Origin: Leidyana gryllorum EB-2025a | Taxonomy: Eukaryota > Protista > Apicomplexa | Direction: 5' to 3' | Length of the DNA stretch: 64,000 nt | Assembly: GCA_048772705.1 (NCBI GenBank) | Contig: JBLWGC010000141.1 | Location: 7,533 to 71,532 of the forward strand | Shown: positions 1-64,000 of the stretch, in pieces | Position numbering within the stretch: the first letter of the stretch is position 1 | Layout: the number at the start of each line of letters is the position of its first letter | Notes under the pieces: model-generated | What the model saw: only the letters and a program-made list of their open reading frames with translations | Database searches by the model: none | Told to the model about the DNA's origin: nothing | Program-made: the position numbers and the translations under genes

Positions 1-68
1 CTGTAGTGGTGACATCAGATATTCGACGAGTAAATTCCGTCCCACCGGAAGTTGATGAGTGGACTTCT

Positions 69-628
69 TGTTGTAGTTCGTGTTTGCCTGATGGTCAACT
101 TCCTATCGGGTTGCCAAATTCGACTTGGTGAAATTTCCAATCGAATTAACATCCATCTGGATACTTCCCTACATATTTGGCACTTATATAGGGGCATGTA
201 TAAGATGGTGAAAAGGCATTATTAACCAACGTAAAGCAACTACTACTAAAGCGTAAAGGCTAATGCACCCTAGTGGTCTGAACTCTCTGTGACAGTGTAA
301 CTGTGCAGACACTCGCATGAATGATCAGAGTGTGGTGTCGGGGAGAACTACCGTGTGTCCAGCGCGAGGCCCCGCAAGAGTGCGAGCGACTGGCACATGG
401 GTAGAGTGAGAGAGACACCAGAGTGAGAGACACACGTAAGCAAAGTTGGCTAAGTCAGAGTTGGACTAGGCAAGAGGCGGCCTAAGATAACTTTTGCTCT
501 TGGTACAACAAGTCGTAGTTCTTGTTTTGCGTCGTCGTGTGCGACATATTCGTGGTAGACTTGTCGGCAAAAATACTAACTTGGTTCCTAAGTCTGACTT
601 GTGGTCGAAAGTATGCAGAGATACAACA
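69..628 (+). mobile_element. Solo LTR (family A) with ~40-bp deletion near its 3' end
   Basis: TGTTGTA...TACAACA termini; near-identical to 61912-62511; flanks CTTCT/GGCAA are not a TSD. Confidence 0.88.
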
Positions 629-710
629 GGCAACTTGCCCGAGTGGTTAAGGGGGTAGACTTGAAATCTACTGGGTCTGGCCCGCGCTGGTTCGAATCCA
701 GCAGTTGTCG
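629..710 (+). tRNA. tRNA-Ser(TGA)
   Basis: GGCAACT/AGTTGTC acceptor, GTAGA-CT TGA AA-TCTAC, long variable arm. Confidence 0.9.
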
Positions 711-792
711 TGCGATCTGATTGGAGGGGCAGACAACAACTCACTCCTGAAACCCCAGAATGGTGCCTCAATCAACCATCTGCCATCTTCTC

Positions 793-863
793 TGCATCTG
801 CCGGGAATCGAACCTGGGTCGTCTCCGTGGCAACGAGACATTCTACCACTAGACCACAGATGC
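793..863 (-). tRNA. tRNA-Gly(GCC)
   Basis: GCATCTG/CAGATGC acceptor, TT GCC AC loop. Confidence 0.8.
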
Positions 864-1544
864 ATAATACCTTGTTGAGCTAGTCCCCGCGCCCGCTGCG
901 CAGACCTCATACCATTCATGGTTTTTGACATAGTATGACCAATCTCTCGACTGCGGCGCGCACCAACACAGTGACATGACAAGCGTGGGATTCGAGCCCA
1001 CGCGATTTGGAACTGCGGCCTGAACACAGCGCTTCAGACCACTCGGCCATGTTGCCGGAGTGTTGTTGGCTCGCCGCTCCACGCGTTTCCTGTCCGTGGA
1101 ATCTCGAAACTGGTAAGACGTCTGAGGCTGAAGGCCGGCGCGTTGACGATCGTCCGAGATGAAGTAGTGGTCAGTATTTCCGCCTGTCACGCGGAAGACC
1201 CGGATTCGATGCCCGGTTTCGGAGCACAGCTGATTCCGCTTAAGATTGCCGCTGAAAGTTGCGAGCTACAGTCACCGAGGATCGAACTCGGGACCTTCTG
1301 CGTGTTAACCAGACGTCGTAATCACTACACCATGGGTGCACGAAAGCTTTCCGCAGACCAAGAGGAGTTGCGAAATTTCAAGAAGTAGTGAGCACTAGTT
1401 GCGAGGTCGTGTCGGGAATCAAATCCAGGTCGGGAGATTCAAAATCTCCACAACTAACCACTGTGCCGTAGGGGGGCAGGCTGAACAGGCGGCTGTCTGG
1501 TCTGGTGGTATGATTCTTCCTCGGGTGGAAGAACATTGTAATTG

Positions 1545-1617
1545 GGTCTTGTAGCTCAGTCGGCAGAGCGTGTGGCTGTTAACCACAAAGTCGCAGGTTC
1601 GAAACCTGCCAGGACCG
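1545..1617 (+). tRNA. tRNA-Asn(GTT)
   Basis: TGTGG-CT GTT AA-CCACA, intact cloverleaf. Confidence 0.9.
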
Positions 1618-1805
1618 GGTGATGCGGCACCGTACTCTCTAGACGGCACTTGTGCTCTTGGAACCCCTTTCCAAGGTCGTAGACTTAGCCGAAATGCGAT
1701 TCTCTAGATGTCAGTTGCCCTGACTGCCCTACCGAGGTGGGCTAACGAGGTGGCTGTGTTGGTTGTGAGGGCAACTTGTCCCGTCGGGTCAACCGACGAC
1801 CAAGA

Positions 1806-1877
1806 GGGCTGTTCTGGGAATCGAACCCAGGACTCCTTCCACCCTAAGGAAGGATCATACCACTAGACCAAACAGCC
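1806..1877 (-). tRNA. tRNA-Pro(AGG)
   Basis: GGCTGTT/AACAGCC, CTTCC-TT AGG GT-GGAAG. Confidence 0.9.
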
Positions 1878-2132
1878 GACTGATCGGTGGTGCAAATTGC
1901 TGGTAGAGTCGGGAGACTGGTCATAACATGTCAAGAACCACTAAATGCTATGGGGTGTGCACAGCCGGCGACTAGCTCAAATTATGTAGCACTCGCGTAG
2001 CAGGCGAGAGATGCTGGGATCGATGCCCAGGTCGTCCAAACTTCTACCGGCTGCACCTCCGGTATCTGAAAACAGAGTCACGACCGAATGGAGTTGACGC
2101 CCGATCGCAACCATGTTTAGGCTGATGACTGA

Positions 2133-2204
2133 AGCCTCCTGTCGGAATCGAACCAGCGACCTTTCGCTTACAAAGCGAATGCTCTGCCCCTAAGCTAAGG
2201 AGGC
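2133..2204 (-). tRNA. tRNA-Thr(TGT)
   Basis: TTCGC-TT TGT AA-GCGAA. Confidence 0.85.
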
Positions 2205-2458
2205 ATTCCCTGTCTCGCCCATATGAGTTTTTGATGCTGGGAATTGCATTATTTCCACCGCATCGCACGACAACTGCTGCATTCAAACCAGCGCGGGCCA
2301 GGCCCAGTAGATTTCTAGTTTACCCCCTCAACCACTCGGGCAAGTTGCCACCTGTCGAACTCGGCATTTTGCGGCCAGTGATGTCACATACGGTTCGGCA
2401 AGCTTGACTAGGACCCCAAACCGTTGTGAAAAAGTGCCAGCGAGTAAGAGATGTCGTC

Positions 2459-2540
2459 GGCAAGGTGGCCGAGTGGTTAAGGCGGCGGCCTGCTAAGCCG
2501 TTGGGTTCCACCCGCGTGAGTTCGAATCTCACCCTTGTCG
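2459..2540 (+). tRNA. tRNA-Ser(GCT)
   Basis: GCGGC-CT GCT AA-GCCGT, long variable arm. Confidence 0.9.
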
Positions 2541-2830
2541 GTAGCATTCGGGGAGAGCGCAACTGGTTGAATGATTGAACTGAGGTTTTTGCCCGACTCG
2601 AATCCAACTCTTTACGCTGGGGTCTGTATACAAGACCCGTGTTGCATGTGTCCAGTTGAGGAAGCGCTAGTCCGACTCTTCTGGGATGGGCTGAACCGGT
2701 TGCGTCCTTGGTGGTTAGCACTCGACACTTTGGATTTTCCGACTGGGTTCGATCCCTCCGCGACCCTTGAACTGGTCCTCACTACTCCCTGAAGCTTCGC
2801 CACTTCTCTTGGGCTGCGGGGACCATCCAT

Positions 2831-2903
2831 GCAGCCATGGTCTAGTGGTAACGACGTCTGCTTAACACGCAGAAGGTCCCGAGTTCGATCCTCGGTGGCT
2901 GTA
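2831..2903 (+). tRNA. tRNA-Val(AAC)
   Basis: TCTGC-TT AAC AC-GCAGA. Confidence 0.88.
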
Positions 2904-3113
2904 GCTCGCAACTTTCAGCGGGCACCAAAAAAGACAATCTTAAGCGAGATCAACTGTGCTCCGAGACCGGAAATCTTCCGCGTGACAGGCGGAAATACTA
3001 ACCACTATACTATCTCGGACGTTCCGAACACACCGGCCTTCAACCCCAAAAGTCCTCCCTCCTCGAGACTTCACGAACAGAAAACGTGTAAAGTGGCGAG
3101 CCAAGAACACTTC

Positions 3114-3193
3114 GGCAAGATGGCCGAGTGGTGTAAGGCGCTGTTTTAAGGCCGCAGTCCGAAAGGGCGTGGGTTCGAATCCCACTCTTGTCA
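3114..3193 (+). tRNA. tRNA-Leu(AAG)
   Basis: GGCAAGA/TCTTGTC acceptor, TT AAG GC loop, variable arm. Confidence 0.8.
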
Positions 3194-3252
3194 GCCGTTG
3201 TATCGGCACTCGGTCAGCCACTGGATGCAGGGGGTTTTCCGTGTAGAGGGAT

Positions 3253-3325
3253 GGGCGGCTAGCTCAGATGGTGGAGCGCTCGCGTTGCATGCGAGAGGTA
3301 CTGGGATCGATACCCAGGTCGTCCA
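3253..3325 (+). tRNA. tRNA-Ala(TGC)
   Basis: G3:U70 pair, GGATCGAT T-loop of eukaryotic Ala type. Confidence 0.78.
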
Positions 3326-3904
3326 AACTCGGTAGGGCGACTTGCCGGTAGTTAAATACAGAGTTGCGACCTCTAACAGAGTGTCGCATATCGCAGCTCC
3401 CGGCACCGCTAGGCTTCGAAACTGCGACTTTGTGGTAAACAGCTACACGCTTTGCCGACTGAGCTACAAGACCCAGTTGCAATGTTCTTAAGCGAAGAAA
3501 AATCATACCTGCAGACCAAACAGCCCCCTGTCGGGCCTCGTGCCGAAGCTTGTCAGCGTCTCTGTCAATCTGCCACGGCTGTTTGAGGCGTGCCTCCTGC
3601 GTCTGCCGGGAATCGAACCTGGGTCGTCTCGGTGGCAACGACACATTCTACCACTAGACCACAGATGCATGACTCGTTGTTGTTCAATCTCGTGCACAAT
3701 AACGGCCGTTTTGCTTCAAATAAGAAGACAGAAGCGAGTTGAGCGAGTATGATGGGTAGTTTGTGGGTACAGAGCAGCTGACTGCAGATCAGCAAGTCCG
3801 TGGTCCAACTCAGCGCGTGCCCTGAAGATGGTTTGGAACGATCGGAGATGTTGGACCTCCATTCCTGACCACAAGGCAATTAGTCTGGAACGGGAGATGG
3901 TTTT

Positions 3905-3976
3905 GGGCCTATGGCGCAACGGTAGCGCGTCTGACTCCAGATCAGAAGGTTGGGTGTTCGAATCACTCTGGACTCA
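3905..3976 (+). tRNA. tRNA-Trp(CCA)
   Basis: TCTGA-CT CCA GA-TCAGA. Confidence 0.82.
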
Positions 3977-4568
3977 ATCAGACTTTATGTTCTTCTCGTA
4001 TGGGGCGTAACCAAGAATGGGATTCGGACCCACGCCCAGTCGGCGCTGCGCCGTCACATACGTCCCTGCGAGTGCTACAGCTGTCCGCCCGTGTCTAATT
4101 GGCACTGGAGTTCAACGGCGTACAATTCTAGTGAATCAGCCATGTGCTATGCCTCTGCATCTGCCGGGAATCGAAACGGGTCGTCTCGATGGCAACGAGA
4201 CATTCTACCAATAGACCACAGATGCAGATCACGATCTTGCTGCATCTTGTACGTGGTGACAGCCGTTGTTAGAGAGCCTATCGATGCATCAAAGCCTTCT
4301 GTCGGAATCGAGCCGCCGACTTCTCGCTTACGAAGCAAACGCTCTGCCCCTAACTTAAGACGGCAATCCAAGCAGGAAATTACGCATCTATCCCCATTGA
4401 GGGAGCTTACTGAAGGACTGTGATCGGATAGTCCGGGGACTTCCACTGCCGGGACTTGAACCCGGACCGTGCGGGCGAGAGCCGCATATCATAGCCGGTC
4501 TCAGCCATACCCTCATGTGATCGAGGCAGCGCCTGCCTGAGGGGTGACACCAGATGTCACAATCTCTC

Positions 4569-4641
4569 TGCCTCGGCCGTGGATCGAACACGGCACTTCC
4601 AGATCTTCAGTCTGGCGCTCTCCCAACTGAGCTACCGAGGC
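4569..4641 (-). tRNA. tRNA-Phe(GAA)
   Basis: GCCTCGG/CCGAGGC, CCAGA-CT GAA GA-TCTGG; its 3' end matches the retrotransposon PBS. Confidence 0.9.
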
Positions 4642-5710
4642 GCTAAAAAGTCCTGAAACGCGGTGAAAATAAGCACTCACCGCAGCGCATCCTCGCGGCA
4701 TGCCGAGTTCGACAGTTGCCAACTTGCCCGAGTGGGGAGGGGTGGTGAATTTGTATTTTATTGGGGCTGGTCCGTGGGGGTGCAGGCTTTGGGCGAGAGC
4801 CGTACCATCCTGAAAAGGAGTGGGATGTCAGGTCAACACCTCAATGAGCTTTTCTGGGAATCGGATCCAATTCTCTTTCCATCCTGACAGGGATACCACC
4901 GCTAGACCAAATAGCCGAATACTTGGGTGCATGCAACCGGATATATAGATAGAGACTCGAATCTACCGTAGCTTTTCCAGCCTATTCTTGAGGATGATCG
5001 CCGTTGCACAAAATGGGATTCGAACCCATGCAGACTTGCGCCTACCAGAACTTGAGTCTGGCCCCTAAGACCACTCGGGCATCTGTTCGTTACTTTCTTT
5101 CTGAGTCCCAGAGTGTTAATGGCTTCCGTTGCGGCGTCGATGTCGTTCTGGGTGCAGTGTACCGCCCCGGAGTACTCTTACGGCCCGAGTTGCTTAGATG
5201 GCAACGCATGTGATTGTAGTGGTGGCAACAAATATTCGACGAGCGAATTCCGTCCGCCGGGAGTTGAGGAGTGAACTTCATTCCATCCTGATCGATGCTT
5301 CGCTACCTCTACAGCCTCGCTCAAAGAGTGTCCGAGTCGTCTAGTGGTTAGGACAGCACGTTGTGGCCGTGCAAACCTAGGCTCGATTCCTGGCTCGGAC
5401 AAGCAGTCTAAAGTGCATTGCTCTTCGCCGCGGTTGAAAATATTGTTGCAGCCATGGTCAAGTCTGTACGATCGGCTGCACCGGCCGGGACTCGAACCCG
5501 GGCTGCGAGCATGGGAAGCTCGCATCCTACCCTTGGACCACAAGTGCACTCGAGAAAGAGCTTCAGCACCCCGAGACTCGGCCGCAGTCTGCGTTGAGCT
5601 AGTGGGTGCCTCAAGTACTGGCAGGTTCCAGTCTGCGCGATCCTCGGTGGCTGTAGCTTGCAACTTTCAGCGAGAACCAAAGAAGAGAGTCTCAAGCGAG
5701 ATCAACTGTG

Positions 5711-5782
5711 CTCCGAGACCGGGAATCGAACCCGGGTCTTCCGCGTGACAGGCGGAAATACTAACCACTATACTATCTCGGA
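5711..5782 (-). tRNA. tRNA-Asp(GTC)
   Basis: TCCGAGA/TCTCGGA, TCCGC-CT GTC AC-GCGGA. Confidence 0.92.
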
Positions 5783-6146
5783 CGCTCTGAACACACCGGC
5801 CTCCAATTCCAGAAGTCTTTCTATTTTGGCTCACGGACAAAAAACGCGTGGAGCGATGAACCAACAACACTGTGGCAAGATGGCCGAGATGTCTGAGGCG
5901 CTGTGCTCAGACCGCAGTCCGAAAGGGCGAGGATCTCGGGTTGAGCCTTTCGGACCCCCGGAGCAGTTGGACGGCCGGGGGTTGCTCAGTTGGTAGAGCA
6001 TCTGACTGTAGTGCTGGCATCAGATAGTCGGCGGTTCGATTCCGTCCCACCGCAAGTAGAGTGGTGATTGGCAAAGTACTACTCAACCTGAAGCTGGGAG
6101 CAGAAATTGGCCCAGTCTCTCGGGGTGCTGCAGATCGTTCGCAATT

Positions 6147-6217
6147 GCACTTGTGGTCTAAGGGTAAGATGCGACCCTTCCAAGGTCGTAACCCGGGTTC
6201 GAGTCCCGGCAGGTGCA
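6147..6217 (+). tRNA. tRNA-Gly(TCC)
   Basis: CGACC-CT TCC AA-GGTCG. Confidence 0.9.
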
Positions 6218-6294
6218 GCTGTAGCTGTTTGTAGGTCAAACGACCTGTACATCAGTGAAGTGAGGGGACTTGAGTGCCAATACAATACAACGGC

Positions 6295-6374
6295 TGACAA
6301 GAGTGGGATTCGAACCCACGCCCTTTCGGACTGCGGCCTGAACACAGCGCCTTAGACCACTCGGCCATCTTGCC
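6295..6374 (-). tRNA. tRNA-Leu(CAG)
   Basis: CTGTG-TT CAG GC-CGCAG, variable arm. Confidence 0.9.
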
Positions 6375-6620
6375 GGAGCGTTCGCCACTTTACAGGTTTT
6401 CTGTCCGTGTAGTTCTCGAGAAGGAAGACTTTTAGGGTTGAAGACGCGGAAGACGCGGGTTCGATGCCCTGTTTTGGAGGGTACAGGGCGAGCTTCCTTG
6501 CCGCCCCAACTCCGTCGGTGGCGCGCAAGACGTTTGATGGGAGAACGCGGGTTCGTGCCGGCGCGAGCAGTGCTGAACCGTATGTGAAGCCACTGGCTGC
6601 AAAATGCCAAGCTCGACAGC

Positions 6621-6702
6621 GGCAACTTGCCCGAGTGGTTGAGGGGGTAGACTAGAAATCTACTGGGCCTGGCCCGCTTTGGTTCAAATCCAGCAGTTGT
6701 CG
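6621..6702 (+). tRNA. tRNA-Ser(AGA)
   Basis: GTAGA-CT AGA AA-TCTAC. Confidence 0.82.
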
Positions 6703-7021
6703 TGCGATGTGGTTGGAGGGTTAAACATCAACTCACGCATGAATTTCTGAATGGTGGAAACGCAACCATGTGTCCTCTGCATCTGCCGGGAATCGAACCC
6801 GGGCCGTCTCGATGGCAACGAGACATTCTACCATTAGACCACAGATGCGTGACACCTTGTTGTTGAAGCTCGTACACGGTAACGGCCGTTTTCTGAACGA
6901 ATGGAATGTCCGTGGCGTGTTCAGAGCGTCCGAGATAGCATAGTGGTTACTATTTTCGCATGTCACGCCTAAGAAGCGGGCCCGATTGCCGGTAAATGAG
7001 TCTGGAACGGGGGATGGTTTT

Positions 7022-7093
7022 GGGCCTATGGCGCAACGGTAGCGCGTCTGACTCCAGATCAGAAGGTTGGGTGTTCGAATCACTCTGGGCTCA
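7022..7093 (+). tRNA. tRNA-Trp(CCA)
   Basis: Intact cloverleaf, CT CCA GA. Confidence 0.9.
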
Positions 7094-7303
7094 ACCGGAC
7101 TCTATGTTTTTCCCGTTTGGGGCGCAACCTGACAAAAGTGGGATTCGAACCCACGACCTTTCGGACTGCGGTCTGAGCACAGCGCCTCAGACCACTCGGT
7201 CATCTTGCCGGGATGTTGTTGGCTCGCCGCTCCAAGCGTTTTCTATCCCTTGAATCTCAAGATGGAAGGACTTTTGGGGTTTCAGGCCGGTGTGTTCGGA
7301 GCG

Positions 7304-7375
7304 TCCGAGATAGTATAGTGGTTAGTATTTCCGCCTGTCACGCGGAAGACCCGGGTTCGATTCCCGGTCTCGGAG
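7304..7375 (+). tRNA. tRNA-Asp(GTC)
   Basis: Intact cloverleaf. Confidence 0.92.
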
Positions 7376-7512
7376 CAGTTCCAGCCCTCACAACTGGTGC
7401 AACTCAGATTTTGTCGCAGCTGGTCTGGACTTCATTCGGGATTGTACGAGTGGGAGCCGCGTATAGAAGCCGACCTTGGAGGGACGCGGCATTGAGTCAA
7501 CAACTATCAGAC

Positions 7513-7584
7513 GGGCTGTTCTGGGAATCGAACCCAGGACTTCTTCCACCCGAAGGAAGAATCATACCACTAGACCAAACAGCC
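7513..7584 (-). tRNA. tRNA-Pro(CGG)
   Basis: CTTCC-TT CGG GT-GGAAG. Confidence 0.9.
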
Positions 7585-7671
7585 GGCTGTCGGTCGAGCA
7601 ACCCGCTGAGTACAGTCGAGAGAGTGGTCATACGATGTTGAGAACAAAAAAATCGATGGGGTCTGCGCAAC

Positions 7672-7744
7672 GGGCGACTAGCTCAAATGGTAGAGCGCTC
7701 GCTTAGCATGCGAGAGGTACTGGGATCGATGCCCAGGTCGTCCA
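7672..7744 (+). tRNA. tRNA-Ala(AGC)
   Basis: CTCGC-TT AGC AT-GCGAG, G3:U70. Confidence 0.9.
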
Positions 7745-8048
7745 AAGTTCGTACGGCTGCACGTGGCGGGATCCAAACAAACTTCCATCTTTGAAGGGTC
7801 GCAGACCACAAGTGCCATTGGCACACCAGCGCACTCAGTGTTTAGTGTGCCTCTGAAACCGGTCCTGGAAGGTTTCGAACCTGCGACTTTGTGGTTAACA
7901 GCCACACGCTCTGCCGACTGAGCTACGAGACCCAGCTACAATGGTTCAGAGGTTAGTATAGAGATCCTTCTTTTTCTACCACAGGATTCTGCAACCACGT
8001 CTTGTCAAGAGGTACGGCTCTCGGCTAAAGCTGCAGCTGAGGAAGTTG

Positions 8049-8121
8049 TCCACTGTAGTCTAAGTGGCTAGGATATGCGGCTCTCACCCGCACGATCCGG
8101 GTTCAAGTCCCGGCAGTGGAA
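8049..8121 (+). tRNA. tRNA-Glu(CTC)
   Basis: TCCACTG/CAGTGGA, TGCGG-CT CTC AC-CCGCA. Confidence 0.92.
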
Positions 8122-8719
8122 ATCCAGCTGAGTGTGCTTGTAGGCAACAGTTCCATTCTTACTCCCATGGAAATAGATCCACACCGCCCGCGGGGCTCGA
8201 ACCCGCGACTGAATGATTAAGAGTCTTGCGCTCTACCGACTGAGCTAGGGCGGCAGGAATGCAAGGACACAAAGCCCGATAGCCTGACATTTGAAGTGGC
8301 TCCGCTCCCACAGCTGGTACCCACAGGTCGTTCGCGTGGCAGGCGGGACTACTCTTTGATACCATGTCGGAGGCGCGTGACCCCCAACGTTAGAGCCCAG
8401 CCTTTCCATTCTCTAGCTTCAAACAGACAGGGAACGCTTGAAGTGGCGGGACAGAAACCGAGCTGGTAAGATGGCTGAGGGGTCTAAGGCGCTGTTTTTA
8501 AGTCGCACTCCGAGAGGACGTGGGTCCAAATCCCACTCTTTTCAGGTAGCGCCTCACACGGGAAAAACAAATAGTCTGATTGAGCCCAGAGTGATTCGAA
8601 AACCCAACCTTCTGATCTGGAGTCAGACGCGCTACGTTCCGCCATAGGCCCAAAACCATCCCCCGCTCCAGACTCATTGCCTTGTGGTCCAACATCTCCG
8701 ATCGTTCCAAACCATCTTC

Positions 8720-8791
8720 AGGGCACGCGCGGAGTTGAACCACGGACTTGCTGATCTGCAGTCAGCTGCTCTACCACTGAGCTACGTACCC
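8720..8791 (-). tRNA. tRNA-Cys(GCA)
   Basis: GCTGA-CT GCA GA-TCAGC, U73. Confidence 0.9.
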
Positions 8792-9828
8792 ACAAAATAC
8801 CCGTCATACTCGCTCAACTCGTTTTTTTTTCTCATTTGAAGCAAAACGGCCGTTATTGTGCACGAGCTTGAACAACAACGAGTGATGCATCTGTGGTCTA
8901 GTGGTAGAATGTCTCGTTGCCATCGAGACGACCCGCGTTCGATTCCCGCTAGATGCAGAGGACATAGACATACATGATTTAGTGCCAATCAGACACTGGC
9001 GGACAGCTGTAGCACTCGCAGGGACATATGTGACGGCGCAGCGCCGAATGGGCGTGGATCCAAATCCCATCCTTGTCAGGATAGAACTTGGGATTTTCTT
9101 TCCTGCGTGTGAAGCAGACGTCGTAAGCAGTAGACCATGGCTGTACGGAGCTTCCGGGCCGTGAACGGGGCGTATGTCTTTCGACACACGTATCCGATGA
9201 GCCTCACAGAAGTTGGACGGCCTGGAGTAGCTCATTTAGAGAGCATCTAACGCTCCTGTTACATTTCATCCTGATTGATGCCCCACTGCCTTGATAGCTA
9301 CTTGCAGATTGTCCGAGTCGTCTAGTGGTTGGGACAGCAAGTTGTGGCCGTGCGAAGCCAGGCTCGATTCCCGGCTGAGGCACCCACAGGGGGCTGTTTG
9401 GTCTAGTTACATGATTCTTTCTTCGGCTGGAAGAAGTCCTGGGTTCAATGCCACGTCTCTCCAAGGTCGGCTACTATACGCGGCTCCCACTCGTACAATC
9501 CCGAATGAAGTCCAGACCAGCTGAGACAAAATCTGAGTTGCAGCAGTTTTGAGGGGCTGGAACTGCTCGGACCGGGAATCGAACCCGGGTCTTCCGAGTG
9601 ACAGGCGGAAATACTAACCACTATACTATCTCAAATGCTCTGAACACGCCGGCCTCCAACCCCAAAAGTTCTTCCATTATGAGATTCCAAGCACAGAAAA
9701 CGCGTGGAGCGGCGAGCCAACAACATCCCGGCAAGATGGTCGATTTGTCTAAGCGCTGTGCTCAGACCGCAGTGCGACAGGGCGAGGATCTGGGGTTGAG
9801 CCTTTCGAACCCCGGAGCAGTTGGACGG

Positions 9829-9908
9829 CCGGGGGTAGCTCAGTTGGTAGAGCATCTGACTGTAGTGCTGGCATCAGATAGTCGGCGGTTCGATTCCGTC
9901 CCACCGGA
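9829..9908 (+). tRNA. tRNA-Tyr(GTA) with 7-nt intron (9866-9872)
   Basis: TCTGA-CT GTA G[tgctggc]A-TCAGA; G5:A68 acceptor mismatch. Confidence 0.85.
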
Positions 9909-10555
9909 AGTAGCAATGTGGTTTCGGCAGACAGCGTTGATAGGCCAAGTAGACTACTCCGGCGAACATTCCATCGATGTAACTCGGATGGGCTGGGAAT
10001 CGATCCCAGTACCTTTCGTATAGTAAGCCACCGTTTCGTCATCTGGGTTAGCCTACCTCGTGGCATTGAGTGATACTTCACGTAGTGAGACGAGTCTCTC
10101 GACTTTGCCCAGCTGGTTGAACCACCGGCTAGCGGCTGTTTGGTCTAGTGGTATGATTCTTCCTTCGGGTGGCAGAAGTTCTGGGTTCGATTCCCAGAAC
10201 AGCCCTATTGGTCGTCAGTGGATCCGACGGGACAAGTTGCCCCCAGAACCAACACAGCCACCTCGTTGGCCAGGCCCAGTAGATTTCTAGTCTACCCCTT
10301 GAACACTCGGGCAAGTTGCCACCTGTCGAACTCGGCATTTAGCGGCCAGTGGCTTCACATACGGTTCAGCAAGCTTGACTCGGACTGCTGGCGCTGCCCG
10401 AACCCGCGGTCTCTCCATTGAAAGTCTGGCGCTCTACCGACGGAGCTGGCGCGGCAGGGAAGTGAGGACTTCATAACACGTACCTTTCGTATTGGTCGCA
10501 GAATGTTGGGGGTTGCTGGAGTCCAGGGCGACTCTTTATCGAAGATCCACTCACT

Positions 10556-10629
10556 TGGTCACGCCCGGGCTCGAACCGGGGACCTTGAGCTTATTAGGCT
10601 CACGCTCTGACCGACTGAGCTACGCGACC
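10556..10629 (-). tRNA. tRNA-Ile(AAT)
   Basis: TGAGC-CT AAT AA-GCTCA. Confidence 0.9.
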
Positions 10630-12099
10630 ACTTCTGCCACGACAGATGGCACCGACCCGGATGCTGGATCCCACCTCAGCTGGACTCAAACATCTCAGAC
10701 ACTAGCGGACAGCTGGAATCCACTCTTCTCAGGTGGCGCCCCGTACGAGTTAGTCGGCGCTTCCGATGCCGACCGTGGGAGTGGGGAGGATTGAACTCTC
10801 GACTTCAGGATTATGAGACCTAGGCGCTACCGACTGCGCTACACTCCCTCGTGAAACTTCTCTCGATGCATCTCTTCCTGTCAAAAGGGTGCAGAGGGAT
10901 GCTCCATCAACAACACACCCGCCCAGTTGGGCCGGCGCTTGACCGCGAACTTGGAACTTATCAGGCTCACCCTTTAAGTGACCGAAAATAGGCAGAGTTG
11001 AGGTAAACACTCACTGGACCAACTAGCCGACTGATGTGCTCCGCAAAACCACCACGATTGGCCTTCCTCCACCCCGCCAAACAGTCATTCCAGAGCCAAA
11101 TACTGACATTTAGAAGGGGCTATACCCACATCACTAACAGTTTGCACGGGATTCCCGACGAAAGGTATGATCAATTACACTCTTGGCAAGGTGGCCGAGT
11201 GGTTAAGGCGGCGGCCTGCTAAGCCGTTGGGTTTCACCCGCGTGAGTTCGAATCTCACCCTTGACGGTAGCATTCGCGGAGAGCGTGCTTCAATGATTGT
11301 CCGACTCAAATAGAACGCTCTACGCTGGGCGCTATATACAGGAGCCAATTAATTATTTCAGCGGTCAGTAGAGAGACTCGTGTTGCGTGTGTTCATTTGA
11401 GAAAGGGCTAGTCCGGATAGTTCTACCGACTCTTCAGGGATGGGCTGAAGCGGTTGCGTGGTGAGTGGTTAGCACTGGAGACTCTGAATCTCCCGACCTG
11501 GGTTCGATTTCCGGCGCGACCTTGGAACTGGTCTTCACTGCTCCGTAAAACTTCGCCACTCCTCTTGGGCTGCGGGGCCCATTCATGCAGTCAACGGTTT
11601 AGTGGTTACGACGTCTGCTCAACACCCAAAAGGTCCCGAGTTCGGTCCTCGGTGGCTGTAGCTCGCGACGTTCAGCGAGAACTAAAAGAGAGAATCTTCA
11701 GCGAAGCCATCTGTGCCCCGAGACCGGGAATCGAACCAGGGTATGCCGCGTGACAGGCGGAAATACTGACCACTATACTATCTCGGGCGCTAGTAAACTC
11801 GCCGGCCTCCAACCCCAGAAGTCCTCGCATTTTGAGATTTCACCGAGAGGAAATGGGTGGAACGGCGAGCCAAGAACACTCCGGCAAGATGGCCGAGTGC
11901 TGTGTGCAAGCCGCCGTCCGAAATGCGGGCAGAGGATCGCAACCATGTTTAGGCTAATGACTGAAGCCTCCTGCCGGAATCGAACAGCGACCTTTCGCTT
12001 ACAAAGCGAATGCTCTGCCCCTAAGCTAAGGAGGCATTCCCTGTCTCGACCCATATGAGTTTTTGATGCTGGGAATTGCATCATTTCCACCACATCGCA

Positions 12100-12181
12100 C
12101 GACAACTGCTGGATTTGAACCAGCGCGGTCCAGGCCCAGTAGATTTCGAGTCTACCCCCTTAACCACTCGGGCAAGTTGCC
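12100..12181 (-). tRNA. tRNA-Ser(CGA)
   Basis: GTAGA-CT CGA AA-TCTAC. Confidence 0.85.
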
Positions 12182-13329
12182 AACGGTAGAACTCGGCATG
12201 CCGCAGGCAGTGGCTTCACATACGGTTCAGCGAGCTTTACTAGGACTCCTCGCGCTGTCCGAACCCGCGGTCTCTCCATTGAAAGTCTTGCGCTCTACGG
12301 ACTGAGCTAGGGCGGCAAACGAAGCTCTAGACTTAGTTACACCCTATTTGCCGTTGGGCGGAGCAGTGGAAGTCATTGGACCGGTGGAACAATGTGCTTC
12401 AGTAACTTCCGTTAACATTGCCTTCTTAGCTTGTGGCAGAGCATCCGCTTAGTAAGCGAAAGGTCGCCGGTTCGATTCGGGCAGAAGGCTTACAACTGTT
12501 CCCTTCTGCGCACACTTAGCAGTGCGTCGTTTCGATCGACGGACCTTTGGGTTATGAGCCCAACACTCTTCACTGAGCTACACTGCTTAGTTTGCAACAT
12601 GGAAGAGGGAGCCGAAATGCGATTTTTGAGAGGTTAGTTGCGCTGACTGCCCTACCGAAGTGGGCTAACGAGGTGGCTGTGTTGATTCAGAGGGGACCTC
12701 GTTCCGTCGGGTCAACCGACGACCAAGAGGGCTGTTCTGGGAATCGAACTCAGGACTCTCTCCACCCTAAGGAAGGATTATACCACTAGACCAAACAGCC
12801 GCCTAGCCGGGGTTCAACCCGCTGGGTACAGTCGAGAGACTCGTCTCACTATGTGAAGTCTTACTCAATCCCATGAGGTGGGCACAAAGGGAGGCTAGCC
12901 CAGATGATGAGACGGTGGCTTAGTATACGAAAGGTTCTGGGATCGATTCCCAGCCCATCCAAGCTACATAGATGGAACCCTCGCCGGAGTAGTCTAGTTG
13001 GCCTATCAACGCTGTCCATCAGGTTGAGTAGTAGTTTGCCGATCACCCCTCTACTTCCGGTGGGACGGAATCGAACCGCCGACTATCTGATGCCAGCACT
13101 ACAGTCGGATGCTCGACCAACTGAGCTACCCCGGCCGTCCAACTGCGCCGGGGTTCGGAAGGCTCAATCCCAGATCCTCGCCCTTTCGGACTGCGGTCTG
13201 AGCACAGCGCCTCAGACAACTCGGCCATCTTGCCGGGATGTTGTTGGCTCGCCGCTCCACGCGTTTTCTATCCTTGGAATCTCAAAATGGAAGGACGTTT
13301 GGGGTTGGAGGCCGGCGTGTTTGCGAGCG

Positions 13330-13401
13330 TCCGAGATAGTATAGTGGTTAGTATTTCCGCCTGTCACGCGGAAGACCCGGGTTCGATTCCCGGTCTCGGA
13401 G
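13330..13401 (+). tRNA. tRNA-Asp(GTC)
   Basis: Intact cloverleaf. Confidence 0.92.
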
Positions 13402-13456
13402 CACAGTTGGTTTCGCTTGAGATTCTCTTCTTTGGTTCTCGCTGAAAGTTGCGAGC

Positions 13457-13529
13457 TACAGCCACCGAGGATCGAACTCGGGACCTTCTGCGTGTTAAGC
13501 AGACGTCGTAACCACTAGACCATGGCTGC
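13457..13529 (-). tRNA. tRNA-Val(AAC)
   Basis: Intact cloverleaf. Confidence 0.9.
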
Positions 13530-13821
13530 AGGGATGGTCCCCGCAGCCCAAGAGAAGTGGCGAAGCTTCAGGGAGTGGTGAGGACCAGTTCAAGGGTCGC
13601 GCCGGGATCGAACCCAGGTCGGAAAATCCAAAGTGTCGAGTGCTAACCACCAAGGACGCAACCGGTTCAGCCCATCCCAGAAGAGTCGGACTAGCGCTTC
13701 CTCAACTGGACACATGCAACACGGGTCTTGTATACAGACCCCAGCGTAAAGCGTTGGATTCGAGTCGGCCAAAATCCTCAGTTCAAATCATTGAACCAGA
13801 TGCGCTCTCCCCGAATGCTAC

Positions 13822-13903
13822 CGACAAGGGTGAGATTCGAACTCACGCGGGTAGAACCCAACGGCTTAGCAGGCCGCCGCCTTAACCACTCGGCCACCTT
13901 GCC
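13822..13903 (-). tRNA. tRNA-Ser(GCT)
   Basis: Intact, long variable arm. Confidence 0.9.
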
Positions 13904-14012
13904 GACGACATGTCTTACTCGCTGGCACTTTTTCACAACGGTTTGGGGTCCTGGTCAAGCTTGCTGAACCGTATGTGACATCACTGGCCGCAAAATGCCG
14001 AGTTCGACAGGT

Positions 14013-14094
14013 GGCAACTTGCCCGAGTGGTTAAGGGGGTAGACTCGAAATCTACTGGGCCTGGCCCGCGCTGGTTCAAATCCAGCAGTTGTCG
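14013..14094 (+). tRNA. tRNA-Ser(CGA)
   Basis: Intact, CT CGA AA. Confidence 0.9.
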
Positions 14095-14158
14095 TGCGAT
14101 GTGGTGGAAATGGTGCAATTCCCAGCATCAAAAACTCATATGGGTCGAGACAGGGAAT

Positions 14159-14230
14159 GCCTCCTTAGCTTAGGGGCAGAGCATTCGCTTTGTAAGCGAA
14201 AGGTCGCTGGTTCGATTCCGGCAGGAGGCT
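14159..14230 (+). tRNA. tRNA-Thr(TGT)
   Basis: GCCTCCT/AGGAGGC, TT TGT AA. Confidence 0.9.
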
Positions 14231-15330
14231 TCAGTCATTAGCCTAAACATGGTTGCGATCATCCGCCCGCATTTTCGGACGGCGGCTTGCACACAGCACT
14301 CTGCCATCTTGCCGAAGTGTTACCCGTTTCCTGTCCGTGAAATCTCAAAATGCGAGGACTTCTGGGGTTGGAGGCCGGCATCTTTACTAGCGTCCGAGAT
14401 AGTATAGTGGTCAGTATTTCCGCCTGTCACGCGGAATACCCGGGTTCGATTCCCGGTGTCGGAGATAGATCGTCTTCCGCTCTAGATTTCGTGATGCTCA
14501 CCTGAACGATGCGTGTTACAGCCACCGAGGATGGAACTCGGGACCTTCTGCGTGTCAAACAGACGTCGTGACCACTAGATGGCTGCACGGAGCTTCCGGA
14601 CTGCGAAAGGGGCGTGTGTCTCTGGAACCACGTATCCGATGAGCCTGGTTTTTATGTATCGGCCTAAGTTGGACGCCATGGACTAGTTTTAAGACCCTTC
14701 GGTTTGTATTCAGGAATGGAGATGTCACGCATCTGTGGTTTAGTGGTAGACTGTGTCGTTGCCACCCAGACGACCCAGGTTCGATTCCCGGCAGATGCAG
14801 AGAAGATGGCAGATGGCTGGTTGAGGCACCATTCGGGGGTTTCACGAGTGAGTTGTTGTCTGCCCCTCCAATCAGATCGCACGACAACTGCTGGATTTGA
14901 ACCAGCGCGGGCCAGGCCCAGTAGATTTCAAGTCTACCCCCTTAACCACTGGGGCAAGTTGCCAACTGTCGAATTCGACATGCCGCGAGGAGTGACCAAA
15001 TGCCCCCATGTTCAGCCTGTCCTGCGGCATTGATAGGTGTCTAAACTGACCTCTCGCCTGCCAAGTCACCGCTCTACCACTTGAGATAGCCGCCCACCCG
15101 CCAAACCTAGGTGAACTTCCAATGTGAGACCGACTCACAGTTCTCTGGCGCCTCATTCGTCAGTGCAACTGTTGTGACTCGTCCACTGTAGTCTAAGTGG
15201 CTAGGATATGCGGCTCTCACCCGCACGATCCGGGTTCAAGTCCCGGTAGTGGAAGTCCTTGCACTACGCGAGCAAAGTGGTCCAGTAATCTCCGTCAATA
15301 GAGACTGTTTCGTGATCTTCGGCTTGCATT

Positions 15331-15402
15331 GCCTTCTTAGCTTAGGGGCAGAGCATTCGCTTAGTAAGCGAAAGGTCGCCGGTTCGATTCCGGCAGAAGG
15401 CT
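15331..15402 (+). tRNA. tRNA-Thr(AGT)
   Basis: GCCTTCT/AGAAGGC, TT AGT AA. Confidence 0.9.
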
Positions 15403-15450
15403 TTGGTCACGAGCCGATCTATTCTAGACTGTTTCCCTTTTGCGCACACT

Positions 15451-15522
15451 TAGCAGTGAGTCCTTTCGATCGACTGACCTTTGGGTTGTGAGCCCAACAC
15501 TCTTCCACTGAGCTACACTGCT
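15451..15522 (-). pseudogene. Initiator tRNA-Met body with CAC anticodon
   Basis: A1:U72, TTGGG-CT CAC AA-CCCAA, ATCGAAA T-loop; G53:G61 mismatch. Confidence 0.7.
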
Positions 15523-15775
15523 CAGTCTGCAACATGGAAGAGGGAGCCGAAATGCGATTCTTGAGATGTTAATGGCCTTGAGTGCCGAAGTGGGCTAACG
15601 AGGTGGCTATGTTGGTTGTGAGGGCAACTTGTCCCGTCGGGTCAACCTTCCACTCTGAGGAAGGATTATACCAGCAGAGCAACAGCCGAATACTTGGGTG
15701 CATGCAACCGAATATACAAATGGAGATTCGAATCTACTGTGACCTTTTCCAGCTTTTTTTTGGGATGATCGCCGT

Positions 15776-15859
15776 TGCACAGAATGGGATTCGAACCCAT
15801 GCAGACTTGCGCCTACCAGAACTTGAGTCTGGCCCCTCAGACCACTCGGGCATCTGTGC
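15776..15859 (-). tRNA. tRNA-Leu(CAA)
   Basis: GCACAGA/TCTGTGC, CCAGA-CT CAA GT-TCTGG, long variable arm. Confidence 0.9.
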
Positions 15860-16132
15860 GTTACTTTCTCTCTGAGTTCCAGAAAGTTAATCGCTTCCGT
15901 TGCGACGTCGATGTCGTTCTGGGTGCGGGGTACCGCCCCGAAGTACTCTCACGGCCCGAGTTGCTTAGATGGCAACGCATGTGATTGTAGTGGTGGCATC
16001 AAATATTCGACGAGCAAATTCCGTCCGCCGGGAGTTGAGGAGTGGACTTCTTACAACGTAGTTCGTCTGACACTCCTGTTCCATTCCACCCTGATCGATG
16101 CTTTGCTACCTCTACAGCCTCGCTCAAAGATT

Positions 16133-16204
16133 GTCCGAGTCGTCTAGTGGTTAGGACAGCACGTTGTGGCCGTGCAAACCCAGGCTCGATTCCTGGCTCG
16201 GACA
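16133..16204 (+). tRNA. tRNA-His(GTG)
   Basis: GTCCGAG/CTCGGAC, GCACG-TT GTG GC-CGTGC; T-loop CTCGATT. Confidence 0.85.
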
Positions 16205-16279
16205 AGCAGTCTAAAGTGCATTGCTCTTCGACCCGGTTGAAAATACTGTTGCAGCCATGGGCAAGTCTGTACGATCGGC

Positions 16280-16350
16280 TGCACCTGCCGGGACTCGAAC
16301 CCGGGCTGCGAGCATGGGAAGCTCGCATCCTACCCTTGGACCACAAGTGC
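16280..16350 (-). tRNA. tRNA-Gly(CCC)
   Basis: CGAGC-TT CCC AT-GCTCG. Confidence 0.9.
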
Positions 16351-16623
16351 ACTCGAGAAAGAGCTTCAGCACCCCGAGACTCGGCCGCAGTCTGCGTTGA
16401 GCTAGTGGGTGCGTCAGGTACTGGCAGGTTCCAGTCTGCGACTTTGTGGCTAAGAGACTTACCCTCTGGTGGCTGAACTACGAGGCTGGGCTAAGATGAT
16501 TGGAGCTTGAGAGACTTAAGCTTTGCAGTTGAATATTTGGAGGTTAGTAGAAAAACCCGTTTTGCATGTGTGGGGAAGCTCAAGTCCGGATGGCTCTATC
16601 AACTCTTTGAGAAGGGCTGAATC

Positions 16624-16695
16624 GGTTGCGTGGTGTAGTGGTTAGCACTGGAGACTTTGAATCTCCCGACCTGGGTTCGATTCCCGGCGCGACCT
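16624..16695 (+). tRNA. tRNA-Gln(TTG)
   Basis: GGAGA-CT TTG AA-TCTCC. Confidence 0.9.
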
Positions 16696-19151
16696 TGAAA
16701 CTAGTCCTCACTACTTCGTGAAACCTCACCACTTCTCTTGGTCTGCGGGGCCTTCGGCAGCCATGGTCTAGTGGTCACGACGTCTGCTTAACACGCAGAA
16801 GGTCCCGAGTTCGATCCTCGGTGGCTGTAACTCGCGTTTGTCAGGTGAGCACCACGAACTCTAAAGCGGAAGAACGAAGTGTCTCCGAGACCGGGAATCG
16901 AACCCGGGTCTTCCGAGTGACAGGCGGAAATACTAAGCACTATACTATGTCCGACGCTCGTGGATACCCCGGCCTTCAACCCCAAAAGTTCTCCCTTCTC
17001 GAGACTTCACGGACAGAAAGCGTGTAAAGTGGCGAGCCAACAACATTTCGGCAAGATGGCCGAGTGGTCCGAGTGGCCCAAGGCGCCGATCTTCAGGCCG
17101 CAGTCCGAAAGGGCGTGGGTTCGAATCCCACTCTTGTCAGGCGTTGTATTGGCACTCGGTGAGCCATTGGATGCAACCAGCTACTAGGATCGATATCCCA
17201 GATCGTCCAGTCTTACCAGAACTTGAGTCTGGCACCTCGGACGACGCGAAATCTGTGGCGTTGTTGAGAGCTTGAAGTGCCACTGTCGAGGGTCTGAGGT
17301 TGAGCCTGCGAACCTCGACGCCGTTGGCCGGCGGTTCGATTCCGTCCCACCGGAAGTAGAGTGGTGATTGGCAAACTACTACTCAACCTATGTGCCAACT
17401 GGAGTTAATCTGGCGAAGATTCCATGCATATAGTTTGGATGGGCTAGGCACCGATCCCAGCACCTTTAGTACGCTAAGCGACCGCTTAACCATCTGAACT
17501 GGCCGCCCGCTGTGCCTACCCCATATCATTAACTAATACTTTACACATATTATGACAGTCTCTTGACTGTGCCAAGCGGGTTGAAACACCGACCAGGCGG
17601 CTGTTTGGTGTAGTGGTATGAGAAGTCCTGGGTTCGATTCCCATAACAGCCCCGTTGGTTGTCGGTTGACCCGACGCTCTACTCTCATCCAAAGCTGCAG
17701 CTGAGGAAGTTGTTCTCTGTAGTCTAAGTGGCTAGGATATGCGGCTCTCACCCGACGATCCGGGTTCAAGTCTCGGCAGTGGAAATCCAGCTGAAGATCT
17801 GCACCGCCCGCGGGGCTTGAACCCGCGACTGCAAGATTAAGAGTCTTGCGCTTTACCGACTGAGCTAGGGCGGCAAAGAAGCTCTAAACTTAGTTACACC
17901 CTATTTACCGTTGGGTGGAGCAGTGGAAGTCATTGAACCGGTGAAATGTGCTCCAGTAACTTCAGTCAATGGGAATTGATACGTGATCTCCAGCTAACAT
18001 TGCCTTCTTAGCTTAGGTGCAGAGCATTCGCTTAGTAAGCGAAAGGTCACCGGTTCGATTCCGGCAGAAGGCTTTGATGCATCGATAGGCTTATAAGAAA
18101 TGGCTGTCACCAGGTACAAGATTGAACAGGGTCCTGTTCTCTATCTTCTCTCGCTACCATCGAGATAACCCGTGTCCGATTCCCGACAGATGCAAAACGA
18201 TAGCATGATGAGTCTGTCGGCGATTCGATTCCGACCCTGGGAATGGAGAGGATCGAACTCTCGACTTCAGGATTATGAGACCTACGCGCTACCGAGTGCG
18301 CTAACGAGGTGGCTGTGTTGGTTCTGAGGGCAACTTGTCCCGTCGGGTCCACCCACGACCAAGAGGGCTCTTCTGGGAATCCAACCAGGACTCCTTCCAC
18401 CCTGAGGAGGGATCATAGCACTAGACCAAACAGCCCATCGGTCGGTGGTGCAAATGGCTGGTACAGTCGGGAGACTGGTTATAATATGTCAAGAACCACT
18501 AAATGCCATGGGGTCTGCACAGCAGGCGACTAGCTGGAATGATATAGCACTCGCTCAGCATGCGAGAGATAACTGGGATGGATGCCCAGGTCGTCCAAAC
18601 TTCTAACGGCTGCACCTGCGGTATTTGAAAACAGAGTCACGACCGAATGGAGTTGATGCCCGATCACATAACACGACAACTGCTGGATTCGAACCAGCGC
18701 GGGCCAGACCCACCAGATTGCAAGTCTACCCCCTTAACCACTCGGGAAAGTTGCCAACGGTAGAACTCGGCATGCCGCAGGCAGTGGCTTCACATACGGT
18801 TCAGCAGCTTGACTCGGAGCGCTCGCGCTGTCCGAACCCGCGGTCTCTCCATTGAAAGTCTTGCGCTCTACCGACGGAGCTGGCGCGGCAAGGAAGCTTG
18901 GACTTGGTAAAAAGTTCCTTTCGTATTGGCAACTCTTTATCAAAGATCCACTCACTTGGTCACGCCCGGGCTCAAACCGGGGACCTTGAGCTTATTAGGC
19001 TCACGCTCTAACCGACTGAGCCACGCGACCACTTCTGCGACGACAGATGGCACCTATTCACTTACTTGATGCCTCTGCGTCGCCACTGCAATCTCTAGCA
19101 TGTACTGCTGGTGTTTTGAGCCCAGCCGCCTACTCCGATGATCGCAGCACA

Positions 19152-19233
19152 CGACAACTGCTGGATTTGAACCAGCGCGGGCCAGGCCCAGTAGATTTCT
19201 AGTCTACCCCCTTAACCACTCGGGCAAGTTGCC
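19152..19233 (-). tRNA. tRNA-Ser(AGA)
   Basis: Intact cloverleaf. Confidence 0.9.
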
Positions 19234-20191
19234 GCTGTCGAACTTGGCATTTTGCGGCCAGTGGCTTCAGATACGGTTCAGCGAGCTTTACTAGGACTGC
19301 TCGCGCCGCCCAAACCCGCGGATCTCCCTTCAAAAGTCTTGGGCTCTACTGACGGAGTTGGGGCGACAAGGAAGCTCGCCCCGTACCCGAGGAAGGCCCA
19401 AGATTCAACGATCAATACGAATGGAATTTGTTACTAAGTCCGAGCTTGGTCGCCGCCCCAAGTCCGTCGGTAGAGCGCAAGACTTTTGATGGGAGACCGC
19501 AGGTTCGGGCAGCGCGAGAAGTCCGAGTCAAGCTTGTTGAACCGTATGTGACGGCCCTGGCCGCAAAATGCCGAGTTCGACAGGTGGCAACTTGCCCGAG
19601 TGGTTAGGCGGTAGACTAGAAATTTGCTGGGCCTGGCGTGGCACAATCGACCAGGTGCCATCTCCTGTGCATCTGCCGGGAATGGAATCCGGGTCGTCTC
19701 GATGGCAACGAGACATTCTACCACTAGACCACAGATGCGTGACACCTCCATCCCTGACCACAAAGTAATGAGTCTGGAGCGGGGGATGGTTTTGGGCCTA
19801 TGGCGCAACGTAGCGCGTCTGACTCCAGATCAGAAGGTTGGGTTTTCGAATCACTCTGGGCTCAATCAGACTATTTGTTTTTCCCGTGTGAGGCGCAACC
19901 TGAAAAGAGTGGGATTTGGACCCACGTCCTCTCGGAGTGCGACTTGAATACAGCGCCTTAGACCCCTCAGCCATCTTACCAGCTCGGTTTCTGTCCCGCC
20001 ACTTCAAGCGTTCCCTGTCTGTTTGAAGCTAGAGAATGGAAAGGCTGGGCTCTAAGGTTGTGGGGTCACGCGCCTCCGACATGGTATCAAAGAGTAGTCC
20101 CGCCTGCCACGCGAACGACCTGTGGGCACCAGCTGTGGGAGCGGAGCCACTTCAAATGTCAGGCTATCGGGTTTTGTGTCCTTGCATTCCT

Positions 20192-20264
20192 GCCGCCCTA
20201 GCTCAGTCGGTAGAGCGCAAGACTTTTAATCTTGCAGTCGCGGGTTCGAGCCCCGCGGGCGGTG
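20192..20264 (+). tRNA. tRNA-Lys(TTT)
   Basis: CAAGA-CT TTT AA-TCTTG. Confidence 0.9.
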
Positions 20265-20809
20265 CAAATCAATGTCTCTGGGAGTAGGAATGGAACCGTT
20301 GCCTACAAGCACACTCTGCTGGATTTCCGCTGCGGGACTTGAACCCGGATCGTGCGGGTGAGAGCCGCATATCCTAGCCACTTAGACTACAGTGGACAAC
20401 TTCCTCAGCTGCAGCTTTGGACGAAAGCCGTACCATCTTGAGATGAGATGGAGCGTCAGGTCAACCGACAAGCAACGGGGCTGTTCTGGGAATCGAACCC
20501 AGGACTTCTTCCACCCGAAGAAAGAATCATACCACTAGACCAAACAGCCGCCTGTCGGTCGTGCAACCCGCTGAGTACAGTTGAGATAGTGGTCATACTA
20601 TGTTGAGAACCAACAAATGCGATGGGGTCTGCACAACAAAATGGAAAGACTTTTGGAGTTGGAGGCCGGCGTATTTAGAGCGGCCGAGATAGTCTAGTGG
20701 TTAGTATTTCCGCCTGACACTTGGAAGACCCGGGTTCGATTCCCGGTCTCGGAGCGCAGGTGGTTTCGCTTAAGATTCTCTCCTTTGGTTCTCGCTGAAA
20801 GTTGCGAGC

Positions 20810-20882
20810 TACAGCCACCGAGGATCGAACTCGGGACCTTCTGCGTGTGAAGCAGACGTCGTAACCACTAGACCATGGCTGC
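20810..20882 (-). tRNA. tRNA-Val(CAC)
   Basis: TCTGC-TT CAC AC-GCAGA. Confidence 0.9.
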
Positions 20883-20941
20883 ACGGCAGGTCCCGCAGAC
20901 CAAAGCAAGTGGGTTTCACGAAGTAGTGAGGACTAGTTTCA

Positions 20942-21013
20942 AGGTCGCGCCGGGAATCGAACCCAGGTCGGGAGATTCAAAGTCTCCAGTGCTAACCACT
21001 ACACCACGCAACC
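20942..21013 (-). tRNA. tRNA-Gln(TTG)
   Basis: Intact cloverleaf. Confidence 0.9.
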
Positions 21014-21450
21014 GATTTAGCCCTTCTCAAAGAGTTGATAGAGCCATCCGGACTAGAGCTTCCCCACACATGCAGAACGGGTTTTTCTACTAACCTCCAA
21101 AATATTCAACTGGCTCTTGTAGCGCGGTGGGCAAAGCGTGTGATTGTTAAATAGCAGGTCCGCGGTCTCAGGCACCCTAGACCGTATTGCGATGCCAAAG
21201 TCTATCCAAGGGCTACAGGGCACAATCAAAGGCTCTCAACTCGGTAAATACATAGCGGCAGGTGCTCCAAGACCGGGAATCGAACCCGGGTCTTCCGCGT
21301 GACAGGCGGAATACTGACCACTATACTATCTCGGACGCTAGTAAACACGCCGGCCTTCAACCCCAGAAATCCTCGCATTTTGAGCGGGCAGTGGCCCCAC
21401 ATACGGCCGCGGTAGGTGCTCATCTTCACCGCCTTCCGTGACTACCTACC

Positions 21451-21523
21451 GCCCCGGTAGCTCAGTTGGGAGAGCGCCAGACTGAAGATCTAGAAGTCCC
21501 GTGTTCGATCCACGGCCGAGGCA
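21451..21523 (+). tRNA. tRNA-Phe(GAA)
   Basis: CT GAA GA; two stem mismatches. Confidence 0.78.
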
Positions 21524-22219
21524 GAGAGGTTGTGATATTTGGTGTCATCCCTCACAGCCGTGCGACTCCAGCTTGCCAGCAGCGTTCCGCAGATTCTCAA
21601 CGGGCAATCGTCCACTCATCAAGCAGGGCATGCAATAGCTCTTCTAAGTTGGAGACCGCTAGCTCAAAGGTAGAGTGCTCATTGACATGCCAGATGAGAT
21701 CGATAGACAGGTCGTCCAACTTGCATACGGCTGCACCTGCGGGAACTCAGTCCGCGTTACGACCTCAGCACGGTCGCATTTTGCCGTCAGACCACAAGTG
21801 CAGTCGAAAGATCGACAGAGGCTGTAGCACTCACAGAGACACGAGGAGAGTGTTGGGCTCATGACCCAAAGTTCCGTCGATCGAAACGACGCACTGGTGA
21901 GCGCCCGCAGGGGGACACACTTATAGAAATGATTCACAGGCGTCTTTTCTTCGAGAGCTCCCCGACCTGGTATCGACCCCCGCACATTTGGCCTGCAAAG
22001 TCACCTCTCTGGCACTTGGGATAGCCGCCTATCCGCTAAACCCAAGCGAACTTTTCCAGCCTCGGTTCCTCAACAGTGGCACTTCGAGCCCTCAAGCTCA
22101 ACACTGCGGCACAGATCGCGGTGGCCTGCGGTGCCAAACTTGAGTTTGGATGGCGCAAGTCTGCATGGCTCCGAATGGCAGCCACTCTTCTCGATTCCAC
22201 GGTTGAGCGGGACCAGGAG

Positions 22220-22292
22220 AACGGTGGGCGGGACTCGAACCCACAACCTTTGCCTCCGGAGGGCAACACGCTATCCATTGCGCCACCACCGC
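22220..22292 (-). tRNA. tRNA-Arg(CCG)
   Basis: TTGCC-CT CCG GA-GGCAA, AATGGATA D-loop. Confidence 0.85.
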
Positions 22293-23423
22293 ACAACCCA
22301 CAGCCTCACTGTCTTAAACACCTGAGTCGTCAGTATCGCCTGGCCCCACTGGTCGCCCCGAAGTACTCTCACGGCCCGAGTTGCTTAGATGGCAACGCAT
22401 GTGATTGTAGTGGTGGCATCAAATATTCGACGAGCAAATTCCGTCCGCCGGGAGTTGAGGAGTGGACTTCTTACAACGTAGTTCGTCTGACACTCCTGTT
22501 CCATTCCACCCTGATCGATGCTTCGCCACCTCTACAGCCTCGCTCAAAGATTGTCCGAGTCGTCTAGTGGTTAGGACAGCACGTTGTGGCCGTGCAAACC
22601 CAGGCTCGATTCCTGGCTCGGACAAGCAGTCTAAAGTGCATTGCTCTTCGCCCCGGTTGAAAATATTGTTGCAGCCATGGTCAAGTCTGTACGATCGGCT
22701 GCACCTGCCGGGACTCGAACCCGGGCTGCGAGCATGGGAAGCTCGCATCCTACCCTTGGACCACAAGTGCACTCGAGAGAGAGCTGCAGCACCCCGAGAC
22801 TCGGCCGCAGTCTGCGTTGAGCTGGTGGGTGCCTGAGATACTGGCAGGTTCCAGTCTGCGACTTTGTGGCTAAGAGACTTACCCTCTGGTGGCTGAACTA
22901 CGAGGCTCGGCTAAGATGATTGGAGCTTGAGAGACTTCAGCTTTGCAGGTGCCAAGTCGATGCAGTCGAGCCTTCTGCCGGAAACGAACCGGCGACCTTT
23001 CGCTTACTAAGCGAATGCTCTGCCCCTGAGCTAAGAAGGCAATGCAGGCTGAAGATCACGAATCAGTGACTAGTGACGGGGATTACTGGAGCACTTTGCT
23101 CCAGTAGCTTCCACTGCCGGGACTTGAACCCGGATCGTGCGGGTGAGAGCCGCATATTCTAACCACTTAGACTACAGTGGACACCTTCCTCAGCTGCAGC
23201 TTTGGACGAGAGCCGTACCATCTTGAGATGAGATGGAGCGTCGGGTCAACCGACAAGCAACGGGGCTGTTCTGGGAATCGAACCCAGGACTTCTTCCACC
23301 CGAAGGAAGAATCATACCACTAGACCAAACAGCCGCCTGTCGGCCGTGCAACCCGCTGAGGACAGTTGAGATAGTGGTCATACTATGTTGAGAATCAACA
23401 AAATGCGACGGGGTCTGCACAAA

Positions 23424-23496
23424 GGGCGGCTAGCTCAAATGGTAGAGCGCTCGCTTAGCATGCGAGAGGTACTGGGATCGATGCCCAGGTCGTCCA
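23424..23496 (+). tRNA. tRNA-Ala(AGC)
   Basis: Intact cloverleaf. Confidence 0.9.
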
Positions 23497-23774
23497 AACT
23501 TCGTAGTCCGCAAGTGCCGCTTTTTTACTACAGAGTTGAAAGCTTTCAAGTGTGCCCTTTACCCCTTGGCTAGACTCGGGCACCACAGTATGTGTGAAGG
23601 TTGCCTCAGAGCCCGGATTTCCGAGTTTGCATTTCACAATCACACACTCTGGCGACGAAGATACCAGAGTCAGTTACAATATTTCAAAGGTCAGTAGAGA
23701 GACGCGTGTTGCATGTGTCCAGTTGGGAGCGCTAGCCCGGATGATTCTACCGACTCTTTTGGATGGGCTGAACC

Positions 23775-23846
23775 GGTTGCGTGGTGTAGTGGTTAGCACT
23801 GGAGACTCTGAATCTCCCGACCTGGGTTCGAATCCCGGCGCGACCT
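23775..23846 (+). tRNA. tRNA-Gln(CTG)
   Basis: GGAGA-CT CTG AA-TCTCC. Confidence 0.92.
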
Positions 23847-23988
23847 TGGAACTGGTCCTCACTACTCCCTGAAACTTCGCCATCTCTTGCCATTCGTGCA
23901 GCCACGGTCTAGTGGTCTCGACGTACACGACCGTTTTACTTCAAATGAGAAGATAGAATCGAGTTGAGCGAGTGTGAGGGGCAGTTCT

Positions 23989-24060
23989 GGGTACGTAGCT
24001 CAGTGGTAGAGCAGCTGACTGCAGATCAGCAGGCTCGTGGTTCAACTCCGCGCGTGCCCT
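23989..24060 (+). tRNA. tRNA-Cys(GCA)
   Basis: CT GCA GA. Confidence 0.85.
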
Positions 24061-24371
24061 GGAGATGGGCTAAAACGCTCGAAGTTGTTGGTCCAACATT
24101 CCTGACCACAATGCAATGAGTCTGGAGCGGGGCCTATGGCGGAACGTAGCGGGTCTGACTGCAGCTTAGTAAATTGGGGGTTCGAATCACTCAATTTGAC
24201 CTCATGATCTTCCCGTATGGGGGGCAACCTGAAAAGAGTGGGATTCGGGCCGACGCCCTTCCAGTACTGCGCCGTCTACAGCTTCTTGCCAGTGTCTGAA
24301 TGGCTCTGATGTTTGATTCTAACTCAGGGGGATCCAGCATCCGGGTCGGTGCCATCTGTCGTCGCAGAAGT

Positions 24372-24445
24372 GGTCGCGTAGCTCAGTCGGTTAGAGCGTG
24401 AGCCTAATAAGCTCAAGGTCCCCGGTTCGAGCCCGGGCGTGACCA
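24372..24445 (+). tRNA. tRNA-Ile(AAT)
   Basis: Intact cloverleaf. Confidence 0.92.
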
Positions 24446-25554
24446 AGTGAGTAGATCTCTGATAAATACTTGTCCTGGACCCGAGGAAGCCTCAACATTC
24501 TGCGACCAATACGAAAGGAACTAGTTACTAAGTCCGAGCTTCCTTGCCGCTCCAGCTCCGTCGGTAGACCCCTAAACTTTCAATGGAGAGACCGCAGCTT
24601 CGGGCAGCGCCAGCAGTCCGAGTCAAGCTTGCTGAACCGTATGTGAAGCCACAGGACGCAAGATGCCAAGTCCGACAGGTGGCAACTTGCCCGAGTGGTT
24701 AAGGGGGTAGACTAGAAATCTACTGGGCCTGGCCCGCGCTGGTTCAAATCCAGCAGTTGTCGTGCGATCTGATTGGAGGGGCAGACAACAACTCACTCCT
24801 GAAACCCCAGAATGGTGCCTCAATCAACCATCTGCCACTCTGCATCTGCCGGGAATCGAACCGGGGTCGTCTCGGTGGCAACGACACAGTCTACCACTAA
24901 ACCACAGATGCGTGACATCTCCATTCCTGAATACAAAGCGAAGGGTCTTAAAACTAGTCCAGGCCGTCCAACTTAGGCCGATACATAAAAACCAGGCTCA
25001 TCGGATACGTGGTTCCAGAGACACACGCTCCTTTCGCAGTCCGGAAGCTCCGTGCAGCCATCTAGTGGTCACGACGTCTGTTTAACACGCAGAAGGTCCC
25101 GAGTTCCATCCTCGGTGGCTGTAACACGCATCGTTCAGGTGAGCATCACGAAATCTAGAGAGGAAGACGATCTATCTCCGAGACCGGAAATCGAACCCGG
25201 GAATTTCGCGTGACAGGCGGAAATACTAAGCACTAGACTATCTCGGCCGCTCTGAATACGCCGGCCTCCAACTCCAAAAAGTCTTTCCATTTTGAGATTC
25301 CACAAGGACAGGAAACGCGTGGAACGGCGAGCCAACGACATTCCGGCGAGATGGCCGAGTGGTCCAAGGCGCTGTGTTCAGGCCGCAGTCCGAAAGGGCG
25401 TGGGTTCGAATCCCACTCTTGTCAGCCGTTGTAGTCAGAATAACTTGCGACTTCTTCCCAGCATGCCCGCACGATGGGCGCGACTGCCCGCCGTGCACGT
25501 AGCACCCGGCTAACTTTTGTCGATACAACTGACACATGATTCTCCAGATAAGTT

Positions 25555-25626
25555 GCCTTCTTAGCTTAGGGGCAGAGCGTTCGCTTCGTAAGCGAGAAGT
25601 CGCCGGTTCGATTCCGGCAGAAGGCT
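25555..25626 (+). tRNA. tRNA-Thr(CGT)
   Basis: TTCGC-TT CGT AA-GCGAG. Confidence 0.88.
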
Positions 25627-27678
25627 TTCCTCACGCACTTAAGCTATTCTGACTGGTCTCTCAGTCTCGATAAGGATCTGAGAGGTTTGGAGGGGATTTG
25701 CAATGCACTTTAGATTGGTTGTCCGAGCCAGGAATCGCGCCTGGGTTTGCACGGCCACAACGTGCTGTCCTAACCACTAGACGACTCGGACAAATCTTTG
25801 AGCGAGGCTGTAGAGGTAGCGAAGCATCGACCAGGATGGGATGGAACAGCCACTCCTCAACTTCGGGTGGGACGGAATTTACTCGTGGAATATCTGATAC
25901 CACCACTACAGTCAGATACGTTACCATCTAAGCACCCTGGGCCGTAAGAGTACTTCGGGGTGGCACACCGCAGCCAGAACGACATCAGCTGAGACAAAAT
26001 CTGAGTTGCAGCAGTTGTGAGGGGCTGGAACTGCTCCGAGACCGGGAATCGAACCCGGGTCTTCCGCGTGACAGGCGGAAATACTAACCACTATACTATC
26101 TCGGACGCTCCGAACACACCGGCCTGAAACCCCAAAAGTGCTTCATCTTGAGATTCCAGGGATAGAAAACGCGTGGAGCGGCGAGCCAACAACATCCCGG
26201 CAAGATGACCGAGTGGTCTGAGGCGCTGTGCTCAGACCGCAGTCCGAAAGGGCGAGGATCTGGGATTGAGCCTTCCGAAGCCCGGCGCAGTTGGACGGCC
26301 GGGGTAGCTCAGTTGGTCGAGCATCCGACTGTAGTGCTGGCATCAGATAGTCGGCGGTTCGATTCCGTCCCACCGGAAGTAGAGGGTGATCGGCAAACTA
26401 CTACTCAACCTGATGGACAGCGTTGATAGGCCAACTAGACTACTCCGGCGAGGGTTCCATCTATGTAGCTTGGATGGGCTGGGAATCGATCCCAGAACCT
26501 TTCGTATACTAAGCCACCGTCTCATCATCTGGGCTAGCCTCCCTTTGTGCCCACCTCATGGGATTGAGTAAGACTTCACATAGTGAGACGAGTCTCTCGA
26601 CTGTACCCAGCGGGTTGAACCCCCGGCTAGGCGGCTGTTTGGTCTAGTGGTATAATCCTTCCTTAGGGTGGAGAGAGTCCTGAGTTCGATTCCCAGAACA
26701 GCCCTCTTGGTCGTCGGTTGACCCGACGGAACGAGGTCCCCTCTGAATCAACACAGCCACCTCGTTAGCCCACTTCGGTAGGGCAGTCAGCGCAACTAAC
26801 CTCTCAAAAATCGCATTTCGGCTCCCTCTTCCATGTTGCAAACTAAGCAGTGTAGCTCAGTGAAGAGTGTTGGGCTCATAACCCAAAGGTCCGTCGATCG
26901 AAACGACGCACTGCTAAGTGTGCGCAGAAGGGAACAGTTGTAAGCCTTCTGCCCGAATCGAACCGACGACCTTTCGCTTACTAAGCGGATGCTCTGCCAC
27001 AAGCTAAGAAGGCAATGTTAACGGAAGTTACTGAAGCACATTGTTCCACCGGTCCAATGACTTCCACTGCTCCGCCCAACGGCAAATAGGGTGTAACTAA
27101 GTCTAGAGCTTCGTTTGCCGCCCTAGCTCAGTCCGTAGAGCGCAAGACTTTCAATGGAGAGACCGCGGGTTCGGACAGCGCGAGGAGTCCTAGTAAAGCT
27201 CGCTGAACCGTATGTGAAGCCACTGGCCGCAAAATGCCAAGTTCAACAGCGGCAACTTGCCCGAGTGGTTGAGGGGGTAGACTAGAAATCTACTGGGCCT
27301 GGCCCGCGCTGGTTCAAATCCAGCAGTTGTCGTGTGGTGCGATCATCGTAGTAGGCGGCTGGGCTCAAAACACCAGCAATACATGCTAGAGATTGCAGTG
27401 GCGACGCAGAGGCATCAAGTAAGTGAATAGGTGCCATCTGTCGTCGCAGAAGTGGTCGCGTGGCTCAGTCGGTTGGAGCGTGAGCCTAATAAGCTCAAGG
27501 TCCCCGGTTTGAGCCCGGGCGTGACCAAGTGAGTGGATCTTTGATAAAGAGTTGCCAATACGAAAGGAACTTTTTACCAAGTCCAAGCTTCCTTGCCGCG
27601 CCAGCTCCGTCGGTAGAGCGCAAGACTTTCAATGGAGAGACCGCGGGTTCGGACAGCGCGAGCGGTCCGAGTCAAGCT

Positions 27679-30600
27679 GCTGAACCGTATGTGAAGCCAC
27701 TGCCTGCGGCATGCCGAGTTCTACCGTTGGCAACTTGCCCGAGTGGTTAAGGGGGTAGACTCGAAATCTACTGGGCCTGGCCCGCGCTGGTTCAAATCCA
27801 GCAGTTGTCGTGCGATGTGGTGGAAATGATGCAATTCCCAGCATCAAAAACTCATATGGGTCGAGACAGGGAATGCCTCCTTAGCTTAGGGGCAGAGCAT
27901 TCGCTTTGTAAGCGAAAGGTCGCTGTTCGATTCCGGCAGGAGGCTTCAGTCATTAGCCTAAACATGGTTGCGATCCTCTGCCCGCATTTCGGACGGCGGC
28001 TTGCACACAGCACTCGGCCATCTTGCCGGAGTGTTCTTGGCTCGCCGTTCCACCCATTTCCTCTCGGTGAAATCTCAAAATGCGAGGACTTCTGGGGTTG
28101 GAGGCCGGCGAGTTTACTAGCGCCCGAGATAGTATAGTGGTCAGTATTTCCGCCTGTCACGCGGCATACCCTGGTTCGATTCCCGGTCTCGGGGCACAGA
28201 TGGCTTCGCTGAAGATTCTCTCTTTTAGTTCTCGCTGAACGTCGCGAGCTACAGCCACCGAGGACCGAACTCGGGACCTTTTGGGTGTTGAGCAGACGTC
28301 GTAACCACTAAACCGTTGACTGCATGAATGGGCCCCGCAGCCCAAGAGGAGTGGCGAAGTTTTACGGAGCAGTGAAGACCAGTTCCAAGGTCGCGCCGGA
28401 AATCGAACCCAGGTCGGGAGATTCAGAGTCTCCAGTGCTAACCACTCACCACGCAACCGCTTCAGCCCATCCCTGAAGAGTCGGTAGAACTATCCGGACT
28501 AGCCCTTTCTCAAATGAACACACGCAACACGAGTCTCTCTACTGACCGCTGAAATAATTAATTGGCTCCTGTATATAGCGCCCAGCGTAGAGCGTTCTAT
28601 TTGAGTCGGACAATCATTGAAGCACGCTCTCCGCGAATGCTACCGACAAGGGTGAGATTCGAACTCACGCGGGTGAAACCCAACGGCTTAGCAGGCCGCT
28701 GCCTTAACCACTCGGCCACCTTGCCAAGGGTGTAATTGATCATACCTTTCGTCGGGAATCCCGTGCAAACTGTTAGTGATGTGGGTATAGCCCATTCTAA
28801 ATGTCAGTATTTGGCTCTGGAATGACTGTTTGGCGGGGTGGAGGAAGGCCAATCGTGGTGGTTTTGCGGAGCACATCAGTCGGCTAGTTGGTCCAGTGAG
28901 TGTTTACCTCAACTCTGCCTATTTTCGGTCACTTAAAGGGTGAGCCTGATAAGTTCCAAGTTCGCGGTCAAGCGCCGGCCCAACTGGGCGGGTGTGTTGT
29001 TGATGGAGCATCCCTCTGCACCCTTTTGACAGGAAGAGATGCATCGAGAGAAGTTTCACGAGGGAGTGTAGCGCAGTCGGTAGCGCCTAGGTCTCATAAT
29101 CCTGAAGTCGAGAGTTCAATCCTCCCCACTCCCACGGTCGGCATCGGAAGCGCCGACTAACTCGTACGGGGCGCCACCTGAGAAGAGTGGATTCCAGCTG
29201 TCCGCTAGTGTCTGAGATGTTTGAGTCCAGCTGAGGTGGGATCCAGCATCCGGGTCGGTGCCATCTGTCGTGGCAGAAGTGGTCGCGTAGCTCAGTCGGT
29301 CAGAGCGTGAGCCTAATAAGCTCAAGGTCCCCGGTTCGAGCCCGGGCGTGACCAAGTGAGTGGATCTTCGATAAAGAGTCGCCCTGGACTCCAGCAACCC
29401 CCAACATTCTGCGACCAATACGAAAGGTACGTGTTATAAAGTCCTCACTTCCCTGCCGCGCCAGCTCCGTCGGTAGAGCGCCAGACTTTCAATGGAGAGA
29501 CCGCGGGTTCGGGCAGCGCCAGCAGTCCGAGTCAAGCTTGCTGAACCGTATGTGAAGCCACTGGCCGCTAAATGCCGAGTTCGACAGGTGGCAACTTGCC
29601 CGAGTGTTCAAGGGGTAGACTAGAAATCTACTGGGCCTGGCCAACGAGGTGGCTGTGTTGGTTCTGGGGGCAACTTGTCCCGTCGGATCCACTGACGACC
29701 AATAGGGCTGTTCTGGGAATCGAACCCAGAACTTCTTCCACCCGAAGGAAGAATCATACCACTAGACCAAACAGCCGCTAGCCGGTGGTTCAACCAGCTG
29801 GGCAAAGTCGAGAGACTCGTCTCACTACGTGAAGTATCACTCAATGCCACGAGGTAGGCTAACCCAGATGACGAAACGGTGGCTTACTATACGAAAGGTA
29901 CTGGGATCGATTCCCAGCCCATCCGAGTTACATCGATGGAATGTTCGCCGGAGTAGTCTACTTGGCCTATCAACGCTGTCTGCCGAAACCACATTGCTAC
30001 TTCCGGTGGGACGGAATCGAACCGCCGACTATCTGATGCCAGCACTACAGTCAGATGCTCTACCAACTGAGCTACCCCCGGCCGTCCAACTGCTCCGGGG
30101 TTCGAAAGGCTCAACCCCAGATCCTCACCCTGTCGCACTGCGGTCTGAGCACAGCGCCTTAGACAAATCGACCATCTTGCCGGGATGTTGTTGGCTCGCC
30201 GCTCCACGCGTTTTCTGTGCTTGGAATCTCATAATGGAAGAACTTTTGGGTTGGAGGCCGGCGTGTTCAGTGCATTTGAGATAGTATAGTGGTTAGTATT
30301 TCCGCCTGTCACTCGGAAGACCCGGGTTCGATTCCCGGTCCGAGCAGTTCCAGCCCCTCAAAACTGCTGCAACTCAGATTTTGTCTCAGCTGGTCTGGAC
30401 TTCATTCGGGATTGTACGAGTGGGAGCCGCGTATAGTAGCCGACCTTGGAGAGACGTGGCATTGAACCCAGGACTTCTTCCAGCCGAAGAAAGAATCATG
30501 TAACTAGACCAAACAGCCCCCTGTGGGTGCCTCAGCCGGGAATCGAGCCTGGCTTCGCACGGCCACAACTTGCTGTCCCAACCACTAGACGACTCGGACA

Positions 30601-32195
30601 ATCTGCAAGTAGCTATCAAGGCAGTGGGGCATCAATCAGGATGAAATATAACAGGAGCGTTAGATGCTCTCTAAATGAGCTACTCCAGGCCGTCCAACTT
30701 CTGTGAGGCTCATCGGATACGTGTTTCGAAAGACATACGCCCCGTTCACGGCCCGGAAGCTCCGTACAGCCATGGTCTACTGCTTACGACGTCTGCTTCA
30801 CACGCAGGAAAGAAAATCCCAAGTTCTATCCTGACAAGGATGGGATTTGGATCCACGCCCATTCGGCGCTGCGCCGTCACATATGTCCCTGCGAGTGCTA
30901 CAGCTGTCCGCCAGTGTCTGATTGGCACTAAATCATGTATGTCTATGTCCTCTGCATCTAGCGGGAATCGAACGCGGGTCGTCTCGATGGCAACGAGACA
31001 TTCTACCACTAGACCACAGATGCATCACTCGTTGTTGTTCAAGCTCGTGCACAATAACGGCCGTTTTGCTTCAAATGAGAAAAAAAAACGAGTTGAGCGA
31101 GTATGACGGGTATTTTGTGGGTACGTAGCTCAGTGGTAGAGCAGCTGACTGCAGATCAGCAAGTCCGTGGTTCAACTCCGCGCGTGCCCTGAAGATGGTT
31201 TGGAACGATCGGAGATGTTGGACCACAAGGCAATGAGTCTGGAGCGGGGGATGGTTTTGGGCCTATGGCGCAACGTAGCGCGTCTGACTCCAGATCAGAA
31301 GGTTGGGTTTTCGAATCACTCTGGGCTCAATCAGACTATTTGTTTTTCCCGTGTGAGGCGCTACCTGAAAAGAGTGGGATTTGGACCCACGTCCTCTCGG
31401 AGTGCGACTTAAAAACAGCGCCTTAGACCCCTCAGCCATCTTACCAGCTCGGTTTCTGTCCCGCCACTTCAAGCGTTCCCTGTCTGTTTGAAGCTAGAGA
31501 ATGGAAAGGCTGGGCTCTAACGTTGGGGGTCACGCGCCTCCGACATGGTATCAAAGAGTAGTCCCGCCTGCCACGCGAACGACCTGTGGGTACCAGCTGT
31601 GGGAGCGGAGCCACTTCAAATGTCAGGCTATCGGGCTTTGTGTCCTTGCATTCCTGCCGCCCTAGCTCAGTCGGTAGAGCGCAAGACTCTTAATCATTCA
31701 GTCGCGGGTTCGAGCCCCGCGGGCGGTGTGGATCTATTTCCATGGGAGTAAGAATGGAACTGTTGCCTACAAGCACACTCAGCTGGATTTCCACTGCCGG
31801 GACTTGAACCCGGATCGTGCGGGTGAGAGCCGCATATCCTAGCCACTTAGACTACAGTGGACAACTTCCTCAGCTGCAGCTTTAGCCGAGAGCCGTACCT
31901 CTTGACAAGACGTGGTTGCAGAATCCTGTGGTAGAAAAAGAAGGATCTCTATACTAACCTCTGAACCATTGTAGCTGGGTCTCGTAGCTCAGTCGGCAGA
32001 GCGTGTGGCTGTTAACCACAAAGTCGCAGGTTCGAAACCTTCCAGGACCGGTTTCAGAGGCACACTAAACACTGAGTGCGCTGGTGTGCCAATGGCACTT
32101 GTGGTCTGCGACCCTTCAAAGATGGAATTTTGTTTGGATCCCGCCACGTGCAGCCGTACGAACTTTGGACGACCTGGGCATCGATCCCAGTACCT
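27679..32195. repeat. Right arm of inverted duplication (partner 7715-12231)
   Basis: Reverse-complement identity with scattered SNPs. Confidence 0.92.
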
Positions 32196-32523
32196 CTTGC
32201 AGGCTAAGCGAGCGCTTCACCATTTGAGCTAGTCCCCCGCTGTGAAGACCCCATCGCATTTAGTGGTACTTCACATAGTATGACCACTCTCTCGAGTGTA
32301 CCCAGCGGGTTGCACGACCGACAGGCGGCTGTTTGGTCTAGTGGTATGATCCTTCCTTAGGGTGGGAGGAGTCCTGGGTTTGATTCCCAGAACAGCCCTC
32401 TGGGTTGTCGGTTGACCCGATGGGATAAGCAGTTTTAGAAGTAACACAGCCACCGCGTCGACACTCAAGGCAATTAACATCTCAAGAATTGCATTTCGGC
32501 TACCTCTTCCATGTTGCAGACTA

Positions 32524-32595
32524 AGCAGTGCAGCTCAGCGGAAGAGTGTTGGGCTCACAACCCAAAGGTCAGTCGATCGAAACGACTCACTGCTA
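32524..32595 (+). tRNA. Initiator tRNA-Met body with CAC anticodon (possible pseudogene)
   Basis: A1:U72, 3 G-C anticodon-stem pairs, ATCGAAA, CT CAC AA; C at position 8. Confidence 0.7.
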
Positions 32596-34047
32596 AGTGT
32601 GCGCAAAAGGGAAACAGTCTAGAATAGATCGGCTCGTGACCAAAGCCTTCTGCCGGAATCGAACCGGCGACCTTTCGCTTACTAAGCGAATGCTCTGCCC
32701 CTAAGCTAAGAAGGCAATGCAAGCCGAAGATCACGAATGAGTCACTGTTGACGGGGATTACTGGAGCACTTCGCTCAAGTAGCTTCCACTGCCGGGACTT
32801 GAACCCGGATCATGCGGGTGAGAGCCGCATATCCTAGCCACTTAGACTACAGTGGACAAGTGCCCGAGTTGAGGCTTTGGGCGAGACCCGTACCATCTTG
32901 GGATGAGGTGGAGCGTCGGTGTCAACCTGTCCATCAGTGAAATGAGGGGACCACCTCCCAATACAGGCTGACAAGCGTGGGATTCCAGCCCACGCGATTT
33001 AGAAGTGCGGCCTGAACACAGCGCTTCAGACCACTCGGCCATGTCGAGTAAGTGGTCATACTATGTTGAGAACCAACACATGCGACGGGTCCGCATAACA
33101 AAAAGGAGGGTCTTTTGGGGTTGGAGGCCGGCTTGTTCAGAGCGTCCGAGATAGTATAGTGGTTAGTATTTCCGCCTGTCACGCGGAAGACCCGGCTTCC
33201 ATTCCCGGTCTCGGAGCACAGTTGGTTCCGCTGAAGATTGTCTCCTGTGGTTGCCGCTAAAAGTTGCGAGCTGCCACCGAGGATCGGACTCGGGACCTTC
33301 TGCGTGTGAAGCAGACGTCGTAACCACTAGACCATGGCTGCACGGCTGTTCCCGCAGACCAAAGCAATGGCGAGGTTTTACGAAGTAGTGAGGACTAGTT
33401 CCAAGGTCGCGAAGGCAATCGAACCCAAGTCGGGAGATTCAAAGTCTCCAGTACTAACCACTACACCACGAATCAGCCCTTCTTCAAGAGTTGATTGAGC
33501 CATCCGGACCGGAGCTTCCCCACACATGCAAAACGGGTTTTTCTACTAACCTCCAAATATTCAACTGGCTCTCGTAGCGCAGTCGGCAAAGCGTGTGATT
33601 GTTAAATACCAAGTCGCAGGTCCGCGGTCTACGGCATCCTGGACCATTGCGATGCCAAAGTCGATCCAAGGGCTACAGGGCACCCTTCATAGGTCGTAAC
33701 TCGTGGCTAAATACCGGCAGGTGCCGTCGTACGAAGTTTGGACGACCTGGGCATCGATTCCAGTACCTCCCGCATGCTAAGCGAGCGCTCTACCATTTGA
33801 GCTAGTCGCCCGCTGTGCAGACCGCATCGCATTTCTTGGTTCTCGACATAGTATGACCACTCTCTCGACTGCACCCAACGGATTGCACCACCGACAGGCG
33901 GCTGTTTGGTCTAGTGGTATGATTCTTCCTTCGGGTGGAAGAAGTCCTGGGTTCGATTCCCAGAACAGCCCGCTTTGTTGTATCTTGACCCAACCTGCCT
34001 GGCAGCATGGTTCTGTGTTCGGGTGATTCCTCGGAGAAAGTTGGAGG

Positions 34048-34120
34048 GGGAGTGTAGCGCAGTCGGTAGCGCGTAGGTCTCATAATCCTGAATTCGAGAG
34101 TTCGATCCTCTCCACTCCCA
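34048..34120 (+). tRNA. Elongator tRNA-Met(CAT)
   Basis: GGGAGTG/CACTCCC, CT CAT AA, standard TTCGA T-loop. Confidence 0.88.
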
Positions 34121-34448
34121 CGGTCGGAATTGAAACCGCCGACAAACTCATCATGCTATCGTTTTGCATCTGTCGGGAATCGCACACAGGTTATCTCGAT
34201 GGCAGCGAGCGACTCTTCCACTAGACCACAGATGCAGAACACGATCTTGTGAATCTTGCGCGTGGTGACAGCCATTCCTCTTAAGCCTATCGATGCATCA
34301 AAGCCTTCTGCCGGAATCGAACCGGCGACTTCTCGCTGACGAAGCGAACGCTCCGCCCCTAAGCTGAGAAGGCAATGTAAGCCGGGTATGACGAAAAAGC
34401 GCTATCGACGGAGATTAGTGGAGCACTTTGCTCAAGTATTTAAATGAC

Positions 34449-34521
34449 TTCCACTGCCGGGACTTGAACCTGGATCGTGCGGGTGAAAGCCGCATATCCT
34501 AGCCACTTAGACTACAGTGGA
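34449..34521 (-). tRNA. tRNA-Glu(TTC)
   Basis: TGCGG-CT TTC AC-CCGCA. Confidence 0.85.
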
Positions 34522-35083
34522 CAACTTCTTCAGCTGCAGCTTTGGACGAAAGCCGTACCATCTCGAGATGAGATCTTTTTGCACTTCCCCAGATTTGAAA
34601 CCGCCTCGTATCGAGCGCGCGTCGTCTCAATGACACGGAAACATTGGAGCCCTTGACCGCATTTATTTCCAGTCCCAATGGCTTCACTCACTCTTTTGAA
34701 TCTTGGTCGTGAATGGTTCCGTGTTGTAGTGGTTAGCACTGGAGACTTTGAATCTCCCGACCTCGGTTCGATTCCCGGCGCGACCTCGCAACTAGTCATC
34801 ACTACGTCTTGAAACTTCGCAACTTCTCTTGGTCTGCGGAAAGCTTTCATGCAGCCATGGTCTAGTGGTTACGACGTCTGCTTAACACGCAGAAGGTCCC
34901 GAGTTCGATCCTCGGTGGCTGTAGCTGGAACATGTGAAGTGAGCTCCACCCAAAGCGAGGAAACGTGCTGTCTTCGAGACAGGGCATCGAACCCGCGTCT
35001 TCCGCGTCTTCAACCCTAGAAGTCTTCCTTCTCGAGAACTTCACGGACAAAAACCGCGTGGAGCGACGAACCAACAAGACTGC

Positions 35084-35163
35084 GGCAAGATGGCCGAGTG
35101 GTCTAAGGCGCTGTGTTCAGGCCGCAGTCCGAAAGGGCGTGGGTTCGAATCCCACTCTTGTCA
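35084..35163 (+). tRNA. tRNA-Leu(CAG)
   Basis: Intact cloverleaf. Confidence 0.9.
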
Positions 35164-35227
35164 GCCGTTGAATAGGCAGTCGGTCCCCTAAGTTCACTGA
35201 TAGACCGTCGTTCAAGCTACATACGGC

Positions 35228-35298
35228 TGCACCTGCCGGGACTCGAACCCGGGTTACGACCTTGGAAGGGTCGCATCTTACCCTTAGACCACAAGTGC
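35228..35298 (-). tRNA. tRNA-Gly(TCC)
   Basis: Intact cloverleaf. Confidence 0.9.
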
Positions 35299-35521
35299 AA
35301 TTGCGAAAGAGCCGCAGCACCCCGAGAGATTCGGGCGATTTCTGCGTCGAGCTGTCTGCAACCTACAAAAAACGGACTGTTCGGGAATCGAATCGAACAC
35401 TCCCCCAGGCGAGGGAAGAATATACAACTAGCACTTCAACTCGACATGGGCGGCAGTGGGTCCCCATACAGCTAGCAAGCTTGCCTCGGCCAAAACGGAA
35501 CGGATTCCGAGTGAGAGGCTG

Positions 35522-35594
35522 TGGTGCGGATGGGACTCGAACCCACAACTCCCGGTTCCGAAGACCGATGCCCTATCCATCAGGCCACCGCACC
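35522..35594 (-). tRNA. tRNA-Arg(TCG)
   Basis: GGTGCGG/CCGCACC, TCGGT-CT TCG GA-ACCGG. Confidence 0.88.
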
Positions 35595-37487
35595 ATGGAT
35601 AAGCTTCGGTCATCTCGATACTGGTTGGGTGAAAGGAGTATTTGATCTCAAAACCTCCCCCAAACCGTTGTTAAAAGTGCAGCGAGTAAGACATGTCGCT
35701 GGCAACCTCGGGGCGGCACGGACGCGGCGCATTCTGATACTCGATGTGACGACCTCTTTGCCTCGCCGGCGGATCGAACACGGAACTTCCAAGTCTTGTC
35801 TAGCGCTCTCTAACTGAGCTTCCTGCGCGCGAGAAAGTCATGGAGCGCGGTGAAGATGAGTGACCCACCGCATGTGCGAGCCAGTCTTGCCAAACCGTAT
35901 GTGAAGCCGCTGGCCGCAAAATGCCGAGCTCGACAGATGGCAACTGGCCCGAGTGCTCAAGGTCTGAGTATGCACGCGGTCGGCCTCAATGTGGCGCCTG
36001 ACTTTGCCAGCCTGTAACCCTGCACACCCCATAGCATTTGGTTCTTGACATGTTATGACCAGTCTCCCGACTCTACCAGCAATTTGCACCACCGATCAGT
36101 CGGCTGTTTGGTCTAGTGGTATGATCCTTCCTTAGGGTGGAAGGAGTCCTGGGTTCGATTCCCAGAACAGCCCTCTTGGTCGTCGGTTACCCGACGGGAC
36201 AAGTTGCCTTCAGAACCAACACAGCCACCTCGTTAGTCCACCTCCGTAGGGCAGTCACGGCAACTAACATCTAGAGAATCGCATTTCGGCTAAGTCGACG
36301 ACCTTGGAAAGGGGTTCCAAGAGCACAAATGCCGTCTAGAGAGTACGGTGCCGCATAACCCGGTCCTGGCAGGTTTCGAACCTGCGACTTTGTGGTTAAC
36401 AGCCACACGCTCTGCCGACTGAGCTACAAGACCCAGCTACAATGTTTCAGAGGTTAGTATAGAGATCCTCCCTTATTCTACCGCAGGTTTCTGCAATCAC
36501 GTCTTGTCAAGAGGGTACGGCTCTCGGCTAAAGCTGCAGCTGAGGGAGTTGTCCACTGTAGTCTAAGTGGCTAGGATATGCGGCTCTCACCCGCACGATC
36601 CGGCTTCAAGTCCCGGCAGTGGAAATCCAGCTGAGTGTGCTTGTAGGCAACAGTTCCATTCTTACTCCCACGGAAATAGATCCACACTGCCCGCGGGGCT
36701 CGAACCCGCGACTGCAAGATTAAAAGTCCTGTGCTCTACCGACTGAGCTAGGGCGGCAGGAATGCAAGGACACAAAACCCGATAGCCTGACATGTGAAGT
36801 GGCTTTGGTACCCACCGCATCGTTGGCGTGGCAGGCGGAAATATAAGTTTCATACCATGTCGGAGGCGCGTGACCCCCCCAACCTTAGAGCCCAGCCTTT
36901 CCATTCTCTAGCTTCAACAGACAGGGGACGCTTGGTGTGGCGGGACAGAAACCGAGCTGGCAAGATGGCGGAGGGGACTAAGGCGCTGTATTCAAGTCGC
37001 AGCTCGAAAGGGCCACTCTTGTCAGGTTGCGCCTCATATGGGAAGAACAAAGAGTCTGATTGAGCCCAGAGTGATTCGAACAGATCTGGAGTCAGACGCG
37101 CAACTTTGCGCCATAGCCCAAAACCCTCCCCCGCTCCAGACTCATCGGCTTGTGGTCAGGAATGTTGTCTAACATCTTCGAACGATTCAGCCCATCTTCA
37201 GGGCACGCGCGGAGTTGAACCACGGACTTGCTGATCTGCAGTCAGCTGCTCTACCACTGAGCTACGTACCCAGAACTGCCCCTCATACTCGCTCAACTCG
37301 ATTCTGTCTCCTCATTCATGGTCCAGTGATTGTTTACCTCAACTCTGCGTAATCTCGGTCAGTTAAATGGTGAGCCTAATAAGTCCAAGTTTACGGTTGA
37401 CCCGGCCCGACCAGGCGGGTGTGTTGTGGATACAGCATCACGTGCACCCTTTTGACAGCAGGAGATGCATCGAGAGAAGTTTCACTA

Positions 37488-37560
37488 GGGAGTGTAGCGC
37501 AGTCGGTAGCGCGTAGGTCTCATAATCTTGAAGTCGAGAGTTCGATCCTCTCCACTCCCA
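37488..37560 (+). tRNA. Elongator tRNA-Met(CAT)
   Basis: CT CAT AA, TTCGATC. Confidence 0.85.
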
Positions 37561-40500
37561 CGGTCGGAATCGGAACCGCCGACAAACTCATCATGCTATC
37601 ATTTTGCACCCGTCGATTCCACTAGACCACAGATGCAGAACACAATCTTGTGAATCTTGTACGTGGTGACAGCCATTCCTTATAAGCCTATCGATGCATC
37701 AAAGCCTTCTGCCGGAATCGAGCCGGCGCCTTCTCGCTTACGAAGCAAACGCTCTGCCCCTAAGCTTCGAAGGCAATGTAAGTTGGAGATAACGAAACGA
37801 TGGCTACTGACGGAGATTAGTGGAGCACTTTGCTCGAGTACTTCAATGGCTTCCACTGCCGGGACTTGAACCCGGATCGTGCGGGTGAGAGCCGCATATC
37901 CTAGCCACTTAGACTACAGTGGACAAGTGCTCGAGTTTAGGCTTCGGCCGAGAGCCGAACCGTCTCGGAAAGATTCCACCATCAATACGACTGGAATTTG
38001 TTACTAAGTCCGAGCTTTCTTGCCGCCCCAACTCCTTCGGTAGAGCGCAAGACTTTTGAAGGGAGAACCGCGGGTTCGGGCGGCGCGAGCAGTCCTAGTA
38101 AAGCTTGCTGAACCGTATGTGAAGCCACTGGCTGCAAAATGCCAAGTTCGACAGCGGCAACTTGCCCGAGTGGTTAACGGGGTAGACTAGAAATCTACTG
38201 GGCCGGGCCCGCGCTGGTTCAAATCCAGCAGTTGTCGTGCGATGTGGTTGGAGGGTTAAACACCAACTGACGCATGAATTTTCTGGAATGATGGAAAAAC
38301 AACAATGTGTCCTCTGCATCTGCCGGGAATCGAACCCGGGTCGTCTCGATGGCAATGAGACATTCTACCACTAGACCACAGATGCGTGACACCTCCATTC
38401 CTGACCACCAAGTAATGAGTCTGGAGCGGGGGATGGTTTTGGGCCTATGGCCAACGTACCGCGTCTGACTCCAGATCAGAAGGTTGGGTTTTCGAATCAC
38501 TATGGGCTCAATCAGACTCTTTTGTTTTTCCCGTGTGAGGCTCAACCTGAAAAGAGTGGGATTTGGACCCACGCCCTTTCAAACTGCGACTTGAATACAG
38601 CGCCTTAGACCCCTCAGCCATCTTATCAGCTCGGTTCCTGTCCCGCTACTCCAAGCGTTCCCTGTCTGTTGAGGCTAGAGAATGGAAAAGCTGGGCTCTG
38701 AGGTTGGGCCGTGCCTCCGACATGGTATCAAAGTTATATCTCCGCCTGCCACGCCAACGATCGGGTGGGTACCAGCTCTGAACGCATTCATTTCCAATCC
38801 CAATGGCTTCATACACTCTTTTAATTCTTGGTCGTGAATGGTTAGCACTGGAGGTTTTGAATCTCCCGAGCTGGGTTCGATTCCCGGCGCGACTCGCAAC
38901 TAGTTCTACTTCTTGAAACTTCGCAACTTCTCTTGGTTTCCGCAAAGCTTTCGTGCAGTCATGGTCTAGTGGTTACTACGTCTGCTTAACACGCAGAAGG
39001 TCCCGAGTACGATCCCAGGTGGCTGTAGCTCGAATCTTTGAAGTGAGTGCCACCAAAGCGAGGAAACAGGCTCTCTCCAAAACAGGGCATCGAACCCGCG
39101 TCTTCCGCGTCTTCAACCCTAAAAGTCTTCCTTCTCGAGAACTACACGGACAGAAAACCTGTAAAGTGGCGAACGCTCCGGCAAGATGGCCGAGTGGTCT
39201 AAGGCGCTGTGTTCAGGCCGCAGTCCGAAAGGGCGTGGGTTCGAATCCCACTCTTGTCAGCCGTTGTATTGTATTGGCACTCAGTCCCCTCACTTCACTG
39301 GTCGTTTGACCTACAAACAGCTACAGCTGCACCTGCCGGGACTCGAACCCGGGTTACGACCTTGGAAGGGTCGCATCTTACCCTTAGACCACAAGTGCAA
39401 TTGCGAACGATTTGCAGCACCCCGAGAGACTGGGCCAATTTCTGCTCCCAGCTTCAGGTTGAGTAGTACTTTGCCAATCACCCCTCTACTTCCGGTGGGT
39501 CGGAATCGAACCGCCGACTATCTGATGCCAGCACTACAGTCAGATGCTCTACCAACTGAGCTACCCCCGGCCGTCCAACTGCTCCGGGGTTCGAAAGGCT
39601 CAACCCCAGATCCTCGCCCTGTCGCACTGCGGTCTGAGCACAGCGCCTTAGACAAATCGACCATCTTGCCGGGATGTTGTTGGCTCGCCGCTCCACGCGT
39701 TTTCTGTGCTTGGAATCTCATAATGGAAGAACTTTTGGGGTTGGAGGCCGGCGTGTTCAGAGCATTTGAGATAGTATAGTGGTTAGTATTTCCGCCTGTC
39801 ACTCGGAAGACCCGGGTTCGATTCCCGGTCCGAGCAGTTCCAGCCCCTCAAAACTGCTGCAACTCAGATTTTGTCTCAGCTGGTCTGGACTTCATTCGGG
39901 ATTGTACGAGTGGGAGCCGCGTATAGTAGCCGACCTTGGAGAGACGTGGCATTGAACCCAGGACTTCTTCCAGCCGAAGAAAGAATCATGTAACTAGACC
40001 AAACAGCCCCCTGTGGGTGCCTCAGCCGGGAATCGAGCCTGGCTTCGCACGGCCACAACTTGCTGTCCCAACCACTAGACGACTCGGACAATCTGCAAGT
40101 AGCTATCAAGGCAGTGGGGCATCAATCAGGATGAAATGTAACAGGAGCGTTAGATGCTCTCTAAATGAGCTACTCCAGGCCGTCCAACTTCTGTGAGGCT
40201 CATCGGATACGTGTTTCGAAAGACATACGCCCCGTTCACGGCCCGGAAGCTCCGTACAGCCATGGTCTACTGCTTACGACGTGCTTCACACGCAGGAAAG
40301 AAAATCCCAAGTTCTATCCTGACAAGGATGGGATTTGGATCCACGCCCATTCGGCGCTGCGCCGTCACATATGTCCCTGCGAGTGCTACAGCTGTCCGCC
40401 AGTGTCTGATTGGCACTAAATCATGTATGTCTATGTCCTCTGCATCTAGCGGGAATCGAACGCGGGTCGTCTCGATGGCAACGAGACATTCTACCACTAG

Positions 40501-42209
40501 ACCACAGATGCATCACTCGTTGTTGTTCAAGCTCGTGCACAATAACGGCCGTTTTGCTTCAAATGAGAAAAAAAACGAGTTGAGCGAGTATGACGGGTAT
40601 TTTGTGGGTACGTAGCTCAGTGGTAGAGCAGTTGACTGCAGATCAGCAAGTCCGTGGTTCAACTCCGCGCGTGCCCTGAAGATGGTTTGGAACGATCGGA
40701 GATGTTGGACCACAAGGCAATGAGTCTGGAGCGGGGGATGATTTTGGGCCTATGGCGGAACGTAGCGCGTCTGACTCCAGCTTAGAAAATTGGGTGCTGT
40801 CCGCCAGTGTCTAAATGGCTCTGATGTTTGATTCCAGCTCTGGGGGATCCAGCATCCGGGTCGGTGCCATCTGTCGTTGCAGAAGTGGTCGCGTAGCTCA
40901 GTCGGTTAGAGCGTGAGCCTAATAAGCTCAAGGTCCTCGGTTCGAGCCCGGGCGTGACCAAGTGAGGGGATCTCTGCTAAAGAGTCGCCCCGCACGCGAG
41001 GAAACCACAACATTCTGCGACTAATACGAAAGGAACTTGTTACCAAGTCCGAGCTTCCCTGCCGCGCCAGCTCCGTCGCTAGAGCGCAAGACTCAATGGT
41101 GGAGAGTCCTAGTCAAACTTGCTGAACCGTATGTGGAGCCACTGGCCGCAAAATGCCGAGTTGAACAGGTGGCAACTTGCCCGAGTGGTTAAGGGGGTAG
41201 ACTAGAAATCTACTGGGCCTGGCCCGCGCTGGTTCAAATCCAGCAGTTGTCGTGCGATGTGGTGGAAATGATGCAATTCCCAGCATCAAAAACTCATATG
41301 GGTCGAGACAGGGAATGCCTCCTTAGCTTAGGGGCAGAGCATTCGCTTTGTAAGCGAAAGGTCGCTGTTCGATTCCGGCAGGAGGCTTCAGTCATTAGCC
41401 TAAACATGGTTGCGATCCTCTGCCCGCATTTCGGACGGCGGCTTGCACACAGCACTCGGCCATCTTGCCGGAGTGTTCTTGGCTCGCCGTTCCACCCATT
41501 TCCTCTCGGTGAAATCTCAAAATGCGAGGACTTCTGGGGTTGGAGGCCGGCGAGTTTACTAGCGCCCGAGATAGTATAGTGGTCAGTATTTCCGCCTGTC
41601 ACGCGGGATACCCTGGTTCGATTCCCGGTCTCGGGGCACAGATGGCTTCGCTGAAGATTCTCTCTTTTAGTTCTCGCTGAACGTCGCGAGCTACAGCCAC
41701 CGAGGACCGAACTCGGGACCTTTTGGGTGTTGAGCAGACGTCGTAACCACTATACCGTTGACTGCATGAATGGGCCCCGCAGCCCAAGAGGAGTGGCGAA
41801 GTTTTACGGAGCAGTGAAGACCAGTTCCAAGGTCGCGCCGGAAATCGAACCCAGGTCGGGAGATTCAGAGTCTCCAGTGCTAACCACTCACCACGCAACC
41901 GCTTCAGCCCATCCCAGAAGAGTCGGTAGAACTATCCGGACTAGCCCTTTCTCAAATGAACAAACGCAACACGAGTCTCTCTACTGACCGCTGAAATAAT
42001 TAATTGGCTCCTGTATATAGCGCCCAGCGTAGAGCGTTCTATTTGAGTCGGACAATCATTGAAGCACGCTCTCCGCGAATGCTACCGACAAGGGTGAGAT
42101 TCGAACTCACGCGGGTGGAACCCAACAGCTTAGCAGGCCGCCGCCTTAACCGCTCGGCCACCTTGCCGAGAGTGTAACTGATTACATCCTCCCTCGGGAA
42201 GGAAACGAA

Positions 42210-45200
42210 TCGGCGACCTTTCGCTTACTAAGCGAATGCTCCCCTAAGCTAAGAAAGCAATACAGGGCGAAGATCACGAATGAGTCACTGTTGACGGGGA
42301 TTACTGGAGCACTTCGCTCAAGTAGCTTCCACTGCCGGGACTTGAACCCGGATCATGCGGGTGAGAGCCGCATATCCTAGCCACTTAGACTACAGTGGAC
42401 AAGTGCCCGAGTTGAGGCTTTGGGCGAGACCCGTACCATCTTGAGATGAGGTGGAGCGTCGGGTCAACCTGTCGATCAGTGAAATGAGGGGACCACCTCC
42501 CAATACAGGCTGACAAGCGTGGGATTCCAGCCCACGCGATTTAGAAGTGCGGCCTGAACACAGCGCTTCAGACCACTCGGCCATGTCGAGTAAGTGGTCA
42601 TACTATGTTGAGAACCAACACATGCGACGGGTCCGCATAACAAAAAGGAGGGTCTTTTGGGGTTGGAGGCCGGCTTGTTCAGAGCGTCCGAGATAGTATA
42701 GTGGTTAGTATTTCCGCCTGTCACGCGGAAGACCCGGCTTCCATTCCCGGTCTCGGAGCACAGTTGGTTCCGCTGAAGATTGTCTCCTGTGGTTGCCGCT
42801 GAAAGTTGCGAGCTGCCACCGAGGATCGGACTCGGGACCTTCTGCGTGTGAAGCAGACGTCGTAACCACTAGACCATGGCTGCACGGCTGTTCCCGCAGA
42901 CCAAAGCAATGGCGAGGTTTTACGAAGTAGTGAGGACTAGTTCCAAGGTCGCGAAGGCAATCGAACCCAAGTCGGGAGATTCAAAGTCTCCAGTACTAAC
43001 CACTACACCACGAATCAGCCCTTCTTCAAGAGTTGATTGAGCCATCCGGACCGGAGCTTCCCCACACATGCAAAACGGGTTCTTCTACTAACCTCCAAAT
43101 ATTCAACTGGCTCTCGCAGCGCAGTCGGCAAAGCGTGTGATTGTTAAATACCAAGTCGCAGGTCCGCGGTCTACGGCATCCTGGACCATATTGCGATGCC
43201 AAAGTCGATCCAAGGGCTACAGGGCACCCTTCATAGGTCGTAACTCGTGGCTAAATACCGGCAGGTGCCGTCGTACGAAGTTTGGACGACCTGGGCATCG
43301 ATTCCAGTACCTCCCGCATGCTAAGCGAGCGCTCTACCATTTGAGCTAGTCGCCCGCTGTGCAGACCGCATCGCATTTCTTGGTTCTCGACATAGTATGA
43401 CCACTCTCTCGACTGCACCCAACGGATTGCACCACCGACAGGCGGCTGTTTGGTCTAGTGGTATGATTCTTCCTTCGGGTGGAAGAAGTCCTGGGTTCGA
43501 TTCCCAGAACAGCCCGCTTTGTTGTATCTTGACCCAACCTGCCTGGCAGCATGGTTCTGGGTTCGGGTGATTCCTCGGAGAAAGTCGGAGGGGGAGTGTA
43601 GCGCAGTCGGTAGCGCGTAGGTCTCATAATCCTGAATTCGAGAGTTCGATCCTCTCCACTCCCACGGTCGGAATTGAAACCGCCGACAAACTCATCATGC
43701 TATCGTTTTGCATCTGTCGGGAATCGCACACAGGTTATCTCGATGGCAGCGAGCGACTCTTCCACTAGACCACAGATGCAGAACACGATCTTGTGAATCT
43801 TGCGCGTGGTGACAGCCATTCCTCTTAAGCCTATCGATGCATCAAAGCCTTCTGCCGGAATCGAACCGGCGACTTCTCGCTGACGAAGCGAACGCTCCGC
43901 CCCTAAGCTGAGAAGGCAATGTAAGCCGGGTATGACGAAAAAGCGCTATCGACGGAGATTAGTGGAGCACTTTGCTCAAGTATTTAAATGACTTCCACTG
44001 CCGGGACTTGAACCTGGATCGTGCGGGTGAAAGCCGCATATCCTAGCCACTTAGACTACAGTGGACAACTTCTTCAGCTGCAGCTTTGGACGAAAGCCGT
44101 ACCATCTCGAGATGAGATCTTTTTGCACTTCCCCAGATTTGAAACCGCCTCGTATCGAGCGCGCGTCGTCTCAATGGCACGGAAACATTCGAGCCCTTGA
44201 CCGCATTTATTTCCAGTCCCAATGGCTTCACTCACTCTTTTGAATCTTGGTCGTGAATGGTTCCGTGTTGTAGTGGTTAGCACTGGAGACTTTGAATCTC
44301 CCGACCTCGGTTCGATTCCCGGCGCGACCTCGCAACTAGTCATCACTACGTCTTGAAACTTCGCAACTTCTCTTGGTCTGCGGAAAGCTTTCATGCAGCC
44401 ATGGTCTAGTGGTTACGACGTCTGCTTAACACGCAGAAGGTCCCGAGTTCGATCCTCGGTGGCTGTAGCTGGAACATGTGAAGTGAGCTCCACCCAAAGC
44501 GAGGAAACGTGCTGTCTTCGAGACAGGGCATCGAACCCGCGTCTTCCGCGTCTTCAACCCTAGAAGTCTTCCTTCTCGAGAACTTCACGGACAAAAACCG
44601 CGTGGAGCGACGAACCAACAAGACTGCGGCAAGATGGCCGAGTGGTCTAAGGCGCTGTGTTCAGGCCGCAGTCCGAAAGGGCGTGGGTTCGAATCCCACT
44701 CTTGTCAGCCCGAACGGTAAAGCGCTCGTTGGCATGGGTCGGTACCCAGGTCGTCCAATCTTACCGGAACTCGAGTTTGGCACCGCGGAGCACCCCGGAT
44801 CTGCTTCCACAGAGAGGAAACGCGTGGTTGGCGGGAGCGTCACCGAGCTGGCAACATGGCCGAGTGGTCTGAGGGCACGTGCGCAAGCCGCGGTCCGAAT
44901 GGGCGTTGGTTCGAATCCCACTCTTGTCAGCCGTTGAATAGGCAGTCGGTCCCCTAAGTTCACTGATAGACCGTCGTTCAAGCTACATACGGCTGCACCT
45001 GCCGGGACTCGAACCCGGGTTACGACCTTGGAAGGGTCGCATCTTACCCTTAGACCACAAGTGCAATTGCGAAAGGGCCGCAGCACCCCGAGAGATTCGG
45101 GCGATTTCTGCGTCGAGCTGTCTGCAACCTACAAAAAACGGACTGTTCGGGAATCGAATCGAACACTCCCCCAGGCGAGGGAAGAATATACCACTAGCAC

Positions 45201-46389
45201 TTCAACTCGACATGGGCGGCAGTGGGTCCCCATACAGCTAGCAAGCTTGCCTCGGCCAAAACGGAACGGATTCCGAGTGAGAGGCTGTGGTGCGGATGGG
45301 ACTCGAACCCACAACTCCCGGTTCCGAAGACCGATGCCCTATCCATCAGGCCACCGCACCATGGATAAGCTTCGGTCATCTCGATACTGGTTGGGTGAAA
45401 GGAGTATTTGATCTCAAAACCTCCCCCAAACCGTTGTTAAAAGTGCAGCGAGTAAGACATGTCGCTGGCAACCTCGGGGCGGCACGGACGCGGCGCATTC
45501 TGATACTCGATGTGACGACCTCTTTGCCTCGCCGGCGGATCGAACACGGAACTTCCAAGTCTTGTCTAGCGCTCTCTAACTGAGCTTCCTGCGCGCGAGA
45601 AAGTCATGGAGCGCGGTGAAGATGAGTGACCCACCGCATGTGCGAGCCAGTCTTGCCAAACCGTATGTGAAGCCGCTGGCCGCAAAATGCCGAGCTCGAC
45701 AGATGGCAACTGGCCCGAGTGCTCAAGGTCTGAGTATGCACGCGGTCGGCCTCAATGTGGCGCCTGACTTTGCCAGCCTGTAACCCTGCACACCCCATAG
45801 CATTTGGTTCTTGACATGTTATGACCAGTCTCCCGACTCTACCAGCAATTTGCACCACCGATCAGTCGGCTGTTTGGTCTAGTGGTATGATCCTTCCTTA
45901 GGGTGGAAGGAGTCCTGGGTTCGATTCCCAGAACAGCCCTCTTGGTCGTCGGTTACCCGACGGGACAAGTTGCCTTCAGAACCAACACAGCCACCTCGTT
46001 AGTCCACCTCCGTAGGGCAGTCACGGCAACTAACATCTAGAGAATCGCATTTCGGCTAAGTCGACGACCTTGGAAAGGGGTTCCAAGAGCACAAATGCCG
46101 TCTAGAGAGTACGGTGCCGCATAACCCGGTCCTGGCAGGTTTCGAACCTGCGACTTTGTGGTTAACAGCCACACGCTCTGCCGACTGAGCTACAAGACCC
46201 AGCTACAATGTTTCAGAGGTTAGTATAGAGATCCTCCCTTATTCTACCGCAGGATTCTGCAATCACGTCTTGTCAAGAGGGTACGGCTCTCGGCTAAAGC
46301 TGCAGCTGAGGGAGTTGTCCACTGTAGTCTAAGTGGCTAGGATATGCGGCTCTCACCCGCACGATCCGGCTTCAAGTCCCGGCAGTGGA
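42210..46389. repeat. Second copy of the ~4-kb direct duplication
   Basis: Near-identical to 32665-36620. Confidence 0.9.
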
Positions 46390-46806
46390 GAGTGTGCTTG
46401 CAGGCAACAGTTCCATTCTTACTTCCAGGGGATATAGATCCACTCCGCCCGCGGGGCTCGAACCCGCGACTGCAAGATTAAGAGTCTTGCGCTCTACCGA
46501 CTGAGCTAGGGCGGCAGGAGAGCAAGGACACAAAACCCGATAGCCTGACATCTAAAGTGGCTTTGGTACCCACCAGCCTCACATAGAGACGAGTCTCTCG
46601 ACTGTACCCAGCGGGTTGAACCACCGACAATGTGGCTGTTTGGTCTAGTGGTATGATTCTTCCTTCGGGTGGAAGAAGTCCTGGGTTCGATTCCCAGAAC
46701 AGCCCGTCTGATAGTTGTTGACGCAACACGGCACTCGACCCATCCCGAACAGCTAAGACAGGATCTGAGTTGTTGACTCAACAGGCTGCAACCCGGGCAT
46801 TCGCCC

Positions 46807-46879
46807 AGACGCTACTGGGACTCGAACCCAGAATCCCCGGTTCCGTAGACCGATGCCATATCCATTAGGCCATAGCGCC
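46807..46879 (-). tRNA. tRNA-Arg(ACG)
   Basis: GGCGCTA/TAGCGTC, TCGGT-CT ACG GA-ACCGG. Confidence 0.88.
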
Positions 46880-48078
46880 GACTAGCGGAGCCGTCAAATG
46901 GAAGTGTGTAGCGATCAAGACGACATGGGCAGCTACGCTCGATGGTGGGTCTGGACAGACTTCACCCACATCTCCCATTCGAGACATCGGGGACATACTA
47001 TCCAAGCCAGGATTCGGGCCTGGGTATGCAGGGCCACAACTTGCTGTTGTAAGCACCTAGACGACCCGGACAATCTTCAAGTGAGGCTGGTGGGTACCAA
47101 AGCCACTTAAGATGTCGGGCTATCGGGTTTTGTGTCCTTGCATTCCTGCCGCCCTAGCTCAGTCGGTTGAGCGCAAGACTCTTAATCTTGCAGTCGCGGG
47201 TTCGAGCCCCGCGGGCGGTGAGCATCTATTTCCCTGGGAGTAAGAATGGAACTGTTGCCTACAAGCACACTCAGCTGGAGTTCCACTTCCGGGACTGGAA
47301 CCCGGATCGTGCGGGTGGGAGCCGCATATCCCAGCCACTTAGACTACAGTGGACGAGTCACAACAGTTGCACTGACGAATGATGCGCCAGAGAAGTGTGA
47401 CTCGGTCTCAGATTGGAAGTTCACCTAGGTTTGGCGGGTGGGTGGCTATCTCAAGTGGTAAAGCGGTGACTTTGCACGCGAGAGGTCAGTTTAGACATCT
47501 ATCAATGCCGCAGGGCAGGCTGAACATGGGGGGTTCGATTCCGGGCGCGACCTTGGAACTGGTCCTCACTACTCCCTGAAACTTCGCCACTTCTCTTGGG
47601 CTGCGGGGACCATTCATGCAGCCACGGTCTAGTGGTTACGACGTCTGCTTAACACGCAGAAAGTCCGAGGTGAATCCTCGGTGGCTGTAGCTCCCACGCT
47701 CTAGTGGTTACGACGTCTGCTTAACACGCAGAAAGTCCGAGGTGAATCCTCGGTGGTGTAACTCCCAACTTTCAGCGAGAACCAAAGGAGAGAATCTTAA
47801 GCGAAACCACCTGTGCTCCGAGACCGGGAATGGAACCGGGGTCTTCCGCGTGACAGGCGGAAATACTAACCACTATACTATCTCGGACGCTCTGGACACG
47901 CCGGCCTCCAATCCCAGAAGTCTTTCTATTTTGGCTCACGGACAAAAAACGCGTGGAGCGATGAACCAACAACACTGTCGCAAGATAGCCGAGTTGTCTA
48001 AGGCGCTGTGCTCAAGCCGCTGTCCGAAAGGGCGAGGATCTGGGGTTGAGCCTTTTGAACCCCGGAGCAGTTAGACGG

Positions 48079-48158
48079 CCGGGGGTAGCTCAGTTGGTAG
48101 AGCATCTGACTGTAGTGCTGGCATCAGATAGTCGGCGGTTCGATTCCGTCCCACCGGA
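48079..48158 (+). tRNA. tRNA-Tyr(GTA) with 7-nt intron
   Basis: Same sequence as 9829-9908. Confidence 0.85.
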
Positions 48159-48899
48159 AGTAGAGTGGTGATCGGCAAAGTACTACTCAACCTGATGGTG
48201 TTGGCAGACAGTGTTGATAGGCCAACTAGACTACTCCGGCGGGTTCCATCTATCTAGTTCGGATGAGCTGAGAATCGATCCCAGAACCTTTCGTACACTA
48301 AGCACCGTTTCATCATCTGGGCTTGCCTCCCTCTGTGCCTACCTCATGGCATTGAGTGATACTTCACATAGTGAGACGAGTCTCTCGACTGTACCCAGCG
48401 GGTTGAACCACCGACTAGGCGGCTGTTTGGTCTGGTGGTATGATCCTTCCTTAGGGTGGAAAGAGTCCCGGGTTCGATTCCCAGAACAGCCCGTCTGATA
48501 GTTGTTGACGCAACACGGCACTCGACCCATCCCGGACAGCTAAGACGGGATCTGAGTTGTTGACTCCGCAGGCTGCAACCCGGCCATTCGCCCAGACGCT
48601 ACTGGGACTCGAACCCAGAATCCCCGGTTCCGTAGACCGATGCCATATCCATTAGGCCCTAGCGCCGACTAGCGGAGCCGTCAAATGGAAGTGTGTAGCG
48701 ATCAAGACAGGACATGGGCAGCGACGCCCGATGGTGGGTCTGGACAGACTTCACCCACATCTCCCATTCAAAACATCGGGGACATACTATCCAAGCCAGG
48801 ATTCGGGCCTGGGTATGCACGGCCACAACTTGCTGAGGCTGGTGGGTACCAAAGCCACTTTAGTTGTCAGGCTATCGGGTTTTGTGTCGTTGCTTTCTT

Positions 48900-48972
48900 G
48901 CCGCCCTAGCTCAGTCGGTAGAGCGCAAGACTCTTAATCTTGCAGTCGCGGGTTCGAGCCCCGCGGGCGGTG
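48900..48972 (+). tRNA. tRNA-Lys(CTT)
   Basis: CAAGA-CT CTT AA-TCTTG. Confidence 0.92.
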
Positions 48973-49196
48973 TGGGTCTGTTGCCTACAAGCACACTCAG
49001 CTGGATTTCCACTGCCGGGACTTGAACCCGGATCGTGCGGGTGAGAGCCGCAAATCCTAGCCACTTAGACTATAGTGGACAACTTCCTCAGCTGCAGCTT
49101 TAGCCGAGAGCCGTACCCTCTTGACAAGACGTGGTTGCAGAATCCTGTTGTAGAAAAAGGAGGATCTCTATACTAACCTCTGAACCATTGCAGCTG

Positions 49197-49269
49197 GGTC
49201 TTGTAGCTCAGTCGGCAGAGCGTGTGGCTGTTAACCACAAAGTCGCAGGTTCGAAACCTGCCAGGACCG
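49197..49269 (+). tRNA. tRNA-Asn(GTT)
   Basis: Intact cloverleaf. Confidence 0.9.
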
Positions 49270-49384
49270 GTTTCAGAGGCACACTAAACACTGAGTGCCC
49301 TGGTGTGCCAATGGCACTTATGGTCTGCGACCCTTCAAAGATGGAAGTTTGTTTGGATCCCGCCACGTGCAGCCGTACGTACTT

Positions 49385-49457
49385 TGGACGACCTGGGTAT
49401 CGATCCCAGTACCTCTCGCATGCGAAGCGAGCGCTCTACCATCTGAGCTAGCCGCCC
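49385..49457 (-). tRNA. tRNA-Ala(CGC)
   Basis: CTCGC-TT CGC AT-GCGAG. Confidence 0.9.
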
Positions 49458-49481
49458 ATCCGCTCATCCGCTCTACATGGA

Positions 49482-49787
49482 TGATGCGTCATTTTGAACC
49501 TGATCTGCATTCTTTCAGTTAAGCCCCAGAGTCAATGACGGCCTAAGGCCTTTAGGTTAAGCTAGATCTACGTGCCAGCCTGGTTAAGGGAGACACGAGC
49601 ACGGCACACACGTTTTTATTATTCATTTTTCATTACATTCCAATACAACTAATTCAATTACGGGCACTTACCAAACCAAAACCCAACTTCAGAATACCCA
49701 GATTAGCCATCAGTACAGATTATGGACCCAATGCATCCAACTAGGGACGGAACCAGCGATTCGGCGCATGTTCCGCCTATCAAACCA
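49482..49787 (-). mobile_element. 306-bp TG...CA insertion, probable solo LTR (family B)
   Basis: ATGGA TSD at 49477-49481 and 49788-49792; empty site at ~60650-60680 (opposite strand); AT-rich; AATAAA on the minus strand near 49615. Confidence 0.8.
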
Positions 49788-49836
49788 ATGGAAGACCTAT
49801 TGCATCCAGTGGCTGACCGAGGGCCGATACAACGGC

Positions 49837-49916
49837 TGACAAGAGTGGGATTCGAACCCACGCCCTTTCGGACTGCGGCCTTAACACAGCGCCTTGGACC
49901 ACTCGGCCATCTTGCC
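49837..49916 (-). tRNA. tRNA-Leu(AAG)
   Basis: CTGTG-TT AAG GC-CGCAG. Confidence 0.9.
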
Positions 49917-50744
49917 GGAGTGCCCTTGGCTCGCCACTTTACACGCTTTCTGTCCGTGAAGTCTCGAGAAGGGAGGACTATTGGGGTTGAAGGCCGGGGT
50001 ATCCACGAGCGTCCGAGATAGTATAGTGCTTAGTATTTCCGCCTGTCACTCGGAAGACCCGGGTTCGATTACCGGTCTCGGAGACACTTCGTTCTTCCGC
50101 TTTAGATTTCGTGGTGCTCGCCTGACAAACGCGAGTTACAGCCACCGAGGATCGAACTCGGGACCTTCTGCGTGTTAAGCAGACGTCGTGACCACTAGAC
50201 CATGGCTGCACGGAAGGTCCCGCAGATCAAGAGGAGTATTGAGGTTTCACAAAGCAGTGAGAATTAGTTGTGAGGTCGCGCCGGGAATCGAACCCAGATC
50301 GGGAGATTCAGAGTCTCCAGTGCTAACCACTACACCACGCAACCCATTCACTCCTTCACAAAAAGAGTTGGTAGAGCCTCCGGACTAGCCCTCAACCAGA
50401 CATATGCAACACGCGTATCTCTACTAACCTGAGCGTGTGGTTGTAAAATACAAACTCGCAGATCCGGTCTCTGAGGCAACCTTCACACATACTGCGGTGC
50501 CCAAGTCCATCTAAGGGCTACAGGGCACCCTCAAAGCTCTCAACTCTGTAGTCAAATAGCGCCAGTTGCAGCACTACAAACTTTGGACGACCTGGGCATT
50601 GATCCCAGTACCTCTTGCACGCTAAGCGAGCGCTTCACCATTTGAGCTAGTCCCCCGCTGTGCAGACCCCATCGCATTTAGTGGTACTTCACATAGTATG
50701 ACCACTCTCTCGAGTGTACCCAGCGGGTTGCACGACCGACAGGC

Positions 50745-50816
50745 GGCTGTTTGGTCTAGTGGTATGATCCTTCCTTAGGGTGGAAGGAGTCCTGGGTTCG
50801 ATTCCCAGAACAGCCC
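50745..50816 (+). tRNA. tRNA-Pro(AGG)
   Basis: Intact cloverleaf. Confidence 0.9.
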
Positions 50817-51826
50817 TCTGGGTTGTCGGTTGACCCGATGGGATAAGCAGTTTTAGAAGTAACACAGCCACCGCGTCGACACTCAAGGCAATTAACATCT
50901 CAAGAATTGCATTTCGGCTACCTCTTCCATGTTGCAGACTAAGCAGTGCAGCTCAGCGGAAGAGTGTTGGGCTCATAACCCAAAGGTCAGTCGATCGAAA
51001 CGACTCACTGCTAAGTGTGCGCAAAAGGGAAGCAGTCTAGAATAGATCGGCTCGTGACCAAAGCCTTCTGCCGGAATCGAACCGGCGACCTTTCGCTTAC
51101 TAAGCGAATGCTCTGCCCCTAAGCTAAGAAGGCAATGCAAGCCGAAGATCACGAAACAGTCTCTATTGACGGAGATTACTGGACCACAAGCACACTCTGC
51201 TGGATTTCCACTGCCGGGACTTGAACCCGGCTCGTGCGGGTGAGAGCCGCATATCCTAGCCACTTAGACTACAGTGGACAACTTCCTCAGCTGCAGCTTT
51301 GGACGAAAGCCGTACCATCTTGAGATGAGATGGAGCGTCAGGTCAATCGACAAGCAACGGGGCTGTTCTGGGAATCGAACCCAGGACTTCTTCCACCCGA
51401 AGGAAGAATCATACCACTAGACCAAACATCCGCCTGTCGGTCGTGCAACCCGCTGAGTACAGTTGAGATAGTGGTCATACTATGTTGAGAACCAACAAAT
51501 GCGATGGGTCTGCACAACAAAATGGAAGGACTTTTGGGGTTTCAGGCCGGTGTGTTCGGAGCGTCCGAGATAGTATAGTGGTTAGTATTTCCGCCTGTCA
51601 CGCGGAAGACCCGGGTTCGATTCCCGGTCTCGGAGCACAGTTGATCTGGCTTAAGATTGTCTTTTTTGGTGCCCGCTGAAACTTGCGAGCTACAGCCACC
51701 GAGGATCGGACTCGGGACCTTCTGCGTATTAAGCAGACGTCGTGACCACTAGACCATGGCTGCAGAGAAGGTCCCGCAGACCACGAGAAGTGGCGAGGCT
51801 TCACGGAAAAGTGAAGACCAGTTTCG

Positions 51827-51898
51827 AGGTCGCGCCGGGAATCGCAGCTAGGTCGGGAGATTTAGAGTCTCCAGTGCTAACCACTACACCACGTAACC
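51827..51898 (-). pseudogene. tRNA-Gln body with CTA (amber) anticodon, damaged T-arm
   Basis: GGAGA-CT CTA AA-TCTCC; T-stem and T-loop mismatches. Confidence 0.75.
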
Positions 51899-53711
51899 GA
51901 TTCAGTCCTTCCCGAAAAAGAGTTGGTAGAGCCATCCGGACTAGCCCTCCTCAACTGGGCACATGCAACACACATCTCTCTACTGACCTTTGAAATAATG
52001 TAACTGACTCTTGTATCTTAGTCGGCAGAGCGTGTCATTGTAACATACAAACTCGGAAATCCGGGCTCTGAGGCAACCTTCACACATACTGCGATGCCCA
52101 GGTCTGTCCAAGGGTTATAGGGCACAATTATCTCAGCTCGGGAAATAAATAGCGGCAGGTGCAGCCGTACGAAGTTTGGACGACCTGGGCATCGATCCCA
52201 GTACCTCTCGCATGCTAAGCGAGCGCTCTACCATTTGAGCTAGTCGCCCGTTGTGCAGATTCCATCGATTTTTTTGTTCTCAACATCGTATGACCACTCT
52301 CTCGACTGTACTCAGCGGGTTGCTGGACCGACAGCCGGCTGTTTGGTCTAGTGGTATGATTCTTCCTTCGGGTGGAAGAAGTCCTGGGTTCGATTCCCAG
52401 AACAGCCCCGTTGGTTGTCGATTGACCCGACGCTCTATCTCATCTCAAGATCGTACGGCTCTCGTCCAAAGCTGCAGCTGAGGAAGTTTGTCCACTGTAG
52501 TCTAAGTGGCTAGGTTATACGGCTCTCACCCGTACATCCGGGTTCAAGACCCGGCAGTGGAAGCTACTCGAGCAAAGTGCCTCAGTAATCCCCGTCAATA
52601 GTGACTGATTCTTGATCTTCGGCCTGGATTGCCTTCTTAGCTTAGGGGCAGAGCATTCGCTTAGTAAGCGAAAGGTCGCCGGTTCGATTCCGGCAGAAGG
52701 CTCGACTGCATCGACTAGGCACCTGCAACCGGTAAGTCTCTTAGCCACGAAGCCGCAGGTTTGGAACCTGTCACTACCTGAACCCACAGGGGGCTGTTTC
52801 TTCCTTCGGGTGGAAGAAGTCCTGGGTTCGACTCCCAGAACAGCCCGTCTGATAGTTGTTGACGCAACAAGGCACTCGACCCATCCCGAACAGCTAAGAC
52901 AGGATCTGAGTTGTTGACTCAACAGGCTGCAACCCGGGCATTCGCCCAGACGCTACTGGGACTCGAACCCAGAATCCCCGGTTCCGTAGACCGATGCCAT
53001 ATCCATTAGGCCATAGCGCCGACTAGCGGAGCCGTCAAATGGAAGTGTGTAGCGAGCAAGACGACATGGGCAGCTACGCTCGATGGTGGGTCTGGACAGA
53101 CTTCACCCACATCTCCCATTCGAGACATCGGGGACATACTATCCAAGCCAGGATTCGGGCCTGGGTATGCACGGCCACAACTTGCTGTTGTAAGCACCTA
53201 GACGACCCGGACAATCTTCAAGTGAGGCTGGTGGGTACCAAAGCCACTTGAGATGTCGGGCTATCGGGTTTTGTGTCCTTGCATTCCTGCCGCCCTAGCT
53301 CAGTCGGTTGAGCGCAAGACTCTTAATCTTGCAGTCGCGGGTTCGAGCCCCGCGGGCGGTGAGCATCTATTTCATTGGGAGTAAGAATGGAACTGTTGCC
53401 TACAAGCACACTCAGCTGGAGTTCCACTGCCGGGACTGGAACCCGGATCGTGCGGGTGGGAGCCGCATATCCTAGCCACTTAGACTACAGTGGACGAGTC
53501 ACAACAGTTGCACTGACGAATGAGGCGCCAGAGAAGTGTGACTCGGTCTCAGATTGGAAGTTCACCTAGGTTTGGCGGGTGGGCGGCTATCTCAAGTGGT
53601 AAAGCGGTGACTTTGCACGCGAGAGGTCAGTTTAGACATCTATCAATGCCGCAGGGCAGGCTGAACATGGGGGTATTTGGTCACTTCCGCGACATGTCGA
53701 ATTCGACAGGT

Positions 53712-53793
53712 GGCAACTTGCCCGAGTGGTTAAGGGGGTAGACTAGAAATCTACTGGGCCTGGCCCGCGCTGGTTCGAATCCAGCAGTTGTCG
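53712..53793 (+). tRNA. tRNA-Ser(AGA)
   Basis: Intact cloverleaf. Confidence 0.92.
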
Positions 53794-54117
53794 TGTTATG
53801 TGATCGGGCATCAACTCCATTCGGTCGTGGCTGTGCTATATCATTCCAGCTAGTCGCCCGCTGTGCAGACCCCATAGCAATTAGTGGTTCTTGACATATT
53901 ATGTCCGACGGGCTGTTTGGTCTAGTGCTGTGACCCCTCCTCAGGGTGGAGTCCTGGTTCGATTCCCAGCACAGCCCTCTTGGTCGTCGGTTGACCCGAT
54001 CGGACAAGTTGCCCCAGAACCAACACAGCCACCTCGTTAGCCCACTTCGGTAGGGCAGTCAGCGCAACTAACCTCTCGAGAATCGCATTTCGGCTACCTC
54101 TGACATGTTGCAGACTA

Positions 54118-54189
54118 AGCAGTGTAGCTCAGTGGAAGAGTGTTGGGCTCATAACCCAAAGGTCCGTCGATCGAAACGACGCACTGCTA
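54118..54189 (+). tRNA. Initiator tRNA-Met(CAT)
   Basis: A1:U72, TTGGG-CT CAT AA-CCCAA, ATCGAAA T-loop (A54/A60). Confidence 0.92.
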
Positions 54190-54384
54190 AGTGTGCGCAG
54201 AAGGGAACAGTTGTAGGATAGATTGGCTCGTGAGCAAGCCTTCTGCCGGAATCGAACCGGCGACCTTTCGCTTACTAAGCGAATGCTCTGCCGCTAAGCT
54301 AAGAAGGCAATGCAAGCCGGGAATCACGCATCAGTCCCTATTTACGCAAGTTATCAGAGCACTTTGATCGAGTACTCTAATGAC

Positions 54385-54457
54385 TTCCACTGCCGGGACT
54401 TGAACCCGGATGGTGCGGGTGAAAGCCGCATATCCTAGCCACTTAGACTACAGTGGA
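54385..54457 (-). tRNA. tRNA-Glu(TTC)
   Basis: CT TTC AC. Confidence 0.85.
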
Positions 54458-55501
54458 CAAGTGCTCGAGTTTAGGCTTCGGCCGAGAGCCGGACCGTCTC
54501 GGAAAGATTCCACAAGACTTTTGAAGGGAGAACCGCGGGTTCGGGCGGCGCGAGCAGTCCTAGTAAAAGCTTGCTGAACCGTATGTGAAGCCACTGGCCG
54601 CAAAATGCCAAGTTCGACAACGGCAACTTGCCCGAGTGGTTAAGGGGGTAGACTAGAAATCTACTGGGCCGGGCCCGCGTTGGTTCAAATCCAGCAGTTG
54701 TCGTGCGATGTGGTTGGAGGGTTAAACACCAACTCATTTCTGAATGTGGAAAAGCAACCATGTGTCCTCTGCATCTGCCGGGAATCGAACCCGGGTCGTC
54801 TCGATGGCAACGAGACATTCTACCACTAGACCACAGATGCGTAACACCTTGTTGTTGGAGCTCGTACACAATAACGGCCGTTTTGCTTCGAATGAGAAGA
54901 CAGGGTCAAGTTGAGCGAGCTTGAGAGGCGCCTCGTGGGTACGTAACTCAGTGGTAGAGCATTTGACTGCAGATCAGCAAGTCCGTGGTTCAACTTCGCG
55001 CGTGCCCTGAAGTTGAGATGAAACGCTGGAAGATGTTAAACCAACATTCCTGACCATAAGGGGTTGCAGAATCCTGCGCCAGCAAGAGGCGGGTTCCTAT
55101 ATTAACCTCTGAAACATTGTAGCTGGGTCTTGTAGCTCAGTCGGCAGAGCGTGTGGCTGTTAACCACAAAGTCGCAGGTGCGAAACCTGCCAGGACCGCT
55201 TTCAGAGGCACCCTAAACATTGACTGCGCTGCTCTCCCAATGGCACTTGTGGTCTGCGACCCTTCAAAGATGTAAGGTGGTTTGGATCCCGCCACGTGCA
55301 GCCGTACGTACTTTGGACGACCTGGGCATCGATCCCAGTACCTCTCGCATGCTAAGCGAGCGCGCTACCATTTGAGCTAGTCGCCCATTCAGCAAACCCC
55401 AGTACATCCAGTTCTTTTTACATGGTATGACCAATCTCCCAACTGCATCAATCACTTTCACCAGTTTGTGCTCCACTTTGCACAAACGAAGGCACGCAGG
55501 A

Positions 55502-55574
55502 AACGGCTGGAGGGACTCGAACCCTCAACCTTTGCCTTAGGAGGGCAACGCGCTATCCATTGCGCCACAACCGC
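55502..55574 (-). tRNA. tRNA-Arg(CCT)
   Basis: TTGCC-CT CCT AA-GGCAA. Confidence 0.88.
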
Positions 55575-55917
55575 ATTCGGGACGCATCCGACTTTTGAGT
55601 GGGACGAAAGCGGGCTGCCCCGAGGTGTCTCCTCTTTCACCCAACCAGTATCCAGATGACCGAAGCCTATCCATTTTGCGGTGGCCTAATGGAGAGGGCA
55701 TCGGTATTCGGAACCGGGAGTTGTGGGTTCGAGTCCCATCCGCATCATAGCCTCTCACTCGGAAGACGTTCTGTTTCGACCGAGGCAAGCTTGCTAGCTG
55801 TATGGGGAGCCACCACCGCGTATGTCGAGTTGAAGTGCTAGTGATATGATTTTCCTGCGAAAGTCCCGCAGCCCAAGAGAAGTGGCGAAGTTTCAGGAGT
55901 AGTGAGGACCAGTTCCG

Positions 55918-55989
55918 AGGTCGCGCCGGGAATCGAACCCAGGTCGGGAGATTCAGAGTCTCCAGTGCTAACCACTACACCACGCAACC
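55918..55989 (-). tRNA. tRNA-Gln(CTG)
   Basis: Intact cloverleaf. Confidence 0.9.
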
Positions 55990-56166
55990 GCTCCAGCCCA
56001 TCCCAAAAGAGTCGGTACAGCCATCCGGACCAGCGCACCTTCCGTCGGGATTCCCGTGCGAACTGTCAGGGTGTAGGTACACCCCCTTCTCGATGTCAGT
56101 ATTTGGCTCTTGGAATGACTGTTTGGCGGGGTGGACGAAGGTCTGAGCGGCCGCTTCAATCCCAGT

Positions 56167-56768
56167 TGTTGTAACCCCAAGTCGCTACTCAAGGGGAACG
56201 AGGCCCAGTTCTCACCTCTGCATACTTTCGACCACAAGCCAGACTTAGAACCAAGTTAGTATTTTTGCCGACGAGTCTACCACGAATATGTCGCACACGA
56301 CGGCGCAAAACAAGAACTACGACTTGTTGTACCAAGTGCAAAAGTTATCTTAGGCCGCCTCTTGCCTAGTCCAACTCTGACGTAGCCAACTTTGCTTGCG
56401 TGTGTCTCTCGCTCCGGTGTCTCTCTCACTCCCCCCATGTGCCAGTCGCTCGCACTCTTGCGGAGCCTCGCGCTGGACACACACGGTAGTTCTCCCCGAC
56501 ACCACACTCTGATCATTCATGTGAGTGTCTGCACAGTTACACTGTCGCAGCGAGCTCAGACCACTAGGGTGCATTTGCCTTTACGCTTTAGTAGTGGTTG
56601 CTTTACGTTCGTTAATAATGCCTCTTCACCATCTTATATATGCCCCTATATAAGTGCCAAATATGTAGGGAAGTATCCAGATGGATGTTAATTCGATTGG
56701 AAATTTCACCAAGTCGAATCTGGCCACCCGATAGGAAGTTGACCATCAGGCAAACACGAACTACAACA
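56167..56768 (-). mobile_element. Solo LTR (family A) with 5-bp TSD
   Basis: TGTTGTA...TACAACA termini; CCAGT at 56162-56166 and 56769-56773; reverse complement of 61912-62511. Confidence 0.95.
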
Positions 56769-57974
56769 CCAGTTATGGGGTTTTGCTGTGCACATCACTC
56801 GCTCTTTCGGCTAGTGACTGTTCACCTCAACTCTGAAGCGGTCACATATTCCAGTCGGTTAGAGCGTGAGCCTGATAACTTCCGAGTCCGCGACTGGAGC
56901 CCGCGCGTGACCAAGTGAGTGGATCTCTGATACAGATTCGCCCTGCACCCGAGGAAGGCCCAAGATTCCACGATCAATACGAATGGAATTTGTTACTAAG
57001 TCCGAGCTTCGTTGCCGCCCCAAGTCCGTCGGTAGAGCGCCAGACTTTTTAAGGGAAAACCGCGGCTTCGCGCCGCGCGAGCAGTCCTAGTCAAGCTTGC
57101 TGAACCGTATGTGAAGCCACAGGGCGCAAGATGTGCTGGATCTACACTAGTTCCTCACTCGGGCAAGTTGGCAACTGTCGATTCCGTCATGCTGCGAGGA
57201 GTGGGCTCACATACGGCCGCGATAAGTGCTTATTTTCACCGCCTTCCATGACTACCTACCGCCTCGGTAGCTCAGTTGGGAGAGCGCCAGACTGAAGATC
57301 CACGGCTGAGGCAAAGAGGTTGTGACATTCGGTGTCATTCCTCGCACCCCTGCGAGCCTTCTGCCCTCCATCAGATACCTGTTTCCAGAGACACACGCCG
57401 CTTTCACAGTCCGGAAGCTCCGTGCAGCCATGGTCTAGTGCTTACGACGTCTGCTTCACACGCAGAAGTTCCCGAGTTCGATCCTTGGTGGTTGTAGCTC
57501 GCAACTTTCAGCGAGAACCAAAGGAGAGAATCTAAGCGAAACCAACTGTGCTCCGAGACCGGGAATCGAACCCGGATCTTCCGCGTGACAGGCGGAAATA
57601 CTAAACACTATACTATCTCGGACGCTCCGAACACGCCGGCCTCCACCCCAAAAGTCCTTCCATTTTGAGATTCCAAGGATAGAAAACGCGTGGAGCGGCG
57701 AGCCAACAACGTCCGGTGAAGATGGTCGAGTGGTCTAAGCGCTGTGCTCAGAGCGGAGTCCGAAAGGGGGTGGGTTCGAATCCCAATTTTGTTTTGTCAG
57801 ATTGCGCCCTCAACGGGAAAAACATAGTCTGATTGAGCCCAGAGTGATTCGAACACCCAACCTTCTGATCTGGAGTCAGACGCGCTACCGTTGCGCCGTA
57901 GGCTTAAAACCATCCCCATTGCCTTGTGGTCAGGAATTGAGGTCCAACATCTCCGATCGTTCCAAACCATCTTC

Positions 57975-58046
57975 AGGGCACGCGCGGAGTTGAACCACGG
58001 ACTTGCTGATCTGCAGTCAGCCGCTCTACCACTGAGCTACGTACCC
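57975..58046 (-). tRNA. tRNA-Cys(GCA)
   Basis: CT GCA GA. Confidence 0.85.
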
Positions 58047-58440
58047 AGAACTGCCCCCCATACTCGCTCAACTCGATTCTGTTTTCTCATTCGAAGCAAA
58101 ACGGTCGTGTACATCGTGACCACTAGACCATGGCTGCACGCAAGGTCCCGCGGACCAAGAGAAGTAGTGAGGCTTCACACAGCAGTGAGAACTAGTTACG
58201 AGGTCGCGCCGGGAATTGAACCCAGGTCGGGAGATTCAAAGTCTCTAGTGCTAACCACTACACCACGAAACCATTCACGACCAAGATTTGAAAGAGTGAA
58301 TGAAGCCATTGGGACTGGAGATAAATGCGGTTCAGAGCTCGAAGGTCTGCGTACCATTGAGACCACGCGCGGTCAATACGAGGCGCTTCAAATCCGGGTA
58401 AATGCAGAAAGATAGCATGACGAGAGCGTGGCCTTACCGT

Positions 58441-59151
58441 CTAAGGCTTTTCCCCGGTCCCTCCTGACCGGTTTCCGCCAAAATGGCGTCTTCCTCTGCC
58501 TCTTCCGCGAAAGGTGCCTCTTCCTCGTCCGCGGATTGTTTCGTCGGCTAGTCCAAATGCTCTTTGTCCTTGTATGAACATGGCCGTCTGGTGTATGCCG
58601 TTCGTTCCGGTCCTTAGGGCTATCTCCATTGCTTTCCTTCGGCTCATTCCTTTGTTGTCCATACAGTCCTCGAGGAAGTCGAGTAGGGAGGAAGCTTCTG
58701 CTGCCGCTATTCTGTAGGCTTGAGCCATAAGCTCTCTTCCTCGTATCACTTCTGCATCCTGAAAGAATGCTCTATATACTCCTTCTTCTTGGCCTTCGCC
58801 GTGTCCTGATATTAGTTGGTTTCTGTCCATCGCATTTCCTCCACTGGTTGATTCTTCCATTGTCGATGTTTGTATTGGTCGTGTCTGTATCACGCTAGAC
58901 AGCATTTGCATGAACAGTTGGCGTTCGTGTTGCCCCGCGAAGTCGTAGATATCCGCTATCTGATTCTTGGTTAGCTTGTTCATCCTGGAAGGCGTGAATA
59001 TATCTTCCAGCTGAGGGGGAACACGAGTATCTTTAGGATTTCGGGTGGACTTATCCTTATTTTCCTTATTGTCCTTCATGTGGTCCTCTGCTGGTATCTC
59101 TGTGGGTGCCACAACCGAGGTGCCGTCCGTTGGTTCCGTGTCTTTATCCAT
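58441..59151 (-). CDS. 236-aa hypothetical protein with C-terminal RG-rich tail (possible retroelement Gag/ORF1-like nucleic-acid-binding protein)
   Basis: Only long complete ORF not derived from tRNA or LTR sequence; ATG after an AT-rich leader; ends RGRGRGTFRGRGRGRRHFGGNRSGG. Confidence 0.75.
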   Translation of the reverse strand: MDKDTEPTDGTSVVAPTEIPAEDHMKDNKENKDKSTRNPKDTRVPPQLEDIFTPSRMNKLTKNQIADIYDFAGQHERQLFMQMLSSVIQTRPIQTSTMEESTSGGNAMDRNQLISGHGEGQEEGVYRAFFQDAEVIRGRELMAQAYRIAAAEASSLLDFLEDCMDNKGMSRRKAMEIALRTGTNGIHQTAMFIQGQRAFGLADETIRGRGRGTFRGRGRGRRHFGGNRSGGTGEKP

Positions 59152-59223
59152 AGTAGAGTAGTAATAGTCAAGTGTAGATAAGAGTCAGTTAGAATATGTC
59201 ATGAATAAGAAAATGAAAAGGGA

Positions 59224-59296
59224 TAGGAGTGGAGAGAATCGAACTCTCGACTCCAGGATTATGAGACGTACGCGCTACCGACTGCGCTACACTCCC
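59224..59296 (-). tRNA. Elongator tRNA-Met(CAT), slightly degenerate
   Basis: CT CAT AA; followed by TTTT runs and then the 236-aa ORF. Confidence 0.75.
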
Positions 59297-59705
59297 TAGT
59301 GAAACTTTTTTCGATGCATCTCCTCATGTCAAAAGGGTGCACGGGGATGCTGGATCCACAACAAGGACAGACAGCTGAGACAAAATCTGAGTTGCAGCAG
59401 TTGTGAGGGGCTGGAACCCGAGGCCGCTCGCCCAGACGCTACTGGGACTCGAGCCCACAATCTCCGCTTCCCTGGACCGATGCAACATCCATTAGGTCAT
59501 AGCCCCGATCAACGGGGACGTCAGATGAGAGTGTGTAGGCTCATCAGGATACGTGTTTCCAGAGATACACGCCCCTTTCCCCAGTCCGGAAGCTCCCTGC
59601 AGCCATCGTCTAGTGGTTAGGGGACGTCTGCTTCACACGCAGAAGGTCCCGCGTTCGATCCTCGGAGACAGCCAAAGGAGAGAATCTCAAGCGAAACCAA
59701 GTGAG

Positions 59706-59777
59706 CTCCGAGACCGGGAATCGAACCCAGGACTTCTTCTACCCGAAGGAAGAATCATACCACTAGACCAAACAGCC
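59706..59777 (-). pseudogene. Chimeric tRNA: Pro(CGG) 5' part joined to Asp 3' end
   Basis: GGCTGTT...TT CGG GT...GGGTTCGATTCCC then GGTCTCGGAG; acceptor cannot pair. Confidence 0.85.
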
Positions 59778-60195
59778 GCCTAGCTGGTGGTTCAACCCGC
59801 TGGGTACAGTCGAGAGAGTGGTCATACGATGTTGAGAACAAAAAAATGCGATGGGGTCTGCACAATGGGCGACTAGCTCAAATGGTAGAGCGCTCGCTTA
59901 GCATGCGAGAGGTACTGGGATCGATGCCCAGGTCGTCCAAACTTCGTACGGCTTCACCTGCCGCTATTTATTTCCCGAGCTGAGATAATTGTGCCTTGTA
60001 GCCCTTGGACAGACCTGGGCATCGCAGTATGTGTGAAGGTTGCCTCAGAGCCCGGATTTCCGAGTTTGTAATTTACAAACACACACTCTGCCGACTAAGA
60101 CACAAGAGCAGTAGAGAGACGCGTGTTGCATGTGTCCAGTTGAGGAGCGCTAGTCCGGATGGCTCTACCAACTCTTTTTCGGGAAGGACTGAATC

Positions 60196-60267
60196 GGTTA
60201 CGTGGTGTAGTGGTTAGCACTGGAGACTCTAAATCTCCCGACCTAGCTTCGATTCCCGGCGCGACCT
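60196..60267 (+). pseudogene. tRNA-Gln body with CTA (amber) anticodon
   Basis: CTA at 60229-60231; T-stem CTAGC/CCCGG has 2 mismatches. Confidence 0.75.
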
Positions 60268-60676
60268 CGAAACTGGTCTTCACTTTTCCGTGAAGCCTCG
60301 CCACTTCTCGTGGTCTGCGGGACCTTCGCTGCAGCCATGGTCTAGTGGTCACGACGTCTGCTTAACACGCAGAAGGTCCCGAGTTCGATCCTCGGTGGCT
60401 GTAAGTCGCATTTTTCAGGTGAGCACCACGAAATCTAAAGCGGAAAAACTAAGTGTCTCCAAGACCGGGAATCGGGTCCTCCCTTCTCGACACTTCACGA
60501 AAAGAAAACCTGTCAAGTGGCGAGCCAAGAACACTCCGGCATGATGGCCGAGTGGACCAAGGCGCTGTGTAAAGGCCGCAGTTCGAAAGGGCGTGGGTTC
60601 GAATCCCCCTCTTGTCAGCCGTTGTATCACCACTCGGTCAGCCACTGATGCAATGGGTCTTCCATGTAGAGCGGAT

Positions 60677-60749
60677 GGGCGGCTAGCTCAGATGGTAGAG
60701 CGCTCGCTTTGCATGCGAGAGGTACTGGGATCGATACCCAGGTTGTCCA
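60677..60749 (+). tRNA. tRNA-Ala(TGC)
   Basis: TT TGC AT. Confidence 0.88.
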
Positions 60750-61553
60750 AACTCAGTAGGCCGGCACCTGCCGGTGGTTAGATACAGAGTTGCGACCTCT
60801 AAGAGAGAGTTGGACATCGCAGCTCCCGGTACTGCCAGGCTTCGAAACTGCGACTTTGTGGTGAACAGCTACACGCTTTGCCGACTGAGCTACAAGACCC
60901 AGTTGCAATGTTCTTTTGAGCGAGGAGAAATCTTACCTTCAGACCAAACAGCCCCCTGGTCGGCCTGCCCAGCTACGGCACTGATAGGTGTCAAATCGGT
61001 CCGCATCTCAAGAACCACGTTTCCGCTTCCTGCATGATATCCGACGCTGGAGTAGTGGAACTCAGTGCGAGAGTGTTGGGCTTATGACTGCAGGGTCCGA
61101 GGTCTCCCGCAACACGGGTCTCTACTGATCTCTGAAATATTTCAAGTGGCTCCTGTATATAGCGCCCAGCGTAGAGCCTTGGATTTGGGTCGGACAAAGC
61201 AGTTGCGCTTTTTCCCGAATGCTACCGACAGGGGTGAGATTCGAACTCACGCGGGTGTAACCCAACGGCTTAGCAGGCCGCCGCCTTAACCACTCGACCA
61301 CCTTGCCGAGAGTGGAACGGGCTACGCCTTCCATCGGGAATCCCGTGCGAATTGGTAGATTCTTACTCCCAGAGACATTGACTTGCACCGCCCGCGGGGC
61401 TCGAATCCGCGTCTGCAAGATTAAAAGTCTTGCGTTCTACGGGCTGAGCTAGGGCGACAACGAAGCTTTATAACTGCCGGACCCCGTTCTCGACAGCCGT
61501 TTAATGGGCGCTTGGTCAGCCACTGGATGCAATAGCCCCTCATCTGTGCGTCT

Positions 61554-61626
61554 GGGCGGCTAGCTCAGATGGTAGAGCGCTCGCTTTGCATGCGAGAGGT
61601 GCTGGGATCGATACCCAGGTCGTCCA
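61554..61626 (+). tRNA. tRNA-Ala(TGC)
   Basis: Intact cloverleaf. Confidence 0.88.
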
Positions 61627-61714
61627 AACTCCATGCAACTTTGGCTGCAGAGAACCGGCTGGCGCTGGTCCAAAAATGTGAATGTTGTCATCTCAATCTA
61701 CTCGAAAAGCCGCG

Positions 61715-61787
61715 GCCTACGTGGCGCAATGGATAGCGCGTTGGACATCTAATCCAAAGGTTGCGAGTTCGTGTCTCGCCGTAGGTA
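61715..61787 (+). tRNA. tRNA-Arg(TCT), possibly pseudogene
   Basis: TTGGA-CA TCT AA-TCCAA (A33), TTCGTGT T-loop. Confidence 0.7.
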
Positions 61788-61852
61788 ACCAAATGCTCAG
61801 CCCTTTACTTAGATGATTTGGCTGACTCCAGCTGCTTCGCTGTGGAATGTTG

Positions 61853-61911
61853 TCCACTGTAGTCTGAGTGGCTAGGATATGCGGCTCTCACCCGCACGAT
61901 CCGGGTTCAAG
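61853..61911 (+). pseudogene. tRNA-Glu(CTC) interrupted in the T-loop by the LTR retrotransposon
   Basis: ...CCGGGTTCAAG is followed directly by the LTR start TGTTGTAG. Confidence 0.9.
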
Positions 61912-62511
61912 TGTTGTAGTTCGTGTTGCCGGATGGTCAACTTCCTATCGGGTGGCCAGATTCGACTTGGTGAAATTTCCAATCGAATTAACATCCATCT
62001 GGATACTTCCCTACATATTTGGCACTTATATAGGGGCATGTATAAGATGGTGAAAAGGCATTATTAACGAACGTAAAGCAACCACTACTAAAGCGTAAAG
62101 GCAAATGCACCCTGGTGGTCTGAGCTCTCTGCAACAGTGTAACTGTGCAGACACTCACATGAATGATCAGAGTGTGGTGTCGGGGAGAACTACCGTGTGT
62201 GTCCAGCGCGAGGCTCCGCAAGAGTGCGAGCGACTGGCACATGGGTGGAGTGAGAGAGACACCAGAGCGAGAGACACACGCAAGCAAGTTGGCTAAGTCA
62301 GAGTTGGACTAGGCAAGAGGCGGCCTAAGATAACTTTTGCACTTGGTACAACAAGTCGTAGTTCTTGTTTTGCGCCGTCGTGTGCGACATATTCGTGGTA
62401 GACTTGTCGGCAAAAATACTAACTGGGTTCTAAGTCTGACTTGTGGTCGAAAGTATGCAGAGATGGGAACTGGGCCTCGTTCCCCTCGAGTAGCGACTTG
62501 GGGTTACAACA
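61912..62511 (+). repeat. 5' LTR (600 bp)
   Basis: 7-bp terminal inverted repeat; two solo copies in the window; TATA-like TATATAG near 62026. Confidence 0.93.
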
Positions 62512-62513
62512 CG

Positions 62514-62526
62514 TGGTGCCTCGGCC
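62514..62526 (+). promoter_or_regulatory. Primer-binding site complementary to tRNA-Phe(GAA) 3' end
   Basis: TGGTGCCTCGGCC is the reverse complement of GGCCGAGGCA+CCA of the tRNA-Phe at 4569-4641 and 21451-21523. Confidence 0.9.
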
Positions 62527-63648
62527 CGCCATCTTGTGCAGAAATCGCCACACAAGCAGCCACACGGAGAGGATCGTGGGATCGTCACGGAAGAGGCGCC
62601 GGGACGGCCAACGAAAAATCCGCTAAGTCGCGCGGACCGCCAGGCGAGCGGATCGCGAATTCTGCTAAGTCGAAAACCCATCACCCTGGGGTTCGGAAAG
62701 CTGGTTTAGGCTAAGTTACCTTCATTTTTTTCTCTAAGTCAAACACGAAATGATCAGGTGACGGAGCACCAGTTCCCAGAAGGAGGGGGGACGTCCGGGC
62801 ATAAGCCGGAGCAGGAGTCGACATGTGGCTGTAGGACTAAAAGCCTCGGCTCATAGCTGTACCTTTAAGGACAGCGAGTGTTCAGTGAAAGGCAGGCAGG
62901 CCTAGTAGCGAACATTGAACGTACGCAGAGTCGCGGGGACTTAAGTCCGAAATCTGTTAAAAGGCTGGCTGTAGAGAACCTACAGTGCGATCAGTCAACC
63001 CGGCGAGCCGGGGAGTCGTTGTAACAAACCCCTTTTCTTCGCTGGGAATCGAAGGGTTTGGCAACGCGCAGTATGCTAGTTTGGCTCAACTTGAGAGGGA
63101 GCCTAGTTCCTCTTGGAATCCGGACTGGGGCCTCTAAGTGTATGTGTACCGACCGGTACCTGCTTAGCGGCAAGTAGGTGTGTGCTTCTGTAGCCGCCGA
63201 ACATCCAGAAAGGTGAACTTGGAAGGGCTAGGGCATCCTGGGTGCACCAGTGGGAAACCGGTGAAGGAGCGCCAACTCCGGAACCGGCGAGCTCTAGCAA
63301 CTGTCAAGGGTGGTCTAATGGGAACCACCGGCGCACTACGCGTCTCAGCATGAAGTAAAGTCGTTATACGGGTAACATCTGTGTCGGTGTTATGTAAGTA
63401 AGGACATAAGTCCTCGCCCAATGAAAAACGACTCAAGTGCTGACGTGAAGCGTCGTCTACGTTTACTAAAACGTTCTACAAAGGGCAGCACTCGTAAGAG
63501 GCGCCAATGTTGCTGTCTCGCAGAGACACGCACACAAAGCAGTATGAATAAAAAGAATTCAACTGCAATTCACTAAGCATTCGTTGTTGAGCATTCACTA
63601 CTGCTTAAGCATTCGTTGTGAAGTTACTTCTTTACTTACTAAGTAAAC

Positions 63649-64000
63649 ATGTCCGCCAATCAAGAGCAAGCCACTTCGCATACCGCTTCTCCCCGCAATA
63701 CGGAACAGCCTGCGGAAACCCCCATCGACGCCCGCCACATGATGACACTCATGATGGAAATGGTGCGCTCGCAGCAATTGGTTATGGAGCGGTTGGAAAC
63801 AGAGCGCCGCGAGTATACTCAGCGCCTCCAGCAACATACAGAGGTTGCTATGCTCGCCCGTACGGAACGCCCAGACCGTACAGAACGCCAAGAAACCAGG
63901 AGGCTCCCTACGGTCAAGTATAATGACCTCCCCATGTTGTCGTTGAGTAGACCAGGCTCAATCGACCAATGGTTCGTAGACTTCGAGCAACGAATCAAGG
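63649..64000 (+). CDS. gag: Gag-like polyprotein, N-terminal part (truncated by window end)
   Basis: My translation MSANQEQATSHT...KYNDLPMLSLSRPGSIDQWFVDFEQRIK has no stop over 117 codons. The LP...WF..FE motif resembles retrotransposon capsid N-domains, and the ORF lies downstream of the PBS. Confidence 0.75.
   Translation, partial: MSANQEQATSHTASPRNTEQPAETPIDARHMMTLMMEMVRSQQLVMERLETERREYTQRLQQHTEVAMLARTERPDRTERQETRRLPTVKYNDLPMLSLSRPGSIDQWFVDFEQRIK

Follow-up and report, generated by a model that had tools for sequence, protein, structure and literature searches.

A patchwork array of tRNA genes on both DNA strands, and the genome-wide array family to which it belongs, in the apicomplexan Leidyana gryllorum EB-2025a

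The stretch of DNA analysed here (the window, 64,000 nucleotides, positions 7,533 to 71,532 of contig JBLWGC010000141.1 in assembly GCA_048772705.1) carries a dense array of tRNA genes in which intact and decaying copies of nearly all families are interleaved on the two strands. We think it probable that the window belongs to a patchwork family spread through the genome, and that these arrays are the organism's main, working pool of tRNA genes, which turns over by birth and death and also accumulates chromoviruses.

ARAGORN identified 240 tRNA genes in the window, and a run that permitted introns again gave 240 once a single false call of 549 nt had been removed. The Rfam search returned 242 matches to RF00005 at or above the gathering score (29 bits), 150 of which score at least 53.8 bits, and all 109 Rfam matches within 33,850–64,000 are tRNA. 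The genes use both strands, as the first-pass annotation had claimed, with 121 on the plus and 119 on the minus strand; their density is about 4 per kb, their median spacing is 133 bp, and their bodies make up 29% of the DNA. When the tRNA set was compared with the masked spacers by local BLAST, 103 further pieces were found, either degenerate full-length copies or truncated ones. Because these pieces bring the total to about 340, the earlier description of about 300 tRNA-like units, intact mixed with decaying, holds. The decoding set of the window covers all 20 amino acids, both initiator and elongator Met, and 43 anticodon classes (about 40 had been estimated), including the mutated anticodons CTA (two copies, derived from Gln-CTG) and Val-GAC (two copies). 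No gene for Ile-TAT, Val-TAC, Leu-TAG, Pro-TGG, Sec or Leu-TAA was found in the 64-kb window. The absence of the first five had been reported and is correct for the window, but the same contig carries a Leu-TAG gene some 1.3 kb upstream, and Ile-TAT, Pro-TGG and Val-TAC are present in arrays on other sampled contigs.

No ordinary protein gene had been noticed in the array, and, consistent with this, the 10 longest open reading frames gave no Pfam match above any family's cut-off; a search of 1.84 billion representative proteins gave no homologue of the longest (236 aa). The proposed extent of the array, 1–61,911, was right in describing a dense run of tRNA genes. However, position 1 is not an array boundary, as the array continues for 7.5 kb upstream to the start of the contig with 33 more tRNAs, and three LTRs lie within the proposed coordinates or at their right edge (Table 1). 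The contig ends in repeats at both sides.

Table 1. Coordinates of the features described in the window
Feature	Position	Strand	Remarks
Array spacer carried over from upstream	1–67		Uninterrupted counterpart of a site that has an LTR insertion on contig C123
Solo LTR of chromovirus, rearranged	68–628	+	Internal deletion of ~40 bp; without target-site duplication; shares 96% identity with the 5′ LTR that starts at 61,912
Patchwork tRNA gene array	629–61,787		240 tRNA genes and 103 fragments/pseudogenes; aperiodic; without protein gene
Largest recent duplication, arm 1	7,508–12,337		Inverted copy of 27,576–32,402; 4.8 kb; 98.9% identical (self-BLAST)
Inverted duplication of 4.8 kb, arm 2	27,576–32,402		Self-BLAST
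Direct duplication of ~4.2 kb, copy 1	32,655–36,816		97.9–99.2% identical to 42,201–46,574 (self-BLAST)
Direct duplication of 4.2 kb, copy 2	42,201–46,574		Self-BLAST
Solo LTR of chromovirus within array	56,167–56,769	−	Flanking 5-bp target-site duplication ACTGG
tRNA-Glu-CTC, 5′ portion (~60 nt)	61,853–61,911	+	T-arm cut by retrotransposon; 98% identical to nt 1–60 of Glu-CTC genes
5′ LTR, Ty3/gypsy chromovirus	61,912–62,511	+	600 bp, TGTTGTA...TACAACA; element runs off contig end
Primer-binding site	62,514–62,526	+	Complementary over 13 nt to the 3′ terminus (+CCA) of array tRNA-Phe-GAA
Start of gag ORF	63,649–64,000	+	Runs off window/contig end; homologous to a 407-aa ORF upstream of pol in sampled sequence L010

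The array is assembled from a restricted number of modules, each consisting of a tRNA gene and its flanks, that have been repeatedly copied, inverted, truncated and re-joined at the DNA level. Self-BLAST placed 87% of the array within intra-window repeats of at least 300 bp that take in the spacers. Repeat hits were inverted (118) nearly as often as direct (127). Identity between duplicated modules is 78–99%. The number of distinct neighbouring gene pairs was 137, compared with 226 when the gene order was shuffled, and the mean run of genes on the same strand was 1.75. The array had been described as lacking a fixed period, and two measures agree: TRF detected no array period, its sole find being one local 72-bp duplication, and the offsets between direct repeats favoured no particular value.

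The array units are real eukaryotic nuclear tRNA genes of the Pol III type 2 class, with a cloverleaf that contains the A and B boxes. A34 outnumbers G34 by 152 to 3 across the eight families concerned; CCA is not encoded, and follows only about 5% of the tRNA genes; tRNA-Tyr has a 7-nt intron 3′ of the anticodon; and the initiator Met carries A1:U72 and a GGG/CCC anticodon stem. The stems are perfect in 44% of the genes and have at most one mismatch in 74%, with two or more in the remaining 26%, and copies occur at all stages from perfect to broken, which is birth and death. Sequence divergence shows that the tRNA bodies are constrained, their rate being 0.37–0.62 times that of the spacers. 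Heterogeneity among copies is nevertheless very high: in the sampled arrays the 47 copies of Asp-GTC fall into 29 variants. Changes relative to the main variant of a family fall evenly across all arms, the pattern expected of neutral decay.

What is surprising about the array is that its tRNA genes have neither an oligo-T terminator nor an upstream box, unlike the genes for U6 and 5S that lie within the arrays or alongside them. A TTTT sequence lies within 40 nt downstream of 13.6% of the array tRNAs, compared with 20% in the antisense control, and runs of at least four T in the +1 to +25 region were found at 5.0% of the genes, compared with 5.7% for A-runs; by this measure T-runs at array tRNAs are no more frequent than in controls. 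Nor was an A/T-rich (TATA-like) box found upstream of the array tRNAs. Both elements are present at the U6 and 5S genes, where the terminators are T6 and T4, respectively. Given the scarcity of T-runs and the missing upstream box, efficient Pol III expression of single units is not assured.

A single domain of more than 60 kb had been proposed from the window alone. The arrays are instead a genome-wide family: modules of the window recur, differently ordered, on no fewer than 12 other contigs. Samples from other contigs match 92% of the window array at a median identity of 94%, and 180 kb sampled from 16 contigs, the window's own among them, contained 666 tRNAs. The exact B-box sequence occurs 3,967 times in the assembly, compared with 33 times in a reversed control. 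By extrapolation from this exact B-box count, the tRNA genes of the 15.5-Mb assembly would number about 8,800 and take up about 2.4 Mb, or about 15% of the genome; a first look with RF00005 gave 11,591 rough candidates genome-wide. There are many short array contigs, and in one place an array adjoins a gene-bearing contig of 553 kb. The genome is compact and intron-poor, with apicomplexan markers, and may be that of a gregarine. No tRNA was seen in the first 10 kb of 10 sampled large contigs or in a 10-kb interior stretch of another contig (C140), and pattern searches on large, gene-rich contigs gave about 4–5 terminator-bearing tRNA-like sites, a count limited to genes with a T-run and a canonical T-loop, as the patterns demanded both. 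No telomere repeat was present at the sampled contig ends. In independent data, a JGI metagenome contig of a related organism carries, within 2 kb, five tRNAs distributed over the two strands. A search of the literature found no paper describing a scrambled, two-strand tRNA array layout of this kind.

A young, tRNA-Phe-primed chromovirus inserts into the arrays and accumulates there. The right edge of the array is its 5′ LTR, which cuts a tRNA-Glu gene, and at the left the last base of the rearranged solo LTR abuts nucleotide +1 of tRNA-Ser-TGA. The end of the window is 98.6% identical over 2.1 kb to a full 7.2-kb element on another contig (C72), in which Pfam domains for protease, reverse transcriptase, RNase H, integrase and chromodomain follow in that order. 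The element is classed as a Ty3/gypsy chromovirus by its LTRs, primer-binding site, gag, order of pol domains, chromodomain and 5-bp target-site duplications. Its 600-bp LTRs are bounded by TG...CA, the two LTRs of an element are 98.8–99.7% identical, and at least 43 LTR copies, 96–100% identical, exist genome-wide, with matches almost confined to small repeat contigs. Target-site duplications of 5 bp were found at five of the insertions examined, including some inside arrays. Distances from insertion site to closest tRNA were 64, 149 and about 180 bp; other insertions lay within a tRNA (nt ~60) or, on C140, far from any tRNA. Among about eight sites, no Ty3-like placement at a constant, short spacing upstream of tRNA genes was seen. 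The match between the primer-binding site of this active element and the array tRNA-Phe means that an RNA ending in that 3′ sequence is produced.

One interpretation of these results, and the one we favour, is that intact copies would each load TFIIIC and Pol III through their internal A and B boxes. Since almost no copy has a downstream oligo-T terminator, the transcripts probably extend into adjacent units, from which the tRNAs would be released by RNase P and RNase Z; the many weak or dead copies would be offset by the high copy number. The few terminator-bearing dispersed sites, the tRNA-free samples of gene-rich contigs and the match of the primer-binding site to tRNA-Phe together suggest that the arrays are needed as a source of tRNA. 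An additional chromatin or structural role of the arrays is possible. The earlier proposal of a birth-and-death reservoir that also serves as a landing pad for retroelements agrees well with modules at 78–99% identity, the 103 decayed copies, the 26% of genes with at least two stem mismatches, the constrained bodies and the LTRs with 5-bp duplications.

Alternatively, the arrays might be mainly a structural or heterochromatic satellite, either (peri)centromeric or a TFIIIC/condensin platform, in which most copies are silent relics and a minority of them, with a few dispersed genes, supplies tRNA. We regard this as unlikely, though worth keeping in view. It would account for array tRNAs without the terminators and upstream boxes seen at U6 and 5S, for variation spread evenly over the arms, and for the many pseudogenes and fragments; at least four tRNA-like sites with canonical T4–T5 runs on gene-rich contigs, and LTRs found almost only on small repeat contigs, also fit. 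The chromodomain of other chromoviruses directs integration to H3K9-methylated chromatin, and the integrase chromodomain of the element that accumulates in the arrays is therefore a hint, though only a hint, in the same direction. However, the tRNA bodies are 2–3 times better conserved than the spacers, and the dispersed terminator-bearing candidates are too few to decode all codons. In addition, the A and B boxes are no more conserved than the rest of the tRNA, which argues against a pure TFIIIC-binding role, as such a role predicts extra conservation there. In a more specific and more doubtful version, the (peri)centromeric repeat of this apicomplexan lineage would itself consist of Pol III gene arrays: as the units lack terminators and are opposed on the two strands, read-through would yield overlapping sense and antisense RNA that could feed small-RNA- or H3K9me-based silencing, which would recruit the chromodomain integrase, and a small open subset would supply all tRNA.

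Two other explanations concern how the sequence itself arose. An artefact of assembly or amplification, in which repeated reads were mis-joined into a chimera, might be suspected from a contig with repeats at both ends and from the many short array contigs, but we find this hardly credible. Most paralogous modules are just 80–95% identical and therefore easily told apart, and the longest near-identical repeat is 4.8 kb; clean 5-bp duplications around insertions, and a paralogue in which the site is still empty, are the marks of biological events; an array joins the 553-kb gene-bearing contig (C43); and the independent metagenome contig has the same local layout. It is equally far-fetched that the units are tRNA-derived, SINE-like retroposons spread by reverse transcription rather than by DNA duplication, even though an active source of reverse transcriptase is present and truncated tRNA copies are many. 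Copies are homologous through spacers and several genes, over as much as 4.8 kb; the downstream composition is flat, without an A-rich tail, and there is no periodic unit; and the tRNA-Tyr copies retain the intron, which RNA-mediated copying of mature tRNA would lose.

Apicomplexans are the textbook case of a minimal tRNA gene set (Plasmodium and Cryptosporidium have about 45 genes), and a relative with thousands of tRNA genes in about 15% of 15.5 Mb would overturn this picture. It would also be a third case, differently built, next to Entamoeba and Phytophthora. Scrambled strands and the lack of oligo-T raise the question of how Pol III stops and how tRNA ends form, for which the U6 and 5S genes within or adjoining the arrays are built-in positive controls. 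The arrays offer a natural test of whether tRNA gene arrays organise chromosomes and of how a chromovirus picks its landing sites; if the (peri)centromeric reading were true, one repeat family would be both chromosome scaffold and tRNA factory.

Clusters of mixed tRNA families on two strands exist on zebrafish chromosome 4, at human 6p22 and at the centromere flanks of S. pombe; those of zebrafish accompany 5S and snRNA genes, and those of S. pombe sit at heterochromatin borders. Compared with the present arrays, the vertebrate and S. pombe clusters are much smaller or much less dense, and every gene in them keeps an oligo-T terminator of its own. To our knowledge, none of the three fills a comparable share of a compact genome.

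The tRNA genes of Entamoeba lie in 25 regular tandem units of 1–5 genes each, with short-tandem-repeat spacers (Tawari et al. 2008, PMC2652664). The likeness is that another Pol III gene lies in or beside the arrays (5S in Entamoeba, U6 and 5S here; PMC2652664), whereas the window array has no period, uses the strands equally, interleaves all isoacceptors, and has spacers of complex sequence with decayed tRNAs and inserted LTR retrotransposons. Phytophthora infestans has about 11,000 tRNA genes that grew by unequal crossing-over (Matson et al. 2022, PMC9584435), and it resembles the present case in having thousands of tRNA genes in a GC-moderate, intron-poor protist. Its arrays are tandem repeats of a single gene or of dimeric or trimeric units, with periods of, for example, 513 nt or 850 nt, and about two-thirds of the families lie on one chromosome of a 219-Mb genome (PMC9584435); the present arrays are scrambled, mix all families and take up about 15% of a 15.5-Mb genome. 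The authors of that study likewise ask whether the arrays organise chromatin (PMC9584435). A regular tandem array of the Entamoeba or Phytophthora type is ruled out here by the lack of a period and the use of both orientations. In prokaryotes and phages, a tRNA array is defined as at least 20 tRNA genes at no fewer than two per kb (Tran et al. 2015, PMC4758250), a density that the window reaches with a near-complete decoding set. Those arrays, however, are single-strand operons of bacterial-type tRNAs, and such an identity is ruled out by the use of two strands and by the eukaryotic tRNA features (A34, the Tyr intron and those of the initiator). The contrast drawn in the first-pass annotation, with the regular tandem arrays of Entamoeba on one side and the single-strand operons of bacteria and phages on the other, is thus borne out by an aperiodic array of eukaryotic tRNA genes divided 121 to 119 between the strands.

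We identified 240 tRNA genes between positions 629 and 61,787 of the window with ARAGORN, and the Rfam tRNA model gave 242 matches above its gathering score; in the re-scanned half of the window (33,850 to 64,000), all 109 Rfam matches were to tRNA. The genes are split 121 to 119 between the two strands, form same-strand runs with a mean length of 1.75 genes and lie at a median spacing of 133 bp, with 29% of the DNA residing in tRNA bodies. When the genes were masked and the spacers were searched with the tRNA set, a further 103 degenerate or truncated pieces were found. The first-pass annotation, which had described about 300 units with intact and decaying copies together, is thus borne out, as is its claim that all 20 amino acids and both Met types are represented. 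The tRNA genes are of the eukaryotic type, because A34 exceeds G34 in the relevant anticodon families (152 versus 3), CCA is not encoded, tRNA-Tyr carries a 7-nt intron, and the initiator Met, found along with the elongator Met, is eukaryote-like. Two copies derived from Gln-CTG, at 51826-51898 (-) and 60196-60268 (+), carry the amber-reading anticodon CTA. Other single-base anticodon mutants are Val-GAC in the window and Asp-ATC, Cys-ACA, Gly-ACC and Phe-AAA in other arrays.

The absence of ordinary protein genes, also claimed from the sequence, agrees with the finding that none of the 10 longest ORFs of the window had a Pfam match passing the family cut-off. The longest, an orphan ORF in a tRNA-free gap, probably is not a gene, since no Pfam family was assigned to it and a search of 1.84 billion representative proteins yielded no homologue. 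Position 1 had been taken as the start of the array. This did not hold, because the array goes on to the start of the contig, and the preceding 7.5 kb contain another 33 tRNAs, including a Leu-TAG. The right edge, on the other hand, is real: the 600-bp 5' LTR of a chromovirus (a Ty3/gypsy LTR retrotransposon) starts at 61,912 and severs a tRNA-Glu-CTC after approximately nucleotide 60.

Features of the window and of related contigs. Positions are those of the window unless preceded by a contig number (C) of the same assembly.
Feature	Position	Strand	Remarks
Window within its contig	C141:7,533-71,532	forward	contig of 71.5 kb
Rearranged LTR copy within the array	68-628		abuts nucleotide +1 of tRNA-Ser
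Local tandem duplication, 72 bp, degenerate Val-type tRNA	47622-47767		sole tandem repeat found by TRF in the window
Solo LTR within the array	56,167-56,769		5-bp target-site duplication ACTGG
Orphan ATG ORF, 236 aa	58441-59151	-	longest in the window; inside a 950-bp tRNA-free gap
Internally deleted chromovirus copy, 4.9 kb	C26:21500-27900		integrase and chromodomain kept
U6 snRNA genes, multi-copy, in tRNA arrays	C215:4773-4876; C4:1936-2039; C27:13340-13443		also on C38, C61 and C66
5S rRNA genes (two found)	C73:5623-5742; C157:4912-5031		TATATATA-like (TATA-like) box upstream and TTTT directly downstream in both
tRNA-like 3' ends followed by T5, large gene-rich contigs	C230:1499803 (Gly-GCC); C230:1088307; C202:192629; C104:807105		unlike array copies

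Repeats of at least 300 bp within the window, spacers included, account for 87% of the array. The largest are a 4.8-kb inverted duplication (98.9% identity) and one in direct orientation (about 4.2 kb, 98-99% identity), and shorter repeats of 80-95% identity are numerous. Neither orientation predominates among the repeats, with 127 direct and 118 inverted. Only 137 distinct neighbour pairs were observed, as compared with 226 in shuffled gene order, which indicates that gene neighbourhoods recur. Neither TRF nor the offsets of the direct repeats revealed a period, in agreement with the initial reading that the array has none. These results demonstrate that the array was made by long-running segmental duplication, inversion and deletion at the DNA level. 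Origin by retroposition or as a tandem satellite was rejected, given that the repeats include the spacers and that there is no period. We also rejected the idea that breakpoints fall within intact tRNA genes, as 29% of the long-repeat ends lay in tRNAs (±5 bp) versus 33% expected, with no enrichment. The truncated pieces, or half-tRNAs, which are numerous, nevertheless mark some old breaks.

Arrays of this kind are not confined to the window. The assembly comprises 15.5 Mb in 237 contigs, and 10-kb samples from seven other contigs contained 33-46 tRNAs each; three of three such samples from the first 50 kb of the 553-kb contig C43 were array throughout. Eleven 10-kb samples from large gene-rich contigs contained no tRNAs. 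Approximately 110 kb of samples from other contigs matched 92% of the array in the window with a median identity of 94%, in short, differently ordered blocks only. The exact B-box GGTTCGANTCC occurs 3,967 times in the assembly and 33 times in a reversed control. Scaling the exact B-box count by the sampled arrays gave an estimate of about 8,800 tRNA genes, occupying about 2.4 Mb (15% of the assembly). This gene number is of the same magnitude as the 11,591 candidates from a rough first look.

The chromovirus is a 7.2-kb element encoding protease, RT, RNase H, integrase and a chromodomain, and its LTR is present in at least 43 copies of 96-100% identity in the genome. Four further insertions, on other contigs, also have a 5-bp target-site duplication, and the spacer at the start of the window is an empty-site paralogue of an insertion on C123. 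The element is young, because the two LTRs of a single element share 98.8-99.7% identity. Its targeting does not resemble that of Ty3, since the insertion sites examined showed no fixed distance from tRNA genes. The internally deleted copy on C26 has LTRs of 99.7% identity and an intact target-site duplication, CTGAG, and contains no ORF of at least 150 aa for gag, protease or RT; it may be a non-autonomous derivative that moved recently. Three metagenome contigs (12-27 kb) with relatives of the chromovirus Pol carried 0-3 tRNAs and no arrays.

The sampled array tRNAs (666 from 180 kb over 16 contigs, that of the window included) were poor in the expected Pol III signals. TTTT was found within 40 nt downstream of 13.6%, as compared with 20% in the antisense control, T-runs were no commoner than A-runs, and no A/T-rich box was found upstream. 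By contrast, each of the U6 genes embedded in the arrays, for which a first look gave 588 candidates, terminates in T6, and a block of about 80 nt is conserved upstream of them. The 5S gene on C157 lies beside an array, about 120 bp from its tRNAs. Genome-wide pattern searches that required a T-run after a T-loop gave about 65-70 sites, nearly all from a few array modules, and only about four to five plausible dispersed tRNAs on large contigs. The T5-bearing sites on C230, C202 and C104 may be dispersed canonical tRNA genes.

How, then, are the copies used? We lean toward the interpretation that the array is a working birth-and-death pool of tRNA genes. The tRNA bodies diverge at 0.37-0.62 times the rate of the spacers, the stems are perfect in 44% of the genes, and the dispersed genes found are too few to decode all codons. 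Furthermore, the primer-binding site of the chromovirus, which pairs with 13 nt at the 3' terminus of the tRNA-Phe encoded in the array itself, indicates that array-type tRNA-Phe is expressed. Transcripts of the array would probably read through, with RNase P and RNase Z doing the trimming. The main alternative, which we consider less likely, is a structural or heterochromatic repeat that is for the most part silent. The heterogeneity of the copies, the two or more stem mismatches in 26% of the genes, and the even distribution of differences between copies across all arms speak against function. A role solely as TFIIIC sites was rejected, since it would be expected to conserve the A or B box selectively and neither showed this.

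The tubulin genes of this genome lack introns, and we found 16 matches to alveolin repeats and 6 ApiAP2 domains. The alpha-tubulin is unusually divergent, with 63-69% identity to ordinary ones; its best-scoring chains are presumably those of Toxoplasma. The nearest relatives are encoded on a Logan contig (90%) and on a contig labelled Dermatophagoides farinae (77%; JAMLFS010000011.1 of GCA_024713945.1, 645 kb), the latter probably belonging to a related parasite within the mite assembly. A look-up of the beta-tubulin in a protein atlas did not narrow the taxonomy. The markers suggest an apicomplexan, possibly a gregarine. Phytophthora or oomycete affinity, to which GC content and tRNA number had first pointed, was rejected on account of the genome size of 15.5 Mb, the alveolin and ApiAP2 domains, the very divergent tubulins and the regular tandem form of the P. 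infestans arrays. No match to the fungal marker Zn2Cys6 was found in the genome, in a search that control genomes did not validate.

The JGI metagenome contig Ga0116230_10145542 has an exact 43-mer of tRNA-Glu in common with the window and carries, within 1,975 bp, five tRNAs distributed over both strands. Their bodies are 89-99% like those of the window and the spacers are unalignable. The same layout is thus present, in independent data, in a related organism. A protein search for arrays of relatives with a spurious array ORF gave no match. The sequencing runs found shared only 5-7% of words with the window, which fits conserved tRNA bodies, and none contained it.

Our literature search yielded no paper on arrays of this kind in gregarines or any other apicomplexan. 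In size and Gypsy content, the genome is similar to the 14.0-Mb genome of Gregarina niphandrodes (PMC9141347). The tRNA arrays of Entamoeba are built of regular units whose spacers are short tandem repeats (PMC2652664), those of P. infestans consist of mono-, di- or trimeric units in tandem (PMC9584435), and bacterial arrays are single-strand operons (PMC4758250). By the tests of period and orientation, the array in the window differs from all three.
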